Origin: a virus
Direction: 5' to 3' (one strand)
Virus record (IMG/VR): IMGVR_UViG_3300007712_000002
Coordinates: 1 to 64,000 of that record
Length of the DNA stretch: 64,000 nucleotides
Shown here: piece by piece, positions 1 through 64,000 of the stretch
Numbering within the stretch: position 1 is the stretch's first letter
How the letters are laid out: each line of letters begins with the position of its first letter
Translations under genes and position numbers: made by a program
Notes under the pieces: model-generated
Databases searched by the model: none
Seen by the model: the letters and a program-made list of their open reading frames with translations, nothing else
Told to the model about the DNA's origin: nothing

Positions 1-720
1 AAGGCATTCGACCCAGCTGATTATGTAGATTTAACAAGCAATCAAACAATTGGCGGCAACAAGACATTCGCTGACAACATCAATCTCACTAGAAGCACAG
101 GAACAGCACCACACTTTATCCAGATCGGTGAAGGTAGAACAGGCGACGGCAATGCATTTATCGATCTTGTTGGAGGAACTACCTACACAGATTATGGATT
201 TAGAATTCTAAGAGCCAGCGAAGGCAATACAAGCCTGTTTCATAGAGGAACAGACTCACTAATAATGAGAACCATTGATGCTGCTGATATACAGTTTCAA
301 ACAGATGGCGCTAATAATAGATTGGTTGTCAAATCTGATGGTTTGATTGGTATTGGAACTGGTGCACCCGCTGTTAGTCTTGATATCAGCGCAACTGATG
401 CCATCCGGTTGCCTGTAGGAACAGATGCACAAAGACCAACTGGTGCTGATGGATATATCCGTTATAACTCAACAAATAATGAGTTTGAAGGATATTCAAA
501 TAGTTCTTGGGCCGCACTTGGCGGCGGAGGCGGCGCCGGTCTTTTCAAAGGCGAGAATGGTGAAGTTGGATCAGCACCAGGAGATATCTTCCGTGTCAAT
601 GAGCAAGTCCTCAATACAGATGTAACCATAGATGCCAACGAGAATGCCAGCGCAGCAGGACCACTTGAAATTGCTACTGGAACTACCATTACTGTAAATG
701 GAAATTTATCCATTGTTTAA
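1..720 (+). CDS. Tail fibre / fibre-like virion protein, C-terminal part (starts before window)
   Basis: Frame 1 is open from base 1 (KAFDPADYVDLTSNQTIGGNKTF...). G/T/N-rich beta repeats, GIGTGAP and RYNSTNNEFEGY motifs typical of phage fibres. Confidence 0.75.
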   Translation, partial: KAFDPADYVDLTSNQTIGGNKTFADNINLTRSTGTAPHFIQIGEGRTGDGNAFIDLVGGTTYTDYGFRILRASEGNTSLFHRGTDSLIMRTIDAADIQFQTDGANNRLVVKSDGLIGIGTGAPAVSLDISATDAIRLPVGTDAQRPTGADGYIRYNSTNNEFEGYSNSSWAALGGGGGAGLFKGENGEVGSAPGDIFRVNEQVLNTDVTIDANENASAAGPLEIATGTTITVNGNLSIV

Positions 721-729
721 GGAGGACAT

Positions 730-1296
730 ATGAGCACATTACAAATTGGATCACTTCAAGATCTGGACGGAAACAATATGAATGAGAGAGTGCTACTTGA
801 CAGCTTCTTCCGGGGAAGTGAAGGGGAATTGAATACTGATTATCTTGGATTTGACATCCAACCATATGATGGTGACTATGATTATCTTGAGATGGAAATT
901 TTTGCCATCAGTGGAGGATTCGGGACCGATATAGAATTCCGTGTAGCAACAAACACTGGTAGCACCCCTACATGGATTACCACAAATGATTACTCTTATA
1001 TTTCATATGGTGTAAATAACACAGGCGCTTTTTTTGGGACTAATTCAACTGGGGGAGACAGTATTAAAAACAGCATATCTAGCAACACCTCAGGTGATGA
1101 AACCTTGAGAACGCTCATCTTCGATCCATATGCAGCGGCACCAACTCACTTTGAGTTTAGTGGCGCCTTGTATTCAAATAGGTTCCGAGCCACTGGCGCC
1201 TACAATCCCTCAACCAAGATCACATTCGTATCTTTACATGAGCCCGGCGGTGATTTAACCTCGATAGGCATGTCTCTTTATGGAAGGAACTATTAA
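730..1296 (+). CDS. Tail-fibre-associated virion protein
   Basis: 188 aa, strong RBS GGAGGA; beta-rich; ends LYG like its neighbours. Confidence 0.55.
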   Translation: MSTLQIGSLQDLDGNNMNERVLLDSFFRGSEGELNTDYLGFDIQPYDGDYDYLEMEIFAISGGFGTDIEFRVATNTGSTPTWITTNDYSYISYGVNNTGAFFGTNSTGGDSIKNSISSNTSGDETLRTLIFDPYAAAPTHFEFSGALYSNRFRATGAYNPSTKITFVSLHEPGGDLTSIGMSLYGRNY

Positions 1297-1985
1297 TGAC
1301 AACTACCATTGACGATCTTCTTGACGGCAACGGCGAAAGCATATACCGGGACTGGTCCTATGTGGATAGTATTGACTTTGGGTCCCTTCCTGGTAGCACT
1401 GTTGGTGATCCCAGAATGCCTGGGTGGGATGGTATTGATGTAATCGAACGGACATTTGGATTCACTCCAAATGAAGAAGACTTAAATCTATTCGAATTCA
1501 GAATACTTTGTCTTAACCTACACACAACGGTTGATGCGAGGAGATTCCAACTGGTTCCACTGTCAAGAGGAACTAATGGTCACCGACTTGCCCCTATACT
1601 TAATGATGGAAATAAGAGCTGGAGTTATATCGAACTCCAAGCTGATGGAACCCCTGATGTTGATACCCCTGGAGGAAGTGGACAGAACGATGCCATGCTA
1701 CACCCGGCTGATATTCGAGATGAGGATACAGCAGGTGGATGGAGTGGTGAAATTTATGTGGCCCTAGGAAAATTTTTCGCATTCTCATCAATGGGAGTTC
1801 AACTTAATGGGAGTGATAATGTATTTGTCATGCCAAGTGGTGGAGGTAGTCATGTAGCCCTTGCAAATCCCGCTGTGGGATTTGCATTTATGACAGAGAA
1901 CGACGAGACTATTACAGGTAGAGCTGTGCTATATGTGAGACAAAAACCAACAAACAACATGGGAAGAGTAGGACAAAGCCTATGA
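1296..1985 (+). CDS. Tail-fibre-associated virion protein
   Basis: 229 aa, coupled to previous gene; N-term DLLDGNG resembles DLDGN of the previous gene. Confidence 0.5.
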   Translation: MTTTIDDLLDGNGESIYRDWSYVDSIDFGSLPGSTVGDPRMPGWDGIDVIERTFGFTPNEEDLNLFEFRILCLNLHTTVDARRFQLVPLSRGTNGHRLAPILNDGNKSWSYIELQADGTPDVDTPGGSGQNDAMLHPADIRDEDTAGGWSGEIYVALGKFFAFSSMGVQLNGSDNVFVMPSGGGSHVALANPAVGFAFMTENDETITGRAVLYVRQKPTNNMGRVGQSL

Positions 1986-2566
1986 GTGGAACACTAAGAA
2001 CTAATGAATTACGATACCGCGGAAAGGGAATCTATCGTCCGGCTGAGATACGACTAGATGCACAAAACTTTTCTGCGACCAGTGTGATCTTTAATCTAGA
2101 TGGATCATATCCGGTTTATGTTGTCCGTTTCGTGAATACTGTATTTGCATCAAATGATGGTGTTTTTGAAATGGAAACATCAACAGATAACGGAGTCTCA
2201 TGGGACAGCACGAGTGGTGATTACTCAACTATTGCCCAAAGCAGAGATGGCGCTGGAAACAGTTTATATACTGAGGTTGATAATCGTTTAATCTTCAATG
2301 CTTCAGGTGAAGGAATTGGTAATGATGGTGCAAGGGATGGTCTCAGACTAGAGATGTTGATTTTTAATGCCAATGAGGCTGGAGCCTATACGGGATTTGT
2401 GGGTGCTGGAAGTTATCACTCAACAGTTGCTAACGGTGATCGACCAGTGCTTTGTCAGTTTGGCGGAATGCGCTTTACTACTAGTGATATAACAAATCTA
2501 AGATTCCAGATGCCAGCTAGTGTTATGACTGGACGAGGATTTTTATACGGAATTAAAGAGTATTGA
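1982..2566 (+). CDS. Tail-fibre-associated virion protein
   Basis: 194 aa; TSTDNGVSWDS...DY and C-terminal G-x-x-x-LYG, similar to 730..1296. Confidence 0.55.
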   Translation: MSGTLRTNELRYRGKGIYRPAEIRLDAQNFSATSVIFNLDGSYPVYVVRFVNTVFASNDGVFEMETSTDNGVSWDSTSGDYSTIAQSRDGAGNSLYTEVDNRLIFNASGEGIGNDGARDGLRLEMLIFNANEAGAYTGFVGAGSYHSTVANGDRPVLCQFGGMRFTTSDITNLRFQMPASVMTGRGFLYGIKEY

Positions 2567-2640
2567 TCCACGACGAGAAAAAACAGATAATTAAGATAGT
2601 AAGACAGGATAGAATCCAGAAAAGGCAAGAGTAAGTAAAT

Positions 2641-3720
2641 ATGGCACAAGTTTCAAACAGCACCTTTAGAACATTAACAGATACATTGTTCGCAACGAAC
2701 GCAACAGGCGGAATTACCGCTGAGGATTTACGCACACATTTTGATAATATATCAGACAGTGTTCCATTCAAAATTACAGGCAAAACTGCCGCGCCCACTG
2801 TTAACGATGATGTTGACGGTAGTGGTGGTAATGGTAAATTTGCTGTTGGTGATTTTTGGATTGATGAAACAAATGATGCAATATATGTCTGTTTGGACAA
2901 CACAAATGTTACCGCTGTTTGGGAGCAAATAAATGATGGTAATGTTGATTTAAGTGGTAATGATACCGGAGATTTAGCAGAAGGTAGTAATCTTTATTTT
3001 ACAGACGAAAGAGTAGACGACCGTGTTGCTGCAATGTTAGCTGGTGGAACAAATATTGGATTAAGTTACGATGATGGTTCTAACCTACTAACAATCAATG
3101 GACCATCAACCACCGCACAAATATCTGAGGGTAGCAATCTATATTACACAGATGAACGAGTAGACGATCGAGTAAATGATCTTCTTGTTGCTGGATCAAA
3201 TATCACACTTACATATGATGATGGTGCTGGAACAATTACTATTGATTCCTCGGGTGGAGGTGGATCTTTTGCTGTAGAAGATGATGGTGTGAGCATCGTA
3301 GGAACAGCATCAACATTGAACTTCACAGGTTCTAGTGTTACGGTTACAGATGCTGGATCTGGACAAGCGAATATTGCTATAGAAAGTGGTGGTGGAGGAG
3401 GAGGAGGTTTTCCAACTGTTCTAGATGTAACCGCTGATTTCCTTTTCAATCTTGCAGGAATTGACGCAGGCACATACATACGACTTAATAACTCAGGTGG
3501 ATTGCCTTTTGATGTAGAAATTCCATCAAACACATTTTCAGTTGGAGATGAATTTTATATCGAACAATCAGGATCGGGTGCATTAAATTTTACTTCTCTA
3601 GCAGAAGCTGTTACTATTTTAAGTCTTGGAGGCTTAACTCAATCAGCAGGTCAATATGGCGTTGTAACGATTAAGTTTATTGACAATAACGTTGTTAATA
3701 TCAAAGGCGATCTAGCATAA
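2641..3720 (+). CDS. Fibre-like virion structural protein with internal 49-aa repeat
   Basis: Two copies of EGSNLY[FY]TDERVDDRV...YDDG; Gly runs; ends IKGDLA. Confidence 0.65.
   Translation: MAQVSNSTFRTLTDTLFATNATGGITAEDLRTHFDNISDSVPFKITGKTAAPTVNDDVDGSGGNGKFAVGDFWIDETNDAIYVCLDNTNVTAVWEQINDGNVDLSGNDTGDLAEGSNLYFTDERVDDRVAAMLAGGTNIGLSYDDGSNLLTINGPSTTAQISEGSNLYYTDERVDDRVNDLLVAGSNITLTYDDGAGTITIDSSGGGGSFAVEDDGVSIVGTASTLNFTGSSVTVTDAGSGQANIAIESGGGGGGGFPTVLDVTADFLFNLAGIDAGTYIRLNNSGGLPFDVEIPSNTFSVGDEFYIEQSGSGALNFTSLAEAVTILSLGGLTQSAGQYGVVTIKFIDNNVVNIKGDLA
2980..3243 (+). repeat. Two tandem coding repeats, 147-nt period
   Basis: EGSNLYFTDERVDDRV starts at 2980, EGSNLYYTDERVDDRV at 3127. Confidence 0.85.
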
Positions 3721-3725
3721 ATGTA

Positions 3726-4169
3726 TTATCTGATGTCCTGGGCAGTGACAAGCTGATCGACCACAGTTTTGATCTTACTTATTATACGAGGATTTTGAAG
3801 AACTATTTTAGCGCCTGGGTGTAACGGAACTGGATAACGGTCGTAGTTAACCCAGGCGTAGCCTTCGCTTTCGCCATTTATGTTGGGTGTAAATTCTTGA
3901 GGAACAGTGGCGAGGAATGTGTCATACTCAAATGATTCGTCATTACTCACCATTTTATGTATTGGAATAAATTTAGTAATGTCAGGCAAAAATCCAAGCT
4001 CTTCTTCCAATTCACGCTCAATTGTTTGCACAGGAAGTTCTTGGCCTTCTTGTGTGCCTCCCCAAAATCCCCAATAATTTTTGTTTTTGCGGTCTGGTTT
4101 TCGTAGCTGAAGCAAAATCCTTTTTGTATTCTCGCTTAGTAGAATACATCCGCTTGCTCTGATTGTCAT
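3726..4169 (-). CDS. NUDIX hydrolase
   Basis: Nudix box WGGTQEGQELPVQTIERELEEELG; start set at ATG 4169 (MTIRASG), 5 nt after TATAAATA. Confidence 0.85.
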   Translation of the reverse strand: MTIRASGCILLSENTKRILLQLRKPDRKNKNYWGFWGGTQEGQELPVQTIERELEEELGFLPDITKFIPIHKMVSNDESFEYDTFLATVPQEFTPNINGESEGYAWVNYDRYPVPLHPGAKIVLQNPRIISKIKTVVDQLVTAQDIR

Positions 4170-4177
4170 GTGTCTAT

Positions 4178-5530
4178 TTATATGTAAAGACGCCACCAAC
4201 CTTCTCGGTAAGTGCCTTCATAACTGTTCTGCCAAAACTCACCAGTCCACTCAAATTGATCTCCGGTAGCAGTATTAGTTACATATTCTGTGCCACCATT
4301 AGGACTTGAGTCAAAACTGACGACCCATGAACCACCATTAAATTCAATAATATCGTTTTTGCCCGCTGTAATGGTCCCCCAAATTCCACCACTTGGAACT
4401 TCGTCAAGCACAAGATATCTCTGTCCAAGAACTGCACTGGGCAAGTTGCCATCACCCGGGCCTGTATTTTGTGGATTGATAATAGCGTCAACCGTTCCTT
4501 GTGTGTTGTTAGGAAGAGTGTCTGCATCAATATTTACTATTAATCTTTGGTTATTGTTTGGATCAAAATCAATCGTTCCTATTACATCGCTACTGGGATC
4601 TGTTACGTCGTCACCCTGACGTAAACGAATCTGACTTATGCCAGGACGCAATTCACCATAATTGCTGAACACATCCTTCTCCCAATTTAGAACTGTGCCT
4701 AAACCACCTTGATCATCACCATTGCGTTGTAACAACAAGGCGCTGCCATCTTCAAAACGAATCCAATAATCTTCCAGTGTTGTGACCACAAAGCTGCTAT
4801 TATCTCCTGTGATTGCGTCCACAGTCCAAGTTTCAAAGTCTTCCAAGTCTAGGGTATGAATTTGTGTAAGGATAGTATGGATGATATTCATACGCTGAAC
4901 ACGGACAGGAGGATTGATAAAGATAGGCATCTCAAATGTTAGCGTTGCGACATCAATAACAGTATCGGCTCCGCTTGGAAGACTACGACTTGACCAAGTC
5001 GTATTTGTCATTTCACAATATGCAAGACTGGTCCAATCCAGTGTGTTTTGATTTGTGTGTAGGTTGATTCCAGGATTGAACAAGACAAGAATTTGTTCAA
5101 GAAGCTGAAGCTTTTGATCAGTATTGCTGGTCCAAATGTCAACGTTCATGGTAAGCAAATATGGCACAGGTTGGTAACGCGTCACATTATAGCTCTGGCC
5201 TGGGTTTTCTAGATAGGTATGGCTATCCTCATCAAACTCTTTTTCTATTACTTGTAGAGTTTCTTCAAATTGAGGATAACGACGGAGATCTGGTTTCATT
5301 TCAAGATTGTTAACATAGCAACTAATGAAAGGAACAGTGTTTAAACTGTTCTCGCTATTTTCTTTGAGAATATGACCGACTTGTCTACTCATGTCACCAT
5401 AACGCGCAGGCACAGTTTCGTAAACAGGATTTCCTTGTGCATCAAAACCTTTTTGAACTGTGAAATTTCCGAAAATTCGCACAAATTGCAAGAGGTATTT
5501 TCTTATTTGTTCATCGTAAAAATATTGCAT
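4178..5530 (-). CDS. gp15: Tail completion / sheath stabiliser (T4 gp15-like)
   Basis: MQYFYDEQIRKYLLQF, VP.RYG, PVPY...IW...QKLQLLEQILVLFNP motifs; next to neck genes. Confidence 0.75.
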   Translation of the reverse strand: MQYFYDEQIRKYLLQFVRIFGNFTVQKGFDAQGNPVYETVPARYGDMSRQVGHILKENSENSLNTVPFISCYVNNLEMKPDLRRYPQFEETLQVIEKEFDEDSHTYLENPGQSYNVTRYQPVPYLLTMNVDIWTSNTDQKLQLLEQILVLFNPGINLHTNQNTLDWTSLAYCEMTNTTWSSRSLPSGADTVIDVATLTFEMPIFINPPVRVQRMNIIHTILTQIHTLDLEDFETWTVDAITGDNSSFVVTTLEDYWIRFEDGSALLLQRNGDDQGGLGTVLNWEKDVFSNYGELRPGISQIRLRQGDDVTDPSSDVIGTIDFDPNNNQRLIVNIDADTLPNNTQGTVDAIINPQNTGPGDGNLPSAVLGQRYLVLDEVPSGGIWGTITAGKNDIIEFNGGSWVVSFDSSPNGGTEYVTNTATGDQFEWTGEFWQNSYEGTYREGWWRLYI

Positions 5531-6636
5531 TATGGATCATTTCCAAAATCTTTGTTATTGAAACTAACATCAAAACTTTCATCCAGATCAACATCCGCGT
5601 TGCCATCATAATCTGCTCGTGGACGAATCGCATCTTCAATGCTCTGGCGTGAATTATATTCTCGCCCTGTGGCTACATCTGTATCGATATTATTTACAAA
5701 GGTTGAAGCATTGAACGTTCTATCGCTCCAAGTGCGGTCGTCGATGTTATCGTATAGTCTCACCCAACGTGTATCCCTGTAAACAAAGAGACGGTTTGGA
5801 CGAAAATCTGTGCGTATGTAGAAGTCACCTTGATTTGGTGTGCTTGGAAAATTATCGCCTGATGCTATAGTCTCGCCAGGATCCCAATTATATCCTTGTT
5901 CATTGACATAGTTGTAGAGATGATCTACAAGCTGAGTAGCGCCGCCAATAGGATCATTCCCCGCAGCACTTTCAACCACAGCGTCAGTGATATCCATTTC
6001 TTTGGCAAATGTGCTGAATACATTCTTCATACTGTCGGCATCATCTGCATTTCCTAGGATATCGTCAAACTCTTGGCTGTCAGTAATTGGTTCAAGCTTG
6101 GCACGCCAAATGTGTGGCCACCAAGTAGCACTAAAACCTTCACCACCTCTGTTACCATCACTAACAGTATAGAATTTAGGAATGGGCGGCGTGTCTGCAT
6201 CAAGAGCATATTGTTCGATAAGATGCGGCAACTCAATAACGTCGCCACTCATGAGTTTACGTCCCAAAACTTCAACCATTTCATTAAGGTGGAATGTCAT
6301 GTATAGTGTGTCGTTTGTAAGGAATAGGCCAAATTGTGTGAGGTCAAAGTCGTTATCGCTTACATTATAAATGCCGCGCAATTCGTATAGATCTTTGTCA
6401 TACTTGCGGTCACGATTTTCAAGTAACAGCAAGTCTTGTATAGTTGTTTCGTTTATAACATTATTGTTTTGATAATCAGGTCGACTAGGATCATCTGATA
6501 GTTGTCCATCTTCAGGACCAACATACTTGTGAATAATTGCCCCCGTCCCGCCAACATGAAACTGCTCGCGGATAGTGCGGTCAAAGAACTTGTAGTCGTT
6601 GGTCTTATTTGGACTCCACATAGAGAGGCGAGGCAT
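5530..6636 (-). CDS. gp14: Neck protein (T4 gp14-like)
   Basis: LLLENRDRKYD, DLTQFGLFL, GDVIELP; start MPRLSMW at 6636 has RBS AAAGGA. Confidence 0.7.
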   Translation of the reverse strand: MPRLSMWSPNKTNDYKFFDRTIREQFHVGGTGAIIHKYVGPEDGQLSDDPSRPDYQNNNVINETTIQDLLLLENRDRKYDKDLYELRGIYNVSDNDFDLTQFGLFLTNDTLYMTFHLNEMVEVLGRKLMSGDVIELPHLIEQYALDADTPPIPKFYTVSDGNRGGEGFSATWWPHIWRAKLEPITDSQEFDDILGNADDADSMKNVFSTFAKEMDITDAVVESAAGNDPIGGATQLVDHLYNYVNEQGYNWDPGETIASGDNFPSTPNQGDFYIRTDFRPNRLFVYRDTRWVRLYDNIDDRTWSDRTFNASTFVNNIDTDVATGREYNSRQSIEDAIRPRADYDGNADVDLDESFDVSFNNKDFGNDP

Positions 6637-6652
6637 AGCGATTCCTTTCGGG

Positions 6653-6677
6653 TATTTATCCAGTATCGCAATAAATA
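6653..6677. promoter_or_regulatory. Divergent pair of T4-like late promoters
   Basis: GATAAATA on - (6653-6660) and AATAAATA on + (6670-6677) between divergent neck genes. Confidence 0.7.
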
Positions 6678-6697
6678 CCTGACAGCAGGAGCACTTT

Positions 6698-7438
6698 ATG
6701 ACAGATCGCGCAAAAATCACAAAAGAGATTGAGTTGAGACTTGGTGGCCAGATGGTTGACGTTGAACTCGACCCTGAGCACTATGAACTATCAATCGACA
6801 AAGCCTTAGAAAAATATAGACAACGAAGTGAGAACGCTGTCGAAGAAAACTTTCACTTTTTTGAGATTACCGAAGATGTCAACACATACACATTTCCAGA
6901 CAATATCATTGACGTAAAAGATCTTTACGGAAGAGTAAGCGGAACAACATCAACCGGTGTTGAGTTTGAACCATTTGAAGCAAACTACTGGAACACCTTC
7001 CTGCGCGGCTATGGAAGCGGACAGAGCGGAACACTTGCTATGTATGACTTCCTAGCTCAATATCACGAAACCCTTGGTCGTTTGTTCGGTGCTGAATACA
7101 CATATACGTGGAACCGCACCAAGCACCAGTTGATATTGCACCGTCGACCACGATATCCGCGTCCTATATACGCACATGTCTATCAATATCGTGAAGAAGA
7201 CGACTTGTTTGTAGATCACTATGCGCTTCCATGGATCAAAGAGTATTCATTGGCTATGAGCAAGTTCATGCTGGGCGAAGCTCGTGGCAAGTTTGCAACT
7301 GTTGCTGGTCCACAGGGAGGCACTACGCTAAATGGCGATCAACTCAAAGCTGATGCAGCAGAAACCATGGCTCAGCTAGAAGAAGATATCAAGCTCTACA
7401 AAGAAGGTAGTGCTGGGCTTGGAATCATTATAGGATAA
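6698..7438 (+). CDS. gp13: Neck protein (T4 gp13-like)
   Basis: LRLGGQMVDVELD, WIKEY.LA...LGEARGKF...PQGG.TLNG. Confidence 0.75.
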   Translation: MTDRAKITKEIELRLGGQMVDVELDPEHYELSIDKALEKYRQRSENAVEENFHFFEITEDVNTYTFPDNIIDVKDLYGRVSGTTSTGVEFEPFEANYWNTFLRGYGSGQSGTLAMYDFLAQYHETLGRLFGAEYTYTWNRTKHQLILHRRPRYPRPIYAHVYQYREEDDLFVDHYALPWIKEYSLAMSKFMLGEARGKFATVAGPQGGTTLNGDQLKADAAETMAQLEEDIKLYKEGSAGLGIIIG

Positions 7439-7442
7439 GATT

Positions 7443-7676
7443 ATGGATATTAACAGAATAAAAGCTCTTGCGGGTGTTAAGGAAGCTAAAAAGACTCAAG
7501 GTTCACGATTGGATATTGTGGACTTGGATGGAATGACTGTGGGTGATCTGATCAACCATTTACAAACATATTATGATCCAACAGACCGAATCTCAGTTGA
7601 AGAAGAGTATGCTTACAGAGCGATTGGTGGCAGCCAAGAACCGCAAGACGTGATTAAAATTTATCCAGGCAGTTAA
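7443..7676 (+). CDS. Small protein with tag 1 leader (putative internal head protein)
   Basis: N-term MDINRIKALAGVKE. Confidence 0.65.
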   Translation: MDINRIKALAGVKEAKKTQGSRLDIVDLDGMTVGDLINHLQTYYDPTDRISVEEEYAYRAIGGSQEPQDVIKIYPGS

Positions 7677-7687
7677 GTAGATTCACA

Positions 7688-8416
7688 ATGCGTATTCAGG
7701 ATATTGTAGAATACAAGACCAAAGCTGGTGACGATATTAAATTTGAGTTACACCAGGATTCTGAATCAGATCGAAATTTTAATAGTGAATGGATTGTGCA
7801 CAAGCTGGTCCCCCGAGTCAATGGCAAGGAGGCTGGCTACCTTAAAATATCATACATTCCCAAAGAACGATTTGATGCCAGATATCCATCAATGGTTAAT
7901 TATATTCTAAAACAATACATACCACGAGAACTAGTTGGAACACATTGGCGTAATATGCCTGACGAAGTCAAAAAAACACTAGTGACATACACAATTTTGG
8001 GTCGATATGTTCCGAGAACACAAGGGTGGGATCTTGCTTGGTCAGATCAAAGCAAGATCAAAGACATGGATAGTGAAACCTTGGATCATTATTTGGAAAT
8101 GGTTGATGATCCAAAACTGAATAAGAATAATGCTCAAGAATTCCAAAAATTTAAGAAATTTCATGTAGACAAGCCTCTTGTTGATTATATTAGAGTCAAT
8201 GAGGACTTCCAAAGACAGCGAATCGCCCTGGCTATGTATCAAGAAGCAGCCAAATGGCTTGACAAGCAAGGCCTTCTTCTCCATGCTAGTGGACTCCAAC
8301 AGCCCGCAGCAAAAGCAGCATGGGAAAAAATGAAATCCTTGGGATGGACTGCTCCTGCTCCATCAGATCCTAGCCGAACAGTGATAAACCCAAAAAAACT
8401 ACCTAAAGATAACTGA
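7688..8416 (+). CDS. GNAT-like acetyltransferase with tag 2 leader
   Basis: VDYIRVNEDFQRQRIALAMY acetyl-CoA motif A, QQPAAKAAWEK; N-term MRIQDIVE. Confidence 0.65.
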   Translation: MRIQDIVEYKTKAGDDIKFELHQDSESDRNFNSEWIVHKLVPRVNGKEAGYLKISYIPKERFDARYPSMVNYILKQYIPRELVGTHWRNMPDEVKKTLVTYTILGRYVPRTQGWDLAWSDQSKIKDMDSETLDHYLEMVDDPKLNKNNAQEFQKFKKFHVDKPLVDYIRVNEDFQRQRIALAMYQEAAKWLDKQGLLLHASGLQQPAAKAAWEKMKSLGWTAPAPSDPSRTVINPKKLPKDN

Positions 8417-8421
8417 TAACC

Positions 8422-8610
8422 ATGACTTATAATCGATATTTTGAACTTGATCTTGAAGATCTTGAAATCATTGAGTCTGCACTTCGGCAGCAGCTATCAG
8501 CTACAGACAGCCCAGATCGCAAGCGTCTGCTTAACGACATGCTAGGCAAGCTACACCAGCAAAAAACGTGGTATCGTCCCAAAGGCAAAGAACCTTATAT
8601 TTCTGGTTGA
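8422..8610 (+). CDS. Hypothetical protein
   Basis: 62 aa ORF in gene flow. Confidence 0.6.
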   Translation: MTYNRYFELDLEDLEIIESALRQQLSATDSPDRKRLLNDMLGKLHQQKTWYRPKGKEPYISG

Positions 8611-8656
8611 CAAACCAAGGCACATTGCTTATATTGGTAGGGTAAGCAAAGGAGAT
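8605..8656 (+). promoter_or_regulatory. Early sigma70-type promoter/RBS cassette, copy 1
   Basis: TTGACA(8607)-17 bp-TATATT(8630), then GTAAGCAAAGGAGAT; near-identical copies at 9731 and 29261. Confidence 0.85.
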
Positions 8657-8659
8657 ATT

Positions 8660-8971
8660 ATGTCCAATCAAGTTGCCCAAACCATTCTCGACCAGATGGG
8701 TGGACGTCAGTTTTTACTGATGGTAGGTGGCAAGAACATGGTTGCTCTCAGCGGTGATGGTGGACTTGCCCTACAGTTTGGCACCGGCGCCCGAAACCGC
8801 GCTAACCGCCTGCGTGTTGAATATGACCACAGCAGCGACACCTATAACGTTGAGTTTGGTCGTATCCGCAAGCTAGAGTGGAAAACGATCTCGCGTCATG
8901 AAGGTGTTTACGCTGACATGCTGCAAGAGCTGTTCACCGCCGAAACCGGCTTTCACACCACCCTGCGCTAA
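8660..8971 (+). CDS. Hypothetical early protein
   Basis: 103 aa directly after early promoter and RBS. Confidence 0.75.
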   Translation: MSNQVAQTILDQMGGRQFLLMVGGKNMVALSGDGGLALQFGTGARNRANRLRVEYDHSSDTYNVEFGRIRKLEWKTISRHEGVYADMLQELFTAETGFHTTLR

Positions 8972-8977
8972 GAGGAC

Positions 8978-9421
8978 GTGATGCAAGACGATCTTTTTGA
9001 AGGCCAGATGACCGACCCCACTGACATCCAGCGTTTTGTCTATGCGGGCCGCGCCCTGTTCACTGTTGTCAGCAAACGCACCGGCGCCCGCTTTACCTAC
9101 CAAATCAGCCGCAAGCGTGACAAGGATGCAACCATCCGCTTTGTCAGCGCGCTCCGTGGTCCCAACAACGAGACTGATTACGGATACATCGGCTATATCG
9201 ATACTCGTCGTTCTGGACAAGTGCTTTTTGGGCGCAAAGGCAAGCCTGATGCAGCAAGCTTCAAAGCCCTCAACTGGACACTCAAGCAAGTCTGTGCTGG
9301 CAAGATGCCCCAAGAGCTTGAGTTTTACCACAGCGGCACTTGTGGCGCGTGTGGACGGACACTCACTGTCCCTGAAAGTATTCAATCTGGTCTCGGACCT
9401 GTTTGCGCTGGGAGGCAGTAG
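8978..9421 (+). CDS. Zn-finger early protein (DUF6011-like)
   Basis: C-terminal CGACGRTLTVPESIQSGLGPVC. Confidence 0.65.
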   Translation: MMQDDLFEGQMTDPTDIQRFVYAGRALFTVVSKRTGARFTYQISRKRDKDATIRFVSALRGPNNETDYGYIGYIDTRRSGQVLFGRKGKPDAASFKALNWTLKQVCAGKMPQELEFYHSGTCGACGRTLTVPESIQSGLGPVCAGRQ

Positions 9422-9694
9422 ATGCTGACTGAAAAACAAGAAAACCTTTACGACGAATATATGACTCAGGTTGCTGTGCTTCAGAAACAGGCGATTAAAG
9501 CGATTGAAGAGGCTCTGATATGGCACTATCCATATCTTAGTCGGGATGAAATACGTAATGGTGTCATGAAACGTAGTCAGATAGTTGAGGATGTTGTCAA
9601 CACCACAGATCTTGTGGAATTGTCTAACCTCATTGAGGATCAACAAGATTATGTAAATGAAAGCATGATGAAAAAACTTTCAGAAAATCTTTAA
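9422..9694 (+). CDS. Hypothetical protein
   Basis: 90 aa, RBS GGAGG. Confidence 0.6.
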   Translation: MLTEKQENLYDEYMTQVAVLQKQAIKAIEEALIWHYPYLSRDEIRNGVMKRSQIVEDVVNTTDLVELSNLIEDQQDYVNESMMKKLSENL

Positions 9695-9730
9695 GTTATT
9701 GAAGACCAAGAAAAATTAGTTTCACTTTCT

Positions 9731-9782
9731 GGTAGACAAACCAAGGCTTTTTGCTTATATTATATGAGTAAGCAAAGGAGAT
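9731..9782 (+). promoter_or_regulatory. Early promoter/RBS cassette, copy 2
   Basis: TAGACA(9733)-17 bp-TATATT(9756), GTAAGCAAAGGAGAT. Confidence 0.85.
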
Positions 9783-9787
9783 ACACG

Positions 9788-10132
9788 ATGGAAATGACGC
9801 TCGACAACGCAGTAGACGCCCTGGTTGAAGCCATCAAGGCGGACTACCTGACCTACACCCTGCGTGGCAAAGACGAATTGACTGAGATCAATGAACAGAT
9901 GGTCGCAGAGTTCAACGCCGGCTTTGAAGTCCTCCCTGGTCGGAAGTATATCAAGATTGTTTCCAACCGCAGCGTTTGGGGCTTTATTGTTGCCACTGAC
10001 ACGGACAAGAAGTTCCCCAAGGGCACCATCCTTATGGCTGCTGGCTACAACGCTCCGGCCCGCAACCACAGCCGTGGCAACGTCCTTGATGGTGGCTACA
10101 CCATCCAGTGGACTGGCCCGCTTTACATGTAA
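9788..10132 (+). CDS. Hypothetical early phage protein
   Basis: Start MEMTLD at 9788 after RBS; KYIKIV...FIV...KG.I.MAAGYNAPA...RGNV. Confidence 0.7.
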   Translation: MEMTLDNAVDALVEAIKADYLTYTLRGKDELTEINEQMVAEFNAGFEVLPGRKYIKIVSNRSVWGFIVATDTDKKFPKGTILMAAGYNAPARNHSRGNVLDGGYTIQWTGPLYM

Positions 10133-10142
10133 GGATTGGAAA

Positions 10143-10412
10143 ATGACTATTTTCGAGAAATTTCATGTTGCGTCACTTGTAGCCCTTGCGTGGGACCGCA
10201 AAGAATATCGAACTGTTACCAGCGCAGAAGCCTGGGACATGGGATATGACGTTGAAGGATCCATGTTGATCTGGCAAGGAAACGACGTTGTTGACTGCAC
10301 TGCAATCTCTGACGTTGAGAACCCCACAGAGGTTACGGTCGGCGCTGGTGCCGGTCCCAACTATCAGGTTATCGTTTTGGACCTGGAAACCGGTGAGATT
10401 AGGAACGATTAA
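10143..10412 (+). CDS. Hypothetical protein
   Basis: MTIFEKFHV, RBS AAGGA; in-frame part of track ORF 9891..10412. Confidence 0.6.
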   Translation: MTIFEKFHVASLVALAWDRKEYRTVTSAEAWDMGYDVEGSMLIWQGNDVVDCTAISDVENPTEVTVGAGAGPNYQVIVLDLETGEIRND

Positions 10413-10419
10413 TAACGCC

Positions 10420-10587
10420 ATGGCACAGAAACCTGCAAAAATCAAGATGCCCAAAGGCCGCAACCCAGTTGCGGCTACTTTGAGGGATCCTCGCAGCGGG
10501 TTCACCCAACGGACCATTCCTGACAAGCGTGAGACAAAAATAGATCGAAAGCGCAAGCACAAAGGACGACCTTTTGATGAGATATGA
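10420..10587 (+). CDS. Small basic protein
   Basis: MAQKPAKIKMPKGRNPVA...RKRKHKG; K/R-rich. Confidence 0.55.
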   Translation: MAQKPAKIKMPKGRNPVAATLRDPRSGFTQRTIPDKRETKIDRKRKHKGRPFDEI

Positions 10588-10834
10588 TGATCCTCGTGCC
10601 GCCCTAGTTTGCGAACTGGTTGAAAGATTGCACAAAGAAGCCAAGCTTATTGAAAAGCGATCGCCCGACGTTATGGCGCTAGCAAAGCGTGACGGCTTCA
10701 TGATCTATTTTCTTAACTCGCTTTACACAAGTTTGCCTGACGATTCAATGATGGTCGATCATTTTCCACAGGCTCTGGAAAAAATGATCGATCAATTAGG
10801 ACAAGATGAAGCAATGAACAAGTTGGAATCATGA
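10574..10834 (+). CDS. Hypothetical protein
   Basis: 86 aa ORF, overlapping coupling. Confidence 0.55.
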   Translation: MMRYDDPRAALVCELVERLHKEAKLIEKRSPDVMALAKRDGFMIYFLNSLYTSLPDDSMMVDHFPQALEKMIDQLGQDEAMNKLES

Positions 10835-11091
10835 CAGAGACAGAATTTGAAAAAAACATGAATGATCTTCGACGCATGAAATTGAAGCGAGCTCAAGCTC
10901 TTCGCCTTGTTGATGAATTCAAGGAATGGTATTGTAAGCAGACTGGCGAACTTTCCGAAGATGAGCAAATAGTCATCATGGGTTTGACTCGTGACATTCT
11001 GAGAGGAACTGAATCCGAGGTAGATAGGCTTACTGAGCGTATTGATGAACGAAACCAGCAAGCCCTCATGAGAAAACTTGAAAGACAATAA
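10831..11091 (+). CDS. Hypothetical protein
   Basis: 86 aa helical ORF, ATGA coupling. Confidence 0.55.
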   Translation: MTETEFEKNMNDLRRMKLKRAQALRLVDEFKEWYCKQTGELSEDEQIVIMGLTRDILRGTESEVDRLTERIDERNQQALMRKLERQ

Positions 11092-11145
11092 GTGATTGAT
11101 TTTTAAGAGTTTTCATGCTATAAGTATGAATACTCTGGAGATCAA

Positions 11146-11772
11146 ATGAAAAGAAGAATTATTGGTGTCTGTGGCTTTATCGGTTGTGGTAAAGGCACAG
11201 TGGGCGACATTTTAGTTGAAGATTATGGATTTACAAAACTCAGTTATGCAGATAGGCTGAAAGACACAGTTTCCACCCTCTTTGGTTGGGATCGTGGCAT
11301 GGTTGAGGGTGATACACCTGATAGTCGTGAGTGGCGAGAAACACCAGATCCGTGGTGGAGCCAAGAACTTGGATATGATCTCACTCCAAGATTGGTCATG
11401 CAGCGCGTGGGCACAGATTGTATGCGTCGAGGACTTGATGGTCAAATCTGGGTCCTCATGGTCAAGCAGGTGCTTGAACAAAATCCCCAAACAAATTATG
11501 TGATACCTGACGTTCGATTTTATAACGAACGCGATCTCATTCGCAAGATGAATGGCGAGGTGTGGCGTGTTAAACGTGGCCCTGATCCAGAATGGGTTCA
11601 GAAAGCAATTTCTGACAATCGTTATGACACTGATTGGATGCGAGATTATCCAGAAATCCACGAGAGCGAATGGCGCTGGTTGGATTATGCCACAGAGTTT
11701 GAAAAAACGATACCAAACGACGGTGATCTATCAGAACTAAAAAAGCATGTTGAACGCGCAGTAGGTAATTAA
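11146..11772 (+). CDS. Deoxynucleoside monophosphate kinase (T4 gp1-like)
   Basis: IIGVCGFIGCGKGTV P-loop, TPRLVMQ.VGTD, VIPDVRF.NE. Confidence 0.9.
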   Translation: MKRRIIGVCGFIGCGKGTVGDILVEDYGFTKLSYADRLKDTVSTLFGWDRGMVEGDTPDSREWRETPDPWWSQELGYDLTPRLVMQRVGTDCMRRGLDGQIWVLMVKQVLEQNPQTNYVIPDVRFYNERDLIRKMNGEVWRVKRGPDPEWVQKAISDNRYDTDWMRDYPEIHESEWRWLDYATEFEKTIPNDGDLSELKKHVERAVGN

Positions 11773-11863
11773 GCACGTAGTTATCACCGTAACCACCCCA
11801 GATAAGTAGCCGCCCAATAAATACTGGCAGAGCAAAAATATAAGCTTTGACAGGAGATCATAC

Positions 11864-14308
11864 ATGGCTACACTAGTATCACCAGGCGTTGACGTAACAG
11901 TTGTTGACGAAAGCGCATATGCCAGCCCGGGTTCTGGCACAATTCCTCTAGTCATTGTTGCTACAGCACAAGACAAGACAGATCCAACAGGAACAGAAAC
12001 TGATGGCATCGCAAAATACACAAAGGCAGCTAATGCCAATCTTGTTGTTCCAGTAACATCACAGAGAGAACTAACCCAATTTTTCGGAGACCCGACCTTT
12101 GCAGCCACTGAAGGTGCAGAGACAAGCGAATATGGTCTCCTAGCTGCATACAGTTATCTAGGACAAGGCTCACAAGCATACGTTGTCCGTGCAGACGTTG
12201 ACCTTGCAGGACTTGAATCAAGCGAAACAGCACCAACTGGACCAGCAAATGGCAACCAGTTTTGGCTAGACACTGACGCTAGCTCATATGGTATCCACGT
12301 TTGGAGCGGCTCAGCATGGGTCCTACAAACTGTAACCGTTGAGGTTGATCTTGCCGCTGCCAGCGGTGAAGTTTCTGACCCTAAGTCATATACACCATCA
12401 ACCACCGTGGGCGCAGCAGGAGACTTCCTAGTTGCCGTGCTAAGTGATGGCTCAACTGGATTTGCAATTGGTTATTTCTATAGTGACGGTTCAGCATGGG
12501 AAAGTGTTGACACAGCAAACATTGCTGACCTAGCAGCCACAGCAGTAACATATGCTCCACACTATAGCAGCCCATCATCACCAGCAGCAGACGACATTTG
12601 GGTCAAGACTACGTCACCAGGTAATGGTGTTAATCTTGTCATCTATCAGTCAAATAGCCTGGGTGTTTTCAGCCTTGTTGAGGTTGAAGGTGTTTCAAAC
12701 GACGGCGGCACAACTTACGTCGCACAAGATGGAACAAGCGCAACAGACATCATTAATGACATGACCGATGGTAATATTGCACTCAACTTTACAGCCGCAA
12801 ATGCTGGTTTTGAGATCGAAGAAGTTGATACCACAGCCAGTGCGATTGCTGAAGAAGTATATGCACAGGCAGCTGAGCCAACTGGAGATCCAGTTGCAGG
12901 AACATATTGGTATGATCCAACTGTTACAGATCTTGATCTTTACATCAATGACGGAACAGATTGGCTACGTATTGATTCAGCAGACGTAACATACTCAACA
13001 ATAGAGCCAACTTCACCAAGCACAGACGACATTTGGGTTGAAACAGATGGAACAGAAGCTGAATATCCCAAGCTTTACCGTTATGATGGTTCAAACTGGT
13101 TGCTATATGACAACACAGACCAAACCACAGACCGTGGTGTATTGTTCGCTGACTTCACAGCAGACAGCACAATCACAGCAGGTGCCGCACACGATTCAAA
13201 CAGCACTGACTTTGATTCAGCACCAGATGAAGCACTATACCCAACCAACATGCTAGCTGTCAACATGGCGCTGTCAAGCGGAACAGTTCGTGTATGGACT
13301 GAAGGCGTTTCAATCAACGGTGGAGCATCAACTGTTGATGCTTGGACCAATGCTGCCGCAAATAATGCCAATGGCAGCGGCGTGTTTAGTCGTTTGGCAC
13401 AACGTAAAGTTATTGCAACAGCAATGCAAGCAGCAGTAGCAGGTAACGAAGATCTACGTGATCCAAATCGTAACTTCACCCTACTTGCGGCTCCAAACTT
13501 CCCAGAACTAACAGACGAGTTGGTAACGCTTAACAGCGACCGTGGCGAAACAGGATTTATCATTATTGATACTCCAATGCGTCTCACACCAACAGAAGCT
13601 GTTAACTGGGTCCAAGGCACTGGCGCAACAGAAAACGGTGATGAAGGTCTTGTTACAAAGAACACCTACAGTGCGGTTTATTACCCAGCTGGGCGTTCAA
13701 CAACACCAGCCGGAACCACAGTAACCGTTCCAGCAAGTCACATGGTGCTCTACACCTACGCATACAACGACAACATCAGCTATCCATGGTTTGCTCCAGC
13801 AGGCTTGACGCGTGGTGTCGTGCAGAACGGTAGCGCAGTTGGTTACATCACAACAGAAGAAGAATTCAAGGCAGTATCACTTAGCCAAGGCCAGCGTGAC
13901 GCACTATACTTGAACAAGATGAACCCAATTGCTCAATTCCCTCTAGAGGGTGTAGTTGTGTTTGGTCAGAAGACCCTGCATTCAACCAGCAGCGCATTGG
14001 ATCGAGTCAACGTAGCACGTCTCGTTGCTTACCTACGTGAGCGTTTCGACGAGATTGCACGTCCGCTGCTCTTTGAACAGAACGACACATTGACACGTCA
14101 ACGTGCCGTCCAATTGTTCGAAAGCTTCCTAAGCGACTTGCTAACCAAGAGAGCACTCACTGACTTTGCGGTTGTATGTGACGAATCAAACAATACACCG
14201 ATTCGAATCGACCGCAACGAACTATATATTGACGTAGCAATTGCTCCGACCAAGGCGGTGGAATTCATCTACATTCCAATCCGTATTGTCAACACCGGCG
14301 CTCTATAA
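11864..14308 (+). CDS. gp18: Tail sheath protein (gp18-like) with large insertion
   Basis: LVSPGVDVTVVDES, PWFAPAGLTRG, FGQKTL..SALDRVNVARL, VCDESNNTP..IDRNEL; late promoter at 11816. Confidence 0.95.
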   Translation: MATLVSPGVDVTVVDESAYASPGSGTIPLVIVATAQDKTDPTGTETDGIAKYTKAANANLVVPVTSQRELTQFFGDPTFAATEGAETSEYGLLAAYSYLGQGSQAYVVRADVDLAGLESSETAPTGPANGNQFWLDTDASSYGIHVWSGSAWVLQTVTVEVDLAAASGEVSDPKSYTPSTTVGAAGDFLVAVLSDGSTGFAIGYFYSDGSAWESVDTANIADLAATAVTYAPHYSSPSSPAADDIWVKTTSPGNGVNLVIYQSNSLGVFSLVEVEGVSNDGGTTYVAQDGTSATDIINDMTDGNIALNFTAANAGFEIEEVDTTASAIAEEVYAQAAEPTGDPVAGTYWYDPTVTDLDLYINDGTDWLRIDSADVTYSTIEPTSPSTDDIWVETDGTEAEYPKLYRYDGSNWLLYDNTDQTTDRGVLFADFTADSTITAGAAHDSNSTDFDSAPDEALYPTNMLAVNMALSSGTVRVWTEGVSINGGASTVDAWTNAAANNANGSGVFSRLAQRKVIATAMQAAVAGNEDLRDPNRNFTLLAAPNFPELTDELVTLNSDRGETGFIIIDTPMRLTPTEAVNWVQGTGATENGDEGLVTKNTYSAVYYPAGRSTTPAGTTVTVPASHMVLYTYAYNDNISYPWFAPAGLTRGVVQNGSAVGYITTEEEFKAVSLSQGQRDALYLNKMNPIAQFPLEGVVVFGQKTLHSTSSALDRVNVARLVAYLRERFDEIARPLLFEQNDTLTRQRAVQLFESFLSDLLTKRALTDFAVVCDESNNTPIRIDRNELYIDVAIAPTKAVEFIYIPIRIVNTGAL

Positions 14309-14334
14309 TATACGTTGATAATTATGATAAATAA

Positions 14335-14365
14335 GTGGGGCAAGGTGGAAACACTTTTGCCCCAC
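14335..14365 (+). terminator. Hairpin after sheath gene
   Basis: GTGGGGCAAGGTG-GAAA-CACTTTTGCCCCAC; lies just after late promoter GATAAATA (14326), so it could instead be a 5' leader hairpin. Confidence 0.5.
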
Positions 14366-14384
14366 AATCATTAAGGATAAATTA

Positions 14385-14837
14385 ATGAATATGAAATTTT
14401 GGAAGTTTTGGACAGTATTAATATTGACAGTGTTTGTATTAGCAACAGGCCAATATTACCTTGGATTGTTTGACTTCATTCTAAATTATGATCAAACCTA
14501 CCTAACATTCGTTAACCTAGGCATTGCGGCGGTGGCCCACATCTTAATGATTCGTATGCATTGGCGAAAATCATATGAAGAATACGAACACAAAATGGTT
14601 CGTTATATGGGCGAAACCACTGTTTCGATTGGTCTCGTCGGTACATTGATTGGATTTATGATCGTTCTTTGGAGTGTGTTTGGGCCTGGGGTTGTATTAG
14701 ATCCAGCAGATACTGTTGCAATGACACAAGCTCTAACCAGTATGGCAAGCGGAATGGCAGCAGCATTGATTACATCTCTTAGTGGTATTATACTATCAGC
14801 GTTGATTAATTTTCAGTTAGTGATACTTGAAGAATGA
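14385..14837 (+). CDS. MotA/TolQ/ExbB-like membrane protein
   Basis: Four hydrophobic segments; IGLVGTLIGF and GMAAALITSLSG match TolQ/ExbB channel helices. Confidence 0.7.
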   Translation: MNMKFWKFWTVLILTVFVLATGQYYLGLFDFILNYDQTYLTFVNLGIAAVAHILMIRMHWRKSYEEYEHKMVRYMGETTVSIGLVGTLIGFMIVLWSVFGPGVVLDPADTVAMTQALTSMASGMAAALITSLSGIILSALINFQLVILEE

Positions 14838-15445
14838 CATCAGGAACTCTTAGATTAGCATTTTTGGATTTGGTATTCAACTTGTTGTTGGGTATTACGT
14901 TGATGTTTATTCTTGCCTTTCTCATGATCAATCCACCAACCCAAGGCGGACAAATTGATCCTCCCATACGCTTCATGGTCGAAATGGAATGGGATGATGA
15001 AAGTTATGTTGATATTGATCTTTGGGTCCAAGGCAAAGACAGGGATTGGGTTGGGTTTACTCGTATGGATGGTAGTTATTTTGTTCTAGAGCGAGATGAC
15101 CGCGGCACACAAAATGATACTATCATGGTTGATGGTGAGCAAGTGGTAATATCACGCAATTATGAAAATATCCGTTTCACAATTTTGCCTCCAGGTGAAT
15201 ATTTTGTAAATGTTCATTATTATAGCATTACAGGACCAACAGAAGACATCACAATTAATTTGACCATGCTGAATCCGTTCCGCAGTGTGTTTACAGACAC
15301 GGTTACGCTTGACCCTAGTCAAGAGACAACAGTGGTGTCATTCATCGTCGGACAGGATGGAAAGATCACGGACTTAAGAACAAATGTTCAGGTGAGAAGA
15401 AATACGCTTCCGCCTTCAATGAGCGATGGGAATGACGAATGGTAA
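14834..15445 (+). CDS. ExbD/TolR/MotB-like single-pass protein with beta-rich periplasmic domain
   Basis: AFLDLVFNLL (conserved TM Asp), then W...DIDLW...LERDDRG...ENI...PPGEYFVNVHYY. Confidence 0.6.
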   Translation: MTSGTLRLAFLDLVFNLLLGITLMFILAFLMINPPTQGGQIDPPIRFMVEMEWDDESYVDIDLWVQGKDRDWVGFTRMDGSYFVLERDDRGTQNDTIMVDGEQVVISRNYENIRFTILPPGEYFVNVHYYSITGPTEDITINLTMLNPFRSVFTDTVTLDPSQETTVVSFIVGQDGKITDLRTNVQVRRNTLPPSMSDGNDEW

Positions 15446-15864
15446 CAATATTAACTCTCATAGGCATATTAACTGCATTGCTTGTTTCTTTTCTGGCTTA
15501 CTGGTCACCAGCACATTGGTTTTTAAAATCTATCGCGTTGATGTGTTTTCTTATGATCGGAGTAGTCGCTTATGAGCTCTTCGTAAGGCAAATGGGGGCG
15601 CCAATACAAGCCAAACCCCAAGGTGAATATGCCTATGTTTGGCATGAGATAACAAACAAGCCATCAATTATACTCTGGGCGATCAACGACAGAGGTCACC
15701 GCTTGTATGAATACCCATACAGTCGTGAAGAAGCTGCAATGCTGGAAGAAATTAGAGAAGCCAGGAAGGATGGTCAACCACCACAGTGGTTGACATATGA
15801 TCAGCCAGAAGGCGAAGATGATCAACTCATGGTCTTACCCCACCATAATATAATCAAGCCATAA
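15439..15864 (+). CDS. Membrane protein, third gene of TolQ/R-like module
   Basis: Two N-terminal TM helices; overlaps previous gene. Confidence 0.6.
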   Translation: MVTILTLIGILTALLVSFLAYWSPAHWFLKSIALMCFLMIGVVAYELFVRQMGAPIQAKPQGEYAYVWHEITNKPSIILWAINDRGHRLYEYPYSREEAAMLEEIREARKDGQPPQWLTYDQPEGEDDQLMVLPHHNIIKP

Positions 15865-15865
15865 G

Positions 15866-15895
15866 TGAAGCCGCTCAATAAATTGAGCGGCTTCA
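15866..15895. terminator. Perfect 14-bp inverted repeat, probable bidirectional terminator
   Basis: TGAAGCCGCTCAAT-AA-ATTGAGCGGCTTCA between convergent units. Confidence 0.75.
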
Positions 15896-15900
15896 AGTTT

Positions 15901-16078
15901 ACACTAGTGCAAAGCGTTTGCTACAGCTAATTGAGGATGGCATCACCGAAAAGCGAAAGTCTCAACGGCCGTAGTTACGAAACAATGCATATACCGGGCG
16001 ATGGTCTAATACGGTTTCTATCGCCCCTCAGCCCCGTCCTCCAGCCTTATCTGGCCGTGGTCCACGAGTTTCTAGTGC
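15901..16078 (-). ncRNA. Candidate structured non-coding RNA (about 180 nt)
   Basis: ORF-free and GC-richer than flanks; several stems with G-U pairs on - strand; downstream of a - strand sigma70 promoter, upstream of terminator. Confidence 0.5.
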
Positions 16079-16168
16079 TTAGAGAAAGAGAACGCCGTAA
16101 GTGTTGACAAAATCAGTTACAAACAGCGTAGAACCGATAACAAGATTTTCAAGAGTCATAAACATCAT
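16079..16168 (-). CDS. 29-aa hydrophobic peptide MMFMTLENLVIGSTLFVTDFVNTYGVLFL (not in ORF track)
   Basis: RBS AAGAAGGA just upstream; promoter 24 nt upstream of ATG. Confidence 0.55.
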   Translation of the reverse strand: MMFMTLENLVIGSTLFVTDFVNTYGVLFL

Positions 16169-16191
16169 TCAGTTTCCTTCTTTATAGTTAT

Positions 16192-16220
16192 ACTATATAG
16201 TAAGACGTTTTGGCTGTCAA
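16192..16220 (-). promoter_or_regulatory. Sigma70-type promoter on - strand
   Basis: TTGACA(16220-16215)-17 bp-TATAGT(16197-16192). Confidence 0.75.
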
Positions 16221-16280
16221 GGAAAATTTTCTCTAGATGATAAATACTTTGAGCAGAGCGCATTATGAGGAGATAGACGA

Positions 16281-16889
16281 ATGGCAGTTCTTGACAAGCT
16301 AAGTGTCCCAGTAAACGGCGAAAGCCAAGGTACACTGATGCCAAAACTACAATACCGCTTCCGCGTTAACTTCATCAACATGGGTGCAGGCGACACAAAA
16401 GTTGCAACAAACAACGTTGTCAGCGTCACACGTCCGAACCTTACACATGATGAAGTTCTAGTGGACACATACAACTCACGTATCTACCTAGCTGGTAAGC
16501 ACTCCTGGGAGCCTGTAACCATCGAGCTACGTGACGACATTACATCAGCAACTTCAGCACTACTTGACCAACAAGTTGCGAAGCAGATCGATATGGCAAA
16601 CCAGAGCTCACCACAGGCCGGTATTAGCTATAAATTCCAGTGTCAAATTGAAAACTTGAATGGTGCTAACCCAGATCCAGTCCCGCTAGACACATGGGTT
16701 TTGAGCGGTGCATATATTTCAAACCTAACATACAATGAGACCAACTACGGCAGTGGTGGTGAATACCAGACCATTTCAGTGCAGCTACGCTATGACAACG
16801 CACAACACTTTGTTGGTGCAATTGACAACCTTAGCGATCCAAACTTTAGCGTTGAGACTGTCACACAAGCGAACGCAACAGGTTCATAA
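16281..16889 (+). CDS. gp19: Tail tube protein (gp19-like)
   Basis: LMPKLQYRFRV.F, YNSRIYLAGKHSW, LRYDNA; late promoter GATAAATA at 16239; downstream of sheath. Confidence 0.85.
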   Translation: MAVLDKLSVPVNGESQGTLMPKLQYRFRVNFINMGAGDTKVATNNVVSVTRPNLTHDEVLVDTYNSRIYLAGKHSWEPVTIELRDDITSATSALLDQQVAKQIDMANQSSPQAGISYKFQCQIENLNGANPDPVPLDTWVLSGAYISNLTYNETNYGSGGEYQTISVQLRYDNAQHFVGAIDNLSDPNFSVETVTQANATGS

Positions 16890-16897
16890 TGCTAATT

Positions 16898-16941
16898 AAA
16901 AACGGCCGAAGCATTCGGACTGCCTGCTTCGGCCGTTTTTT
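16898..16941 (+). terminator. Rho-independent terminator (bidirectional)
   Basis: AAAAACGGCCGAAGCA...TGCTTCGGCCGTTTTTT. Confidence 0.85.
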
Positions 16942-16957
16942 CGTAAGGAAATAAACA

Positions 16958-17233
16958 ATGAATTTAGATAGACTAAAAGCTCTTTCAGGAATCAATGAAG
17001 ATGGAATTGATGACGAAAAAATGGAAGACATTGCTGATTTACTAATACAAGCATTTGATGGCGATCACATGTATGCTGACATCAAGAAAACCAAAAAATA
17101 TGTTGAAATAGACACAGGCGTAAGTCAGCATGAGCTTCATGTTTTTCCTGAGCATTTGAATAAATTATATCGTCATCCCAGTGTAGCGAGTGTAACAATC
17201 TATAGAGACAAAGCGAGAGCATATCTACAATAA
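16958..17233 (+). CDS. Small protein with tag 1 leader
   Basis: MNLDRLKALSGINE. Confidence 0.65.
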   Translation: MNLDRLKALSGINEDGIDDEKMEDIADLLIQAFDGDHMYADIKKTKKYVEIDTGVSQHELHVFPEHLNKLYRHPSVASVTIYRDKARAYLQ

Positions 17234-17883
17234 TGGCAATCACCAATTTCGCACAAGAGGTTTATAGCTCAGATAGTCCAGGCACATTGGATCTCATTCC
17301 TCGTCAGAGGTTTAATTTCACATTGCAGTTGACTACACATGATCGTGCGATTATCAATTACCACAAAGTTAGTGAAGTTACACAGCCGAGTTTTAGTGTT
17401 GATGGTCAGTTGATGAATCAATACAACAAAAAGCGTTTCGTGCAGACACGAATCAATTATGATCCGATCACAGTGAGTTTTTATGACACATTTGATGACC
17501 AGTGGTATAATATCATGCGTGACTATTTTGCTCATTACTATAACGGAACAGAAGGTTTGACAAGTAGGACTCAGCTTGAGGGAACAAGCACAGTGGAGAT
17601 CAACTTTGAAACAGATTTAGGTTTTACCCCCAATGCCACACGCAACTTCTTTCCTGAGATCCGTATTATACAGAATGGTATCCGCGGCCGTCACCGTGGT
17701 TGGATACTCAAGCAACCATATATTACCTCGGTGACTGGCGATACAATGAACTACAGCGACAGCAATCCAGTTCAGTGGGCAGTAACATTCCAGCCTGAGA
17801 GTGTTCAGACATATGTTGAATCAAGTCAGTTTGATGATGGAATAGAACCTAGCCGTTCTCCACGACCATCCAGCACCGGATAA
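17233..17883 (+). CDS. Tail-tube-like baseplate/tube initiator (gp54/gp48-like)
   Basis: QPSF....MNQYNKKR.VQTRINYDPITVSFYD, tube-fold paralogue. Confidence 0.6.
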   Translation: MAITNFAQEVYSSDSPGTLDLIPRQRFNFTLQLTTHDRAIINYHKVSEVTQPSFSVDGQLMNQYNKKRFVQTRINYDPITVSFYDTFDDQWYNIMRDYFAHYYNGTEGLTSRTQLEGTSTVEINFETDLGFTPNATRNFFPEIRIIQNGIRGRHRGWILKQPYITSVTGDTMNYSDSNPVQWAVTFQPESVQTYVESSQFDDGIEPSRSPRPSSTG

Positions 17884-17896
17884 GCTAAATACGTTT

Positions 17897-18373
17897 ATGT
17901 CGACGTATCAGCAAGGCAATTATCAGCCTAAAAACACAGAAAAATATGTTGGAAAGCACATTCCCAAATACCGATCGGGTTGGGAACTTCATTTTATGCG
18001 TATGTGCGACAATCATCCCAACATCCTGGCTTGGGCTAGTGAAAGCCACCGTATACCTTATATCAATCCAATAACTGGAAAAAAGAGCAATTATGTCCCA
18101 GACTTCTTTGTGATCTATGTAGACAAGGAAGGCAAAAAACATGCTGAATTGGTTGAAGTAAAACCCAGTAGTCATATGGTAGGCAACGCAAAAGGACAAT
18201 ATGATCAAGCCATGGCTGTTATCAATGAAGCCAAATGGAATTATGCCAGACAGTGGTGTAGGCAACAGGGTATTGGATTTCGCATCATTACAGAAAAAGA
18301 AATCTTCAACAAACCACAAAAGCCACGCAGTCAGCGCAAGCCCAAGATGCCAAAAAAGAGAGCTCGTAAATGA
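17897..18373 (+). CDS. gp4: Head completion nuclease (T4 gp4, TnsA-like)
   Basis: YRSGWE, WASE..IPY, YVPDF, ELVEVKP, N.AKW..A. Confidence 0.85.
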   Translation: MSTYQQGNYQPKNTEKYVGKHIPKYRSGWELHFMRMCDNHPNILAWASESHRIPYINPITGKKSNYVPDFFVIYVDKEGKKHAELVEVKPSSHMVGNAKGQYDQAMAVINEAKWNYARQWCRQQGIGFRIITEKEIFNKPQKPRSQRKPKMPKKRARK

Positions 18374-18600
18374 GATTAGAACAGATAGAACCTATTGCTG
18401 AAGTCAAGGTTATGAGCAGTTGGATTGCTGATCTAGACTACGCTGGCCCCAATGTCGTAATCATGACCCTCAACAGCGGGCGCCGTTATCGTGTTTTGGG
18501 AGTGGGCGAAGGTTTATTTCGTCAATGGGTCCGCGCCCCAAGCAAGGGTAAGTTTTGGCACAGCAACATCAGAGGAAACTATAGGGTGAGCAGAATATGA
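18370..18600 (+). CDS. KTSC-domain protein with tag 2 leader
   Basis: SSWIA..DY...L.SG..Y....V.......APSKGKF...NIRG.Y; N-term MRLEQIEPIAE. Confidence 0.75.
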   Translation: MRLEQIEPIAEVKVMSSWIADLDYAGPNVVIMTLNSGRRYRVLGVGEGLFRQWVRAPSKGKFWHSNIRGNYRVSRI

Positions 18601-19127
18601 CACGCAAATTAGAAGATACCTTCAATTTACCACCAATGGATTTACCAGAAGTCAAGGAAGATGACATGGAAGAAATTGAAGGTTACACAGAAGATGAAAT
18701 GCATCAGATCATGGAGAGGGCAGACAAAATCGATGCTGCCTTGCCGCAAGTCAGCGGGCTAGACAACGTTGATACAGATTATGACGAGTATGCACGTAAG
18801 GCTATTGAAACATTTGATGACCTAGTTGATTTGGGTAAAAATGTCGAGGACCGACATGCCGCTGATATCTTCAACGCAGCCAGTAGCATGATGACCAATG
18901 CGCTCAACGCCAAAACTAACAAAGCGCAAAAGAAGCTTGAAATGGTCAAGCTACAAATACAAAAAGCCAAGTTGGAACACGAGAACGAAAAGCTTGATTA
19001 TCTCAAGAAACGACACCTCAAAACACAAGATGATTCAGCAGAAGAAACAGAAGGACGTATTATTGCAACACGTAATGATATGTTAAGTGATATACTTGCA
19101 GGCATGAAAAGAGACGATGACCAATGA
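18597..19127 (+). CDS. Putative terminase small subunit
   Basis: Helical, acidic, coiled-coil; upstream of TerL; position-based call. Confidence 0.45.
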   Translation: MTRKLEDTFNLPPMDLPEVKEDDMEEIEGYTEDEMHQIMERADKIDAALPQVSGLDNVDTDYDEYARKAIETFDDLVDLGKNVEDRHAADIFNAASSMMTNALNAKTNKAQKKLEMVKLQIQKAKLEHENEKLDYLKKRHLKTQDDSAEETEGRIIATRNDMLSDILAGMKRDDDQ

Positions 19128-19546
19128 GATTATTTGAGCTATTCGACTACAAGGCAGATTTTTGGGATAAGACTGTTGATACATTCGATAACCAGTTTTA
19201 TGAAACTTATATCGACAACGATCATATTGAACTAATGTATCAAAGCAGCGGCAGCAGTTCAGAAGATTGGACGGTGGCCTTTAAAAGAAACAAAAAAACA
19301 ACACAAACACATGAGGGCAATGCCAACAAAATATTCTCAGCAGTAATTAATCATATGTTAGAGTGGGTTGAACAAAATCAGCCACACACTCTTACATTTA
19401 GTGGTGATAAAGGCGAGTCATCTCGAACAAATTTATACTCTAGAATGCTTGATCGTTACGCAGGAAAAATGGGATACCGCGTTGTAACTGAAGATTTGGG
19501 AACAGCGGTATATTTTATATTAGTGAAAAATAACCAAGACACATAA
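19124..19546 (+). CDS. Hypothetical protein with tag 2 leader
   Basis: MRLFELFD; F.GDK..SRTNLYSRML. Confidence 0.6.
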   Translation: MRLFELFDYKADFWDKTVDTFDNQFYETYIDNDHIELMYQSSGSSSEDWTVAFKRNKKTTQTHEGNANKIFSAVINHMLEWVEQNQPHTLTFSGDKGESSRTNLYSRMLDRYAGKMGYRVVTEDLGTAVYFILVKNNQDT

Positions 19547-19570
19547 ATACCATAATAGCAGGAGATTCCT

Positions 19571-20080
19571 ATGACCAAGAACCTAGGGCAATATTTGGCA
19601 GAAAATGAAGCGGTCCACGAATTTCGTGTGAAGATTGCTAGAGAACCAACTGATGAGCAGCTCGACGCAATGGAGTTGCACCTAAGAAAGTATGACGGCT
19701 TTGATATCACAACGCCAAAGAAAACAATTATACAGCGTAATCCACGTGATTTCCGCAGTATTGATGCCGCAGAGGTTTACATGGTCGACTTCAAAACGCG
19801 TCAGCCAGCAAGCCCACTTCAGTTGCTTGCTGAACTAACACAAAAAATGGGCATCCATGAACGTTTTCTAATCGTTCGAAACAAGCTAGAGCCTCTACAT
19901 ATTGAAAACGAGGCAGATGAGATGCCAGAAGAGAATTATGAACCACGCCTAACTGACGAAGAATACAGTGAAGTTGAGCAACCCGACCCAGAGCAATTTT
20001 ACGGAGAAAAGTTTAAAGATTCGTTCCTTAAAGAGATTGCCAAAGAGCGTGCAGATCATCTGAAGAAAGCAGAGGACTAA
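19571..20080 (+). CDS. Hypothetical late/virion protein
   Basis: Late promoter CATAAATA at 19542, RBS GGAG; LGQYLAE near N-term. Confidence 0.65.
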   Translation: MTKNLGQYLAENEAVHEFRVKIAREPTDEQLDAMELHLRKYDGFDITTPKKTIIQRNPRDFRSIDAAEVYMVDFKTRQPASPLQLLAELTQKMGIHERFLIVRNKLEPLHIENEADEMPEENYEPRLTDEEYSEVEQPDPEQFYGEKFKDSFLKEIAKERADHLKKAED

Positions 20081-20081
20081 A

Positions 20082-20540
20082 ATGGATAAAACAGAACTCG
20101 ACAGACTACGCCAGCTCGCAGGTAATGAAACAGCAAAAAAATTGCCACAAGACGAGTCAGGACGCAACATGTATCAAATCCGTGACCTAATGGAAGACGC
20201 ACAGGATTCTAAAGAACTCGAAGAAGAAGAAGCGAAACCAGATTTTGCTGATATCGACGGCGATGGTGACGAAAAAGAAACAGCAAAGAAAGCTGCTAAG
20301 GATAAAGAAAAGTCTAAAAAGTCAGCCAAGACCGAACAACAGCAAATGCGTGAATGGTCCAATAGTATCTATAAGCAGTATGATGATCGTGGCCATTATC
20401 AAGAGCCTCCTGAAGGTGAAACAGTTGATTTGAGCCTACGTCGTTATCTCAATGCAGACCCACAAAAAGTTCAGATTGAAGAAGATCATACTGAAGAGGG
20501 TATGCTCAAGGAATACAAGGCACATAAAAAGAAGGGCTAA
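20082..20540 (+). CDS. Charged protein with tag 1 and a DxDxDG loop
   Basis: ELDRLRQLAGNE; KPDFADIDGDGDEKE. Confidence 0.65.
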   Translation: MDKTELDRLRQLAGNETAKKLPQDESGRNMYQIRDLMEDAQDSKELEEEEAKPDFADIDGDGDEKETAKKAAKDKEKSKKSAKTEQQQMREWSNSIYKQYDDRGHYQEPPEGETVDLSLRRYLNADPQKVQIEEDHTEEGMLKEYKAHKKKG

Positions 20541-20586
20541 ACGAGCTCTTCTTTATGGGTCCTGTTTGAATCTGTAAGGAGTAACG

Positions 20587-22146
20587 GTGAATACTGTAAA
20601 TACAGATCTTGTCAAACGCCCGTATCAAGAACAGGCGATGTCACAAAAAGAACTGAGAGAGCTCGCACTTTGCTCAGTTAATCCGTTACATTTCATTAGA
20701 AACTATTGTTATATTCAACATCCAACAAAAGGACGGATGTCTTTCCAGTTGTTTGACTATCAGGAAGGGTTGATCAACAGCTACAATGATTATCGTTATT
20801 CAATCAGCTTGCTTAGTCGCCAGACTGGTAAGTCCACTTGCGCGGCTGCATACTTGCTTTGGTATGCTATGTTTAAGCCGGATAGCACCATATTAGTTGC
20901 TGCTCACAAACGTGACGGTGCACAAGAAATCATGACACGTCTACGTTATATGTATGAAAGTTGCCCAGACTATATTAGGGCTGGCGTAACAGCATATAAT
21001 AAAGGAAGCATTGAATTTGACAACGGTAGTAAAATTGTTGCGCAAGCTACCACAGAAAACACCGGACGTGGTCTTTCACTTTCACTAGTTTACTTGGACG
21101 AATTTGCCTTTGTGCCGCCACGTGTGGCCCAGGAATTTTGGACCAGTATCTCACCAACATTGAGTACTGGTGGTAAGTGTATTATTACCTCAACACCCAA
21201 CCAAGATGACGACCAATTTGCTCAAATCTGGAAGCAAGCTAATCGTCGCGTTGATGAGTTTGGTAATGAAACAGAAACAGGCGTAAATGGTTTCCGTCCA
21301 TATATTGTTAAGTGGGATCAACATCCAGATCGCGATCAAGAATGGGCAACGAACGAAAGATCCAAAATTGGCGATGAACGATTTCGCCGTGAGCATGAAT
21401 GTGAATTCATTGCGTTCGATGAAACTCTTATCAATTCTATTTTCCTCTCCGAAATGGACCTCGGCATGGAGCCACTGCGTCGAAGCGGCCAGATCCGATG
21501 GTATGATGCAATTCGTGATGAGCAAACCTATCTAGTGGCACTAGATCCAAGCCTAGGAACGGGCGGCGACCCTTCTGCTATTCAAGTATTTGCTATACCT
21601 GGCATGCGTCAGATTGGCGAATGGCAACACAATAAGACTCCAGTCCAAGGTCAAATCAAAGTATTAAAAAGTATTTTGGAAGAGCTTGAAGATGCTGCAC
21701 CGAATAGTGAAATCTACTACAGTGTAGAAAACAATACATTAGGTGAAGCCGCCCTAGTTTCTATCGAAGAAATGGGTGAAGAAAATCTGCCAGGGATTTT
21801 CCTTAGTGAGCCAAGGCGACGGGGTAACGTAAGAAGATATAGAAAAGGGTTTAACACAACCCACGGCACAAAACTTGCTTCTTGCGCAAAGCTCAAGCGT
21901 TGGGTTGAAGAAGAAACAATGAAGGTTCGCAGCAAGAACCTTACTCGCGAACTCAAAACTTTTGTAGCAAAGGGAAACAGCTATGCAGCAAAGGACGGGG
22001 ATACAGACGATCTTGTCATGTCAACCCTCCTTGCTGTTCGCATGGCCATGCAAGTTGCCAAATATGATGAGGACGCATTCACTGATCTCAAGGATAGTTT
22101 TGATGATGCTGAACTAAGACGACCCATGCCCATCGGAATATTGTGA
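20587..22146 (+). CDS. terL: Terminase large subunit (gp17-like)
   Basis: SRQTGKST Walker A, YLDEFAF, ITSTPN, LDPSLGTGGD, DDLVM. Confidence 0.95.
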   Translation: MNTVNTDLVKRPYQEQAMSQKELRELALCSVNPLHFIRNYCYIQHPTKGRMSFQLFDYQEGLINSYNDYRYSISLLSRQTGKSTCAAAYLLWYAMFKPDSTILVAAHKRDGAQEIMTRLRYMYESCPDYIRAGVTAYNKGSIEFDNGSKIVAQATTENTGRGLSLSLVYLDEFAFVPPRVAQEFWTSISPTLSTGGKCIITSTPNQDDDQFAQIWKQANRRVDEFGNETETGVNGFRPYIVKWDQHPDRDQEWATNERSKIGDERFRREHECEFIAFDETLINSIFLSEMDLGMEPLRRSGQIRWYDAIRDEQTYLVALDPSLGTGGDPSAIQVFAIPGMRQIGEWQHNKTPVQGQIKVLKSILEELEDAAPNSEIYYSVENNTLGEAALVSIEEMGEENLPGIFLSEPRRRGNVRRYRKGFNTTHGTKLASCAKLKRWVEEETMKVRSKNLTRELKTFVAKGNSYAAKDGDTDDLVMSTLLAVRMAMQVAKYDEDAFTDLKDSFDDAELRRPMPIGIL

Positions 22147-22589
22147 TGAGATATCGACATCTATTTGAAAATAACGACATACAGATGAAAATCATGCCGG
22201 GAAATGATCTAGCTCTTTTCATTTCCCGTAACCAAGATGTCAATCAGGATACATTTGAAAGGCTACGCTATCTTCATGTAAATGAAATGGATAAAGAAAT
22301 ACACATTGCTCATTTTGATGGGCAACGAGTTGTATCAAGTCTAGCATTACAAATAAATCCATATGACAATGATGAACTATGGCTCAAGCACGTCATTGTT
22401 GATGAAGATTATCGTAATCGTGGACTCGCAAGTGAGCTATATCAAGCCGCTGCGGATTATGCTAGAGAAAAGAACAAAGCTATCAAACGTAGCAGTTCAA
22501 CAAAAATGGGTCAGGAATATCTATCACACGTTGTTGATCGCGTCAAGAGAAGAAACCCTAATGTTAAAATAATAGATCAGGATAAATAA
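22143..22589 (+). CDS. GNAT acetyltransferase with tag 2 leader
   Basis: VIVDEDYRNRGLASELY; N-term MRYRHLFE. Confidence 0.8.
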   Translation: MMRYRHLFENNDIQMKIMPGNDLALFISRNQDVNQDTFERLRYLHVNEMDKEIHIAHFDGQRVVSSLALQINPYDNDELWLKHVIVDEDYRNRGLASELYQAAADYAREKNKAIKRSSSTKMGQEYLSHVVDRVKRRNPNVKIIDQDK

Positions 22590-22593
22590 CAGT

Positions 22594-25251
22594 ATGGCAA
22601 GTTCAATTGAGCATATTTCAGAACAGATATTCAAAATCATTAAGGGTTTTGGTCACGATATTGTATTGTTCACAGAAAGCGGCAAAAAGGTTGTAGATCC
22701 ATCTGAAGCCCGCCGCTTCTATGCTAAGGATATCCAGATGATGGTTAACTTTGTTGCTGATGAATCATCTAATGAAATTGTTGTTAATTTGTCCAAGGAC
22801 ACAGAACCCAAGGACATCGCAGCAATGCTCAAGGGACTACGTAACCTAGCCAATCGTTATATTATTGAATACACAGTTAAGACATTTGGCAAATCAATTG
22901 GACCCAAGGATTTCGCATACATGGCAAAAAACAAGGTAGAAGAAGCAGCAAAACCGCTGGGTGGAAAATTCAAAGTAGGACAACGTGTTCTTCCAAGCAA
23001 AAGTAGCAGCAATGTAATGACAATCACTGGTTTTGACCGCGTTGAATATATGGGTAAAATGAAAACATTTGCTGACGGGAAAGATGACAAAGGAAGAACA
23101 ATGCGCCGCCCGTTAAACACATTGATTCCTGTAGATGAATCAGTAAATGAAGCACGAGAGATGACGCGAGCAGCAGTCATGAAAAAGATTCGCGATGGAG
23201 AATGGGAAGCAACGCAGGATGTCAAGCCAGGCAAGCACTGTGAGATTCGCAATACTACAAATGGAAAGAAGATGCAGATCATGGTTAAAGAACACACAGG
23301 CACTCAGCAATCATTTGATCTAAAGGGTGGTTCGGCTATTCATCCAAGCTGGCAGGTATATTTCAAAGGAAAAGCAAGTATTGGAAATCCCAAGACTTGG
23401 GCGGCAGAGCTCTATAAGGAACATAAAGGTGAGCCAATCACTCGTGCAACAATTAAAAAGAAGTGGAAGGAAAATGAAGAACTTAGTTTTTCAGATCGTC
23501 TTTTGTTCAAGCCAAATTATGATGCAATCCTATCCTACTATGAAATGATTCATGATGGACAACCAGATCCATCACGGGTCAAGGAGAATGTGAAAATGGA
23601 AGATATTAAACCAGGCCAGAATTGTGAAATCCGCGACGCAAAAAACAATAAGAGGGTTAAGGTTATGACTAAAGAATCAAGTTGGGGTGGTGCACAAGCC
23701 GAAGGCACTGTAAAGAAATTGAAGGATGGCGGCTGGTGGGCAAAAAACCAAGAAGGCACGATGAAAACATTCAAAGACCATGTTCACGCCAAAAGGTTTG
23801 CTAAGACAGGTGATCCTGAAAATGCACCAGACCGTGTTGATGAGACAGATCAATTAAATGAATTGACACCACGACAGAAAGCTATGAAGCAAGGTGCAAT
23901 TACGGATCCTGTATGGAGAAATAATCCTCATGCCGGTTCATATCCAGCTACTGCTGGTCGTATCCGCAGGGGCGATCCGAAAGATCAAGATGAGAGATCA
24001 CAAAAACGTGCTGCTCAGGTATTGAAAACAAAAGGTTCAACAGCACCATATAATCATGGAGTTGACGCCGGCGATAAGCTAAGGCAAAAACGATACAAGG
24101 CTGATCAGAAAACATACATGAATTTTGATAAACGAATAAGAGATGTAAAAGGACCCGGATCAGATGCAGATCGTGCAGAAAACAGAGGGTTTACACGAAG
24201 ATTTAAGAAAAAACGAGATCTTGATGGGGTTGATCCTACAGCCAGACCAGTTGGCAAGTTGCCTGAATCAGTTAGTGAGGGCTTCAGCGGCTGGCACGGA
24301 TCAGCACGTAAAAGCGTTAACGAACTAGGAGACGCTCGTCTCATTGTTCGTCATAAGCGCAATGTAGATGAAGAAAAGCGTGGCGCAAGAACACGGCAGA
24401 TCGAAAGCATCTTCATTGAAAATAGTGAAGGCGAACGTTTCAAGTTTCCAAGCAACAATATCACCGCTGCAAAAGCCATGGCCCGCCATGTTAAGGAAGG
24501 CGGTACGCCGTTTGATGACTTTGGACAGCACATTTACGAAACAATGGAAGAGCTCAATCAGCTCAAGAAGTTCAATCGTAAAAATCGTCGAAATGACTTT
24601 TTTGAAGACCAACAGATAGGCGAAGAAATCACATCACGTATCAGTGGTTTGCGCAATAACCTCAAGAAGATGGCTAACCCAACTGGTTACAAGACACAAC
24701 TGGAAAGCTTCACAACGGAAAAAAGCGAAGTGCCGCAAGAGCGTATTGACGAACTCAAAAGTGAAACCACAATGACATATTTTGATGAAAGCATCGCAGA
24801 CAGTCTTCCTTATGTTGCACGGGTTATTGAAACATACCGCAATCGTCAAGAACTAGAGCAGCAGGTTGTATCACTTGCGCGTTATGTAATGAAAAACAAA
24901 GACGACATTTACTTCAATCGTGAGGTTGATTTTGATGATCCAGAATCACCAACCAACCAGAGATTCAACGACCCAGCAACTGAAGTCGCAGCAATGGTAG
25001 ACTTTTTGGCGCCAGCCGTCAAGGATGATGAACTCAGCAACATGATGATGAAAGTATCAGATGCAGTTCATGATCTTGGTGGAAAATACATCAACATGGC
25101 CATGCAGGCAATCAACGTTATCAAGCGCGCCGGTCAAGTTGACGAGCAACAGCTTGAGTCTGATAGTGAAAATGTTTACGAGACTGAGCTTGATGCTATC
25201 AACGAGACTTTGAACCGTTACAGTGATACTCGCAAACTCTTCGGCGCATGA
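22594..25251 (+). CDS. Large late/virion protein with modular central region
   Basis: 885 aa after late promoter at 22581; many h-x-E sites and an internal repeat. Confidence 0.65.
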   Translation: MASSIEHISEQIFKIIKGFGHDIVLFTESGKKVVDPSEARRFYAKDIQMMVNFVADESSNEIVVNLSKDTEPKDIAAMLKGLRNLANRYIIEYTVKTFGKSIGPKDFAYMAKNKVEEAAKPLGGKFKVGQRVLPSKSSSNVMTITGFDRVEYMGKMKTFADGKDDKGRTMRRPLNTLIPVDESVNEAREMTRAAVMKKIRDGEWEATQDVKPGKHCEIRNTTNGKKMQIMVKEHTGTQQSFDLKGGSAIHPSWQVYFKGKASIGNPKTWAAELYKEHKGEPITRATIKKKWKENEELSFSDRLLFKPNYDAILSYYEMIHDGQPDPSRVKENVKMEDIKPGQNCEIRDAKNNKRVKVMTKESSWGGAQAEGTVKKLKDGGWWAKNQEGTMKTFKDHVHAKRFAKTGDPENAPDRVDETDQLNELTPRQKAMKQGAITDPVWRNNPHAGSYPATAGRIRRGDPKDQDERSQKRAAQVLKTKGSTAPYNHGVDAGDKLRQKRYKADQKTYMNFDKRIRDVKGPGSDADRAENRGFTRRFKKKRDLDGVDPTARPVGKLPESVSEGFSGWHGSARKSVNELGDARLIVRHKRNVDEEKRGARTRQIESIFIENSEGERFKFPSNNITAAKAMARHVKEGGTPFDDFGQHIYETMEELNQLKKFNRKNRRNDFFEDQQIGEEITSRISGLRNNLKKMANPTGYKTQLESFTTEKSEVPQERIDELKSETTMTYFDESIADSLPYVARVIETYRNRQELEQQVVSLARYVMKNKDDIYFNREVDFDDPESPTNQRFNDPATEVAAMVDFLAPAVKDDELSNMMMKVSDAVHDLGGKYINMAMQAINVIKRAGQVDEQQLESDSENVYETELDAINETLNRYSDTRKLFGA

Positions 25252-25907
25252 GACTACATCAAATAACTGAAGGCAGAGACGCACCCCTATATCATGGGGT
25301 GCGTTTCGATCATGCAGCAAAGCAACTAAAAGAAAATCGAATCGAAGGTAGAACAACTCAGAGATTCTGGCCTGGTGGTAGACGATTGAAAGACGATCAT
25401 CCTGAATATAAAGATAGCTTTTGGCTCAAAGGTGTTAGCCTTACACGCGACATCAATTATGCCAAGCATTGGGCAGATATCGTTTATGTTATAGATCAAA
25501 CAAAACTGTCACAACGTTACAAGATTATACCTTTCAACTGGGGCTATGCTAACGCTAAATCAAGAGGACAACATCACAAACGTGAACGTGAAGAATTTGT
25601 CGTGCTTGGTAAGATTTACAAAAGCCTTCATCAATTCATTGAAGATTATAATGACGAAAGAGATGCACTCTGGGACAAATATGATGAACTATTATATCGT
25701 GGTCAGAAAGAAGCCGCTGAAAAAATCAAACAGCAAATTCGCGATATGCCTAATGCAATGGATGCATGGCAAGGACCAGTCAAGACCAATATTGAACCGC
25801 TAGATCAATACCTACTAGAGATCCGTGCTGACAAAATTCATGATAGATTGAATGCTAAAAAGTTTGAGATTATCAAGTCTCATCCTAAGTTCGCAGGATT
25901 TTTCTGA
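25248..25907 (+). CDS. Putative ADP-ribosyltransferase-fold protein with tag 2 leader
   Basis: PLYHG...GVSLTRD...EREE in ART H-S-E order; N-term MRLHQITE. Confidence 0.5.
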   Translation: MRLHQITEGRDAPLYHGVRFDHAAKQLKENRIEGRTTQRFWPGGRRLKDDHPEYKDSFWLKGVSLTRDINYAKHWADIVYVIDQTKLSQRYKIIPFNWGYANAKSRGQHHKREREEFVVLGKIYKSLHQFIEDYNDERDALWDKYDELLYRGQKEAAEKIKQQIRDMPNAMDAWQGPVKTNIEPLDQYLLEIRADKIHDRLNAKKFEIIKSHPKFAGFF

Positions 25908-25938
25908 TAAATAAATGTGCACGGAAATCAAAGAGTTA

Positions 25939-25967
25939 TTGACACTCAGTGGTTTTTTGTGTATATT
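25939..25967 (+). promoter_or_regulatory. Sigma70-type promoter of SSB-UvsX operon
   Basis: TTGACA-17 bp-TATATT. Confidence 0.75.
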
Positions 25968-26054
25968 CAAGGAGTTAGCTTTAACTTGCTTGTCTCGAAA
26001 CTAACATGAGCCGGATTACCGGTAACAAACATAGGCTAATATAGGAGAAATACA

Positions 26055-27059
26055 ATGTCAACACTCGCAGAAATTCGTGCGAAACTGCTCGAGCAGGAGC
26101 AGAGTAAAGGTGGGAAAAAATTTGGTGGCGATAACCAGATATACCCACACTGGAACACCCCGGAAAATGAAACAAGCGTGATTCGTTTCCTCCCAGATGG
26201 AGATGACGATAACGATTTCTTCTGGCGCGAACGTCAGATGATCAATCTCACATTCAGTGGAATCAAAGGACAGGACGAAGCAAAGCCTGTCACTATCAAG
26301 GTTCCTTGTGTTGAGATGTGGAGTGGCATGAAGTGCCCTGTCCACGAAGAGATTCGTCCTTGGTTCAAGGACCCCAGCATGGAAGACATGGCTCGCAAGT
26401 ATTGGAAGAAGCGCAGTTATCTATACCAAGGTTTGGTCGTTAACAGTGCATTCACTGAAGAAGAAACACCGGAAAATCCCATCCGTCGTTTTGTCATTAG
26501 CACACAGATCCATAACATTATCAAGAGTGCTCTAATGGATCCAGACTTTGGCGATCATCTTCCAACTGATTATGATCAAGGTGTTGACTTCCGCATCACA
26601 AAGACCAAGAAGGGTCAGTATGCTGATTACACTACAAGCAACTGGGCACGTAAGGAACGTAGCCTAGATCAGGATGAGCGTGATGCTATCACAGAGCATG
26701 GACTGTTCAGCCTGAATGATTTCTTGCCCAAGCGTCCAACAGAAGAAGATCTAAACATCATCTTCCAGATGTTTGAAGCAAGCGTTGACGGAGAGCTCTA
26801 CGACCCAGAACGTTTCGCAGACTATTACCGTCCATACGGCATGGATGCACCCAATAGCGGAGCAAGCGACCGTGCCGCAAAAGCCTCTACGCCCAAAGCC
26901 GAACCTGCCGCGGCTAAAAGCGTGGAGACCCGAGCCGAAGATTCAGAGGAGGCCACAGCGGCAACAGCACCTGTGGAAACTCCAGAAGAATCTTCTGGCG
27001 GAGGCAAGCATGCGAAGGATATTCTCGCAGCCATCCGAGCTCGTAAAGAGGCCGGTTAA
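26055..27059 (+). CDS. gp32: Single-stranded DNA-binding protein (T4 gp32-like)
   Basis: IRFLPD, VPC.EM...CPV, YWKKRSY, DF.ITK..KG.YADY..S. Confidence 0.85.
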   Translation: MSTLAEIRAKLLEQEQSKGGKKFGGDNQIYPHWNTPENETSVIRFLPDGDDDNDFFWRERQMINLTFSGIKGQDEAKPVTIKVPCVEMWSGMKCPVHEEIRPWFKDPSMEDMARKYWKKRSYLYQGLVVNSAFTEEETPENPIRRFVISTQIHNIIKSALMDPDFGDHLPTDYDQGVDFRITKTKKGQYADYTTSNWARKERSLDQDERDAITEHGLFSLNDFLPKRPTEEDLNIIFQMFEASVDGELYDPERFADYYRPYGMDAPNSGASDRAAKASTPKAEPAAAKSVETRAEDSEEATAATAPVETPEESSGGGKHAKDILAAIRARKEAG

Positions 27060-27076
27060 TTTCACACTCAAACCCA

Positions 27077-27103
27077 GGACGGGCCATTAGGCCCGTCCAT
27101 TTT
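27077..27103 (+). terminator. Hairpin/terminator
   Basis: GGACGGGCC-ATTA-GGCCCGTCC-ATTTT. Confidence 0.7.
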
Positions 27104-27122
27104 GCCAACTGAGGAGAAATAC

Positions 27123-28214
27123 ATGGCACGAGCATTTGATGTAAGCAAATTTAGAAAATCGATTACGAAAAGCGTTACGGGACTGAGTGTAGGCTTCCGT
27201 GACCCAAACACCTGGATTTCAACAGGTAATTACACACTTAACAAACTCATCAGCAATGATTTCCATAAAGGCGTTCCTCTCGGCAAGGTCACAATGCTTG
27301 CAGGTGAAAGCGGCGCTGGCAAGAGCTTTATTGCGGCTGGTAATCTAGTGCGTCACGCACAAGAGCAAGGCATTTATGTCGTGTTGATTGATAGTGAAAA
27401 CGCATTGGATGAAAGCTGGCTACATGCCCTTGGCGTGGACACTGACGAAAACAAGCTGCTCAAGCTTAACATGGCCATGATTGATGATGTTGCGAAAGTT
27501 ATCAGTGATTTTGTTAAGGATTACCGCGCTGAATATGGAGGAGTCGAAGACGAAGACCGACCCAAGATTCTATTTGTAGTAGACAGTTTGGGAATGTTGC
27601 TCACACCAACCGACATCAATCAGTTTGAAAAAGGTGACATGAAAGGTGACATGGGTCGCAAAGCACGCCAACTAAAAGCACTTGTTACTAACTGTGTCAA
27701 TATGTTTGGTGATCTTAACATCGGCATGGTGTGCACAAACCATACATATGCAAGTCAGGACATGTTTGATCCAGATGACAAGATCTCAGGTGGTAGTGGC
27801 ATGATTTATGCAGCTAGTATTGTGGTTGCTATCAAGAAGCTCAAACTCAAAGAAGACGCTGAAGGCAACAAGACAAGCAAAGTTCACGGCATCCGCGCAG
27901 CCTGTAAGGTTGTCAAAAGCCGTTACAGCAAACCATTTGAAAGTGTTCAAGTCAGGATACCTTGGGACACTGGCATGGATCCATACAGCGGCCTTGTTGA
28001 TTTCTTTGAAGCACATGACTTGCTCAAGAAAACTGGTAACAAGCTGGAATATATTAGCCCAGCCACTGGTGAAGTCACCAAGGAATTCCGTAAGCATTGG
28101 GAAGCCAATACTAACAGTTGCTTGGATGTGATCATGGAAGAATTCGACCAACATGAAATCAAGTTGGAAGACGATGATGATCAAGAGTTTGAAGATCAAT
28201 CAACAGAATCATAA
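27123..28214 (+). CDS. uvsX: RecA-like recombinase UvsX
   Basis: AGESGAGKS, IDSENA, VVDSLG, KSR; ATG 27123 with RBS GAGGAG. Confidence 0.92.
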   Translation: MARAFDVSKFRKSITKSVTGLSVGFRDPNTWISTGNYTLNKLISNDFHKGVPLGKVTMLAGESGAGKSFIAAGNLVRHAQEQGIYVVLIDSENALDESWLHALGVDTDENKLLKLNMAMIDDVAKVISDFVKDYRAEYGGVEDEDRPKILFVVDSLGMLLTPTDINQFEKGDMKGDMGRKARQLKALVTNCVNMFGDLNIGMVCTNHTYASQDMFDPDDKISGGSGMIYAASIVVAIKKLKLKEDAEGNKTSKVHGIRAACKVVKSRYSKPFESVQVRIPWDTGMDPYSGLVDFFEAHDLLKKTGNKLEYISPATGEVTKEFRKHWEANTNSCLDVIMEEFDQHEIKLEDDDDQEFEDQSTES

Positions 28215-28245
28215 AATATAAATAGACCCGAAATGAGGAATAAAC

Positions 28246-28497
28246 ATGAGTCTACACACTACTGAAGTGGTTGCTCTAGTTGAACTTTGGTCTGGCATAA
28301 AAACCTATGTGCCAGTCAAAGATCAACGCAGCGCAGCGGAACACTTTATTACGTCTATTGACGAGGCGGGCCTTGTTGATCTCAGTGTCGCCGGGCCAGA
28401 ACTATATGGAGTCTGTGATACATTTGACAAGGCACTGCGAACATATGTTCAGGAAAATATGATTGAGGATCAAGACCACGAAGACTGGGATGAATAA
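28246..28497 (+). CDS. Hypothetical protein
   Basis: 83 aa, RBS GAGG, TATAAATA at 28217. Confidence 0.65.
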   Translation: MSLHTTEVVALVELWSGIKTYVPVKDQRSAAEHFITSIDEAGLVDLSVAGPELYGVCDTFDKALRTYVQENMIEDQDHEDWDE

Positions 28498-28958
28498 TGT
28501 CTGGATGGTATAACAAAGTCAAGGACAACTTATCAAATATTGTCCCTGCAATCAGTTATTATGAAAAAGAGCTAGAGGAAGCCCGCAAGGAAACATTCTT
28601 GTCGGGTAACCTCGAAGCGAACAGCAAACGTATACCAGGTGATGTAGCTTATCGCTTTGCTCAGTTACAAGAGGTTGATGCTATCTTGGAATATCTCAAC
28701 ATCGAACTTCGCAAGATACATCGTGAGAAGTATCGCAAATATCTTGAGCACTATAACAAAGCACTCAGCAGCCGTGATGCTGACAAGTTTGCGGAAGGCG
28801 ACCAGGACTACATTGACATGGAGCACTTGGTCAATGAGTTTGCACTCGTCCGCAACAAATATCTAGCCATCATGAAGGGACTGGATAACAAAAGCTTCCA
28901 AATTAACAATATCACCAAGCTTCGCACGGCGGGCATGGAAGATATCAGTCTAGATTGA
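28497..28958 (+). CDS. uvsY: Recombination mediator UvsY-like
   Basis: Helical; YLEHYNKALSSRDA.KF, K.FQINNITKLR.AG; near uvsX. Confidence 0.75.
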   Translation: MSGWYNKVKDNLSNIVPAISYYEKELEEARKETFLSGNLEANSKRIPGDVAYRFAQLQEVDAILEYLNIELRKIHREKYRKYLEHYNKALSSRDADKFAEGDQDYIDMEHLVNEFALVRNKYLAIMKGLDNKSFQINNITKLRTAGMEDISLD

Positions 28959-28983
28959 CATGTTGGCGTCGTTCATGTATAGT
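28955..28983 (+). promoter_or_regulatory. Sigma70-type promoter
   Basis: TTGACA-17 bp-TATAGT. Confidence 0.7.
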
Positions 28984-29008
28984 CAATCAGAAAATAAAGG
29001 ATTCTAAC

Positions 29009-29245
29009 GTGGATAACCTTATCCAAACAATCATGTATCTGCTCATCGGATACCTTGTTGGCATTTGGCTGGCCGCGCCAGGCATTTTTTCCTGGACGGT
29101 GAGTGCAACACAGTGGGGCAACATCTTGGTCTACGTCTACATGTTGTTTTGGCCGTTCATACTTCTCTTCCACTTTGTCTTGTGGATCATCGCTATCGTG
29201 TTGATCTTCATCGTGGTTGCAATGATTTTGGAACGCTACTCCTAA
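29009..29245 (+). CDS. Small membrane protein
   Basis: GTG start after AAGGA; highly hydrophobic. Confidence 0.6.
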   Translation: MDNLIQTIMYLLIGYLVGIWLAAPGIFSWTVSATQWGNILVYVYMLFWPFILLFHFVLWIIAIVLIFIVVAMILERYS

Positions 29246-29260
29246 AAAAGTTGAAAGAGT

Positions 29261-29312
29261 GGTTGACAAACCAAGCTACCTTGCTTATATTGGTAAGGTA
29301 AGCAAAGGAGAT
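29261..29312 (+). promoter_or_regulatory. Early promoter/RBS cassette, copy 3
   Basis: TTGACA(29263)-17 bp-TATATT(29286), GTAAGCAAAGGAGAT. Confidence 0.85.
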
Positions 29313-29619
29313 GGACATGGCATCCAAAATTGAAATGCTCGCTGCACTGACTCCAGGTTGCAATACTGCGTCTAGCCAGCCTGCAACGATCAGCAGCCGA
29401 AAGTTTGATTTCGACAAGAGCAAGAACCTGTTCCTCGCCGAAGTCAGCGAACTCCAAATCCGCGAGATGGGCTGCTTCTACATTCGCAGTGCTCGCACTG
29501 GCGACACTCGTCTGTTCATGCTCCAGAAAGTGGAGCGTGACGCAAGTGGCGAGGACATTCTCGCCTTTCACTACATCAGCCCGGGACAAGGTCTCAGTGC
29601 TGTTGTGTTCAACGACTAA
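29311..29619 (+). CDS. Hypothetical early protein
   Basis: After early cassette; start may be 29317. Confidence 0.7.
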   Translation: MDMASKIEMLAALTPGCNTASSQPATISSRKFDFDKSKNLFLAEVSELQIREMGCFYIRSARTGDTRLFMLQKVERDASGEDILAFHYISPGQGLSAVVFND

Positions 29620-29638
29620 ACCTCAAAAAGGAACTAAC

Positions 29639-29752
29639 ATGGATATCTTGATTGTTTTGGTAGCTTGCCCGCTTCTGGCGCTTGGAATTGGTTACCTCTA
29701 TGCACTGAAGATTGGTGCAGAACATCGTCCTGAATACGATAAAATTGCTTGA
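29639..29752 (+). CDS. 37-aa membrane peptide
   Basis: MDILIVLVACPLLALGIGYLY..., RBS AAGGA. Confidence 0.55.
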   Translation: MDILIVLVACPLLALGIGYLYALKIGAEHRPEYDKIA

Positions 29753-29816
29753 CGCCCCGGGGCGTCTCGCAGTATACTAACAACATTAGAAGTATTACAA
29801 ATCAGAAGGAAGTCCG

Positions 29817-30590
29817 ATGATTGGATATCGCCCTACAAAAGAAAAATATCCCCTGATGGAGGCACTTGCTGTCGCCGTTGCGATTGATCGCGAACAAGGC
29901 TTTATCAAGTCCAACCAGGGATACTACGATCAAGATACTGATCAGCGTGTTGATGACAACCGCACGGTTGCTCTCCGCACGTTGCGGGTTCGCCACGGCG
30001 CCAAACCACAGACCAATGGTGATGGTGTGGAACTTTATCGTGTCGAAACCACATCAGAAGATGAACAGAAGGCACAGGAAATCTTCAGCTACTTTGACCA
30101 GGTCTTGCTCATGGACAAGATGGCCGATAACCTTGTCAAGCATGGCCGTGACGGCCTGATCAATGACTACAATCTCCAGTTGAGCAGGATGTTTGACAAA
30201 GGTGAGATTGACGTTAACAAAGAGCTGGCTATGATTGTCAGCCTTCCCAACAGCCGTCGGATGGCCGACAAGCGCGACCAAATGGATGAGTTTCATGCCA
30301 GCCATAAAGCCAACGGCTACGTTGGTGATTTGCGTCAACGTATCAAGGTCGTGGCCCGGGTCATGGACGTCAAGTTTCTCCCCCGTCATCATATTCATCT
30401 TGCGACAGTTGTTACTGAAGATGAAAAGCTTATCAAGTTCTTCATGAACGAGAAGCTGGGTGATATGGCCCGCACGATCAATGGCAAGACTATTGAGATC
30501 ACGGGCACGGTCAAGAAGCAGGAAGTCAATGATTTTACTGGCTGCCAGGAAACAGTGATCAACCGTGTCAAGATCGGAGAAACCCAGTAA
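29817..30590 (+). CDS. Hypothetical protein with OB-fold-like C-terminus
   Basis: YVG...RI...V....ITGTVK...QETVINRVK; RBS AAGGA. Confidence 0.6.
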   Translation: MIGYRPTKEKYPLMEALAVAVAIDREQGFIKSNQGYYDQDTDQRVDDNRTVALRTLRVRHGAKPQTNGDGVELYRVETTSEDEQKAQEIFSYFDQVLLMDKMADNLVKHGRDGLINDYNLQLSRMFDKGEIDVNKELAMIVSLPNSRRMADKRDQMDEFHASHKANGYVGDLRQRIKVVARVMDVKFLPRHHIHLATVVTEDEKLIKFFMNEKLGDMARTINGKTIEITGTVKKQEVNDFTGCQETVINRVKIGETQ

Positions 30591-30608
30591 CCCACTGAAA
30601 ATAAAACA

Positions 30609-30638
30609 GACAAAGGCGCTCCAAGGGGCGCCTTTGTC
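30609..30638 (+). terminator. Hairpin terminator
   Basis: GACAAAGGCGC-N8-GCGCCTTTGTC. Confidence 0.75.
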
Positions 30639-30639
30639 A

Positions 30640-30690
30640 TTGACACTACCAATACCTTTTGCTAGATTACATGGGTAAGCAATAGGAGAT
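30640..30690 (+). promoter_or_regulatory. Early promoter/RBS cassette, divergent copy 4
   Basis: TTGACA-17 bp-TAGATT, GGTAAGCAATAGGAGAT. Confidence 0.75.
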
Positions 30691-30693
30691 AAA

Positions 30694-31725
30694 ATGACCG
30701 AGATCATTGTCAAGCGTGGACGTTACGGAGAGCAAGAAATTGTCAACCAGCCGTTCACCATGGAGCTCAGCCCGCGCATGGGCAAGAAGGGCATGTATGT
30801 CACAGTTGACGGCACGCCGATCGGACAAAAGCGCAAGGTGCGGGTCCTGATCGACAGCGAAAACGATGTCAAACTCAATGATAGCACCGCTGTTATCCGT
30901 CCCGTGGAAGCACAGGCCGAACCTGAAGTCCAAGCCGAGACTGACGAGCAGATCATGGATCGTATGCGTGAAAAGTTTCAAGTGCTGGATGGTATGACCA
31001 TGGCGGCAGTTGAAGGCCATGTCCGCGCTATGATCGTTACAGGTCCTCCTGGTGTTGGCAAAAGCTTTGGTATCGAAACCACGCTGGAGAGCCTGGATGT
31101 CATGGACAAGGTCACTGACACCGAATTGCATGATGAGACTGCGAAGCGCGGCGTCGAGAAGGTCGCAAGTGCAAGCGCACTGGGCCTTTACCAATTGCTT
31201 TGGGAATACCGTGCAGAAGGAAGCCTGCTTGTTCTGGACGATAGCGACAGCGTCCTAAATGACGAAGCTGGCATCAACATGCTCAAAGCTGCCACTGACT
31301 CGGGCAAGAAGCGCAAGTTGACCTGGCGCACTGAAAGCCGTGTGCTTGAAGATCGCGGCATACCTGACGAGTTCGAGTTTGAAGGTAGCATTATCTTTGT
31401 TACCAACCTTGACTTTGAAAAGTCGCGCGGCAAGATTGGTGAGCACCTCAAGGCTATTGTTAGCCGCTGCCACTACCTGGACATGGGTATCCACGACAGC
31501 CATGAAAAGTTTCTCCGCTGCAAGCAGATTGTGCGTGATGGAATGTTGACGTCCTACAAGTTTGATGATGTGATGATTGATCGTATCCTCACTTACATCG
31601 AGGTCAACCAGAAGTCACTGCGCGAACTTAGCCTGCGTATGGTCAAGAAGATTGCGGACCTTGCTCGCATGGATCCTGATAGTTGGCAGACGTATGCAGA
31701 CCAGACTTGCTTGCGGGGGAAGTGA
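30694..31725 (+). CDS. AAA-family ATPase (early)
   Basis: GPPGVGKS, LVLDDSD, IFVTN, SRC. Confidence 0.8.
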   Translation: MTEIIVKRGRYGEQEIVNQPFTMELSPRMGKKGMYVTVDGTPIGQKRKVRVLIDSENDVKLNDSTAVIRPVEAQAEPEVQAETDEQIMDRMREKFQVLDGMTMAAVEGHVRAMIVTGPPGVGKSFGIETTLESLDVMDKVTDTELHDETAKRGVEKVASASALGLYQLLWEYRAEGSLLVLDDSDSVLNDEAGINMLKAATDSGKKRKLTWRTESRVLEDRGIPDEFEFEGSIIFVTNLDFEKSRGKIGEHLKAIVSRCHYLDMGIHDSHEKFLRCKQIVRDGMLTSYKFDDVMIDRILTYIEVNQKSLRELSLRMVKKIADLARMDPDSWQTYADQTCLRGK

Positions 31726-31726
31726 C

Positions 31727-32035
31727 ATGAACCTGGAATCGCTTCGTGAATATGCTGATCTGCAGGAGGAAGTCCTGCAGATCGCACAGTGTATTGTGGA
31801 TACAGAAGCGTCTGATCCACAGGAAAACGCAGGCGAGCCGCTCAGAGCATACAGATTTACACCTGAACTCTACGTCACTGAAGTGGACCTTTCGCCTATT
31901 AACCAAGGCATGATCTCGATCCACTATGTGGAAGACTGGGGACAGGCTGGCAGTGAGAGCAAAATCTTGCATCGCACCATTGAAGAGTTCTGTGATCCTA
32001 AATACCTTTTTAAATCGATAGAAGATGGAAACTGA
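31727..32035 (+). CDS. Hypothetical protein
   Basis: MNLESLREY after GGGGGA. Confidence 0.55.
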   Translation: MNLESLREYADLQEEVLQIAQCIVDTEASDPQENAGEPLRAYRFTPELYVTEVDLSPINQGMISIHYVEDWGQAGSESKILHRTIEEFCDPKYLFKSIEDGN

Positions 32036-32037
32036 TT

Positions 32038-32301
32038 ATGAATATACCAGATGGTATTGATGGATGGGATTTTGATTTTGATAATACAGTTGTCTTCTAT
32101 CATGATAGTCATGTCCAAATGAAAGACATGAAATCCTGGTTCAGATCATTTTTAAATGACGAAGTGCGTTATGTTCCCGTCGCGCGGTCCGGACCATCAG
32201 GACCATATTCTTGGTGGTTCGAACTTACAGATAACGACTTTGTTATGCTCAAAATAGTATTATCAATCACTGAACCTTCTGCTCCACCACGAACATTCTA
32301 A
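32038..32301 (+). CDS. Hypothetical protein
   Basis: 87 aa ORF. Confidence 0.55.
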   Translation: MNIPDGIDGWDFDFDNTVVFYHDSHVQMKDMKSWFRSFLNDEVRYVPVARSGPSGPYSWWFELTDNDFVMLKIVLSITEPSAPPRTF

Positions 32302-32318
32302 TTACTCAAAGTATCTTC

Positions 32319-32347
32319 TTGACATCATTAAAGAATAAATGTATGTT
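32319..32347 (+). promoter_or_regulatory. Sigma70-type promoter with no downstream ORF before the next promoter
   Basis: TTGACA-17 bp-TATGTT. Confidence 0.65.
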
Positions 32348-32353
32348 ATGAAT

Positions 32354-32433
32354 TAACCAGCCAGTATCATCTCCTTTCCATCATTGCGTCCCTGGTTGGT
32401 CAAGCGGGTCGGGCAAGAGTCCGACCCGCACTC
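32354..32433 (+). ncRNA. Candidate small RNA with anti-SD loop
   Basis: Stem ACCAGCCAG/CTGGTTGGT around CATCTCCTTTCC, then 11-bp GC hairpin. Confidence 0.55.
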
Positions 32434-32448
32434 ATCTATGATAAGTAT

Positions 32449-32477
32449 TTGACAATCATAGATAAAAAGTGTATTAT
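32449..32477 (+). promoter_or_regulatory. Sigma70-type promoter of uvsW (leaderless geometry)
   Basis: TTGACA-17 bp-TATTAT, ATG after a 7-nt gap, no SD. Confidence 0.7.
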
Positions 32478-32484
32478 TATTAAC

Positions 32485-34068
32485 ATGGAAGCAAAAATCG
32501 AGCTGCTCGATGAAGTGAATTGTAAAATTCACGGTCTTAACACGTCTACTAGGCGCAAGTTACATGATGAGTTTAGCTTCATGCTACCTCATGCTTATCA
32601 CGTCCCGGCTTTTAAAATGGGTAGATGGGACGGCAAGACCAACTTCTTCGCTCTAGGCGGCAAAACATATGTAAATTTGTTAGAAGATATTCTGCCCTCG
32701 CTCCTTGAAGAAGGATACGAGGTCAGTCTAATTGACAATCGCAATAAGTATGATCTAGAACTCACTCCAATTGATGTAGATCACTTTGCGGATCGTGTAT
32801 GGCCTGAAGGTCATCCAGTCGCCGGCGAACCTGTTATATTGCGCGACTATCAACTAGAGATCATCAATAACTTTTTGAAGAACCAATCCAGTGTTCAAGA
32901 AGTAGCAACAGGAGCAGGCAAGACACTTATTACAGCCGCCCTGAGCGACCTCATCGAGCGCAGTATGACAGAAGAACAGTTAGTGATGCACAAGCTAACA
33001 ACTGGCAGCGACGGCGGCGCTAGAACTATTGTGGTTGTGCCAAACAAAGGCTTGGTTACCCAAACAGAAGAAGACTACCAAAATCTGGGTCTGGATGTGG
33101 GAGTATATTATGGTGATCGCAAAGAATACAATCGCACCCACACCATCTGCACTTGGCAAAGCCTAGAGATCATACAGAAGAATTTCAAGAACGGCAAAAG
33201 CGACATGAGTCTAGAGGACTTCACACGTGGAGTCATGGCAGTGATTGTTGATGAGGCACACGGCGCCAAGGCTGATGTCCTCAAGGCCATGCTGGTCGGC
33301 GCGTTCCGTAACATACCAATACGTTGGGGGCTAACGGGCACCATACCCCCTGAAGAACACGCCGCAGTGGGCCTCAAGGTATCGTTGGGGCCAGTTGTGG
33401 GAGAGCTAGCAGCCGCTACACTACAAGCTGACGGGGTGCTATCAAACTGTCACGTTGACATAATACAGATGCAAGACAATGTGCTTTATGATAACTATCA
33501 GAGTGAGTTGAGTTATCTTACCACTGACAGCGCAAGACTAGACTACATGGCAGAATTTATCATGGCTATCGCTGGTGAAGAAAATACACTCGTGTTAGTC
33601 GATAGGGTAAAGGCTGGACGAGGCCTACTAGAGAGGCTACCTGAAGACCGAACCGTGTTTGTTAGTGGCGAGATGAAGAACGAAGACCGCCGCGGACATT
33701 ACAAAGATATTTCAAACAGCGATGGAAAGATCATCGTTGCAACCTACGGGGTCGCGGCCGTGGGTATTAACGTTCCCCGAATTTTCAATATGGTGCTTGT
33801 GGAACCTGGCAAGAGCTTTATCCGTGTGATTCAAAGTATCGGGCGCGGATTGCGCCGTGCTGAGGATAAAGATTTCGTCAACATTTACGACATTTGTAGT
33901 TCAGCCAAGTTTAGTAAACGCCATCTCACGTCAAGGAAGAAGTTTTATAAAAAGGCCGAGTATCCTTTCAAGATCAACAAAGTAGATTGGCGACAAGACC
34001 AAAAACTGATTCGTGAATTAGGGAAACGAGTATTAAAGGAACCCCAAGTTGAAAATCTTAACCAGTGA
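32485..34068 (+). CDS. uvsW: SF2 helicase UvsW
   Basis: LRDYQ, ATGAGKT, VDEAH, GLTGT, QSIGRGLR. Confidence 0.9.
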   Translation: MEAKIELLDEVNCKIHGLNTSTRRKLHDEFSFMLPHAYHVPAFKMGRWDGKTNFFALGGKTYVNLLEDILPSLLEEGYEVSLIDNRNKYDLELTPIDVDHFADRVWPEGHPVAGEPVILRDYQLEIINNFLKNQSSVQEVATGAGKTLITAALSDLIERSMTEEQLVMHKLTTGSDGGARTIVVVPNKGLVTQTEEDYQNLGLDVGVYYGDRKEYNRTHTICTWQSLEIIQKNFKNGKSDMSLEDFTRGVMAVIVDEAHGAKADVLKAMLVGAFRNIPIRWGLTGTIPPEEHAAVGLKVSLGPVVGELAAATLQADGVLSNCHVDIIQMQDNVLYDNYQSELSYLTTDSARLDYMAEFIMAIAGEENTLVLVDRVKAGRGLLERLPEDRTVFVSGEMKNEDRRGHYKDISNSDGKIIVATYGVAAVGINVPRIFNMVLVEPGKSFIRVIQSIGRGLRRAEDKDFVNIYDICSSAKFSKRHLTSRKKFYKKAEYPFKINKVDWRQDQKLIRELGKRVLKEPQVENLNQ

Positions 34069-34549
34069 AAATCAAACTTACGAGTTGGATTTCGTACCTG
34101 ATGAGATTGATGATATTCGCTATTGCGTTCTCGATTACAGTGACAAGCAAAATCCTGATTACTACTTTATGCCGCTCGTATTTTTGGAGATCTTCAATGC
34201 TCCAGCAGCAGTATTACAAGTGGGTGATTATACATTTAAGATGCCTATTGACTGGAGTTTGATCATATGTGACAGCGAAATTGGTGAGCCTGAAGTTATA
34301 CCTATCACGTCACTTAATGACAGAGGGTTTTCAGCGTTTACTATTAATCCTATCTCAAGCTACATGCCCAGCTATCAAACCATTGAAATCGTCAATGTAT
34401 ACAGCGAGGTTAAATGGCATTTTCCTAAACTCAAACAAGGACATTTGTTAGCAGTGCCAATGGGAGATCAAGACGGATCAAACTGCGCGTTCTTTGTCAA
34501 AGAAACCAGCAAGGTTCCTGATGTGCTCGACATAAGCGAACTATGGTAG
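34049..34549 (+). CDS. Hypothetical protein
   Basis: 166 aa, TTG start with AAGGA, coupled to uvsW. Confidence 0.7.
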   Translation: MKILTSENQTYELDFVPDEIDDIRYCVLDYSDKQNPDYYFMPLVFLEIFNAPAAVLQVGDYTFKMPIDWSLIICDSEIGEPEVIPITSLNDRGFSAFTINPISSYMPSYQTIEIVNVYSEVKWHFPKLKQGHLLAVPMGDQDGSNCAFFVKETSKVPDVLDISELW

Positions 34550-34688
34550 ACCGTGCAATTGTATACGCCCCCTATCTACCACTCTTCCCAGGTCAGCTAA
34601 CGACATTGGATGGATCAAAACACTATAATGACCGCCCGTATATGTGTATAATGAATATGTTAGGTCTATTGAATAACGGAAAAACGAG

Positions 34689-35156
34689 ATGCCAACAATT
34701 AAAGAAGAGATGTCTGCGATTGATTTACGCAAGTATAATTGGTATGCCAATCTCAATGAAGACGACAAAAAAGAGTTGAGCATGTGGGTCCTCATGCGTT
34801 ACTGTTCTAGCACGAGCAGTAAGGTTGATGACATCAACCATTTTTATCTCAATATGACAAACGAACTAGTCAACGTCAATTTTAACGATCTGCGTCACTA
34901 TCCTGATTTGCAGTTTCGTCTCATGCAATGTGTTGGTATTGGCAGTAACCAGTTTCACGCTTGGATCAAACCTGGCAAGAGAAAGAAGTCAAGCAAGGGC
35001 AATGCAAAGCTTGAGGAATTCTATCTTGGTCTATACCCTCATCTAAAAGACGATGAGTTGGCAATGGCATTGGATTCAATGAGCGAACAAGACGTTCGCG
35101 ATATGCTTGAGGACGCCGGCATACCCAAGAACAAGGTAAAAGAATATCTCAAATGA
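34689..35156 (+). CDS. Possible clamp-loader small subunit (gp62-like)
   Basis: WVLMRYCS, N..VN.NF...HYPDLQ, HAWIKP; weak motif recall, replication context. Confidence 0.4.
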   Translation: MPTIKEEMSAIDLRKYNWYANLNEDDKKELSMWVLMRYCSSTSSKVDDINHFYLNMTNELVNVNFNDLRHYPDLQFRLMQCVGIGSNQFHAWIKPGKRKKSSKGNAKLEEFYLGLYPHLKDDELAMALDSMSEQDVRDMLEDAGIPKNKVKEYLK

Positions 35157-35827
35157 CTTTCAAGTGTGAGTATTGTGGAAATACCTTCAAGCGCGAAAGC
35201 TCATTGACTAATCACATGTGTAAGATCAAGAAGCGTTTCCTTCAACGCGACGAGCAACATGTTAAATTGGGCCTGAAGTTTTTTGATGATTGGTATCGTA
35301 TCGCTATGGGCGCTAGTGGTCATAAAACATACGAACAATTTGCAAAAAGTCAATATTATGGGGCTTTTGTTCGTTTTGGACTTTACGTTCTCGAAACCCG
35401 CGTGTTAGCACCAGAGCGTTATCTAAGCTGGCTGATACGTGAGAAGACGCCCGTAGACAGGTGGTGCAAGGACAGCATATACAACCAATATCTGGCTGAA
35501 CAAAGCAAACGGGAAACAGCAGAGCGCGCTCTAGAGCGTTTTGTTATACATGCTGATAGCTGGTCAGAACGCACAGGATATCACTGGACAGAATACTGGC
35601 GCGAGGTCAAACCACATACGTTGGTCAATGATATAAAAATGGGCAAGGTATCTCCATGGGTATTTCTAGGATACAGCAAAGCCAAAGACGCTCTTGATGA
35701 ATTACCAAATGAACTGTTAAATGATATTGCTGAGACAATTGATCTCTCTTATTGGCAACGCAAATTAGAACTGAACCAAAGAGACGTTAAGTGGATTGAA
35801 GGAATATTAGATGTCAAAACAACCTAA
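35153..35827 (+). CDS. Protein with N-terminal Zn finger
   Basis: FKCEYCGNTF......HMC. Confidence 0.65.
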   Translation: MTFKCEYCGNTFKRESSLTNHMCKIKKRFLQRDEQHVKLGLKFFDDWYRIAMGASGHKTYEQFAKSQYYGAFVRFGLYVLETRVLAPERYLSWLIREKTPVDRWCKDSIYNQYLAEQSKRETAERALERFVIHADSWSERTGYHWTEYWREVKPHTLVNDIKMGKVSPWVFLGYSKAKDALDELPNELLNDIAETIDLSYWQRKLELNQRDVKWIEGILDVKTT

Positions 35828-36050
35828 GTATTTGTTCCTTCCAATAAAAGCAATTGCGTCAGATAGCAGAATCGATTCAGATCAAGACCAAGTCATGATT
35901 TTATTATCTGATTACACTTATTGGGGCCATCCAAAAATTAATAAGGCTTTGGAAAAATGGTGTGATGAATATGGCGCCGTCCTGGATGGATTGACATTGG
36001 TTTTTCCTGATGATGAAACATTTTTGTTATTTAAGATGACATGGGTATGA
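35811..36050 (+). CDS. Hypothetical protein
   Basis: 79 aa, ends F..DETFLLFKMTW. Confidence 0.55.
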   Translation: MSKQPKYLFLPIKAIASDSRIDSDQDQVMILLSDYTYWGHPKINKALEKWCDEYGAVLDGLTLVFPDDETFLLFKMTWV

Positions 36051-36055
36051 TATAA

Positions 36056-36637
36056 ATGAAACCAGCAGTAACAGATATCGATATTGACACACCAGATCGT
36101 GACAAAATTCTAAAGCTATTTCGTCATACAATCGCAAGCAACCACAGTGGTAAAAAACCCAGGGCTCATAATACTGGTGTATATTTCCATCGTGTGCCAG
36201 AAGATCCTTTAACTGGTCGTTGTAGCATTGATTACCAAGAAGCCGAGGATTTGGGATATTTCAAAATTGATGTTCTCAATGTCGGTATCTATAAGGATGT
36301 AAAAGATGAACAGCACATGAATCAATTGCTTGAACGAGAGCCTGTGTGGGAATTGTTAGAGGAAAAAGATTTCTGTGATATGCTATTCCACATACGTGGA
36401 CACCATGACATTTGTCGTCAAATGAAGCCACGCAATGTTGAGCAATTAGCAGCGGTTTTGGCTATGATTCGACCAGCAAAAAGATCACTTGTTGGTAAGG
36501 AGTGGGATCATGTCATGAAACATGTCTGGACCCGCCCACGTAACGACGATTACTACTTTAAGAAAAGCCATGCTGTCGGCTATGCAATGGCTGTCAAATT
36601 ACATATGAATTTATTGGTTGAAAAAATAAATGAATAA
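36056..36637 (+). CDS. Minimal DNA polymerase III alpha (DnaE)-like protein
   Basis: DIDID, HNTGVY, KIDVL, LAMIRP, YFKKSHAVGY in DnaE order within 193 aa. Confidence 0.7.
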   Translation: MKPAVTDIDIDTPDRDKILKLFRHTIASNHSGKKPRAHNTGVYFHRVPEDPLTGRCSIDYQEAEDLGYFKIDVLNVGIYKDVKDEQHMNQLLEREPVWELLEEKDFCDMLFHIRGHHDICRQMKPRNVEQLAAVLAMIRPAKRSLVGKEWDHVMKHVWTRPRNDDYYFKKSHAVGYAMAVKLHMNLLVEKINE

Positions 36638-37319
36638 AATTGATCATTTAAATGAACATGGATATGCTGTTTGGAAAACCCTCGTTTCACCTACCTCTCT
36701 CTATAGCCTAGTATATCATAAAGACACATTTGATATTCCTCTGCGTGGTCATGACATAAATGGAAATTATTATGAGTGTTATCACCGCAGTGTTGAATGG
36801 GCAAATTATTGGACACTACCACTCAATCAAAACAATCGAGTCAGAGAAATACGTGCCAATGTTGACCCTGTTGTTGAGCAACTTCTAGATCGTCCGGTTT
36901 TTTATCATGCTGATGCCAGTGTATTAACAGAATTAAACAATACTATACGACCACATATCGATACACCACATAGACATAAGCCTTGGAATAAAAAAATTGA
37001 CCGCAGGCTTGGAATACAAGTTGCAATGCCCATGCATGACATGAAAGTTACAGCTGGCATAACAGCATTTGTTCCTGGTAGTCATCGAAAATACTGGGAT
37101 ATAAAGAAATGTTATCGTGGAGATTACACACAACAATTTTTAAGGGAATGTGAACAACCTCAAATCACATATGGAGATATGATAGTTTGGGATGCAAGAA
37201 CATTGCATAGCCAAATGCCAAATGTTAGTCATTCAAGTCGATACATGTTAATAATGAATTACCTTGAAGAAGACGTTGTTCAAGATGTGATGCAATATGA
37301 AGCTAGTCTGCACGCCTAA
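36630..37319 (+). CDS. PhyH-like 2OG-Fe(II) dioxygenase
   Basis: PHID, FVPGSH, GDMIVWDARTLH...N.S...R. Confidence 0.8.
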   Translation: MNKIDHLNEHGYAVWKTLVSPTSLYSLVYHKDTFDIPLRGHDINGNYYECYHRSVEWANYWTLPLNQNNRVREIRANVDPVVEQLLDRPVFYHADASVLTELNNTIRPHIDTPHRHKPWNKKIDRRLGIQVAMPMHDMKVTAGITAFVPGSHRKYWDIKKCYRGDYTQQFLRECEQPQITYGDMIVWDARTLHSQMPNVSHSSRYMLIMNYLEEDVVQDVMQYEASLHA

Positions 37320-37683
37320 TCAGCTGAACATTCTTTCGCTTTACACGTTTTTGCATGATATCCTTGAGACAAACACTTGGCCCATATTTGATCTCAAAAT
37401 CTTTGATATTGAATGTTCGCAAGCAATCCTTAAAGGGTGCAAAACGTTTGCCAAGAATGATGTTGATTGGAATCATGCGATTTGTTTCCCACCACCATTC
37501 TGCACCATATTCTAAAAACGCTTTGCGAAGTTCTGGTGTTTTGATTTCGTCAAATACATACATGCTAATCAAGTTTGCGTCTTGATTTTGTATGATGCCC
37601 AAATATTCATTCTTGCCGTAAACTGCTACGGTCAAAAAAGGATACTCATCAAGCAAATCTTCTAGTTTAATATTTCCTGTCAT
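37303..37683 (-). CDS. Hypothetical protein
   Basis: YPFL...EYLGIIQNQD...WWWETNRMIPIN; start 37683 after TATAAATA. Confidence 0.7.
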   Translation of the reverse strand: MTGNIKLEDLLDEYPFLTVAVYGKNEYLGIIQNQDANLISMYVFDEIKTPELRKAFLEYGAEWWWETNRMIPINIILGKRFAPFKDCLRTFNIKDFEIKYGPSVCLKDIMQKRVKRKNVQLIRRAD

Positions 37684-37688
37684 GCACC

Positions 37689-37727
37689 TATTTATACGCA
37701 AAACGTCTTGGTGATTTTTGATAAATA
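37689..37727. promoter_or_regulatory. Divergent late promoters, both leaderless
   Basis: TATAAATA(-)-N5-ATG and GATAAATA(+)-N5-ATG. Confidence 0.7.
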
Positions 37728-37732
37728 TCTGC

Positions 37733-38173
37733 ATGACAGTTTATGTATATAATACGCCACACGTTTCCAGTCCGATCAATGATCGCCGCGCAGGAACATA
37801 TCGTGTTGGTAGTGATAGTCCTGATCCAATACAGATTTATAAGGGATGGGACACAGTGTTGTATTTTGCGTTCCGAAACCACACCAATCGAGCTTATTTA
37901 ACAGTGGGATCTACCATTACGGCGCGCGTATACAATACAGAAAATGTTGAAGTTTTCGAAGGCACAATGGTAAGTGATCCTTTGATGGACGGCGCTGCAA
38001 CTTTGTTTATGAACGCAGCCCAGACTGATATTTTCGAGGCCGGACTATATAGCATGATTGTCGAAGTCACTGATGAGCGCGGCCGCACTTTGGTTGCCCA
38101 AACCAGCACCCGCAGCCTTCCCCGCTTTGTAATTGAAGTTATTGACCAGACTACAGTGGCTCTAAACATCTGA
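37733..38173 (+). CDS. Probable virion beta-sandwich protein
   Basis: Late promoter; IYKG.D..L.F.F.N, GLYSM.V. Confidence 0.5.
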   Translation: MTVYVYNTPHVSSPINDRRAGTYRVGSDSPDPIQIYKGWDTVLYFAFRNHTNRAYLTVGSTITARVYNTENVEVFEGTMVSDPLMDGAATLFMNAAQTDIFEAGLYSMIVEVTDERGRTLVAQTSTRSLPRFVIEVIDQTTVALNI

Positions 38174-38210
38174 TAGACACGTCCAGACTATTGTAATATA
38201 CTGATTCTAA

Positions 38211-39221
38211 ATGCATTTCTTTGTGGAGTTTATTCGCAACCGAACCGTCGGTTGGCGGCCCAGTAGTTCAGGCTGGGTGACAGGAAACTGTCCTGTTTGT
38301 GTTCGCATGGGTGAACCTCGTCCTGATACAAAACAACGTGGTGGTTTTCAATTCTCTGATAATGAATGGGTTTATCATTGCTTCAATTGTGGTTTTAAGA
38401 CAGGTTGGTCCAAAGGTCATCGCATGAGTAGTGGTGTTCAGACTCTACTCTCGGGCATGGGATTCGATCGCAGCGATATACAACGTCTAAATATCGAATT
38501 GATGCGTGAGGAAGAAACTGCAAATCTACTCAATCCGTTACCAGAAGAAAAACCTGCCTATACACCAGACTGGCCTGAAAGAAGCTTACCTGAAGGCACA
38601 TCACTAATATCAGACATTGCGCCAGTCAAAATGAACAAGAACTTTGAAGCTGGATTGGTTATGCTCAGTGATCGTCATCTTTTACATTGGCACGATTGGG
38701 CATATACTGATGCTGATTTCAAATATCGAAAACGTATCATCCTGCCTTATAGGTATAAAGGAAAGATAGTTGGCCACAATGCAAGATTTATTGGATCGCC
38801 GCCAGCTAATACACCCAAATATATAGTAATCAAGCCACCACATTTTGTTTTTAATCTTGACAGACAAAAGCCCGAACGGAATGCTGTGATTGTGGTGGAA
38901 GGAGATTTTGACGCCATAAGTATCGATGGTGTTGCACTTGGCACTAACAGTGTCAGCAATGAACAAGCTAGCTTGATCAACCAATTGAACAAGAAGACCG
39001 TGCTGTTACCAGATGCTGACAGGTCAGGTAATTCTCTAATTGGCCCTGCAATTGAGCAGGGATGGCATGTGAGCTTTCCAGAATGGATGGAGTTGTATAA
39101 AGATGCAAACCAAGCCTGTGAAAAACTTGGTTCGCCTTTTGTATTAAAAAGCATATTGTCAAGCGCAACAGATAACCCAACCAAGATAAGAGTTTTGGCA
39201 AAAAGATTTCTCAAGGACTAA
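38211..39221 (+). CDS. DNA primase (gp61-like)
   Basis: CPVC...YHCFNC Zn ribbon; TOPRIM VVEGDFDA, PDAD..G, KDAN. Confidence 0.85.
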   Translation: MHFFVEFIRNRTVGWRPSSSGWVTGNCPVCVRMGEPRPDTKQRGGFQFSDNEWVYHCFNCGFKTGWSKGHRMSSGVQTLLSGMGFDRSDIQRLNIELMREEETANLLNPLPEEKPAYTPDWPERSLPEGTSLISDIAPVKMNKNFEAGLVMLSDRHLLHWHDWAYTDADFKYRKRIILPYRYKGKIVGHNARFIGSPPANTPKYIVIKPPHFVFNLDRQKPERNAVIVVEGDFDAISIDGVALGTNSVSNEQASLINQLNKKTVLLPDADRSGNSLIGPAIEQGWHVSFPEWMELYKDANQACEKLGSPFVLKSILSSATDNPTKIRVLAKRFLKD

Positions 39222-39222
39222 A

Positions 39223-39510
39223 TTGCAGGATATTAGAACATTTGATGAGTGGATTGATGAACCAAGATGGTCCTGGTATTATACTCCATTATGGCGCTGT
39301 CATGCCGTAAGAGTAGAGATACATGAATTAACTTCTACGTCTCGTTTATATCAGTCTGGTGGTTCACTTATGTCAACAAGTCAACTCAGACCCGACCTTA
39401 TAGTATACCACATTTATTTTACACCAGAAGAGTTTGTGATGTGGAAATTAGAATCTAATGCATTGAATTATGACAAAACAAATATAGACCAAGGATATGT
39501 TTACAGTTAA
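39223..39510 (+). CDS. Hypothetical protein
   Basis: 95 aa between primase and helicase. Confidence 0.45.
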   Translation: MQDIRTFDEWIDEPRWSWYYTPLWRCHAVRVEIHELTSTSRLYQSGGSLMSTSQLRPDLIVYHIYFTPEEFVMWKLESNALNYDKTNIDQGYVYS

Positions 39511-40886
39511 TGGCTGAAGAATACAATACAGAGTTACAAAGACTATACCTAGAATTCCTAGTAAGTGATCACGAATTATTTGTGCGTTGCAATTCAATTC
39601 TGGATGAAAGTTATTTTGACCGCAGCATACGTGATAGTGTTAAATTTCTCCGCGAGTATGCTGATGAATATGGTGCGGTTCCTGAGATCAAACAAATAAG
39701 AGCAAAAACAGGTCTGGAATTACAAGACATTGGCAAAGCTGGCGCAGACCATCGTAATTGGTTCCTAGATGATTTTGAACGATTTTGCCGACACAAAGCC
39801 CTTGAAGCAGCTATCCTGCAATCCACAGACAAGTTAGAACGTAAGGAATATGGTGCAGTTGAGGAATTAATCAAACAGGCAGTCCAAATTGGTCTAGCAA
39901 AAGAACTAGGTACCGACTATTGGGAAAATCCGGCAGAACGACTACAGCGTATCATGGAACGCAAGGGTGGAACCAGCACAGGCTGGTCCACGGTTGATTA
40001 TTACTTATACGGCGGCTTCAATCGTGGAGAGCTCAATATTTTTGCTGGAGGAAGCGGCGCGGGCAAGTCACTCTTCCTTCAAAACCTAGCAATCAATTGG
40101 GTTGAAAAAGGATTCAATGTTGTTTACGTGAGTCTCGAACTCAGCGAAGACTTGTGTGCAATGAGACTTGATAGCATGATTACTGGTTTGCAAACCAAAG
40201 AGCTATTCAAGAACATGGAGGACGTTGCGCTCAAAGTTAGCATGAAGAGCAAGAAGTCAGGCAAGTTGCAAATTGTGCAGTTGCCCAATGGCATCAATGT
40301 CAATGATCTCCGTGCTTATATTAAAGAATATCAGATCCAAAACGACATCCGAGTCGACGCTATCCTAGTTGACTATTTGGATCTTATGATGCCAGCAAAG
40401 GCTAAGGTAAGTGCCGACAACGTGTTTCTCAAGGATAAGCACGTATCAGAAGAATTGCGCAACTTTGCAATGGAAGGTGATTACCTCTTTGCTACGGCAA
40501 GCCAGCTAAACCGTGGTGCTGTTGATGAAGTAGAGTTTGACCACAGCCACATATCAGGTGGATTGAGTAAGATTCAGACAGCAGACAACGTGATTGGTAT
40601 TTTCTCCAGTCGTGCCATGCGCGAGCGTGGACGAGTTCAGATACAGTTTATGAAAACTCGTTCAAGCAGCGGTGTTGGACAAAAGGTTGACTTGGGATTT
40701 GATCTTGATAGTCTTAGAATACGAGATTTGGAAGAAGATGAGGATGATGCTGAAACAGTAACCGGCAATGCTCTTTATGAAAAGCTAGCTAAAAAGCCAA
40801 AAGAAACTGAAGATCGGGTTGATCGAACCGAAAGAGCTATAAACAATGGTGACAAACTAAAGGCCATACTAAAAAGAAGCGAGTGA
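39510..40886 (+). CDS. gp41: Replicative DnaB-like helicase (gp41)
   Basis: GGSGAGKS, SLELSE, VDYLDL, TASQLNR, KTR. Confidence 0.92.
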   Translation: MAEEYNTELQRLYLEFLVSDHELFVRCNSILDESYFDRSIRDSVKFLREYADEYGAVPEIKQIRAKTGLELQDIGKAGADHRNWFLDDFERFCRHKALEAAILQSTDKLERKEYGAVEELIKQAVQIGLAKELGTDYWENPAERLQRIMERKGGTSTGWSTVDYYLYGGFNRGELNIFAGGSGAGKSLFLQNLAINWVEKGFNVVYVSLELSEDLCAMRLDSMITGLQTKELFKNMEDVALKVSMKSKKSGKLQIVQLPNGINVNDLRAYIKEYQIQNDIRVDAILVDYLDLMMPAKAKVSADNVFLKDKHVSEELRNFAMEGDYLFATASQLNRGAVDEVEFDHSHISGGLSKIQTADNVIGIFSSRAMRERGRVQIQFMKTRSSSGVGQKVDLGFDLDSLRIRDLEEDEDDAETVTGNALYEKLAKKPKETEDRVDRTERAINNGDKLKAILKRSE

Positions 40887-40918
40887 CGGATAAATAATAC
40901 TAGAAAAAGGACCCCGTC

Positions 40919-41191
40919 ATGGTGAAAAAGCGCACTCGCAGTATACTTGAGGAAATCAGTCGTATTGATATCCACAAGGATAAAGAGCACTTTATCGAAT
41001 CCAAGGCCCGTAATGTTATCGCAGGCACTGAAAATCTATTGACTCTTATCAATGAGACATATGATGAAGACACGGCACACGATTTGACCAAAAGACTGCT
41101 AAATGCTATTCGCACACAGGATCCAAAAAAGTTTGAGCGAGGCATAAGGAAGGTCAATGAAAGTCGAAGATATCCTAAGCGGAGGTCATAA
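40919..41191 (+). CDS. Hypothetical late protein
   Basis: Late promoter at 40889; KKRTRSILEE...DPKKFERGI. Confidence 0.65.
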   Translation: MVKKRTRSILEEISRIDIHKDKEHFIESKARNVIAGTENLLTLINETYDEDTAHDLTKRLLNAIRTQDPKKFERGIRKVNESRRYPKRRS

Positions 41192-42065
41192 ACGACGCAG
41201 CCGTCGTGGACCACGAAAAGGCAGAATTAAAGGCATTGAACTCGCTCCAATCAAGTTGCGTGAAGGCGGTCATATGGATGGAGTTGGTGCTATTCACATT
41301 GATGAGATCAAACCAACACTTCAGAAACTTGAACGTGACTTGGGTATTGATCTTCAAAATAATGTTCTTGGCAGCGTAGGAAAGAAAGAATTTAGCGGCG
41401 ATATTGACGTCGCAATTCATATCAAACCAGAAGATTTTGAAAAATTCAAATCACAAGTAGAAAAGTCGCCTATTGTTGATGACACTGTAAAAGGTCCTCT
41501 TGTGCTTATGAGCCGTGTTCAAATTCAAAACTACGATCCTGAACTCAGCACAGATAAAAAGCGCACAGGATATGTGCAAGTTGATTACATGATGGATGAA
41601 GATCCAGAATGGCTCAAAACGTTTTATCATGCGCCAAGTGAAAAAGAAAGCCGCTATAAAGGAGCTCATCGTAATATTGCAATTGGTGCCCTAAGCCAGT
41701 TTGTTGATCGTGAAGAAGGATCAGAAAAAACTCCTGATGGTCGTCCTGTTGAAGTAGAACGCTATATGTTCTCAAGCACCAAGGGCCTGGTCCGTGTCCG
41801 TCGTCGACTCAAGCCGCGTAAAGATGGCAAGGGCTATACCAAAGCCTGGGAGAATGAAGTAATTGGCGGGCCTTGGAAAACAGGCGATGAGATTGCTGAA
41901 AAATTGGGACTTGGCACAGCAAAAGACCTTAATAGTTTTGAAACAATTTTTTCAGCAATCAAGAAAAATCATCCCCGCCTAGTTAAGCCTTTCGCACAGG
42001 CTATAGCAGCAGACAAGACAATCCAAGATATGGGTGTGCCAGACGAGATCAAAGAGTATCTATGA
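41157..42065 (+). CDS. Pol-beta-superfamily nucleotidyltransferase with leader
   Basis: LGSVGKKEFSGDIDVA and VQVDYM; N-term MKVEDIL, basic stretch, LREGG. Confidence 0.75.
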   Translation: MKVEDILSGGHKRRSRRGPRKGRIKGIELAPIKLREGGHMDGVGAIHIDEIKPTLQKLERDLGIDLQNNVLGSVGKKEFSGDIDVAIHIKPEDFEKFKSQVEKSPIVDDTVKGPLVLMSRVQIQNYDPELSTDKKRTGYVQVDYMMDEDPEWLKTFYHAPSEKESRYKGAHRNIAIGALSQFVDREEGSEKTPDGRPVEVERYMFSSTKGLVRVRRRLKPRKDGKGYTKAWENEVIGGPWKTGDEIAEKLGLGTAKDLNSFETIFSAIKKNHPRLVKPFAQAIAADKTIQDMGVPDEIKEYL

Positions 42066-43165
42066 GAATACGTCACCTAATAGAAGCTGACCGCAAAAAG
42101 ATGGGCAGGGACCTCAATCACATTGAGGACCTTGTTTTCTTCTATGGAAGTGATGGAGCACAAGAGGCCCTAGAAATACTTCAAGATTTGACAGATGATG
42201 ATCGTCATGATCTCAGCATTAAGTGGGATGGCAAGGTTGCGTTGTTTTATGGGCGTGATGAGGATGGTGTGTTCGGAATGGGGACAAAAGGCAATTGGGC
42301 CAAGAACATGCCCATGACAAGCCCAGAGGCAGCCTATGAGTATATTACAACGGCAGGCAAGGGAGAAGACTGGCGGAAAGAAATGGGACAGGATTTCATC
42401 AAGATATTCCCCATGCTTGAAAACAGTGTGCCACAAAACTTCAGTGGATATGTGACTGGCGATTTGATTTTTTCACCAGTGTTAGCACCCAAGAAAAAAA
42501 CACCAGAAGGTATCCAGTTCAAGAGCAATCAGGTTGTTTACACGGTTGATCCTCAGAGTGAACTTGGCAAGCGTGTAGCACAGGCTGAAGTTGGAATGGC
42601 CCTGCACCTTAAATTTGATTCATGGAATAGTTCAAATAAAGCTGTGATCGGACAAGATACAGTAAAACAGTTGAATTCGCCACAAGTATTGGCACTAGGA
42701 CAAACGTATGCACCCAGCGCACCACGTTTGGACGACAGCGTTCTCAAGAAACTCTCCAGTATGATACAAAAGAACAGCCACGCAATTGATAGTTTAATTG
42801 AACGTCGCGCCGGACTGAGCGATATACCAAATATCATATACACATTTAATAATCAAATGACTAGAGCAGGCAAAGCAAACGATGTTTCAACACAAGAGTT
42901 TTTCGAGTGGCTTTCTGGAAGCAAAGTAAGTGCTAACAAACAAGCCAAACTAGCTGCAATAAACGAAGAAAATCCTCGTGCTTTCCCAGCACTTTTTGAG
43001 TTAGTTCGTGCAGTTGCTGATGCAAAGAACAATATCATTGATCAGTTAGAAGCCGCTACGACAGATATTCGAGCATCAACAGACGGACAGGCCGGGGGCG
43101 AAGGCTATGTAAGCCTTAAACACAAAGTAAAATTGGTTCCACGCCATCGTTGGCGACCAAGTTAA
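42062..43165 (+). CDS. RNA-ligase-like covalent nucleotidyltransferase (DUF6267-like) with tag 2 leader
   Basis: SIKWDG (motif I), GDLIF, GEGYV (IV), VKLV (V); N-term MRIRHLIE. Confidence 0.6.
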   Translation: MRIRHLIEADRKKMGRDLNHIEDLVFFYGSDGAQEALEILQDLTDDDRHDLSIKWDGKVALFYGRDEDGVFGMGTKGNWAKNMPMTSPEAAYEYITTAGKGEDWRKEMGQDFIKIFPMLENSVPQNFSGYVTGDLIFSPVLAPKKKTPEGIQFKSNQVVYTVDPQSELGKRVAQAEVGMALHLKFDSWNSSNKAVIGQDTVKQLNSPQVLALGQTYAPSAPRLDDSVLKKLSSMIQKNSHAIDSLIERRAGLSDIPNIIYTFNNQMTRAGKANDVSTQEFFEWLSGSKVSANKQAKLAAINEENPRAFPALFELVRAVADAKNNIIDQLEAATTDIRASTDGQAGGEGYVSLKHKVKLVPRHRWRPS

Positions 43166-43176
43166 GGAGAAGACAG

Positions 43177-43614
43177 ATGGCAGAAGGCAAAGGACTCGTG
43201 TCATGGCTTAAAGCCAATGCTGGTGCAATACTAATACCACTAGCATCAGGTGCAATTGCATTGGTAGTTTCATATGGTTCATCAATCGAAGAAGAAACGC
43301 GGCTTTATAATCGTGTTAGTCAATTAGAGGCAGCAGTTTCATCTCTTGAGAATCAAGACAATGAATTTGACGAAGATATTGACGATCTAGAAGATTTGGT
43401 TGACGATAAAAGCAGAGCAGTTGAACAGATGGTTATCAGTGAGGGCCGTGATCTTGAACGCAGCATAATTAGATTGGAAGGACGTGTTGAAAATCTTAAT
43501 CGACGCTTGACTTTTCTTGATGGTATTGGTGGTCCAGTCTATGGTCCAACTTATGAAAATTACAGCGTTGACCCATCTAATGACAACATGACACAGCCCT
43601 CAGAAACGGAATAA
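43177..43614 (+). CDS. Membrane-anchored coiled-coil protein
   Basis: RBS AAGGAG; N-terminal TM then heptads. Confidence 0.6.
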   Translation: MAEGKGLVSWLKANAGAILIPLASGAIALVVSYGSSIEEETRLYNRVSQLEAAVSSLENQDNEFDEDIDDLEDLVDDKSRAVEQMVISEGRDLERSIIRLEGRVENLNRRLTFLDGIGGPVYGPTYENYSVDPSNDNMTQPSETE

Positions 43615-43615
43615 A

Positions 43616-44323
43616 ATGGAATTAAAACTTATTACAGAATTTAACGAAAGCACACAGTATAGAAGCAAAAGTGCCTTCCGCCAGACTGATGCTCGCACAG
43701 TCTGTGATCATGCCTTCATGGACATGATTGCTTTGTGGATTCTATACAACGAAAACGAGTTTGCTCCTTGGGCATTGGAATATGCTAGTCGCACAGTTCA
43801 GTTCAATCGCTTTACTAACTATCGCCAAATGGGCACAGACCTTTATCTCAATTTGCATGTGATTACTGAAAAAAGAACAGATCTTCTCGGAATGAATGAC
43901 AAGGATCTAATCATGCTTGACCGCGTCCAACTTGATGTTCCTAATATTGTTCGTTATCTTCGCATGATGTCACAGAACAATATAAACCAAGGAATGGCGA
44001 GAATGACACTGCAAAAACTTGAACATTCCCTGCACATCAATAATTCAAATTATCGCAGTGTGCGTCGTATTGCACAAAATTGGCCCAATCTTGCAACTAA
44101 TCAGAAGCGCATGGTAATCACACGTATGAATTTCTTTTATCAGATGAATGCCCGTCGTTCTGAAGTATTCAAGCAAATTAAATTGCTTGGTAAGAGTCAA
44201 GGCCTAATAGCAAAAGATGCAAATAATCCAGAGATACCCTTTGCTGCTAAAGCAGCGGCCGCCGCCGCTGCTGGCGCTACTGGATATGCAATAGGCCACA
44301 GGATTGGTAAAAGTCTTCTATGA
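43616..44323 (+). CDS. Hypothetical (probable virion) protein
   Basis: N-term MELKLITEFNES; C-terminal Ala/Gly-rich helix. Confidence 0.6.
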   Translation: MELKLITEFNESTQYRSKSAFRQTDARTVCDHAFMDMIALWILYNENEFAPWALEYASRTVQFNRFTNYRQMGTDLYLNLHVITEKRTDLLGMNDKDLIMLDRVQLDVPNIVRYLRMMSQNNINQGMARMTLQKLEHSLHINNSNYRSVRRIAQNWPNLATNQKRMVITRMNFFYQMNARRSEVFKQIKLLGKSQGLIAKDANNPEIPFAAKAAAAAAAGATGYAIGHRIGKSLL

Positions 44324-44733
44324 CCCAACAAATATTAGCTTTCACTCTGGTTGATATCACAGATAGTGGCACAACCAGAGTCCGAGATAGCAATACAAAA
44401 GAATATCATCAGCAACAAAATCTCAACGTTCTTTTGCAGACCATTGGATTGAGAGCGCAGCCGTTCGATCCAGAGGTTCAAATCCTTGAAAATGAATCAC
44501 TAGATAATATGGGATTTGGGGAATTTTTTGGAATCGACCCACAAAGAGTATGGTCATTGAAATTCCAAGTTGAACATGAAATGGCATGGAGCGATGGCGT
44601 TGATCAATTAGCACTCCTCAAGCAAGATGCAAATGGTGTAGCAATTACTAGTGATCTAGACAACACAGTTGAATTTCCTATAAATGCGTTTGATACCCGG
44701 GATAATGTAAATCTTTATTTTGCAATCAATTAA
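44320..44733 (+). CDS. Hypothetical protein
   Basis: TLVDIT..G...QQ.N...LLQTIGLRAQP. Confidence 0.65.
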   Translation: MTQQILAFTLVDITDSGTTRVRDSNTKEYHQQQNLNVLLQTIGLRAQPFDPEVQILENESLDNMGFGEFFGIDPQRVWSLKFQVEHEMAWSDGVDQLALLKQDANGVAITSDLDNTVEFPINAFDTRDNVNLYFAIN

Positions 44734-44786
44734 CAGGCTACCTAATTTTTTAACAAGCCCAATAAATATGATTGTAAGGGAATTAG

Positions 44787-45083
44787 ATGACTACACCTTT
44801 TAATAGCGAACTTGAGAAAAAGAATCTCGAAGTACACGTTGACATGGAACGTCAACGGTTTGCAATCCTATCTGAAAAAGTCGAGACGTTGGATGAACGC
44901 ATGGATGCGGTTTTTAGTGAAATCGGTGATTTTCGCAAAGAACACGCAAAAAACATGCAACAGATACGAGAAGAAAATGCCCTTAACTCACAAGGAACAC
45001 ACAAGCTGTTCGTAGGAGCAGCAGCAACAGTAATTGGCGGACTCTTGAGCACTATTGTTGTTCTGTTAATTGCTTTTATATAA
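44787..45083 (+). CDS. Coiled-coil protein with C-terminal TM (possible lysis role)
   Basis: LEVHVD...RF..L...LD, TM at C-term, late promoter 44761. Confidence 0.5.
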   Translation: MTTPFNSELEKKNLEVHVDMERQRFAILSEKVETLDERMDAVFSEIGDFRKEHAKNMQQIREENALNSQGTHKLFVGAAATVIGGLLSTIVVLLIAFI

Positions 45084-45104
45084 AACACTCTTGCATTACA
45101 ACTT

Positions 45105-45132
45105 GCGTCGCCTCTAGGGGCGGCGCCTTTTT
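45105..45132 (+). terminator. Rho-independent terminator
   Basis: GCGTCGCCTC-TA-GGGGCGGCGC-CTTTTT. Confidence 0.75.
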
Positions 45133-45168
45133 ATTAACGGATAGCATAAATACCCAAAAGGAAACGTT

Positions 45169-45453
45169 ATGAAACTGAATGATATTACGGGAGAGAGTGA
45201 TTCACTAGTCGAGACCAAAATGGTCTGGGCAAAGTCAGGTGGAAAAGTCGCCCGCAAATATCGTTGCACATTTGGAAAACGTAAAGGTCGTGTTGTAAGC
45301 GATCCAAGCCAATGTAGCAAGCCAGTTGACATGAAAAAGCGTTTTACCCTGCGCCGCACCAAAGCGCAAAAAGGTAGTAGAATGACTCGCAAGGCACAAC
45401 GCACCAAACGCACAAATCCAGCGAGCAAGATGGTAAAGGCACTAAACAAATGA
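45169..45453 (+). CDS. Highly basic small protein with tag 2 leader
   Basis: MKLNDITGESDSLVE, then K/R-rich body (KYRCTFGKRKGRVV). Confidence 0.7.
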   Translation: MKLNDITGESDSLVETKMVWAKSGGKVARKYRCTFGKRKGRVVSDPSQCSKPVDMKKRFTLRRTKAQKGSRMTRKAQRTKRTNPASKMVKALNK

Positions 45454-45671
45454 CAGATATTGACAGACTACGCAAACTGAGTGGTATTTCAGAAGATAAT
45501 GACAATTCGACGCTAGAAAAAATCCAAAAAGGTATTAGTAACTACGTTCGTCAGGAAAATGATCATCATTGGCCTTTTGGTTTTGAGCGCGAGTTGGCTG
45601 AATTTATTCAAGCTGAGTTGGAAAAAGATGAGACAGTTGATAATATGCCACAATGGGGAGAACGCACATGA
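45450..45671 (+). CDS. Small acidic protein with tag 1 leader
   Basis: MTDIDRLRKLSGISE. Confidence 0.65.
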   Translation: MTDIDRLRKLSGISEDNDNSTLEKIQKGISNYVRQENDHHWPFGFERELAEFIQAELEKDETVDNMPQWGERT

Positions 45672-46747
45672 AACTTCTTGAAGCAATCGAAAGCACTTCA
45701 GTAAAAGATGCTATTCAAAAGATGGTAACTGATATGTTCAATGATGAGTTGGACGATAATCGTCTTGATCAAATTATTGATGGTCTTAGCCTTAGCGATC
45801 TACTTGCCCTTGACCAGGCCTATCAAGATGGCGACAAAGAAACAATTAGCAAAATACTTGGACCTTTTCCAAAATTGGAATACAGCATGGGCGCAGGCCG
45901 CCAATCCAGCAGCGCAGCAAGCAACCGTCCAGCACCAAGAACCGCAGGCGGCCAGCAAGCAAGCAAAAAACCAGGGACGCAAAAAACAGTAAACACCAAC
46001 CGTAACTATAGCAGCGGTGTCCAAAACGCTGTTACCACAAAGAATGTTGATGGTGAAAATGGAGACGATCCTGAAGCAATGGTTAAAGATGATGAACCAG
46101 TTGAAGAAACCAACAGTGGTTCATTCAATGACGAGCGATTCAATTCACATGAAGTTATCCGCGCCCTTGAAGGAATTGCAAGTGATGAAGAAGGCGATGA
46201 TCCTGTGTTTTCATCAGGACTACAACAGCTAGCCAATCGCATTAATCAAAGCTATCCTGATAGTGTTACTATCGCAGAAATCGTTAACATGCTACAGGAA
46301 CCACAGCTAAGTTCTATTGATAAAGATGACGTCTTTTATGCCTTGCAAGCTAGTGGAATTATGGATATACAGATGGAAGCAAGCGTCGGCGCGCCTGACT
46401 ATAATCCAGCAGCAGGTCGCCATAACCAATTCCAAAATAGTGACGACGTGATTGTCACAAGTGGTGAATGGGAAGGTAAGACTGGCATGGTTCAATCAGT
46501 GCGCCCTAATAGTGTCACCGTTCGTCTCTATAACCACGATTTCTTAATGGACTTTGAGCCAGATGAGATCGAACACAATGACTATGCAGATAGCGATCAA
46601 GAAGAAGACAACATGCGTTTGAGTATGGGCGACGACGAATATGATCGTATACATGGCGACTTGGGTTACAAAGATGAGTCAGTAACCGAAAATGTTGATG
46701 TCGTCGACATGGTTAAATGGCTCAAGCGTAGAGCAGGGATTGAATAA
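45668..46747 (+). CDS. Modular acidic protein: tag 2 N-term, KOW-like module, tag 1-like C-term
   Basis: MKLLEAIES; DVIVTSGEWEGKTGMV; ends MVKWLKRRAGIE. Confidence 0.65.
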   Translation: MKLLEAIESTSVKDAIQKMVTDMFNDELDDNRLDQIIDGLSLSDLLALDQAYQDGDKETISKILGPFPKLEYSMGAGRQSSSAASNRPAPRTAGGQQASKKPGTQKTVNTNRNYSSGVQNAVTTKNVDGENGDDPEAMVKDDEPVEETNSGSFNDERFNSHEVIRALEGIASDEEGDDPVFSSGLQQLANRINQSYPDSVTIAEIVNMLQEPQLSSIDKDDVFYALQASGIMDIQMEASVGAPDYNPAAGRHNQFQNSDDVIVTSGEWEGKTGMVQSVRPNSVTVRLYNHDFLMDFEPDEIEHNDYADSDQEEDNMRLSMGDDEYDRIHGDLGYKDESVTENVDVVDMVKWLKRRAGIE

Positions 46748-46971
46748 TGCGCAGTATTGTAACAAAAGGTGGTATTCCTACTTTTGTTTCCAAACATGAG
46801 TATACCTTTATTGAAGAAAACTTTGAACATGGAGACATGATTTATAAGAATGAACTTAACGAGCACGAAGCAGAAATTGCTAGAGTGCTAACTACTAGAG
46901 GAATACTACAGCGTTTTAGTGATGCTGATAAAGGCATTTACTACACGCAAAATATCAATCGAGGAATTTAA
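46747..46971 (+). CDS. Hypothetical protein
   Basis: 74 aa, ELNEHEAEIARVLTTRGIL. Confidence 0.6.
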   Translation: MRSIVTKGGIPTFVSKHEYTFIEENFEHGDMIYKNELNEHEAEIARVLTTRGILQRFSDADKGIYYTQNINRGI

Positions 46972-47151
46972 ATGTTACCAGTAGAACAGACCTGCCCTAA
47001 ATGTCACGGACGATTCATGGGGAGCGATGTCATTGGATATCCATGTCCCAGCTGCACAGGAATAAGTGAGCAAAGCCTCATTGAGGCACTCACATCAATG
47101 AACCAAATGTATTATCAGGAGGAAGAAAATGACAGACCAAGAACAGACTAA
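46972..47151 (+). CDS. 59-aa Zn-ribbon peptide (not in ORF track)
   Basis: MLPVEQTCPKCHG...CPSCTG; RBS GAGGA 6 nt upstream; fills the gap. Confidence 0.55.
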   Translation: MLPVEQTCPKCHGRFMGSDVIGYPCPSCTGISEQSLIEALTSMNQMYYQEEENDRPRTD

Positions 47152-47731
47152 CGCAATGGCTAACATCCTTGGCAAACTGGGCCAAGTTGAAGAAGGCACA
47201 TACGAAAAGACTGGGGGAGGTGCATCTAACGAAGACACAGCAGCAATGGCTGATGTTTTGCGTAAATTACAAGAAACCACTGGTGCGTTTTCACAAGACA
47301 TTGTGAATGAAAGCAAGAAGCAACCCGACTTGGGTGTTGCCGTTCAGGCGCAGCGCACAAAGGCTGGCGTCAGTGTCAGCCATTATGATATTCAGACCGA
47401 GAAGAAAACAGTCCATGAAGGTCTTACAAAAACATTCTATCATGTTGTTGACAACAAGACTGGAGAAATAGTTTATGAGGATCTTGGACTATTTGAAACT
47501 GCCATGGGTATTGTAAAACATCTTCTCTATACCAACAACAGCCAAAAACTATCTCGACTCGTCGACCTTGATCAAGAATATGTCGGGGCAATGATGGAGA
47601 CATATGGTTATAAAACAAGACTCAAGCGTATTGACGAAAGTTCAGTGAAGTATGATGTGACATCAGCCAAATATTCTAATGCTAAATCACGTCTCGGTGC
47701 TGTCAAGATGAAAATCCTCAAGGCTCTATAA
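47129..47731 (+). CDS. Hypothetical protein
   Basis: RBS GGAGGA; repeated AMA.[IV]L.KL motif; IVNES site. Confidence 0.65.
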   Translation: MTDQEQTNAMANILGKLGQVEEGTYEKTGGGASNEDTAAMADVLRKLQETTGAFSQDIVNESKKQPDLGVAVQAQRTKAGVSVSHYDIQTEKKTVHEGLTKTFYHVVDNKTGEIVYEDLGLFETAMGIVKHLLYTNNSQKLSRLVDLDQEYVGAMMETYGYKTRLKRIDESSVKYDVTSAKYSNAKSRLGAVKMKILKAL

Positions 47732-47778
47732 CTAGGGCTTTCGCATAAATACATTACAGACAGTTACGGAGATCTGAT

Positions 47779-48504
47779 ATGATTCTAAAAGAATTTACAA
47801 CACGAGGCGGAACGAAGCTAGAAAAGCTTACTCGCGCCCTCAATGAAAATTACAATTATGATATTAACTTCAAGGGTATGACAGTCGCCCGCGCCGAGCG
47901 CCTAGCTGAGCGAGCACGCCTGAAAGTTGAAGAAAACAGTGATGTCAACAAACGCATTAAATTTGCAATGATTGCAGAGAGCCTCGATCTCTGGATGCAA
48001 GCAAACGTACAAAGTGAACTTACATCATTCAATTTAGCTGAAGGGCTTGATGACGAAAGCATGGAAGAAGCAAAAGTCATCCTTGCAGCAAAAGAATTAA
48101 GCGATAAGATCCAGGGCATGATTGAAGATGCCGCAAAGATGCAGGTTCAAGACCTGCTTCCAATCGTTGATGCCATGAAAGCTGAATTGGGTGGAAGTGA
48201 GGCAGATGCCTTTGCTACATCCGCAGACGCAGCATTGGGCGGCCTAGTCGACACACTCAAGTCAGCCAAGGAAGAATATGACGGAGCAATTCAAGCTGCT
48301 CAAGGACAAGAACCAGCAACCGACATGGACAACTTTGACATGGACGGCGACATGGGCGACATGGGCGATGAAATGGACACAGACATGGACAACTTTGACA
48401 TGGACGGCGGCGATGATATGGAAGTTGACGATGAATTTGGTGGTGATGATGCAAATGTTGCTGATGACGAACCAACCGGACGTGAGATGAAAGACGAGAT
48501 CTAA
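47779..48504 (+). CDS. Prohead-core/scaffold-like acidic protein
   Basis: Late promoter 47744; LNE, LAE sites; helical; D/M-rich tail ending GREMK. Confidence 0.5.
   Translation: MILKEFTTRGGTKLEKLTRALNENYNYDINFKGMTVARAERLAERARLKVEENSDVNKRIKFAMIAESLDLWMQANVQSELTSFNLAEGLDDESMEEAKVILAAKELSDKIQGMIEDAAKMQVQDLLPIVDAMKAELGGSEADAFATSADAALGGLVDTLKSAKEEYDGAIQAAQGQEPATDMDNFDMDGDMGDMGDEMDTDMDNFDMDGGDDMEVDDEFGGDDANVADDEPTGREMKDEI
48322..48409 (+). repeat. 28-nt exact direct repeat (60-nt period) encoding DMDNFDMDG
   Basis: GACATGGACAACTTTGACATGGACGGCG at 48322 and 48382. Confidence 0.9.
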
Positions 48505-48842
48505 TGCGAGCACACGAGCTGTTTGATAGTGATTATAACGAGGATCTCCGTTCAGAAGTAATCACTCTGCTCACAGCCGTAAGTGCTGAAGGAATAGATC
48601 AAGTTAAAACTCAAAACTTGTTAATTGATCTCGAAAACCAGGGTTATGCAGTTGATGAGCAAAGTTTGCTTGAACTTCTCAATACAATGGAAGTGGTTGC
48701 GACTGCCAACAGTGATACAATTGAAATTGCCACAAGCGATGCGGACGTAATGGTCGGCCAGGATGCAGATGAAATTGAGCAAGACCGTGTTGATAATTTG
48801 GCTACTAATCAAGCAACAAAAGACCTGGGAGACGAAATATGA
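48504..48842 (+). CDS. Acidic protein with tag 2 leader
   Basis: MRAHELFD. Confidence 0.65.
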   Translation: MRAHELFDSDYNEDLRSEVITLLTAVSAEGIDQVKTQNLLIDLENQGYAVDEQSLLELLNTMEVVATANSDTIEIATSDADVMVGQDADEIEQDRVDNLATNQATKDLGDEI

Positions 48843-49093
48843 ACGATTTGAATAGGATGAGACAGCTAGCTGGAGTCAGAGAATGGGATGATGAAGGTGA
48901 AGATGAATTTGACGGTTCACAATCACTCTGGTTATTGCAAGTATCAGTTAGGCATGAAGGAACATATTTTGCTGGGATTTATTCATCACGAGAATTAGCA
49001 TGGGATGCATCTGAAAGACTTGATTTAAATAACGACGAATCTGTTAATGTAACACAAGTTACACTTGATGCAGAACCCGAAACCCTTTACTAA
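48839..49093 (+). CDS. Small acidic protein with tag 1 leader
   Basis: MNDLNRMRQLAGVRE. Confidence 0.65.
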   Translation: MNDLNRMRQLAGVREWDDEGEDEFDGSQSLWLLQVSVRHEGTYFAGIYSSRELAWDASERLDLNNDESVNVTQVTLDAEPETLY

Positions 49094-49102
49094 GGAAGAT
49101 AT

Positions 49103-49732
49103 ATGGCATATGATTTAACTGCAACCCAAGCCCGCACAGTGTCAACCACAGACCTAGTTATCTACAACGAGATTGACACAATTAGTCGAGCAATTATGGC
49201 CGCTGCACTAACAGGTGAATTAAGCACCACAGTAGATGACGGGACCACAATGACAGAAAGCACACCTACTATTACTGTAACCAGTTCTGGTGCAGGTGCC
49301 TTTACACCAAGTGAAACCATTGTGCTAGCAGGTTCAACAATTACACTTGGTGATGGTAGTGGTGACGGCACAAATGTCTACCAGGCAACAGCAGATATTA
49401 ATGCCGCTGATATTACTGGTCTTACAGCTACAACAGATGGAAGCGAAATTACACTATCATATGAACCACCCCAAGCAACCTGGGGAATAACACTGGCAGA
49501 AGGATCAGGCTCTGCATTGGCAGATTTGGGCTTTACAGCAGGATCAGAAAGTCCTGCAACACCAGAGAGCGTGGATTATTATAGTGTGTGGAGTGGCGTA
49601 ACAGAAGACAGAAAGAAATCATATGAGCTTGCACAAGTTGTAAATCATTTTCAGAATCTAGGATATAATATCCTTGCTAAAAAGAACACAACCACAGCAT
49701 CGAGCGTTATTAAATGGGAGATATATTGGTGA
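49103..49732 (+). CDS. Virion structural protein
   Basis: T/S/G-rich; central DINAA.ITGLTA...LA.LG insert; ends W.IYW. Confidence 0.55.
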   Translation: MAYDLTATQARTVSTTDLVIYNEIDTISRAIMAAALTGELSTTVDDGTTMTESTPTITVTSSGAGAFTPSETIVLAGSTITLGDGSGDGTNVYQATADINAADITGLTATTDGSEITLSYEPPQATWGITLAEGSGSALADLGFTAGSESPATPESVDYYSVWSGVTEDRKKSYELAQVVNHFQNLGYNILAKKNTTTASSVIKWEIYW

Positions 49733-50034
49733 TGGATATTAATAGACTGAGACAACTTTCTGGTATGGCAAATAATCCAAAGCCTGCTATTTTTGAAAGT
49801 TTTGATGAGAATACCAAAATAGCTATTGAGAGAAATAAAGGTCGAATAGGCCAACCAGTTCTTGGTCCAAAAGAAAATGAATTACCCAACACAATGGTGC
49901 TATCTAATGATGGAAATATTATAGCAGTGTCAGCTTCGGGTGGCGCAACTATTGTAATTTATGACACGCTTCTTGAAGAAAAGGAAGATATTTTCTTGCC
50001 TGACGAGGCAATTCGCGCACTCGTTAACATGTAA
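49732..50034 (+). CDS. Tag 1 array gene 1
   Basis: MDINRLRQLSGM...IFES, start 49732. Confidence 0.7.
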   Translation: MDINRLRQLSGMANNPKPAIFESFDENTKIAIERNKGRIGQPVLGPKENELPNTMVLSNDGNIIAVSASGGATIVIYDTLLEEKEDIFLPDEAIRALVNM

Positions 50035-50062
50035 TCAAACAAAGACTTAAAAAGGAAAGATA

Positions 50063-50284
50063 ATGGATATTAACAGATTAAAGAAGCTCAGTGGTTTAAC
50101 AGAAAGCGTGGACCTTGAAGAGCAGGTAGGAAATGAAGGCCTCCTTCGTGCAGCATTGCAATGCTTACAGGCTTGCAAAGAAGGCGATACATCAAGTTGT
50201 GATGAAGTTATTTCAGCTATCGAGTTTGAGCTTGACGGTCCTGAGTATTACGATCCTTATCCTAATATGGATCATCGTTATTAA
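50063..50284 (+). CDS. Tag 1 array gene 2
   Basis: MDINRLKKLSGLTES. Confidence 0.7.
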   Translation: MDINRLKKLSGLTESVDLEEQVGNEGLLRAALQCLQACKEGDTSSCDEVISAIEFELDGPEYYDPYPNMDHRY

Positions 50285-50299
50285 TAGGAAGATAGTAAA

Positions 50300-50551
50300 A
50301 TGAACATTAACAGATTAAAAAAACTAGCAGGCATGTTAACTGAGTCAATCGATGGTGAGGAAATCGGAGAACATCTTATTGAAATTTCAGAGCATATAGA
50401 CTACACAATTTCACATATAAATCAACTTCATAATCAAATTATTGGAGATGATCCAGAAGCAGATGCTATTTTAGCTGAAGTCTTGGAAACGATGAAAAAC
50501 CACGAAATAAAAATACGCAGGCTTGCAGAGTCTAGAATGACAGGAATTTAA
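50300..50551 (+). CDS. Tag 1 array gene 3
   Basis: MNINRLKKLAGMLTES. Confidence 0.7.
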   Translation: MNINRLKKLAGMLTESIDGEEIGEHLIEISEHIDYTISHINQLHNQIIGDDPEADAILAEVLETMKNHEIKIRRLAESRMTGI

Positions 50552-50561
50552 GGGCAATATA

Positions 50562-50804
50562 ATGGATATTAATAGACTAAGAGCACTTGCAGGCACAGAA
50601 GTTAGTGAAGCTCGACCACGCCGCGGCGAAGTTGGTGCTATGAGCCAAGAAGAAATCACTGAATATGTCTCTGAAGTTGCAGCACTTGTAAACCAGGCAG
50701 CAGACAAGTTAGAAAGGATCACACCAGAGCTAGGCCTTGATGCCGACGCTGATGGTATTATCCCAGAAATGCGCCGTATTGCAAAAGAACTAGGGAGCAT
50801 ATAA
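50562..50804 (+). CDS. Tag 1 array gene 4
   Basis: MDINRLRALAGTEVSEA. Confidence 0.7.
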   Translation: MDINRLRALAGTEVSEARPRRGEVGAMSQEEITEYVSEVAALVNQAADKLERITPELGLDADADGIIPEMRRIAKELGSI

Positions 50805-51118
50805 TGGATATTAACAGATTAAGAAAACTAGCAGGCATGATAAATGAGTCAGCTCAATTTGATGAAGATACAAGAAAGATGACGAATGAATTGCATCGCA
50901 TGATGGACGAGGGTGAAATTGATCCGCGCACAGTTGCAGATGCGGCACTCATATATATGAGCGAAGATGAAGTTGCAGACATGATGCACTCCAACGAAAT
51001 GATGCCATATGATTCATACGACGATGAAGATGAAGATGAAGATCCAGATTATTTCGACGACCTTGATGCTGGTGATACTGAAATGGATCGCCGTTCAGAC
51101 CTACGTAGAGGATGGTAA
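50804..51118 (+). CDS. Tag 1 array gene 5
   Basis: MDINRLRKLAGMINES; very acidic. Confidence 0.7.
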   Translation: MDINRLRKLAGMINESAQFDEDTRKMTNELHRMMDEGEIDPRTVADAALIYMSEDEVADMMHSNEMMPYDSYDDEDEDEDPDYFDDLDAGDTEMDRRSDLRRGW

Positions 51119-51120
51119 AA

Positions 51121-51366
51121 ATGGATATTGATCGACTAAAACAACTATCAGGATTGAATGAACTTGGTTATGACAGCCCACCTGGTCGCGGCAAGCCTAT
51201 GGGCGTTGAAGAAATCAACGCCAAAGTTGAAGCTGCAAAAGACAAGGCAATGGACCTCGCACGTGACCTTGAAGCACTGGCCCCACATCTTGGGCTTGAC
51301 GACGCAGAGGTCCGTGAGATGAGCGATTGGCTAGCAGGACTAGCTGGCGATTTGGATAGTATTTAA
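51121..51366 (+). CDS. Tag 1 array gene 6
   Basis: MDIDRLKQLSGLNE; body resembles gene 4. Confidence 0.7.
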   Translation: MDIDRLKQLSGLNELGYDSPPGRGKPMGVEEINAKVEAAKDKAMDLARDLEALAPHLGLDDAEVREMSDWLAGLAGDLDSI

Positions 51367-51374
51367 GATTTTTC

Positions 51375-51403
51375 TAGACTTTTCAACATTTTACATGTAA
51401 TAT
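51375..51403 (+). promoter_or_regulatory. Sigma70-type promoter (leaderless)
   Basis: TAGACT-17 bp-TAATAT-N6-ATG. Confidence 0.6.
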
Positions 51404-51409
51404 GGTGGT

Positions 51410-52087
51410 ATGATTGTTGAAAAATTCCCTTATCAAGAAATCAAACGCAAGCGCGTTGAAGGCAAGCGACTCTACGATACCGAGAGTGGCTTTCTTCCTT
51501 CTGTAACAACTATCCTTGACAAAACCAAACCAGCTGAAGCAGTTCGAAAGCTTAACGAGTGGCGACGACGTGTAGGGCAGGAAGAAGCCCAACGCATCAC
51601 AAACGAAGCTGCTAACGTCGGAACTCTTATGCACGGGTTCCTAGAGGAATGGTTACTGACTAACGACTTCAATGCCGGCAAAAACATGCCAAACATAGTG
51701 GCAAAGAAAATGGCTGAAACGGTCATTGGAAACATACAAGACGATTTAGACGAAGCTTGGGGCACAGAAATTGGTCTTTACTATCCTGGGCTTTACGCAG
51801 GAACAACTGACCTCGTAGGTGTATGGAAAGGCCGCCCAACCATCATGGATTTCAAGCAAACAAATCGTCCTAAGAAGCGTGAATGGATCGAAGATTATTT
51901 CATGCAAGGCGCAGCATATGGCCAAGCCCATAACGCTCTTTTTGATACTGACATTGAAAATGTCGCTATCTTTATGTGCTCACGCGATTGTGAGTTTCAA
52001 TTATTTGAGCTTGATCAAAACGAGTTCAAAGAGTATAGTGAAAAATTTGCTTATCGAGTGGGCAGATTTTACGAACTCGATAAATAA
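51410..52087 (+). CDS. PD-(D/E)XK exonuclease
   Basis: PSVTTIL, W...VG, GT.MH..LE, YAGTTD, IMDFKQ, Q..AY. Confidence 0.85.
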   Translation: MIVEKFPYQEIKRKRVEGKRLYDTESGFLPSVTTILDKTKPAEAVRKLNEWRRRVGQEEAQRITNEAANVGTLMHGFLEEWLLTNDFNAGKNMPNIVAKKMAETVIGNIQDDLDEAWGTEIGLYYPGLYAGTTDLVGVWKGRPTIMDFKQTNRPKKREWIEDYFMQGAAYGQAHNALFDTDIENVAIFMCSRDCEFQLFELDQNEFKEYSEKFAYRVGRFYELDK

Positions 52088-52102
52088 AAACAAGCGGGAT
52101 AG

Positions 52103-52152
52103 ACGCAACATATAGTGTCATTAATACACTATGAGCGCACTATACGTTGTTG
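52103..52152. promoter_or_regulatory. Two NrdR-box-like palindromes
   Basis: ACGCAACATATAGTGT (52103) and GCACTATACGTTGTTG (52137) upstream of the RNR operon. Confidence 0.45.
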
Positions 52153-52174
52153 AAAAACAATATTAGTCAACACT

Positions 52175-52687
52175 GTGGAACAACTGAACATTAGTCAGTT
52201 ACGAAATTTGTGGTTGCGTTCACCCGATGAACGTCTAGCAGGTTGGAGAGAGTTTAGGATTGAACTTCAGTCCTCGTATGACCTATACGAGGCAAACGGC
52301 ACTGACGCGGATGACAAAATCCTTCTGTCTTGTCTACAAGCTATTAGCACGTGGTGGGAACAAACACCGCTTGTTAGCGTAGCTATTGATCCGTTCGATT
52401 CTAGCTCATGGCCAACTGTCTGGGAAATCATTGATCAAGGTGAATGCTGTAAGTATAGTAGAGGCCTTGCAATGGCGTATAACATGCATTATATGGATAC
52501 AAACGTCAAAATCACCCTAGACCGGGTGCACGACCTCACCTTCAATGACGAATACATGATTGCCAATTTTGGTGACAAGTATGCCTTGAACTCACTACAT
52601 GGACAAATTATAGACCCTCATGTTGACTCTTTGGATATAAGAGAGTCGTGGGACATACAACGATCTCTCCTAGAAAATCAATACTAA
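52175..52687 (+). CDS. Hypothetical protein
   Basis: RL..WREFR, WPT.WEII..G..C. Confidence 0.6.
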   Translation: MEQLNISQLRNLWLRSPDERLAGWREFRIELQSSYDLYEANGTDADDKILLSCLQAISTWWEQTPLVSVAIDPFDSSSWPTVWEIIDQGECCKYSRGLAMAYNMHYMDTNVKITLDRVHDLTFNDEYMIANFGDKYALNSLHGQIIDPHVDSLDIRESWDIQRSLLENQY

Positions 52688-52700
52688 ACAACAGGAGAAC

Positions 52701-54914
52701 GTGATGAAAGATATCGATACCCGTGCCCTTATGGGAGAAGCCAAATTCTATGAAGGATATAGTCGCTGGGATGATGACTTAGGCAGGTATGAAACATGGG
52801 AAGAAAGTGTTGCCCGTGTTATGAATATGCACCGTGAGTTTTACAAAGACAATATGACAGAAGAGTTGTCATTGCTCATTGATGAAGCAGAGGCACTTTA
52901 CAAACTCAAATATGTGTTAGGTGCACAACGAGCACTTCAATTTGGTGGTGAGCAGATCCTCAAGCACCAGATGCGTATGTATAATTGCACTTCGTCGTAT
53001 GCTGATCGCCCAGCTTTTTTTGGCGAACTATTTTACGTTCTCCTATGTGGAGCGGGCGCGGGTTTCTCAGTTCAGAAACACCACGTTGCGAAGTTGCCAA
53101 AAGTGGCGCAGCGCAAGGGCCAAGCCAAGATCCACGAAGTAGAAGACAGCATTGAAGGCTGGGCTACAGCACTAGACGTCCTCATGTCAAGTTTCTTTGA
53201 AGATGGCGGCAAGCACCCAGAATATATAGGTCGTCGAGTTTATTTCGACCTCAACAAAATACGTCCTCGTGGCGCAATGATCTCAGGAGGATTCAAGGCA
53301 CCTGGTCCAGAGCCTCTACGCAAGGCACTTGACAAGATCGAGCATCTTGTGCAAGGTGCAGTGCTAGCAGGTCGCAACACACTCAAGCCCATTGAAGTGT
53401 ATGACATTTGTATGCACGCCGCTGATGCTGTTCTAGCCGGCGGTGTTCGTCGTTCAGCCACCATCTGCTTGTTTAGCCCTGATGATCGTGAAATGATCGA
53501 GGCAAAAACAGGCGACTGGTATATCCGTAACCCGCAGCGTGGACGTTCAAACAACAGCGCAGTGATTGTGCGTAAACAAGCAGACCGTGAACAGTTTTCA
53601 GAAATCATGAAGAGCATTCGCCAATTTGGAGAACCAGGTTTTGTGTTTACTGAAAGCACAGAGCATACATACAATCCTTGTGTTGAAATCGGCAAATATC
53701 CGGTCCTCATTGAAGGCAAGAAAAAGCGCAGCGGCTGGCAAGGCTGTAACCTAAGTGAACTTAATGGCGCCAAAGCGACTACTAAGGAAGAGTTTCTCAA
53801 AGCTTGCCGTGTAGGTGCTATATTGGGCACCCTGCAAGCAGGTTACACAGATTTCAAATTCCTTGATGAAACCAGCAAGAAGATTTTTGACCGTGAAGCA
53901 CTTATTGGAGTGAGCATTACAGGGTGGATGAACTCACCAGACGTCTTGTTTGATGAAAAGATCCTCAAAGAAGGTGCAGAGCTTGTCAAGCGTGTCAACC
54001 GTCAGGTTGCCAAGCTACTAGGAATCAATCCAGCGGCGCGAACAACATGTGTCAAGCCAAGCGGTAACGCTAGTGTTCTCCTAGGCACATCAAGTGGTAT
54101 TCATGGTGATCATTCACCTAGATATATTCGTCATGTTCAAATGAACAAAGATACGGAAGTTGCACAACTATTTGCCAAGACCAATCCATATATGGTTGAG
54201 GAAAGTGTCTGGTCAACAAACAACACTGACTATCAGATTGCTTTCCCAGTCATTGCCCCAAAAGAGTCGCTGTTCAAGCGAGACCTCTACGGCGTTAACT
54301 TGCTTGACAAAGTCAAGCTTGTTCAAAATAGCTGGGTTGAGTATGGCACAGACGAGAGTCTTTGTGTCGACCCAACAGTGCGCCACAATGTGAGTAACAC
54401 AGTTCAGGTTGCAAACGATCAATGGGATGAAGTTGAAGAATATTTGTTCACTAACCGTGATAGTTTTGCGGGTATCAGTTTTATCTCTGTTAGTGGTGAC
54501 AAAGACTTCAACCAAGCACCATTTACAGAAGTTCTGACTGAAGAACAGATTGTTGCAAAATATGGAAGAGCAGCTATGTTTGCCAGTGGATTGATTGTCG
54601 AGTCAACCAAAGGGTTTGGAGATTTGTGGTCAGCAACATTTGCAGCACAACAAGACCAAGAGCAACGAGGCGAACAAGCTGACCTAGGTGCTGAATGGAC
54701 CCGACGTTTCAAGAAGTTCTCCAACAATTATTTTGATGGTGATGAAAAGAAGGCTGAGTATTGTCTCAAAGATGTCTACTTGTTACACAAATGGACAAAA
54801 ATCCAACAAAACATGCAGCCAGTTGATTTCTTGACAGGCCTATCTAAGAAAATGTATACTGACATAGATCAAATGGGCGCTCAAGCTTGCGCGGCAGGAG
54901 GTTGTGAGATTTGA
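52701..54914 (+). CDS. nrdJ: Class II (B12-dependent) ribonucleotide reductase
   Basis: YNC, GGVRRSA, NPCVEI, CNLSE, TCVKPSG, C-terminal CAAGGC; no beta subunit nearby. Confidence 0.85.
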   Translation: MMKDIDTRALMGEAKFYEGYSRWDDDLGRYETWEESVARVMNMHREFYKDNMTEELSLLIDEAEALYKLKYVLGAQRALQFGGEQILKHQMRMYNCTSSYADRPAFFGELFYVLLCGAGAGFSVQKHHVAKLPKVAQRKGQAKIHEVEDSIEGWATALDVLMSSFFEDGGKHPEYIGRRVYFDLNKIRPRGAMISGGFKAPGPEPLRKALDKIEHLVQGAVLAGRNTLKPIEVYDICMHAADAVLAGGVRRSATICLFSPDDREMIEAKTGDWYIRNPQRGRSNNSAVIVRKQADREQFSEIMKSIRQFGEPGFVFTESTEHTYNPCVEIGKYPVLIEGKKKRSGWQGCNLSELNGAKATTKEEFLKACRVGAILGTLQAGYTDFKFLDETSKKIFDREALIGVSITGWMNSPDVLFDEKILKEGAELVKRVNRQVAKLLGINPAARTTCVKPSGNASVLLGTSSGIHGDHSPRYIRHVQMNKDTEVAQLFAKTNPYMVEESVWSTNNTDYQIAFPVIAPKESLFKRDLYGVNLLDKVKLVQNSWVEYGTDESLCVDPTVRHNVSNTVQVANDQWDEVEEYLFTNRDSFAGISFISVSGDKDFNQAPFTEVLTEEQIVAKYGRAAMFASGLIVESTKGFGDLWSATFAAQQDQEQRGEQADLGAEWTRRFKKFSNNYFDGDEKKAEYCLKDVYLLHKWTKIQQNMQPVDFLTGLSKKMYTDIDQMGAQACAAGGCEI

Positions 54915-55711
54915 CCGGAGATGTTATTCATTCAGATGCTGTTACAACAATGCGACAGCATCTGAATGATAATTCGATTGATCTTGTTTTGACCAGTCCG
55001 CCTTATGATGATTTGAGAACATACAATGATTCAATACAGTGGAGTTGGTCGGTTTTTGAAGAATCTGCCGCTGACCTAACGAGAGTAATCAAACCTGGCG
55101 GCGTGATTGTTTGGAATACAGGCGATCAAACTATTAATGGTAGTGAAACAGGAAACAGTTTTAGACAAGCATTGCATTTTAAAGACCAATGCGGATTGCG
55201 ACTTCACGACACTATGATCTGGCAAAAGAGCAATTTTAGCAATCCAAGTCGCAATCGTTATCACCAGGTATTTGAATACGTTTTTATATTGAGTAAAGGC
55301 GCACCAAAAACATTTAATCCCATCATTGATCGCAAAAATGTCTATGGAGGTCAACCTGGATCATTTGGTGAAAATACGGTTACAAATCGTGATGGCAGCA
55401 AAAGTGTTCGTGATCGCAAAATCAATCGCGAGTATGGTATGAGGCATAATGTATGGATTGTAAATACTGCTGGACAAGAACGAACGGCGCGGCGCTGGGG
55501 TCACCCAGCCATGTTTAGTCTCGAATTTGCTATGGATCAAATGCGTTCGTGGAGCAACCCTGGTGATCTGGTTTACGATCCTTTTGGTGGTAGTGGCACT
55601 ACAGCAGAGGCAGCGATACGTCTTGATAGAGATTTTGTAATCAGTGAAATTGATCAATCATATTGTGAGATCATAAAGGAAAGAATTGATGCTACATTAC
55701 GTAAAGGGTGA
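54911..55711 (+). CDS. DNA N4-C/N6-A methyltransferase (beta class)
   Basis: TSPPY, HPAMF, DPFGGSGTT. Confidence 0.9.
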   Translation: MTGDVIHSDAVTTMRQHLNDNSIDLVLTSPPYDDLRTYNDSIQWSWSVFEESAADLTRVIKPGGVIVWNTGDQTINGSETGNSFRQALHFKDQCGLRLHDTMIWQKSNFSNPSRNRYHQVFEYVFILSKGAPKTFNPIIDRKNVYGGQPGSFGENTVTNRDGSKSVRDRKINREYGMRHNVWIVNTAGQERTARRWGHPAMFSLEFAMDQMRSWSNPGDLVYDPFGGSGTTAEAAIRLDRDFVISEIDQSYCEIIKERIDATLRKG

Positions 55712-56120
55712 TGTAACCGATGCAAAACAACAGGTCGTTGCCCACGGCGTGAATTGTTCCGGCGGCTTTGGTAGTGGCGTTGCTGGCGCTATTCGCCGTA
55801 AATATCCTGAAATACGAGAAGCATATATCAAACACGAACCCAAAATGTTGGGAACCTGTCAATTTGTTGAACATGCTGATCGCATCTGGGTAAATGCATT
55901 TACTCAACAAAACTACGGCTATGATGGTGCACAATATGCTGACCTCACAGCCGTTGGACTTTGCTTTGCTGAGATCGCAGACTATATGGACGAGCATGGC
56001 CTTGTAACTATTGCCATGCCAAAAATTGGCTGCGGACTTGGAGGACTCGACTGGGATCAAGTAAGTGTTCTAGTTGAAGGACTATTTGAAGACCACGAGG
56101 TCTACGTTTACGAACTATAG
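55686..56120 (+). CDS. Macro domain protein
   Basis: VKGDV, HGVNC.GGFGSGVAGAI, PKIGCGLGGLDW. Confidence 0.9.
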   Translation: MMLHYVKGDVTDAKQQVVAHGVNCSGGFGSGVAGAIRRKYPEIREAYIKHEPKMLGTCQFVEHADRIWVNAFTQQNYGYDGAQYADLTAVGLCFAEIADYMDEHGLVTIAMPKIGCGLGGLDWDQVSVLVEGLFEDHEVYVYEL

Positions 56121-56129
56121 GAAAATAAT

Positions 56130-56405
56130 ATGTCAGAAACTATTATATGGAGCAAAAATGGCTGCCCATATTGCGATCAAGCTAAAGTATTGCTTGATGG
56201 TTCGGGTATTGAATATCAAGAGCGCAATATTAGTGAACAACCAGAGCTAAGAGAAACACTACTTGAAACACTGGATCAGGTCAATCCTGGTGCACCAAAA
56301 ACTGTCCCGCAAATCTGGCTGCATGGTAAGTTTGTTGGAGATTATCGCGCTCTTTGTCAATATTATGAAGATCACAATATGTGGTCTGGAAACACAGGAG
56401 TTTAA
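56130..56405 (+). CDS. Glutaredoxin
   Basis: CPYC, TVPQI, VG. Confidence 0.9.
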   Translation: MSETIIWSKNGCPYCDQAKVLLDGSGIEYQERNISEQPELRETLLETLDQVNPGAPKTVPQIWLHGKFVGDYRALCQYYEDHNMWSGNTGV

Positions 56406-56735
56406 ATGTTAACACCAAAGATAAATGAAGTTGTAACCCTCAAACTTGTTTCAGGGGAAGAAGTAATAGGATATTTTGTTGCTGAAGACGCAGAATCAAT
56501 TGTTTTGCGAAAACCACTGGTTCCAGTCGCAACAGGACAAGGGTCAATAGGACTAGCGCCTTTTGTGATGTCAAGCGACTACCTCAAACCAGGTGCGAAT
56601 GTAGATATCCCTTTCAATAAACAAACTATTATTTCCACTGTGCCTACAGAAAAGCAATTTGCTGACGCTTATACACAACAAGTAAGCGGTATTGATATGT
56701 CGGCATCTGGAAAGCCAGGACTGATTACTACATAA
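56406..56735 (+). CDS. Sm-like hypothetical protein
   Basis: VVTLKLVSGEEVIG, Y...VSGI. Confidence 0.55.
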   Translation: MLTPKINEVVTLKLVSGEEVIGYFVAEDAESIVLRKPLVPVATGQGSIGLAPFVMSSDYLKPGANVDIPFNKQTIISTVPTEKQFADAYTQQVSGIDMSASGKPGLITT

Positions 56736-56755
56736 ATACTCCGTGAGGAGTATGT

Positions 56756-57703
56756 ATGAACGTTCCAGTCCATCGCAATACAGACAGTCGTATTTGCGGC
56801 GCATCAACAACAGTTAAAGGACAGAGCAATGTCTTCGTGAATAATCTGCTTGCAAGTGTGCAAGGAGATACCAATACTCACGGCGGCGGAGCTCTTTCTG
56901 CATCTGTAAATGATGGAACAGTGTTTATAAATGGCGTCAAGGTCGTTTTACAAGGCAGTGCTGCTTCTCCAGACAGTCTATGCCCGCCCCGTGGTCAACC
57001 ACATTGTAACCCTCGAAGCTCTAGCGGTAGTCCAGACGTTTTTGCATGTAACGGCGTAGCAGGTGGTGGAACGGGGAGCTCTGGGGCAGGCGCTGGTGGA
57101 CGCGATCAAGCAGCGGACAGCACTACCCAAGCACAAGGCCAGGCGCCTGATCCCAACGCTACACCAGAAGAAGATCTGGCTGATGATTATACAGATCCAA
57201 ATGGTGAAAAATCATTTGATCGCTCAGCCTTTAGTGAAGAAGATCTTGCACGTATCGATGAATTAGAAAGTGATCCGGCTTGGCGTAGTGAATTGGAAGC
57301 ATTGGAAGCAAAGTATCCAAACTTGGATCGAACCGAGCTATACCAAATTGTAAATGGTGAAAGCGACTTCGATCCACAAGCAACAAACCCGAGCGGTGCA
57401 ACTGGACTCTTCCAGCTGATGCCTGACAGCGCTCGTGAGATTGGATACTCTACTACTCAGATTTATAATCAGACACCAGCGCAGCAACTCAATACCTATG
57501 GCAAGTATCTGGACCGTTGGAATTACAATTCCAACAATTCTTTGGGTATGATGCAAGCCGCCCCTGCTTATGCAAGCAGAGCTCCAAACGAAGTTGTTTA
57601 TGGTGTAAACAGTGCGGCTTGGAAACAAAATCCAGGCTGGCGTTCTAGTAGAAATGGACCGATCACTGTGGGAAGCATTAACGACTATTATAGGAAAACC
57701 TGA
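56756..57703 (+). CDS. PAAR-like spike tip fused to lytic transglycosylase
   Basis: N-term VHR..D...CGA...VFVN...GD..H...VFING; C-term ESDFDP.A.N.SGATGLFQLMP; late promoter 56731. Confidence 0.75.
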   Translation: MNVPVHRNTDSRICGASTTVKGQSNVFVNNLLASVQGDTNTHGGGALSASVNDGTVFINGVKVVLQGSAASPDSLCPPRGQPHCNPRSSSGSPDVFACNGVAGGGTGSSGAGAGGRDQAADSTTQAQGQAPDPNATPEEDLADDYTDPNGEKSFDRSAFSEEDLARIDELESDPAWRSELEALEAKYPNLDRTELYQIVNGESDFDPQATNPSGATGLFQLMPDSAREIGYSTTQIYNQTPAQQLNTYGKYLDRWNYNSNNSLGMMQAAPAYASRAPNEVVYGVNSAAWKQNPGWRSSRNGPITVGSINDYYRKT

Positions 57704-59547
57704 TGGCATTTACTGATTTCCCAAACGGCCTCGGAAGCGCCGCCGACTATCTTAGTGCAAACAACAGCACTCGTGCCGAGTTGACTGGCAGTGTTGCTGA
57801 TATTGGGCGTTTGGTTGTCAGTGCTGAGCTGGATTTCAACCTCAAAGAAATCATTTGTAGTTTGTTGGCAGGGCGAGGACTCAAGCTGCCAAATATTCAG
57901 ATCTGTATCAGCCTCAATCTCAAAGAGCTGTTGGGAACTATTTTTGGTCAAGTGCAACAGGTTCTCTACGATGCATTGGCATCCTTGGATGCAGCATTTG
58001 ATCGTTTCCTTGATCATCTTAAACTAGATGAAGTTTTGGGACGAATCAATAATGTATTGGGCGAAGTCACACAGATCGCCAACATGATCAACTTCTGCTC
58101 TGCACCCCTTGATCCGATCCAAATTCCAAACGTGCTAGAGAATGCCATGGACAGTTTCCTGGGTGCTGGTAAATCAATCATTGATTCTATCGGACAGATA
58201 TTGCCAGGTGAGATTGGTGGTTGTTTAATTGATGGCCAGTTCAACGGCAGCATTTTTAATGGCGGTATCCTCAAGAAGATTTGGGATAACTTTGACGATC
58301 TTGATACCATAGCAGATACGATCATCAATGACGCTAACTCTGTCATTAGACAAATCGATGACCTCATTGATCGAGAAAACAACGTGTCAGGTGTATACGA
58401 TCAAGGTGGTAGCGATCTACTTGAAGATGATGATCGTCCAGTGAACGACGGCATAGGTGCGCTATACAACTCACAAGATGAAGGCATCCAGGGCGCAGTT
58501 TACGCGGCAGGCCAACTTTGGTCCTCATATCAAAACCTTGCAAGTTATCAGGTTGTTGGTAGCGACGGCACTGTATACAACAATATTTTTGAAACATTCT
58601 GTGAGCCAGAACTGTTACGCATATTGCGCAGAACACCAGATCCCCGCCCAGAGATCGCAGAACGTGAGCCAGTATTCAACTACTGTGGTGAAATCATTGG
58701 TTACACGAAAGTTACAACACAAGAGTCTCCGACGACCAGTGTAGGCAAGGTTCCTGGTGAAATTGATCAACCAGGATTCGACGCAGGAGGCCTGTCAACC
58801 AGTCCAATCGCTGAAGCTATTGAGATCGCCGCAACAGGAAGCGGTTCTTCAACGTCTGGCGATACTACTATCATCAATAATATTGACGGCACTGGTGTCC
58901 TGTTTGCTGAGAGTGAAGCAGCTCAACTCAGTCTCGGAACAACAGAAGGACAACTTGTCTACAGGACCGATACTGGAACCACATATGTTGATAACGGAGG
59001 AACCAGCAACACTATATCAGACTTCAATGTGGTTGGCGGTGCATCAGGTGCGAATGTTGGTGCTGGCTCTCAAGTTTATGCTGGTCTTTCAGGGCAAGAA
59101 TTGCAATTTCGCACGATTACCAGCGGCGAATATATCAACCTAACACAAACACTCAACGAGATCGAAGTATCTGCAGACATTGCCCGTTACGAAGGAACGT
59201 TACTCACCACAGATGCTACCCTGACTGAAGTGTTGTTTGACACTGTGCCCAATCCTACTCCTGGCACCAACACAACGTGGTTCCTAACCATCACCGCTGT
59301 GGCCAACCGCAGAAACACCAACGACGCAGTTGCTATCCGAATGGAAACTGTGATCGACAACGCCACTGGCACCGTTTCCGTGGTTGGCGTGGGCGGAAAC
59401 AAAACTGTCTACAACGCATCAGCAGCGACCGCCAACTATGATCTCGTGGTTGACGTATCCAGCAACCAAACTCGTGTTAGAGTTCAAGGGGATACAGCGC
59501 ACAATGTTGACTGGAAGGTGCGCATGGAATATATTGCAAGTCCGTAA
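57703..59547 (+). CDS. Baseplate-associated structural protein
   Basis: Coupled to PAAR gene; C-terminal fibre-like ANVGAG...LQFRTI. Confidence 0.5.
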   Translation: MAFTDFPNGLGSAADYLSANNSTRAELTGSVADIGRLVVSAELDFNLKEIICSLLAGRGLKLPNIQICISLNLKELLGTIFGQVQQVLYDALASLDAAFDRFLDHLKLDEVLGRINNVLGEVTQIANMINFCSAPLDPIQIPNVLENAMDSFLGAGKSIIDSIGQILPGEIGGCLIDGQFNGSIFNGGILKKIWDNFDDLDTIADTIINDANSVIRQIDDLIDRENNVSGVYDQGGSDLLEDDDRPVNDGIGALYNSQDEGIQGAVYAAGQLWSSYQNLASYQVVGSDGTVYNNIFETFCEPELLRILRRTPDPRPEIAEREPVFNYCGEIIGYTKVTTQESPTTSVGKVPGEIDQPGFDAGGLSTSPIAEAIEIAATGSGSSTSGDTTIINNIDGTGVLFAESEAAQLSLGTTEGQLVYRTDTGTTYVDNGGTSNTISDFNVVGGASGANVGAGSQVYAGLSGQELQFRTITSGEYINLTQTLNEIEVSADIARYEGTLLTTDATLTEVLFDTVPNPTPGTNTTWFLTITAVANRRNTNDAVAIRMETVIDNATGTVSVVGVGGNKTVYNASAATANYDLVVDVSSNQTRVRVQGDTAHNVDWKVRMEYIASP

Positions 59548-59557
59548 AACTTTTTGG

Positions 59558-59586
59558 TTGACAGGCAAAGCCGTTTGCCATATAGT
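59558..59586 (+). promoter_or_regulatory. Sigma70-type early promoter
   Basis: TTGACA-17 bp-TATAGT; spacer holds GGCAAA-N4-TTTGCC. Confidence 0.75.
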
Positions 59587-59620
59587 CTTGGTATATTGAT
59601 TCTAACCAAGGACTGAAAAT

Positions 59621-59923
59621 ATGAGATCCAAAATCTGCGAAGACGGCAAAGCACGTATCCTTGCCAAGGTGGTTGTTCCCATGGGCGTCCAGGAAATCAC
59701 GCTGTTCGCTATGGCAAATCCTCGGTTCCACGAGAATGATGAGGCCATGAATGACTTCGAAAACCTCAATAAGCGTCAGCTGTTCAATGTTGCCAAGGAG
59801 AGCGTTGCTCTTCGTGGCGATAACATCGAACTGGCCGACAACATTGTTGTGGACAACTGGACGACTCGTCAGATCGCTCGTGCAACACAACATGTCAAGC
59901 GGCTCTTTCCTGAGGTCGACTGA
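59621..59923 (+). CDS. Hypothetical early protein
   Basis: 100 aa, RBS AAGGA. Confidence 0.65.
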   Translation: MRSKICEDGKARILAKVVVPMGVQEITLFAMANPRFHENDEAMNDFENLNKRQLFNVAKESVALRGDNIELADNIVVDNWTTRQIARATQHVKRLFPEVD

Positions 59924-60186
59924 TGGCAAGTATTTACGATTACCCGCCTGGAACATATGTTCAAGGCAAGGAAGACGACTGGATCGGAACGGTCGAATAC
60001 CTGTCTGTCAATCCATATGGTGAGCCGTGTTTGGTTATTCGCATGATCAAACGCTCATTCACCAATAACAAGGGAATGCACGATTTGGGTTGGACACCGA
60101 TAGACCAATCCTGTGAATTTTGGCGGCGCACAGACAGGATGCATCACGGAAACATTAAACTTCTTGAAGAAGAAATGAGGGTATAA
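59923..60186 (+). CDS. Hypothetical protein
   Basis: 87 aa, coupled. Confidence 0.55.
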   Translation: MASIYDYPPGTYVQGKEDDWIGTVEYLSVNPYGEPCLVIRMIKRSFTNNKGMHDLGWTPIDQSCEFWRRTDRMHHGNIKLLEEEMRV

Positions 60187-60187
60187 G

Positions 60188-60430
60188 ATGTGGTTGGTTG
60201 TCTGGCTGGCAGGAGAAGCCAGCATGATCATGGGTGGCAACACGGGCATGAGCGTTGTATTTTGTAACACAATGCGAGAAGTGGTCATCACTGACATTGC
60301 AGAAGGTGTGCGGCAAGATACTGACGGAACGCTCTGGGTAGAAGCTGAAAATGGTGATCGTCTTCCTTTCCAGGAATGGTCGGTTACATGTGAAGAAACA
60401 CGTCCTGTGCTAGGCGATGTGAGGAAATAA
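60188..60430 (+). CDS. Hypothetical protein
   Basis: 80 aa, RBS GAGG. Confidence 0.5.
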   Translation: MWLVVWLAGEASMIMGGNTGMSVVFCNTMREVVITDIAEGVRQDTDGTLWVEAENGDRLPFQEWSVTCEETRPVLGDVRK

Positions 60431-60642
60431 TGACAAAGACAACGCAAGACTTTATCGAAAACCCTGGTCTATCTGACTGTCTCATGAACATCATGCCGTT
60501 TCTGGTTTGGTCAGCAGACATGGACGAGATACACGGCGGCGTTCACGCTCGCGACGCCCTAGCTAGTTTCCGTCACATACTAGGCTGGGAACAAGAACGT
60601 TTTGACGCATTGTGTGATATCTTTCGCCAGGAACCAGAATGA
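60430..60642 (+). CDS. Hypothetical protein
   Basis: 70 aa, coupled. Confidence 0.5.
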   Translation: MTKTTQDFIENPGLSDCLMNIMPFLVWSADMDEIHGGVHARDALASFRHILGWEQERFDALCDIFRQEPE

Positions 60643-60974
60643 CACGTTACAGCCTTTTCATTGATGACGAACGCTTGCCACCTCGCAATGACGGCCGCAA
60701 TTGGGTCGTCGCTCGAGACTGGGAAGATGTCATGATGAACCTGCGTATTCGCGGAATGCCAGGATTTGTCAGCTTTGACCATGATCTCGGCGAAGACCTT
60801 CACACTGGCTACGACATCGCCAAGTTCTTGGTTGAGCTAGATATGGGTGGCGATGATGCTTTTGTTATCCCAGATGAGTTTGATTTCTACGTGCACAGCC
60901 AAAATCCTGTGGGCAAAGCAAACATCGAACATTATCTTAACAACTATTTGGAGCACCGAAAAAATGTGGTATGA
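60639..60974 (+). CDS. Cyclic-phosphate-processing receiver-like domain protein
   Basis: LFIDDER.P, SFDHDLG, TGYD, HSQNPVG. Confidence 0.7.
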   Translation: MTRYSLFIDDERLPPRNDGRNWVVARDWEDVMMNLRIRGMPGFVSFDHDLGEDLHTGYDIAKFLVELDMGGDDAFVIPDEFDFYVHSQNPVGKANIEHYLNNYLEHRKNVV

Positions 60975-61428
60975 TATTGTTAGCTTTATTGGCAGTAACT
61001 ATGCTCAATTTATCTTGTGGCTGGGTGGCGGCGCCGCCAGTGCAGAAATTTGGCTGTTGCTTATTGCAGTGGTTCCTGCTATGATATTCATGGCTGTTCC
61101 CCTTTTCTGCGTGGCTCGGCTGACAGCCGAGCCGGGACGGACCGGGACGCAGACAGGAGCAATTTTTGCTTTTTTGAGTGTTCCTCTGTTTGTCTTGGGA
61201 TTTATGTTATCCATGATCTTTGGGATCAATGGAAATGTTCATTTCCAAGAAAACTTTCGCGAGTGTGTGCAGTTTGAAGACATAACTATAGAGGCTCAAA
61301 CTCCTGTGATGGTTCTCATGTGCCGCTACCGTGATCATGTTGACAACGATTTCAGCCCCTGGGAACCACGCCGAGCACTTTATGGCACCAAATTTCTTGA
61401 TGCTGATGTTGTTGACGAAATGCCTTGA
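60964..61428 (+). CDS. Membrane protein
   Basis: MWYDIVSF start; 2-3 TM segments. Confidence 0.55.
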   Translation: MWYDIVSFIGSNYAQFILWLGGGAASAEIWLLLIAVVPAMIFMAVPLFCVARLTAEPGRTGTQTGAIFAFLSVPLFVLGFMLSMIFGINGNVHFQENFRECVQFEDITIEAQTPVMVLMCRYRDHVDNDFSPWEPRRALYGTKFLDADVVDEMP

Positions 61429-61483
61429 CAAGCACGAATAAATCTGCTAAACAAAACTTCTGTAAGTAACTAGAGAGACAGAT

Positions 61484-62035
61484 ATGATTCGTCTAACGGT
61501 TTTTCTAACTCAGTTAGCAGGCATCGCAGCCGTAACGGCAAGTGCAGAGCCCGTGTCTATCACCTTGCTTCCATCATCATATGAAAAGGAAGCCCATGAA
61601 CAGGACAAAATTGACCCACAATCACACCATTGTCTAACCGAAGCCATCTACTGGGAAGGGCGAAACCAGGACGGATTTGCCATGGCTGCGATTGGTCATG
61701 TGATCATGAATCGTGTTCGCAGTCCTGATTTTCCTGATGCGGTATGTGACGTAGTCCATCAAGGACCTCTTGATGGAGGCCCTATCGAATTGAATCGCTG
61801 CCAGTTTAGTTACTACTGTGACGGCAAAAGTGACACGCCTCCCCTTGAAAACATATTAGAAATAACCGCATGGGATTTTTCTCATATTATTGCAGAGCTC
61901 ATCTTGTATGGAGAAAGCGAAGATTTAACCAGCGGTAGCACCTACTATCATGCAACTTATGTTGAACCATTTTGGAGCAAAGAATACCAAGAAGTTGCAA
62001 TGTTGGGAGATCACATCTTTTATCGACACTACTAA
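61484..62035 (+). CDS. Cell wall hydrolase, SleB/Hydrolase_2 family
   Basis: Signal peptide; CL..AIYWEGR, V.MNRV..FP..VC.VV.Q, CQFS.YCDGK, YYHA.YV.P.W, HIFY. Confidence 0.88.
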   Translation: MIRLTVFLTQLAGIAAVTASAEPVSITLLPSSYEKEAHEQDKIDPQSHHCLTEAIYWEGRNQDGFAMAAIGHVIMNRVRSPDFPDAVCDVVHQGPLDGGPIELNRCQFSYYCDGKSDTPPLENILEITAWDFSHIIAELILYGESEDLTSGSTYYHATYVEPFWSKEYQEVAMLGDHIFYRHY

Positions 62036-62057
62036 ACAACTTATACGTGCACAAGCC

Positions 62058-62086
62058 ATCCCCTGCCTAGAAATAGTGCAGGGGAT
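62058..62086. terminator. Hairpin overlapping a late promoter
   Basis: ATCCCCTGC-N11-GCAGGGGAT; GATAAATA at 62084. Confidence 0.55.
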
Positions 62087-62120
62087 AAATATGATGACAT
62101 AACAAAAAGAGGCTTGTAAA

Positions 62121-62429
62121 ATGCACGAATATCCATGCCGTATGATCCGGATCATAAACGGCAATACAATTGAGGCTGATATCGATCTGGGATTTGGTAT
62201 ATCTATTAGACAGAATATCAAACTTTACGGTATCGACAATACTGAAGAAAGTATGGCTGCTCTAATCAAAACACTACCACGAAAATTCATCTGTAGGACC
62301 ATTTATAATAAGCGGGGGAGAACAGGGCGAGTATTGGGATATGTCTTCAGTGAAGACAGTCAAGGCGATCTAATAAATATTAACGATCAATTAATAGAAC
62401 AAGGTGTCGCCAAAAAATACAACTCATGA
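62121..62429 (+). CDS. Thermonuclease (SNase)-like protein, degenerate
   Basis: RIINGNTI.ADIDLGF, IKLYGID, GRVLG, IN.QLIEQG; usual DGDT reads NGNT. Confidence 0.6.
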   Translation: MHEYPCRMIRIINGNTIEADIDLGFGISIRQNIKLYGIDNTEESMAALIKTLPRKFICRTIYNKRGRTGRVLGYVFSEDSQGDLININDQLIEQGVAKKYNS

Positions 62430-63889
62430 GATTAATTTTTGGAATTTGGACAATGATCGTCGCTCTGACAGTCAGTGTCGTTGCCGCATATTATAGTATT
62501 GTCGGTCTCACAGCAATTTTTGCTGCGGCAGTTATTCCGATTATTATTATGGGCGCTACACTTGAGGTTGCAAAAGTTACAGCCGCGGTGTGGCTACACA
62601 GTTTCTGGCAGGAAGGAGCATTTCTAACTAAAGCGTATTTGGTTAGCGCAGTAGTTATACTCATGTTCATTACCAGCATGGGCATTTTTGGCTTTCTATC
62701 CAAAGCACATATAGAACAAGCTGCCAACAGTGGTGGTCTTGTGGCTCAAATCGAACGTGTTGATCAAGAAATATCACGCGAACAGCAAATAATAGAACGT
62801 GCTAATATTGCAATAACAGGCTACGGAGAGCGTGTCGAAAGCGCAGACACAGGCATCCAACGACGTATTGAAGCACAGGAACGTCTGATAGCAGACATTA
62901 GCGATCGCCTCGAACGTGATATTGCCACACAAAATCAAATAATTAGCCAAAGTAATAACCTATTGGCACCATTGCAACAAGAACTCGAACGCATCGAAGA
63001 GCGCAGGAACGAGCTCAGAGCAGCCCAAGCAAGCGGCGATGTGGTAGCACTACAGGCACTCGTTGGTGCCGATCCTGATGGTGTGTTGGGGCCACAAACA
63101 CAACAGAGCATTCAGGAATTCCAGGATGATCTAGATACCCGCCGAACAGAAACAATCACACAGCTAGAGAGAGTGTCCAATACAGATGATCCAGCCGTTG
63201 TGGCAGCTCGTGCCGAAATAACACGATTACAACAGGCAGCAAATGCTGAGATTGCGCGAGCACAAGAAGCCATCAATGCTTTTCGTGAACAGTTGGTTTC
63301 AGTTACAACACAAGACAACACATCTGATATCCAAGCACAAGAAGAAACTATACGCACATCAAATGAACGTATCGATGAACTTCTTGATCGTAAATTTGAG
63401 TTACAAGGTGAGTTGAGAGTTTTGGAAACAGAAGTGGGTCCTGTGCGTTATGTTGCAGAACTTGTATACGGTGACACCAACACAGAGTTACTTGAAGAAG
63501 CAGTTAGGTGGGTCATCATTATCATCGTTCTTGTGTTTGATCCTCTTGCTATTGTTTTGGTTCTTGCTGGTCTCAGCATCTTGCATCCCAAGCAAACACT
63601 TGACAATGATGATGAAGTGCTGCATAATGAGAACAATGAAACATCAGATGAGTCTAGCGAAGGTTCTGTTCAAGGACAGCACCCGCAGTCTCCGTCTAGT
63701 TTTGCTGATCAACCAGCAAAAAATTTATCAGAAGTTCAGAAGGACATTATGTATGGCGCAAGCACCTCAGAAACCCAAGACGCAAAAGTAAAGAGTGCAC
63801 CTTCTGAAAAACCTAAAGGTCGAGCGACTGGATTCGCAGGAATTCATGTAACGCCAATTGACAATGGATCAAAAAATAATGACAACTAA
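62426..63889 (+). CDS. Membrane coiled-coil protein with peptidoglycan-binding-like insert
   Basis: N-terminal TMs (ITSMGIFGFLSKAH), long coiled coil, EVGP.RY, FDPLA TM. Confidence 0.7.
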   Translation: MRLIFGIWTMIVALTVSVVAAYYSIVGLTAIFAAAVIPIIIMGATLEVAKVTAAVWLHSFWQEGAFLTKAYLVSAVVILMFITSMGIFGFLSKAHIEQAANSGGLVAQIERVDQEISREQQIIERANIAITGYGERVESADTGIQRRIEAQERLIADISDRLERDIATQNQIISQSNNLLAPLQQELERIEERRNELRAAQASGDVVALQALVGADPDGVLGPQTQQSIQEFQDDLDTRRTETITQLERVSNTDDPAVVAARAEITRLQQAANAEIARAQEAINAFREQLVSVTTQDNTSDIQAQEETIRTSNERIDELLDRKFELQGELRVLETEVGPVRYVAELVYGDTNTELLEEAVRWVIIIIVLVFDPLAIVLVLAGLSILHPKQTLDNDDEVLHNENNETSDESSEGSVQGQHPQSPSSFADQPAKNLSEVQKDIMYGASTSETQDAKVKSAPSEKPKGRATGFAGIHVTPIDNGSKNNDN

Positions 63890-64000
63890 AAACACGGTGT
63901 ATACTGTTACACCGCCAGATCTACGAATCAATATGATAGGTCCCAGTGTTCTATTATTAGGAACCGATCTTGAACACTGCCAGGATTATACACAACTTTA
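63879..64000 (+). CDS. Partial ORF running off the window
   Basis: MTTKNTVYTVTPPD... open to end. Confidence 0.5.
   Translation, partial: MTTKNTVYTVTPPDLRINMIGPSVLLLGTDLEHCQDYTQL

Follow-up and report, generated by a model that had tools for sequence, protein, structure and literature searches.

A shared N-terminal tag on unrelated genes of a jumbo phage and its likeness to the T4 capsid-targeting sequence

At least eight unrelated genes of a jumbo phage, several of them encoding enzymes, share a short N-terminal tag. The window, the whole stretch of 64,000 nucleotides analysed here, is part of a 92.5-kb fragment from a Rak2/121Q-like jumbo myophage. We propose, with moderate confidence, that this eight-residue start, M-[RK]-h-x-[EQDH]-h-x-[ED], acts as a portable capsid-targeting propeptide of the T4 type. 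Since it closely resembles the tag that loads proteins into the T4 head, the tagged proteins are probably packed into the phage particle. If this is true, a GNAT acetyltransferase, a protein with an ADP-ribosyltransferase fold, a ligase-like DUF6267 protein and a KTSC protein would be among the cargo injected into the host.

A recurrent start on unrelated genes

A preliminary description of this DNA listed twelve N-terminal strings, and all twelve are found in translations where they had been placed, with two start corrections (Table 1). The codon at 22143, the one start that had to be moved, is GTG, and the motif begins at the ATG at 22146; in the ORF of 45668 the start is not the first ATG but the second, which is preceded by a GGAG at a distance of about 9 nt, overlaps the stop of the preceding gene as ATGA, and is also where the orthologue in a relative begins. 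Membership in the motif is narrower than had been claimed: eight of the twelve (7688, 18370, 19124, 22146, 25248, 42062, 45668 and 48504) match the strict expression ^M[RK]h.[EDQH]h.?[ED], and those at 41157, 43616, 45169 and 47779 are looser look-alikes outside it.

Table 1. Genes with tagged or tag-like starts, and promoter-like boxes, in the window
Position	Strand	Feature	Start or sequence	Basis or setting
7688..8416	+	242-aa protein	MRIQDIVE (I-V-E at 6-8)	translated string
18370..18600	+	76-aa KTSC-domain protein	MRLEQIE then P-I-A-E; ATGA overlap	translation, Pfam
19124..19546	+	140-aa protein	MRLFELFD (Asp-ended); ATGA overlap	translation
19542..19549	+	T4-late-promoter-like box	CATAAATA	heads run 19571-25907 including tagged 22146, 25248
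22146..22589	+	147-aa GNAT acetyltransferase	MRYRHLFE (L-F-E at 6-8)	translation, Pfam
25248..25907	+	219-aa ADP-ribosyltransferase-fold protein	MRLHQITE; ATGA overlap	AlphaFold2, fold comparison
41157..42065	+	302-aa protein	MKVEDIL (looser tag) then Lys/Arg-rich stretch	translation
42062..43165	+	367-aa DUF6267 protein (K-x-D-G, ligase-like)	MRIRHLIE then Ala; ATGA overlap	Pfam
43616..44323	+	235-aa basic protein	MELKLITE (I-T-E at 6-8), outside strict expression	translation
45145..45152	+	late-promoter-like box	CATAAATA	16 nt upstream of 45169; ahead of 45668 too
45169..45453	+	94-aa very basic protein (pI 11.3)	MKLNDITGE	translation
45668..46747	+	359-aa acidic protein (pI 4.2)	MKLLEAIE; ATGA overlap	translation
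47744..47751	+	late-promoter-like box	CATAAATA	27 nt upstream of 47779; ahead of 48504 too
47779..48504	+	241-aa acidic helical protein	MILKEF	translation, PHROG
48504..48842	+	112-aa acidic protein	MRAHELFD (Asp-ended)	translation, PHROG

The motif is enriched over chance: there are eight strict matches among the 132 confident genes, where 0.19 would be expected at the internal-position rate and 0.27 once Arg/Lys at position 2 is taken as given, and column shuffles average 0.28, none of 5000 reaching eight; these figures are inflated because the expression was written after the data were seen. Internal Met positions match once in 622. Conservation in orthologues and homologue families provides support that is independent of this post-hoc definition. 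The helicase, primase, RecA, SSB and RNR genes all lack the motif, as had been said of replication and early genes. The 1021 ORFs around TerL in 80 relatives show no enrichment (3 matches vs 1.1 expected), and the motif is rare in coliphage phAPEC6 (3/566 ORFs), so tag use is limited to some lineages and cargoes. Overlaps of 4 or 1 nt with the upstream stop occur at seven starts (18370, 19124, 22146, 25248, 42062, 45668 and 48504), and the placement inside structural operons that was claimed along with them is correct for 18370-25248 alone; the genes at 41157-48842 are flanked by the replicative helicase on one side and an exonuclease/RNR block on the other.

Proposed cargo families and conservation of the tag

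Two of the enzyme labels first given to these genes are upheld, namely GNAT for 22146 (Acetyltransf_1, 42.7 bits in Pfam) and an ADP-ribosyltransferase fold for 25248, while the GNAT-like C-terminus of 7688 is weak (Acetyltransf_1, 17.1 bits, under the 20.7 cut-off), as are the best fold matches of 42062, to DNA/RNA ligases (E >= 0.04). For 41157, labelled a nucleotidyltransferase, searches gave neither a family nor a solved relative. The gene at 22146 immediately follows the large terminase gene, the same post-TerL position as in relative G001, and 9/9 of its homologues (62-100% identity) begin M[RK]Y[RK]xL[FI]E. In 25248 the tag is followed by GRDAPLYHG, where the domain begins; fold matches are to Tpt1 (Z 9.6) and DarT (Z 8.5 and 8.0), and in the family alignment R67, E113 and E115 are invariant and 90% or more of the sequences have R39 and S64. 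The KTSC match of 18370 (31.8 bits, cut-off 25) starts at about residue 12-14; this protein has no [LI]-x-E at positions 6-8, and its orthologues retain a tag (L002 MRLNELND, G001 MKIDELQLDE). The gene at 19124 is an accessory insert between a small-terminase-like gene and 19571, with a DUF6934 match under the Pfam cut-off (23.5 bits); among 80 TerL-neighbourhood loci, some of them from relatives whose TerL is 88-89% identical, none has an orthologue.

In the later cluster, the DUF6267 match of 42062 (94.7 bits, Pfam) starts at residue 18. Orthologues in L083 retain the N-terminus of 41157, which some DUF6267 homologues (P0053, P0056) resemble at their start, and begin MDLKLVNDLTE for 43616 and MKLFESID for 45668; the G001 orthologue of 45169 begins MKMYEILNE. 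The acidic protein at 47779, with orthologues that begin MILNEF and MILHDLQE, is related to phrog_14154 'virion structural protein' (E 5e-17) and to A4_53, annotated 'structural protein'. Its neighbour 48504 matches phrog_15050 'virion structural protein' and is related to A4_54 (MKFSDLTE) and to phAPEC6 gp182c, a distant orthologue (25% identity) that was seen in virions by mass spectrometry, with 1 peptide (PMC7247149 Table 1).

Across these families the tag drifts while its pattern stays stable, from MRAHELFD in 48504 to MRLRDLIE and MRFSEIVVE in orthologues and MRFRDLTE in gp182c, and from MRIQDIVE in 7688 to MRVSEILE in its G001 orthologue, where the next residues are conserved. The codons of the tag vary synonymously and the DNA upstream is not conserved, which, with the pattern kept in orthologues, points to selection at the level of the peptide. 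The tag sits on unrelated folds: three Pfam domains (GNAT, KTSC, DUF6267) and the ADP-ribosyltransferase fold. Most of 120 metagenomic DUF6267 homologues are headed by it (Arg at position 2 in 98, Glu at 5 in 68, Phe at 6 in 67), many with L-T-E-A before the domain; cyanophage members, P0015 and P0035 are tagless. Among 88 ADP-ribosyltransferase-like representatives, 47 carry the tag, with a 9-20-residue extension; P0136 has none and begins directly at its domain. In most of the 88, the final Glu that precedes the domain has Leu/Ile two positions before it and is followed at once by Gly, Ser or Ala. This usual end, [LI]-x-Glu and then a small residue, is, as read from the sequences, the cutting rule of T4 gp21. 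In AlphaFold2 models the tag is predicted to be a detached, low-confidence appendage: pLDDT is 93.1 overall vs 45 for residues 1-10 in 42062, and 93.3 vs 64 in 25248, whose first domain strand starts at residue 14.

Proposed capsid targeting and competing explanations

The T4 tag spans residues 1-10 of IPIII, of which 4 and 7 serve targeting and 8 and 10 processing (PMC9026906; PMC3012670), and it has been proposed in review to let T4-like phages load varied proteins (PMC9026906). By analogy, hydrophobic residues 3 and 6 of the tag described here, on this reading the counterparts of Tyr4 and Phe7 in T4, may dock the new protein onto the scaffolding core during prohead assembly; a gp21-type (Peptidase S77) prohead protease would then cut after the terminal [LI]-x-Glu, and the trimmed protein would be retained in the head and enter the host with the DNA. 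Acidic core-like proteins might instead be broken down and leave the head. Since Asp at the tag end blocks processing and not targeting in T4 (PMC9026906), the Asp-ended tags of 19124 and 48504 would count against cutting of these two. The earlier reading of the start as a head-targeting leader like that on Alt is supported in part: it gains from the T4-like starts, the T4 proteins that a matrix of such starts retrieves, the S77 protease of relatives and the virion-detected orthologue, and loses from the four of twelve strings that do not fit, the two Asp ends and the enzyme labels, of which some are not borne out.

Peptidase_S77 scores above its Pfam cut-off in G001, G002, A4, phAPEC6 and the T4 control; it is known here from relatives only because the head module is absent from the 92.5-kb fragment. 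The protease is found in 5/5 giant-phage records with a tagged ADP-ribosyltransferase-like copy, and above the cut-off in 0/4 records whose copy is untagged or differently headed, two of these four being only 16-20% complete and the untagged copy of L154 having an ambiguous N-terminus. Both G001 (MRSKEFLRE) and G002 (MRFNELAIDE) have a tag on a small protein encoded beside the portal gene, where T4 has gp67/68.

A matrix built from 174 unique metagenomic N-termini, with zero T4 input, ranks IPII and IPIII 1-2 and IPI 4 among 272 T4 ORFs, with alt.-1 and Alt tied at 9-10; four named T4 proteins in the top 10/272 correspond to p ~1e-6 (hypergeometric). The same matrix places gp182c first of the 566 ORFs of phAPEC6, and one derived from the window alone failed to pick out T4 internal proteins. 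The 92.5-kb contig has 11 [CT]ATAAATA boxes on the + strand and 2 on the - strand; 10/11 of the former are intergenic and 7 sit 16-27 nt before a start. Such late-promoter-like boxes before several tagged genes (Table 1) would lend timing support to the capsid-tag reading.

Of the competing explanations, the one that survives best, which we still judge unlikely, is that the tag serves some other partner as a conserved short linear motif (candidates being part of the replisome or clamp, a chaperone, a host factor or another compartment), its T4 likeness being convergence on an amphipathic helix. The tag is predicted to be disordered yet is conserved, as any docking motif might be; the genes at 41157-43165 directly follow primase and helicase genes, cyanophage DUF6267 genes likewise follow a helicase gene, and T4 gp61.1, which adjoins the primase gene and has no known head role, starts alike. 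A motif for another partner fits poorly, however, with a tag that terminates in a protease cutting rule, co-occurs with the S77 protease, is present on a virion protein detected by mass spectrometry and on a small head-module protein, and yields a matrix that recovers T4 proteins known to be packaged.

It is also rather improbable that head proteins are limited to the acidic core-like and the small ones (47779, 48504, 45668 and 45169), the enzymes being cytoplasmic with starts that are merely similar. PHROG 'virion structural' and mass-spectrometry links exist only for 47779 and 48504, and cyanophage DUF6267 members work without a tag. Yet it is to the enzyme families that the best-conserved tag, the variable linker and the [LI]-x-E with its small residue belong; the tagged enzyme copy tracks the S77 protease, and T4 offers a precedent in Alt, itself a tagged enzyme.

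A by-product of translation-start constraints (ATGA overlaps, A-rich early codons), chance and a post-hoc motif is very unlikely. An ATGA overlap forces a second codon that starts with A, so Arg/Lys at position 2 is partly forced; at least six of the eight strict matches overlap the upstream stop, six use AGA at codon 2, and the expression was fitted to data in which four of twelve listed members misfit. But at positions 3-8 the amino-acid class is conserved while codons vary synonymously, and hundreds of homologues on other contigs have the tag while some lack it; the shuffles, the homologue families and the T4 matrix ranks have already largely refuted this explanation. Least credible of all is a start shared as an integral structural element or through common descent (paralogy): both models (25248 and 42062) have a short helix there, but it is the least confident part of each, with a loop between it and the domain; the Pfam families and folds are unrelated, and tagless family members exist.

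Comparison with known systems

In phiKZ-like giant phages (phiKZ, SPN3US), the propeptides of ejection proteins are cut after S/A/G-x-Glu (PMC9026906). These phages are likewise giant, pack many proteins and have a diverged gp21 homologue that cuts after Glu; unlike the tag described here, their propeptides are long and have no common short tag, and two residues before the cut they have a small amino acid instead of Leu/Ile. In T4, the propeptides of proteins of the prohead core and vertex (gp22 MLKEQLIAE, gp21 ...LLIE, gp24 MAKINELLRE) share the h-x-E-h-h-x-E appearance in their first ten residues. T4 gp24 loses its first ten residues. The acidic helical proteins at 47779, 48504 and 45668 resemble core and scaffold components, and no sequence homology to T4 gp22, gp67 or gp68 was found.

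T4 Alt is a packaged ADP-ribosyltransferase with a short N-terminal propeptide, and is additionally cut at its C-terminus (PMC9026906). The protein at 25248 likewise has an ADP-ribosyltransferase fold, but one closest to Tpt1 and DarT, in 219 residues vs 682 for Alt. The Alt start, MELITELFD, with I-T-E and then L-F-D, resembles the start of 43616 (MELKLITE) as well as the ...ELFD with which the tags of 19124 and 48504 end.

The closest likeness is to the T4 capsid targeting sequence (CTS) of IPII/IPIII and the longer IPI propeptide (Mullaney and Black 1996; reviewed in PMC9026906, PMC3012670). The tag described here differs in having eight residues rather than ten, mostly Arg at position 2, one hydrophobic residue that apparently doubles as the targeting and two-before-cut residue, and Asp at the end of some copies; its putative cargo consists for the most part of enzymes and acidic proteins, not of small basic ones. 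Like the CTS (MKTYQEFIAE in IPII/IPIII, MKTFKEF...ITEA in IPI), it lies at the extreme N-terminus of otherwise unrelated proteins, with a basic position 2, two hydrophobic residues three apart around Glu/Gln, and an [LI]-x-Glu end before a small residue, so that I-T-E-A of IPI and I-A-E-A of IPII/IPIII resemble L-T-E-A of DUF6267 proteins, and it occurs in a lineage with a gp21-type protease.

Tag anatomy and the likeliest reading

All twelve N-terminal strings that the preliminary description had listed are present in the window (genes are named here by their window start positions), and the motif proposed for them, taken literally as ^M[RK]h.[EDQH]h.?[ED], fits eight of these members but not 41157, 43616, 45169 and 47779. 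Among our own gene calls, 8 of 132 confident genes match the literal motif, against chance expectations of 0.19 from internal positions and 0.27 given Arg or Lys at position 2; column shuffles gave a mean of 0.28 matches with none of 5000 reaching 8, and only 1 of 622 internal Met positions matches, although these enrichment figures are optimistic, since the motif was formulated with these genes already in view. One further near-member, MRARELFFE, lies on the same contig outside the window.

In eight genes, a tag of 7-9 residues begins at Met1 and the domain begins at residue 12-18 (Pfam, AlphaFold2). All eight tags have hydrophobic residues at positions 3 and 6, and the logos of homologues show F, L, A or Y at position 3 and F, L or I at position 6. 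The sequence [LI]-x-Glu occupies positions 6-8 in 7688, 22146, 25248, 42062 and 43616 and positions 9-11 in 18370; the tag of 45668 ends in A-I-E, and those of 19124 and 48504 end in Asp. In the homologue families, [LI]-x-Glu followed by a small residue is clear, and is predicted to be a site of the type cut by gp21, the T4 prohead protease. The tag is also portable, being found on GNAT, KTSC, DUF6267, ADP-ribosyltransferase-fold and family-less acidic proteins, and untagged family members exist. The likeliest reading, which we regard as probable but no firmer because we infer every step past the tag's existence and its T4 likeness, is that of a T4-type capsid-targeting propeptide ending in a prohead-protease site and placed on core-like acidic proteins and several enzymes.

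A second tag family, M-D-I-N-R-L-R-x-L-A-G, is also real in our gene calls; most of its tags have h-x-Glu a few residues on, and both families therefore end in a protease-like site. The two may sort cargo into different classes. The acidic proteins 47779, with its long tail rich in Asp, Met and Gly, and 48504 both finish in D-E-I, as their last codons also contain the following gene's ribosome-binding site and start.

Positions of tagged genes and associated features
Feature	Sequence	Position
Tagged gene 7688	window	7688 (start)
Tagged gene 18370, KTSC	window	18370 (start)
Tagged gene 19124	window	19124 (start)
Tagged gene 22146, GNAT acetyltransferase	window	22146 (start)
Tagged gene 25248, ADP-ribosyltransferase-fold	window	25248 (start)
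Tagged gene 41157	window	41157 (start)
Tagged gene 42062, DUF6267	window	42062 (start)
Tagged gene 43616	window	43616 (start)
Tagged gene 45169	window	45169 (start)
Tagged gene 45668, acidic protein	window	45668 (start)
Acidic-protein genes 47779 and 48504	window	47779-48842
Near-member	contig, outside window	66006 (start)
M-D-I-N-R-L-R-x-L-A-G tags	window	7443, 16958, 20082, 45450, 48839-51366
Gene 19571	window	19571-20080
TerL	window	20587-22146
Split TerL (L105-L106)	G001	47895-50916
Cytidylyltransferase-like gene	G002	85949-86557
PTIM40_183	cyanophage P-TIM40 (L131)	2674-3747
gp61.1	T4, NC_000866 (L132)	18966-19130
Box before near-member	contig, outside window	65993-66008
Box before untagged gene	contig	87949-87964
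Boxes before ADP-ribosyltransferase-like genes	two giant phages (L147, L151)	just before base 10001

Tagged enzyme families

Nearly all homologues of the DUF6267 protein 42062 start M-R-[FLAY]-x-[EQH]-[FLI], followed by a linker of variable length, often with L-T-E-A, and then the conserved start of the domain; a few, and likewise the cyanophage members S-PM2d138 and PTIM40_182, begin directly at the domain. Some homologues (P0059, P0067, P0103, P0110-P0113 and P0117, and a second set of P0092, P0108 and P0118) carry an extra module between tag and domain, in some a small Cys-rich W-V-C-G-K-C...C-x-C and in others ...C-S-N-P-K-G-F-S-Q-K-A-H, and the linker thus tolerates whole mini-domains. 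K54-W-D-G57 is invariant in the family. The top Foldseek rows for the 42062 model are DNA, RNA and tRNA ligases, all weak (E at least 0.04, TM about 0.2) and none a significant match, and the DUF6267 profile found no solved relative among PDB sequences.

The ADP-ribosyltransferase-like label originally given to 25248 is borne out by its predicted structure, in which the fold matches Tpt1/DarT and catalytic-type residues are conserved. In a VIA-align comparison with 48,161 chains, the model, by which 25248 is predicted to have an ADP-ribosyltransferase fold, gave Tpt1 (Z 9.6, rmsd 3.2, 109 aligned) and DarT (Z 8.5 and 8.0) as top matches; Foldseek alone returned no significant match. All of 76 family sequences share R67, E113 and E115, and R39 and S64 recur in at least 90%. 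An exhaustive search gave 497 cluster representatives; among the 150 listed, 88 have an extension of 9-20 residues ahead of the L-Y-H-G domain start, and the tag core is present in 47 of these 88. The final Glu ahead of the domain mostly has Leu or Ile two residues earlier and Gly, Ser or Ala next. One homologue, P0136, starts M-E-G-R-D-A-P and is exactly the 25248-type domain without the tag, and a limited pattern scan with a narrow alignment found no relatives of the family in prokaryote genomes.

The AlphaFold2 models of 25248 and 42062, built on deep alignments, both have an overall pLDDT of 93, dropping to 64 and 45, respectively, over the first ten residues, and in both a loop lies between the domain and the short helix formed by the tag. 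An end that is conserved yet unstructured is as expected of a tag that docks and is then cleaved. The same appearance could also suit a tag with some other docking function, an alternative to which the predicted gp21-type site and the T4 likeness set out below lend less weight than to a capsid-targeting propeptide.

The Pfam GNAT model supports the acetyltransferase label of 22146, at 42.7 bits against a cut-off of 20.7, and 7688, at 17.1 bits, falls below that cut-off. The start M-[RK]-Y-[RK]-x-L-[FI]-E is retained in all nine homologues of 22146, the only close ones found, and an identical GNAT, P0125, is encoded on a 332-kb contig. Pfam and PHROGs searches gave no family for 25248, 41157, 43616 or 45668, and 41157 had no match among PDB sequences. 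The cytidylyltransferase PTIM40_183 of the T4-like cyanophage P-TIM40 starts MRFLDFIKEA, followed by a low-complexity linker, and a cytidylyltransferase-like enzyme of the jumbo relative G002 bears the tag MRISDIITES; thus, the tag extends to marine T4-like phages.

Relatives, head genes and late-type boxes

The window is the first 64 kb of a 92.5-kb record of ~25% completeness (CheckV), from a soil lineage, and its gene content includes a contractile-tail sheath, large terminase (TerL), primase, DnaB-type helicase and other helicases. Only the stretch of the RecA and SSB genes matches cultured phages in DNA (Rak2/121Q/CBB-like jumbo myophages, 66-67% identity in a distant search); megablast of 20 kb of the window against cultured phages gave no match, nor did tblastn of 47779. 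The Asteriusvirus coliphages A4 and phAPEC6 share with the window the order primase/helicase, variable cluster, exonuclease/ribonucleotide reductase. Nine of the 12 genes have tagged orthologues in G001, the closest long relative (144.7 kb; DUF6267 82% identical to the window's), where the tag has drifted faster than neighbouring residues with its pattern kept (MRAHELFD to MRLRDLIE, MRIQDIVE to MRVSEILE, MKLLEAIE to MKLFESID). In the more distant G002 (TerL 60% identical), a nucleotidyltransferase and the orthologues of 47779 and 48504 are tagged. Genes 19124, 22146 and 25248 are missing at the same positions in 80 terminase neighbourhoods, among them those of two relatives whose TerL is 88-89% identical, and the tagged genes are therefore partly accessory inserts. 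A regex scan around TerL in 80 relatives found no motif enrichment (3 of 1021 ORFs versus 1.1 expected), so the tag is no general property of this region.

Gene 19571, a conserved gene flanked by TerL and a small-terminase-like gene, falls in PHROG 14802 ('virion structural protein'); its orthologues (L004-L077) mostly start M-K-S-F-K-x-Y-L-x-E-S, near the T4 tag, and the window copy starts MTKNLGQYLAENE. TerL itself is whole in the window and consists of two ORFs ~1 kb apart in G001, which suggests an intron, intein or homing-endonuclease insertion in that relative.

Peptidase_S77, the prohead protease family, scores over the Pfam cut-off in G001, G002, A4, phAPEC6 and the T4 control, and was not found in our own ~25% complete fragment. 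The S77 gene of G001 lies at 73473-74108 on the minus strand. In both G001 and G002 the small gene adjoining the portal gene, the position of T4 genes 67 and 68, carries the tag. All five IMG/VR records with a tagged ADP-ribosyltransferase-like copy (239-561 kb, three of them at least 97% complete) encode S77. It is over cut-off in none of four records in which the copy lacks the tag or begins with a different N-terminal domain; the sample is small, only two of these four reach 70-79% completeness, and one has an ambiguous N-terminus. A second alternative, that only the non-enzymes have a role in the head, would sit well with the virion-protein links of the acidic proteins 47779 and 48504; the pairing of S77 with tagged copies of an enzyme family is what would be expected if enzymes were head cargo too.

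On the coding strand the T4 late-promoter core [CT]ATAAATA occurs 11 times, against two on the opposite strand. Of those 11 copies, ten fall between genes and seven are placed 16-27 nt ahead of a start, including those of 19571, 45169 and 47779, a pattern that fits putative late expression of several tagged genes. Boxes resembling TATAAATA stand only 5-7 nt before the ATG of the tagged near-member outside the window and, at the same short spacing, before the ADP-ribosyltransferase-like genes of two giant phages; another precedes a gene without the tag. Such a gap leaves too little room for an ordinary 5' leader, and the late mRNAs that start at these boxes may therefore be leaderless or nearly so.

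A third alternative attributes the tag to constraints on translation starts plus chance. In seven of the 12 listed genes the start shares 4 or 1 nt with the stop of the gene before it; the second codon must then begin with A, which accounts in part for the Arg or Lys at position 2. Codons vary between copies of the tag and the DNA upstream of tagged genes is unrelated, so that the peptide is the conserved feature; on the same grounds we rejected nucleotide-level recombination or a cassette boundary. Finally, the idea of a structural element or of paralogy fares worst, since the tagged families are unrelated, which rules out paralogy, and the modelled tag is set apart from the domain.

Likeness to T4 and implications

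The capsid-targeting propeptide that we favour has its closest counterparts in T4, where MKTYQEFIAE opens IPII and IPIII with Ala next, IPI begins MKTFKEF and has I-T-E-A at residues 17-20, and Alt starts MELITELFD, with gp22, gp21 and gp24 beginning similarly. Head targeting needs no more of IPIII than its first 10 residues, of which 4 and 7 (Tyr4, Phe7) matter for targeting and 8 and 10 for the processing step; an Asp at position 10 prevents processing and leaves targeting intact, and the tag may allow T4-like phages to load varied proteins (PMC9026906). The T-even internal proteins have only this tag in common (PMC3012670).

A matrix with flexible offset was derived, free of T4 sequences, from the N-termini (174 unique) of metagenomic homologues of the DUF6267 and ADP-ribosyltransferase-like proteins. 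Among 272 T4 ORF starts it ranks IPII and IPIII first and second, gp61.1 third and IPI fourth, with alt.-1 and Alt tied at 9-10; a matrix from the window tags alone did not retrieve the T4 internal proteins, which only the flexible-offset homologue-family matrix did. T4 gp61.1 is a 54-aa hypothetical protein encoded beside the primase gene that starts MKTFKEFIKE, nearly the IPI tag, and we know of no report of its being packaged. Applied to phAPEC6, the same matrix places gp182c, the orthologue of 48504, first of 566 ORFs, and gp182c is among 62 virion proteins detected by mass spectrometry, with one peptide (PMC7247149).

More tentatively, many T4-superfamily giant phages, including the Rak2-like lineage, might use one common address tag of 8-10 residues to load changing enzymes into the head, for injection along with the DNA, a broader proposal that we consider rather doubtful and whose cargo would comprise DarT/Tpt1-like ADP-ribosyltransferases, ligase-like/nucleotidyl-transferases and acetyltransferases. 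On that proposal, the injected arsenal of an uncultured phage would be readable from sequence alone. If the capsid-targeting reading is right, the tag would be a sequence-only marker of proteins carried in the giant-phage head, and the first minutes of uncultured jumbo-phage infection, namely host take-over, counter-defence and nucleic-acid repair or modification, would be predictable from metagenomes. Candidate injected cargo would then include the DUF6267 ligase-like, Tpt1/DarT-like ADP-ribosyltransferase-fold and tagged cytidylyltransferase-like enzymes, for none of which, to our knowledge, has injection been reported before. A shorter natural tag could also be of use in loading proteins into T4-style delivery vectors. 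The principle of a capsid tag has been known from T4 since the 1990s and the mechanism itself is already published; relative to T4, the gain would lie in breadth and in the list of cargo.

Follow-up and report, generated by a model that had tools for sequence, protein, structure and literature searches.

Genomic setting of the locus

The locus described here lies within a window of 64,000 nucleotides, positions 1 to 64,000 of the IMG/VR virus record IMGVR_UViG_3300007712_000002, which is itself a 92.5-kb fragment with an estimated completeness of 25%. On the plus strand (Table 1) a tail sheath gene is followed by three small membrane-protein genes, the first of which has a weak match to MotA/ExbB that falls below the cut-off (E 3e-4), and then by the tail tube gene and a divergent paralogue of it; the large terminase is also among the neighbours of this region. 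The tube protein has its nearest cultured relatives in jumbo phages, for example PA5oct and Atu_ph07, at about 41% identity. The protein encoded after the tube paralogue, with its TnsA-like N-terminal domain, carries the label 'head closure' in PHROGs. Between the sheath region and the tube gene, and set against the late genes, is a discrete unit on the minus strand made up of a predicted promoter, a small ORF, a structured RNA and a putative terminator, an arrangement that had been proposed in an earlier note on this DNA and that is recovered here.

Related loci were sought over IMG/VR and JGI/ENA contigs, with the box GCGCTCTGCTNNAAGTATTTAT that precedes the tube gene as an anchor, together with the neighbouring proteins (the tube protein, a 141-aa neighbour, a 122-aa early protein and a peptide with the motif AFALAN). 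Exact-word and anchor scans covered viral, metagenome and genome collections, and contigs from sequencing runs, which are DNA only, added just one variant with a 236-nt insertion. Only seven distinct full-length copies of the RNA were recovered, that of the window included, and they are listed in Table 1 by contig. Compared at the nucleotide level with 50,697 phage records, the 501-nt region gave no match. Two further contigs, L084 and L129, proved to be chance matches and not homologues.

Table 1. Position of the predicted features of the locus and of the RNA copies in related contigs
Feature	Sequence	Position	Strand	Basis or remarks
Tail sheath gene	window	11864-14308	+	
Three small membrane-protein genes	window	14385-15864	+	
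Third small membrane-protein gene	window	15439-15864	+	convergent on the minus-strand unit
13-bp hairpin, loop UUUA (4 nt)	window	15866-15895	.	MFE fold
Structured RNA domain, 178 nt	window	15901-16078	-	directly after the ORF stop codon (TAA); MFE fold and relatives
P1 (GCACUAG/CUAGUGU)	window	16078-16072 with 15907-15901	-	MFE; compensatory changes in window/L122/L088
P2, enclosing the CCAG/CUGG hairpin	window	16068-16064 with 16037-16033	-	MFE; manual comparison
P3 (GGGCGAU/AUCGCCC)	window	16026-16020 with 16002-15996	-	MFE; manual comparison
P4, long imperfect helix abutting the P1 3' strand	window	15989-15908	-	MFE; compensatory changes in window/L122/L088
29-aa hydrophobic ORF, MMFMTLENLVIGSTLFVTDFVNTYGVLFL	window	16168-16079	-	homologous peptides in relatives
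Ribosome-binding site GAAGGAA	window	16180-16174	-	6 nt before ATG
Predicted sigma-70-type early promoter	window	16192-16220	-	-35 TTGACA (16220-16215), 17-bp spacer, -10 TATAGT (16197-16192); 11/12 matches
Conserved box before the tube gene, AGCAGAGCGC with GATAAATAC ahead	window	16239-16261	+	identical in all close relatives
Tail tube gene	window	16281-16889	+	
Second, divergent tail-tube paralogue	window	17233-17883	+	
Protein with TnsA-like endonuclease N-terminal domain	window	17897-18373	+	Pfam E 3e-21
RNA copy	L083	2690-2869		
RNA copy	L122	2541-2690		
RNA copy	L088	3161-3334	-	
RNA copy	L087	3318-3488		
RNA copy	L090	3628-3805	-	
RNA copy	L100	6184-6360		

In the window, L083, L087, L090 and L100 the three small membrane-protein genes separate the sheath gene from the RNA. 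L088, L092 and L122 lack them, and there it is the sheath gene that converges on the terminator; as the three genes are present in some carriers of the RNA and absent in others, the RNA is not tied to them. Distant homologues of the third of these genes occur in other jumbo-phage contigs that are without the RNA, and the gene that comes after distant homologues of the 141-aa gene is again on the plus strand. In relatives with a tube identity of 56% or less the sheath gene stands directly before the tube gene and the cassette is absent, so the whole leftward cassette is an insertion of a small clade. We regard the source as an uncultured jumbo myovirus and the minus-strand cassette at the sheath-tube junction as particular to that clade.

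The predicted early promoter and the micro-protein gene

The promoter that heads the unit is the best minus-strand site within 14-18 kb, and its near-consensus character, pointed out in the earlier note, is reinforced by the relatives: nine distinct related loci keep the hexamers at the exact 17-bp spacing with a spacer of varying sequence, the versions being TTGAC(A/T) followed by TATAGT, TATAAC, TATATT, TATATA or TATGGT. Hexamers, a spacing within 16-18 bp and conservation among relatives are the sequence marks of a sigma-70 promoter, and the predicted site carries all of them; transcription is predicted to start near 16185. On the other strand, the box ahead of the tube gene was compared with TATAAATA, the consensus of T4 late promoters, and reads as late-promoter-like of the T4 type. 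It is probably such a promoter plus leader, placed back to back with the early promoter.

Behind the early promoter, both the ribosome-binding site and the hydrophobic 29-aa ORF that had been proposed were found (Table 1). The peptide of L101 differs from that of the window by one amino acid, that of L088 and L091 is MTNFENLVIMATLQVVDFINVYGVAFFG, with synonymous third-position changes across ENLVI, and the L088 version can be written as ENLVI..TL..V.DF.N.YGV.F; a homologue is also encoded in L092 and L124. Because the peptide recurs, in three other versions, with synonymous third-base changes, we take the 29-aa ORF to be a real and conserved micro-protein gene.

Other relatives carry other cargo at this position, and ORFs are swapped between contigs at the locus behind the promoter. 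A different peptide of about 50 aa with the motif ..P.(I/L)AFA(L/F)AN(S/T).. is encoded in L087, L090, L100, L083 and L122, and the cassette of L088 holds three more ORFs. L101 and a contig from sequencing run X9 are versions of the window strain in which a further ORF, of 75 aa, separates the promoter from the 29-aa ORF; it is contained in a 236-nt insertion in this sister strain (L101:1758-2365; run X9, record 8) relative to window 16168-16192. This ORF (MIKTKYTELVEQLW...), absent from the window, is bounded by two near-identical repeats of a ribosome-binding site and start (AAGGAAAYTGRAATGAT), and the indel was probably made by recombination between them. A homologue of the 75-aa ORF leads the cassette in L003 and L087.

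Architecture of the RNA domain

In all seven distinct contigs a stretch of 150-180 non-coding nucleotides starts 0-9 nt past the stop codon of the last small ORF. A stem of 5-8 bp closes the stretch, and a terminator hairpin follows within 0-6 nt. No frame of the RNA region shows coding potential. Each record holds a single copy of the RNA, and the element is not repeated within the window record. The terminal ORFs that precede it are of three unrelated kinds (those of the ENLVI and AFALAN peptides, and a further small TM ORF), so the RNA is a module of its own. The element had earlier been put forward as a novel non-coding RNA or a dual-function RNA. The second description stands in the sense of an mRNA joined to an RNA domain, since the 29-aa ORF is conserved as a micro-protein gene; the RNA itself fits the description of a 3' module within an early cassette better than that of a stand-alone gene.

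Most of the stems that had been listed for the window copy are present in the minimum free energy (MFE) structure of 16195-15866, namely GCACUAG/CUAGUGU, CCAG/CUGG, GGGCGAU/AUCGCCC, CUACGGC/GCUGUAG, UUGAG/CUCAA and UCGCU/GGUGA. The exception is GCAAA/UUUGC, in place of which the MFE structure has a competing extension of the CUAC helix, UGCA/UGCA plus CGU/ACG, a pairing that is backed by related sequences, and the GCAAA/UUUGC stem is probably unused. As modelled, the 5' half of the window copy has no single fold, two registers being possible: CUCGU/ACGGG together with GGGCGAU/AUCGCCC, or UCGUG/CACGG together with GCUGG/CCGGU.

Across the copies the common architecture consists of P1, an A-rich joiner of 3-4 nt, the hairpins P2 and P3, a U/A-rich joiner and the long imperfect helix P4, whose 3' end lies 0-2 nt ahead of the 3' strand of P1. 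The equivalence of P2 and P3 between subgroups was assigned by hand. The P3 stems differ entirely in sequence from copy to copy, with complementarity always kept (GGGCGAU/AUCGCCC, CCCAAC/GUUGGG, CCCAC/GUGGG, CAUCAAC/GUUGAUG, GGGAU/AUCCC and AUAGCAC/GUGCUAU). The closing stem takes the form ..CACUAG/CUAGUG.. in two copies (window and L083), ..UGACUAG/CUAGUCA.. in two others (L088 and L122) and ..ACCAG/CUGGU.. in the remaining three (L087, L090 and L100); P1 therefore covaries between subgroups, one of its positions having U-A or C-G and a second one C-G, G-C or A-U. In subgroup A, long unpaired stretches are also conserved.

The hairpin beyond the RNA begins 2 nt past the stop codon at the end of the convergent gene (15439-15864); its distance from P1 is 5 nt. 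It had been described as a 14-bp inverted repeat; the repeat is there, but it forms 13 bp with a 4-nt loop. In the window its U tract is weak on both strands, and a simple terminator scan made no call there. Clear U tracts follow the hairpins at the same place in the relatives L087, L092, L100 and L126, and the hairpin is probably a bidirectional terminator common to both convergent units.

Folding energy and covariation

Folding energy by itself does not set the sequence apart from chance. The 330-nt unit has a folding z-score of -2.8 (the plus strand, -2.7), the two strands scoring alike because the hairpin dominates the folding energy, and the 178-nt core alone is unremarkable at z -1.0, a stability equalled or exceeded by 16 of 100 shuffles. 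Among the seven homologues the core z-score runs from +0.5 to -2.6. Energies of single sequences are thus unconvincing, and the case rests on conservation and covariation in the relatives.

Two alignments of three sequences each were built without structural information. That of the window, L122 and L088 gave an RNAalifold z-score of -5.3 against column shuffles (0/200 as good), and that of L087, L090 and L100 a z-score of -4.1 (0/200). The first contains 30 pairs with 93% of cells paired and 11 compensatory pairs, and the second 51 pairs with 87% of cells paired and 17 compensatory pairs, numbers that refer to structures predicted from the same three sequences. None of 500 shuffles did as well in either case, a control that relatedness alone can exceed, and controls in which the partner strand was slid gave 28-51% and 36-44% of cells paired, respectively. 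In the closest informative pair, L090 and L100 (66% identity), there are ten changed pairs, eight of them compensatory, one one-sided and one broken. The compensatory changes that a structured RNA should leave in an alignment of homologues were thus found in both three-sequence sets above the shuffle and slid controls, which is the general mark of a conserved structured RNA, here with structures derived from the sets themselves.

The earlier remark that G-U pairs favour the minus strand is borne out by the two aligned sets, which hold 29 G-U cells against 6 A-C/C-A cells, the kind that would read as G-U if the opposite strand were the RNA; the MFE of the minus strand is also lower than that of the plus strand in six of the seven copies. 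If the element acts as RNA, these two biases make it a minus-strand RNA.

How far the family can be treated as one is limited by its divergence. MAFFT found no register for all seven RNAs, so there is no family-wide count of covariation. Similarity of the interiors forms a chain, from L090 and L100 to L087, then to L088 and then, weakly, to L122 and the window. A covariance model built from L087, L090 and L100 placed the L088 copy at exactly the right coordinates, though only at 9.5 bits (E 0.5), and did not detect those of L083, L122 and the window. With covariance model R1 there was no hit in the rest of the window record or in three other large phage records. The interior of L083 has no detectable sequence similarity to any other copy, so homology of the whole set rests on position, P1 and architecture. 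L083 and the window have identical P1 strands and flanks (UAAGCACUAGA..., ...ACUAGUGUAAACUUGAAGCC) around interiors of about 165 nt that lack detectable similarity, which suggests either that the interior was replaced while the arms were conserved or that it drifted very fast. As sampled here, the RNA family is small and heterogeneous, seven distinct sequences in two or three subgroups.

Some lineages do without the interior altogether. In L092 (5850-5920) and L124 (470-540) it has been cleanly deleted and a GACUAG-12 nt-CUAGUC mini hairpin remains. In L126 (1640-1700) it is absent and the closing stem is itself the terminator hairpin, GGGACUAG-AAAU-CUAGUCCC-U8. These cases indicate that the RNA interior is dispensable.

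Comparison with known RNAs and cassettes

A scan of the whole window with Rfam 15 (4227 models) gave no match at the gathering score. At E up to 10 the only matches in the window were noise inside the ORF, with none on its RNA, and nothing fell on the RNA in six relatives (L122, L088, L090, L003, L100 and L005). A match to IMES-4 in the sheath-downstream spacer of L003 (1605-1686, plus strand) scored 25 bits against a gathering score of 48, is absent from window 14200-14500 and is probably noise. That the element is not recognisable as tRNA or tmRNA, as the earlier note had it, also stands: ARAGORN found no such genes in the window, and the four helices resemble a cloverleaf only loosely, with no T-loop and no CCA. 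A retron ncRNA (msr-msd) was set aside, as the 92.5-kb record, about 25% of the genome, has no RVT_1 match. So was a riboswitch or antiterminator leader: the element is downstream of its ORFs, no conserved anti-terminator complementarity was seen on inspection, and the placement is not that of a riboswitch since only the antisense of late genes lies beyond the terminator. Circular permutation of motifs between subgroups was rejected because CGUGGA is the 5' strand of P2 in both, enrichment in CsrA-type GGA because the GGA count is about that expected at random, and readthrough of the stop codon because the frames beyond it are short and lack conservation; no internal promoter for the RNA was seen.

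Several known systems have features in common with the locus. Small RNAs derived from bacterial 3' UTRs, such as CpxQ, SroC and DapZ, are 50-100 nt long, bound by Hfq and equipped with a conserved single-stranded seed. The element described here is similarly a structured RNA at the 3' end of a coding transcript that would end in the intrinsic terminator of that transcript and that processing could release, but it is 150-180 nt long, forms a closed multi-helix junction and has no conserved seed, and its processing is hypothetical. Phage T4 encodes the stable small RNAs C and D, structured non-tRNA species of about 120-140 nt and unknown function that are cut from a longer transcript; they lie in the tRNA cluster and mature with the tRNAs. 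Our element is likened to them by description, as a phage-encoded structured non-tRNA RNA. As in the hok-type mRNAs of type I toxins, the ORF of a short hydrophobic peptide precedes a 3' region that is long and highly folded; the element differs from them in having no evident antisense RNA gene, no conserved fold-back to the 5' end and no bond to one peptide family. Like the orphan motifs GOLLD, ROOL and IMES of Rfam, it is a conserved covarying RNA of unknown function in uncultured phages, yet it differs in size and architecture and matches none of the 4227 Rfam models. On its size, closed multi-helix form and lack of a database match we judge that it forms a new RNA family whose general kind is known.

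The cassette as a whole recalls those that in T4-type phages are named for their PeSLs (promoter-early stem-loops; Arbiol et al. 2010, PMC2839356; Comeau et al. 2014, PMC4122927). There, short repeats composed of a terminator and a promoter lie scattered through the genome and serve as handles for recombination (PMC2839356, PMC4122927). As in those cassettes, small ORFs occupy a hyperplastic spot among conserved late genes, bounded by a predicted sigma-70-type early promoter and a probable stem-loop terminator, and close relatives differ by indels and swaps, here the 75-aa ORF indel and ORF replacement. In contrast to PeSLs, a single cassette here has the promoter at one end and the hairpin at the other, and the 178-nt covarying RNA has no PeSL counterpart.

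Proposed explanation and alternatives

That the element is real and conserved is, on the comparative evidence, our first conclusion. The explanation that we favour for it, with reasonable though not high confidence, is a leftward early cassette in which a micro-protein mRNA carries at its 3' end an RNA module outside Rfam that acts as a stable RNA. Host sigma-70 RNA polymerase would start near 16185 and produce a transcript of about 325 nt, which would encode the 29-aa membrane micro-protein. Past the stop codon, the domain of about 178 nt would fold into four helices, with P1 closing it, P2 and P3 as hairpins and P4 stacked under P1, and transcription would end at the hairpin common to the convergent late operon. 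The RNA domain would be a conserved, independently evolving module, always last before the terminator whatever ORF precedes it, and the compact junction with the terminator hairpin would leave a nuclease-resistant 3' end product. This product would accumulate early in infection and act as RNA by binding a protein or other ligand, instead of being a mere appendage of the mRNA. Independence of the peptide, four covarying helices, conserved unpaired stretches and the adjoining terminator are the grounds on which we infer a stable 3' product that works as RNA, and the RNA probably accumulates as a stable species. Transcription, early timing, processing and function in trans are likewise what we infer from the sequences compared, which themselves show the features, how far these are conserved, the covariation and the strand.

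A bolder form of this explanation would make the junction of about 178 nt a new functional class of phage RNA, cut from an early mRNA, acting in trans in host takeover or counter-defence and inherited by jumbo phages as a movable 3' module. We put this forward tentatively, as a suggestion that is rather unlikely to be right in full; under it the RNA would serve as a decoy or sponge for a protein, bind a ligand or be a ribozyme.

The main rival is a 3' UTR that acts purely in cis, in which the domain and hairpin shield the micro-protein mRNA from 3' exonucleases and RNase E and insulate it from the convergent late transcript, with no function in trans. We consider it possible, though not probable. 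It would account for the constant place of the RNA as the last element ahead of the common convergent terminator, for the fast drift of sequence and loop motifs around helices that are kept, and for the interior-less lineages, which retain the P1 hairpin (L092) or use the GACUAG/CUAGUC stem as terminator (L126). The loop motifs that subgroup A keeps (GRAAACAUAAGA, GUAACGG..UGAGA and GAGCCGUGG) are mostly missing from the window copy, which fits a structure-only role better than a specific ligand site. What such a role does not explain is why 150-180 nt and four covarying helices, more than stabilisation normally needs, should be added where a 13-bp hairpin already exists; the long unpaired stretches conserved in subgroup A also suggest contacts beyond the helices.

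It is very improbable, in our view, that the region has no function at the RNA level and consists of filler in decay or of the scar that recombination left at a hyperplastic, PeSL-like site, its structural signals being by-products of few and related sequences. The locus is certainly plastic, as the 75-aa ORF indel, the ORF swaps and the interior deletion in L092 and L124 make plain, the core z-score is ordinary, and with so few sequences relatedness alone can exceed the shuffle control. A scar would nevertheless not be expected to concentrate compensatory double changes in the predicted pairs of two independent sequence sets, to pair in 87-93% of cells where slid controls reach 28-51%, to show a strand-specific G-U bias, or to keep its length and position while its sequence diverges beyond recognition.

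Least likely of all, and only marginally worth entertaining, is a type I toxin-antitoxin-like or fold-back unit in which the structured 3' region controls translation of the hydrophobic peptide, as fbi does in hok mRNA: small hydrophobic peptides are indeed encoded immediately upstream of the RNA, P1 begins at or no more than 9 nt from the stop codon, and the window offers a possible pairing of CAUUGUUUC, within the RNA, with GAAACUGAAUG, at the start codon and ribosome-binding site, but three unrelated peptides precede the RNA, no stretch complementary to the 5' UTR or ribosome-binding site recurs consistently from copy to copy (the AUGACUA repeat of L088 is at chance expectation), no antisense promoter was found and the peptides are without the charged tail typical of type I toxins.

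Returning to the early cassette with a stable 3' RNA, its interest lies in a setting where jumbo phages have many unexplained early genes and very few structured phage RNAs have a known role. Were the RNA a stable species acting in trans, it would add a new RNA family to phage-host biology and would mean that hyperplastic early cassettes can carry RNA cargo besides small ORFs; were it only a 3' stabiliser, it would be a modest addition to the architecture of phage mRNAs. In either case the locus is a compact, testable unit of about 350 nt comprising predicted promoter, micro-protein, folded RNA and putative terminator, and its relatives supply natural controls in which the RNA interior is deleted, an extra ORF is present or a different peptide stands before the same slot.

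Follow-up and report, generated by a model that had tools for sequence, protein, structure and literature searches.

Trans-acting small RNAs of the RsaE/RoxS, 6C RNA and RNAIII-loop kind mask Shine-Dalgarno (SD) sequences by means of C/U-rich seeds. In B. subtilis, initiation is blocked and decay promoted by anti-SD-like sequences that pair with a ribosome site from a position hundreds of nucleotides farther downstream (PMC12697547), the 3'UTR of the Staphylococcus aureus icaR mRNA pairs with the SD of the same molecule (PMC3868564), and an interaction between the 5'- and 3'-UTRs has been described for the hbs mRNA (PMC5737220). T4-like phages carry repeated and mobile terminator/promoter modules known as promoter-early stem-loops, or PeSL (PMC2839356, PMC4122927). 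Finally, bS21 binds an anti-SD mimic within the large OLE RNA, where the mimic is base-paired to an SD-like strand (PMC12054373).

The element analysed here occupies positions 32319–32433 of a 64,000-nt stretch of DNA (the window), which comprises positions 1–64,000 of the 92.5-kb IMG/VR virus record IMGVR_UViG_3300007712_000002 (estimated to be ~25% complete). Its likeness to the icaR type lies in a pyrimidine-rich anti-SD motif that stands past a coding region and is complementary to the SD region of the same mRNA; in a large clade of related phages (described below) the loop mirrors the ribosome site of the very gene whose stop codon directly precedes the hairpin. By analogy, blocked initiation and faster decay would be the expected outcome for the phage hairpin. 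On the other hand, the phage element has no sequence relationship to the icaR, hbs and B. subtilis cases, the gene involved is a phage nrdC.10-like AAA+ ATPase gene, and the phage case is known from sequence alone. Unlike the icaR-type motif, that of the phage forms part of a ~27-nt loop that is carried by a covarying stem beside a terminator, and in the window's clade the element is one to two ORFs away from the gene and has its own promoter, so that it could act in trans. With sRNAs of the RsaE/RoxS type the element shares a promoter of its own, the small size and the folding of the RNA, a pyrimidine loop that is unpaired and directed against ribosome sites, and several candidate targets with a common leader. 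In contrast to these sRNAs, its loop is CU-rich with UCUCCU and has no CCC motif, no Rfam match was obtained, the 3' hairpin is without a U-tract, and the carrier is a lytic-type giant phage.

Anatomy of the element upstream of uvsW

The features of the region are as follows (gene starts were assigned by a simple longest-ATG rule):

30640–30693, + strand: promoter and leader of the AAA+ gene, with GCAAU and AGGAGAU directly before the ATG
30694–31725, + strand: AAA+ ATPase gene, phrog_1250, homologue of T4 nrdC.10 (PHROG E = 5.5e-78; tblastn to T-even nrdC.10)
31727–32301, + strand: two small ORFs separating the AAA+ gene from the element (~31727–32035 and 32038–32301, the latter of 87 aa)
32319–32347, + strand: promoter P1 (TTGACA at 32319–32324, 17-nt spacer, TATGTT at 32342–32347; from a consensus scan)
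32356–32400, + strand: stem-loop 1 (9-bp stem, 32356–32364 with 32392–32400; present in MFE and centroid folds)
32404–32429, + strand: hairpin 2 (11-bp GC-rich stem, 4-nt loop; in terminator position, without a U-tract)
32434–32441 and 32456–32463, no strand assigned: inverted repeat ATCTATGA / TCATAGAT, enclosing the -35 box of the uvsW promoter (read from the sequence)
32449–32477, + strand: promoter P2 of uvsW (TTGACA, 17 nt, TATTAT; layout conserved in all relatives)
32485–34068, + strand: gene of a UvsW-type DNA helicase of 527 aa (Pfam ResIII, Helicase_C, DEAD)

An earlier, sequence-only reading of this DNA had proposed that a promoter of the form TTGACA-17-TATGTT drives a short transcript devoid of any real ORF, in which a stem with a pyrimidine-rich loop is followed by an 11-bp GC hairpin at 32404–32429. 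All of these components were found in place. P1 agrees with the sigma-70 consensus at 10 of 12 positions and has its predicted start 1–2 nt upstream of the stem; no ORF of any length is present within the element downstream of P1; and both hairpins are formed as described. The loop of stem-loop 1 comprises 27 nt (32365–32391), is rich in pyrimidines and includes CAUCUCCUUU, with UUGCGUCC towards its 3' side. It carries UCUCCU, not CCUCCU, and is single-stranded in the predicted fold. The + strand fold (MFE of -36 kcal/mol, z = -5.7) was equalled by none of the shuffled sequences, and the - strand fold is weaker (-31.6 kcal/mol, z = -3.2). An ARAGORN scan for tRNA and tmRNA returned nothing, and the window had no match to Rfam 15 at the gathering score, with nothing but noise at E values up to 10. 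No second copy of the element was found: a covariance model built on it (R1) gave a single match in the window, with L013, L014 and six leader-cassette loci of G001–G003 all negative, and by a hairpin scan over the whole fragments G000, G001 and G006 the element is unique on the + strand.

Hairpin 2 together with P2, which is near-consensus and begins 20 nt past the hairpin, reproduces the PeSL layout of a stem-loop directly before a sigma-70-like early promoter between early genes (PMC4122927), and another hairpin-plus-promoter module, at 30609–30668, also fits this layout. Such a likeness lends some weight to a structural reading, in which the element would be a 3'-end or terminator module that ends and stabilizes early transcripts and whose loop is a site for a protein (for instance ribosomal protein S1, a protein with a KH domain or some factor of the phage). 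We regard this explanation as unlikely, as a plain terminator would do without a further hairpin whose loop is invariant. The PeSL layout does not cover stem-loop 1 and P1: unlike in PeSL, there is an additional hairpin ahead of the module, with a conserved loop, and the element is single-copy per genome fragment and tied to one gene.

Further downstream, the -10 box of P2 ends 7 nt upstream of the uvsW ATG at 32485, and the uvsW mRNA is therefore predicted to be leaderless; the short distance between the -10 box and the ATG is conserved, in keeping with the earlier suggestion that leaderless genes exist in this phage. The arms of the inverted repeat co-vary in 6 of 7 lineages (as read from the sequences), and because all pairs are of the Watson-Crick type, a role in RNA is indistinguishable from a role in DNA; the repeat may be either an operator or an RNA hairpin of read-through transcripts. 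Given a hairpin 2 without a U-tract and a covarying repeat beyond it, the RNA could extend into uvsW. Relatives of the UvsW protein were identified by tblastn in jumbo and T4-like phages, including Phosso, Atu_ph07 and PA5oct, at ~45–52% identity. The sequence upstream of uvsW in Atu_ph07 and Phosso contains nothing comparable to the element, and in PA5oct annotated CDSs abut uvsW. A pairing between the loop and the 5' end of the uvsW mRNA (AUGGAAG) was considered and rejected, since in L009 and L010 this mRNA begins with AUGCAAG and the loop is unchanged.

Conservation and covariation in the window's clade

A 19-nt word of the loop is unchanged in eight related IMG/VR contigs, and looser loop patterns add L012, L051 and L103, leading to eight distinct lineages in all. 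Four-fold degenerate sites of uvsW are 27–62% identical across these lineages, which means that neutral divergence is saturated. The pairwise identity of the loop is 0.90 (8 lineages), L012 having the variant CUCCCUU, and identity in the promoter spacer, the linker between the hairpins and the tail amounts to ~45% each. The -35 box of P1 is invariant (pairwise identity 1.0), and a TAnnnT -10 box is present at constant spacing in all eight lineages. P1 is retained even in L012, where the upstream gene lies on the opposite strand, and so cannot be explained as a side effect of coding sequence. Conservation extends over all 27 loop positions, beyond the anti-SD part, and exceeds the need of a 7–9-nt pairing. 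It would suit a protein-binding site of the kind assumed for a structural 3'-end module.

The sequence-only reading had also suggested looking for covariation in relatives and had assigned the fold to the + strand on account of its G-U pairs; both points hold across the clade. All 160 stem cells (20 pairs in 8 lineages) are paired, compensatory changes occur in 6 pairs, the loop is conserved, none of 500 shuffles was as good, and pairing collapses in slid-alignment controls. In stem-loop 1 all 72 cells pair (9 pairs in 8 lineages), one pair being compensatory, three changed on one side and five invariant; every cell of hairpin 2 pairs as well, and compensatory changes are seen in 5 of its 11 pairs. 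RNAalifold recovers the same two helices. Over both stems there are 19 G-U or U-G cells, which would be A-C mismatches on the other strand, and the G-U pairs of stem-loop 1 are compatible with the + strand only; the fold therefore belongs to the + strand RNA. A U-tract after hairpin 2 is absent in all eight lineages, so that this hairpin is not a textbook intrinsic terminator. The proposal of a phage sRNA is thus upheld as regards a structured + strand RNA with a conserved promoter of its own (recognized by consensus only); the intrinsic terminator with a U-tract that would be expected of a trans-acting base-pairing sRNA is lacking. Overall, we are close to certain that the element is a real + strand RNA structure maintained by selection.

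The same lack of a U-tract in eight lineages is compatible with a control of uvsW in cis, in which transcripts from P1 would read through hairpin 2 and over P2, so that UvsW is delayed either by occlusion of P2 or by production of a long-leader mRNA that stays untranslated because its internal AUG has no SD. The covarying inverted repeat around the -35 box of P2 would fit such a scheme, and the element adjoins uvsW in every lineage of the window's clade, including L012 with its different upstream gene. In T4, UvsW is made late, and its timing matters for the mode of replication, which is also in line with a delay. Nevertheless, an invariant loop is unnecessary for promoter occlusion, a close relative of the window's UvsW (L213, 78% identity) is without the element, and the large-clade element has a good terminator at its end and follows the AAA+ gene even where uvsW is not next to it. 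Taking both sides together, we judge control of uvsW in cis to be improbable.

A larger hairpin family behind the AAA+ ATPase gene

At the uvsW loci L214–L217 (helicase ~63% identical) a comparable unit was found at the same position. It consists of a 13–15-bp stem, a 26–28-nt CU-rich loop starting at or near CUCCUCU, and a terminator hairpin; it is without a promoter of its own and directly follows the stop codon of the upstream gene. The loop pattern of this large clade matches at least 119 IMG/VR contigs, and in at least 83 of these the loop is flanked by a stem of 7 bp or more, with 61 distinct loci among the matches listed. The sequences of the stem are wholly different between large-clade lineages, whereas the loop is nearly invariant. 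In a model-fitted alignment of 37 matches, which is biased towards structure and includes three weak reverse-strand matches, compensatory changes were observed in 23 of 25 pairs, and 93.7% of the cells are paired. Eight large-clade loci compared with Rfam gave tRNAs only at the gathering score. In L218, L234 and L270 the AAA+ gene is followed by more diverged forms, the loops of which consist of CUCC repeats. Distant members of the family carry a true U-tract terminator at the position of hairpin 2, an observation that speaks for a structural 3'-end module.

Among the matches listed, the upstream ORF, where read in the right frame, is the AAA+ gene (its product having the C-terminus ..TCM(K/R)R), and the downstream gene varies, being uvsW in many and an unrelated small ORF in others. 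As the AAA+ gene is constant and the downstream gene is not, the element is to be assigned to the AAA+ gene rather than to uvsW. In the loci read, the large-clade hairpin starts ~5–30 nt past the AAA+ stop codon. The fact that the family tracks the AAA+ gene rather than uvsW also bears on the notion of an origin-of-replication primer or R-loop transcript acting beside the R-loop helicase UvsW. Only the position beside uvsW and the predicted short, promoter-driven non-coding transcript speak in its favor. No turning point of GC skew or AT skew was found near 32.4 kb, and a pyrimidine-rich, tightly folded RNA is poorly suited to R-loops; we consider an origin function of this kind extremely unlikely.

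The AAA+ protein of the window is 50% identical to that of L216 and shows no more than a faint clamp-loader/RFC-like similarity. Of the two small ORFs that follow its gene, the one at ~31727–32035 is conserved in the window's clade and the one at 32038–32301 occurs only in the window's genome. No terminator-like site was found on the + strand between 30694 and 32404, and co-transcription of the AAA+ gene and the element is therefore possible. In T-even phages nrdC.10 is directly abutted by another ORF, and there is no such hairpin.

The window's version and that of the large clade are alike in their place, past the AAA+ operon and ahead of uvsW, in their layout (a stem, a ~27-nt loop and a GC hairpin) and in several short motifs (CUCCU and UGCGUC in the loop, AUAAGUA after the hairpin). 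The window's clade differs by its diverged loop, by one or two small ORFs after the AAA+ gene and by its own promoter. From position, architecture and short shared motifs we infer that the two elements are probably homologous; the covariance model of the large clade (R2) misses the window's version and does not bridge the two clades. Neither the window's nor the large clade's element was found in cultured phages by megablast and blastn. When looser versions of the loop pattern were run against IMG/VR, metagenomes and 185,579 reference genomes, the matches beyond the eight lineages and L051 and L103 were all either chance occurrences within coding DNA or real ribosome sites on the opposite strand, and no host copy of the loop pattern was detected in the reference genomes or metagenomes. 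The carriers of the element are giant ocean phages.

Loop complementarity and its possible role

The ribosome site of the AAA+ gene in the large clade reads (A/U)GGAGUGAGA(A/G). Among the matches listed, GAGUGAGA is present at this site in 50 of 61 distinct loci, and the loop contains its exact complement, UCUCACUC, in 60 of 61. On the sense strand of the 558 kb of distinct loci, GAGUGAGA occurs 54 times in total: 50 occurrences are at the AAA+ ribosome site and 4 elsewhere, as compared to 8.5 expected by chance. Since the sequence is specific for this site and its complement is present in the loop, it represents a gene-specific extension of the SD that is matched ~1 kb downstream on the same transcript. 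Complementarity is kept in variant lineages, in which the ribosome site and the loop read GAGGGUGACA with UGUCACUCUC, GGAGUGAC with GUCACUCU, and AGGAGUG with CACUCCU. In the diverged L270 (G012), GAGGUGGAGA stands opposite UCUCCUCCUC, interrupted (as read by eye) by one U-U mismatch only; the ungapped score of this match is ordinary (132 of 339 controls) and its duplex energy is low (5 of 339). In G006, a 75-kb fragment, the AAA+ ribosome site ranks first among 103 gene starts by ungapped pairing with the loop. Taken over the lineages, this pattern reads as the signature of an RNA–RNA pairing between the 3' flank of the gene and its translation start region. The concentration of GAGUGAGA at the ribosome site of one and the same gene (50 of the 54 sense occurrences) is also something that a protein site in a structural 3'-end module would not explain.

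In the window the AAA+ leader takes the form GCAAUAGGAGAU (large-clade form, GGAGUGAGA), and across the window's clade the AAA+ start regions match different parts of the loop. An 11-nt loop match including the start codon is found in L002 (0 of 339 controls as high) and a 9-nt match in L003 (3 of 339 as high). In the window itself, GCAAU and AGGAGAU of the leader have their complements in the loop segments AUUGC and AUCUCCU, which gives a match of 5 and 7 nt with a bulge; the ungapped 7-nt match is at the background level (51 of 339 control ribosome sites as high). The matches of L010 and L005, by way of GCAAU plus AGGAGA(U), are at background level as well, and so are the poor AAA+ start matches of L009, L051 and G001. 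The genome fragments compared are 19–39% complete, which makes all target searches partial.

The best ungapped match of the loop in the window's genome is provided by a repeated early cassette:

29260–29313, + strand: early promoter-leader cassette ending in AAAGGAGAUG (repeat family D3)
8604–8656, 9730–9782 and ~73593–73640 of the full record: sister cassettes (repeat family D3)

That the loop matches an early ribosome-binding site of the phage had been the central observation of the sequence-only reading, and it is borne out. The loop segment CATCTCCTTT (32368–32377) is the exact complement of AAAGGAGATG (29304–29313), and the 9-mer AAAGGAGAT ends the cassettes starting at 8604 and 9730; positions 8605 and 9731, cited earlier for the 9-nt matches, refer to these cassette starts, the 9-mers themselves lying at 8648–8656 and 9774–9782. 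Leaders ending in AAAGGAGAU rank 1, 3 and 5 among the 140 gene starts of the window's genome by ungapped loop match, which makes these repeated early leaders the strongest matches. Relatives retain the AAAGGAGAU-type leader, of which the AAA+ leader is a variant. Taken alone, the 10-mer match is weak, with 0.17 expected per window and two copies obtained in 3 of 100 shuffles; it is by virtue of conservation and covariation in relatives, and not of the 10-nt match, that the element stands far beyond chance. In fact, shuffled pyrimidine-rich loops match ribosome sites nearly as often as the real ones do (p = 0.085 for the window, 0.145 and 0.05; three genomes), a result that would be expected if the element were a structural 3'-end module. 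A swap of loops between the clades revealed only a mild preference for the cognate genome. No extended complement of the loop was found beyond the leaders in the 92.5-kb record (~25% of the genome), and the altered loop of L012 (variant-loop genome, G001) is accompanied by no compensating change in the leaders. A perfect 10-nt match in G001, to the ribosome site of a late tail-fibre-like gene (75428, - strand), has no counterpart at the homologue in the window and was dismissed as a chance occurrence.

The loop can also be compared with the ribosomal RNA itself. The 16S tail of many bacteria reads AUCACCUCCUUUC and would agree with the loop sequence AUCAUCUCCUUUC at 12 of 13 positions. This resemblance, and the phage genes for IF3 and bS21 that lie side by side in the window's genome, could be accommodated by a mimic of the 16S rRNA 3' tail, the loop of which binds bS21 or IF3 (of the phage or the host) as a decoy or partner in a takeover of translation. 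The OLE RNA, with its anti-SD mimic bound by bS21 (PMC12054373), offers a parallel, being likewise a non-coding RNA that has a 16S-tail-like pyrimidine sequence and a bS21 gene in the same genome. But the mimic of OLE RNA is base-paired, while the putative mimic of the phage is an open loop with an altered core that avoids the exact CCUCC. Moreover, the likeness beyond CUCCU is missing in the large clade, and the co-occurrence with bS21 is unspecific, as PA5oct, Atu_ph07 and Phosso also have a bS21 gene and no element upstream of uvsW (in PA5oct as judged from the annotated CDSs). Mimicry of the 16S tail thus seems to us very unlikely. Quite doubtful, too, is a wider scheme in which the ancestral 3'UTR hairpin would have turned, in this clade, into a free-standing early sRNA that reprogrammes initiation together with the phage IF3 and bS21, either by masking AAAGGAGAU-type early (and perhaps host) leaders or by binding bS21 in place of the 16S tail, with leaderless phage mRNAs such as that of uvsW still being translated.

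The reading that we favor, with somewhat better than even confidence, is that of an anti-ribosome-site RNA, which would have originated as a hairpin in the 3'UTR of the AAA+ gene, and which in the window's clade has its own promoter and a possible action in trans. The sequence-only reading had envisaged a broad repressor of SD-led mRNAs. The comparative evidence points to a narrower and older role, the element being the probable counterpart or descendant of the hairpin in the AAA+ 3' flank. According to the favored mechanism, a small structured RNA of ~75–80 nt would be made from the + strand by the host-type (sigma-70) promoter P1, and the element would probably also be present at the 3' end of transcripts begun at the upstream AAA+ gene. 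Its loop would pair with the purine-rich leader and the Shine-Dalgarno sequence of the AAA+ mRNA, blocking the loading of ribosomes and probably speeding the decay of this mRNA, with the outcome that the duration or the amount of AAA+ protein synthesis is limited. In the window's clade the same control may have been extended to sister early genes with the AAAGGAGAU leader. It is from the comparisons above that we infer the pairing in the cell, its repressive effect and the target genes of the window's clade.

The hairpin family represents an uncatalogued structured RNA present in well over a hundred contigs of uncultured marine T4-like and giant phages, and it comes with a specific and testable target prediction, namely, the neighboring nrdC.10-like AAA+ gene at its ribosome site. 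The AAA+ protein is conserved from T4 to the giants of the ocean, and its dosage is apparently under tight control by these phages. As the window's genome has IF3, bS21 and leaderless genes, the element bears on the way in which large phages manage translation. If the favored reading is true, the large clade would provide a clear phage case of long-range anti-Shine-Dalgarno control exerted from the 3' flank of a gene, and the window's clade would be a snapshot of such an element in the course of gaining its own promoter and, possibly, of becoming a trans-acting regulator.

Predicted leaderless genes

Several genes, uvsW among them, carry near-consensus sigma-70 promoters in which the end of the -10 box lies 6-10 nt 5' of the ATG, without a Shine-Dalgarno sequence. 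From this spacing, the mRNAs of these genes are predicted to be leaderless. The arrangements, which for uvsW are kept across clades, were located as follows:

Window 32449-32487: promoter and ATG of uvsW
Full record, about 73109, 75090 and 77669: promoter-ATG arrangements of the same kind
G006 (a 75-kb genome fragment), about 40206, 45844 and 55608: the same

The element itself is absent from L213, a related uvsW locus whose UvsW is 78% identical; there (positions 1080-1210), a promoter and a 14-codon ORF, itself predicted to be leaderless, occupy the space upstream of uvsW instead. G001, the genome to which L012 belongs, has a variant loop, of which the ribosome site GAAGGGAGAU in the same genome (about 75428, - strand) is a perfect 10-nt complement. 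This site belongs to a late, tail-fibre-like gene with ATAAATA upstream. The match is probably due to chance, since the window homologue of the gene (2641-2937) has no such loop-complementary ribosome site.

Translation-related genes and early cassettes

Just past the window end, the phage has a gene for full-length IF3, a translation initiation factor (TIGR00168, E = 2e-45), and a gene for the ribosomal protein bS21 (TIGR00030) overlaps the 3' end of the IF3 gene:

L310:933-2561 (full record about 64356-65984): IF3 gene, then bS21 gene and further ORFs

bS21 was also found in three genome fragments (G002, G003 and G006) and in the giant phages PA5oct, Atu_ph07 and Phosso. The ORFs after the pair, judged by eye, resemble an Hsp20-type small heat-shock protein and a ClpS adaptor.

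Early promoter-leader cassettes are repeated within the window:

8604-8656
9730-9782
29260-29312
30640-30693

Their -35 box sits inside a short palindrome, TGGTTGACAAACCA, and a TTGCTTA motif adjoins the -10 box. The leader begins GUAAGCAA, and at the equivalent place in the more distant clade it starts with GUAG(A/G)CAG; the start of the leader may itself serve as a signal.

Sequences flanking the element

32038-32301: 87-aa ORF, between a conserved small ORF and promoter P1
32434-32463: inverted repeat around the -35 box of the uvsW promoter
32441-32447: AUAAGUA motif; large-clade loci (L316, for example) also have it, immediately 3' of the terminator

The 87-aa ORF had no family match and, among the relatives examined, was seen in the window genome only. 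The stretch at about 32306-32324, just 5' of P1, is similar to the last part of the ORF before the 87-aa one (about 32001-32020), a pattern that a short duplication upon insertion would leave. On the other side of the element, AUAAGUA recurs directly 3' of the terminator hairpin and 5' of the next promoter in both clades (more than 50 loci). The arms of the inverted repeat co-vary in six of seven lineages, and at the uvsW locus L005 another AT-rich palindrome takes its place; a phage repressor that sets the timing of uvsW might use the repeat as its operator.
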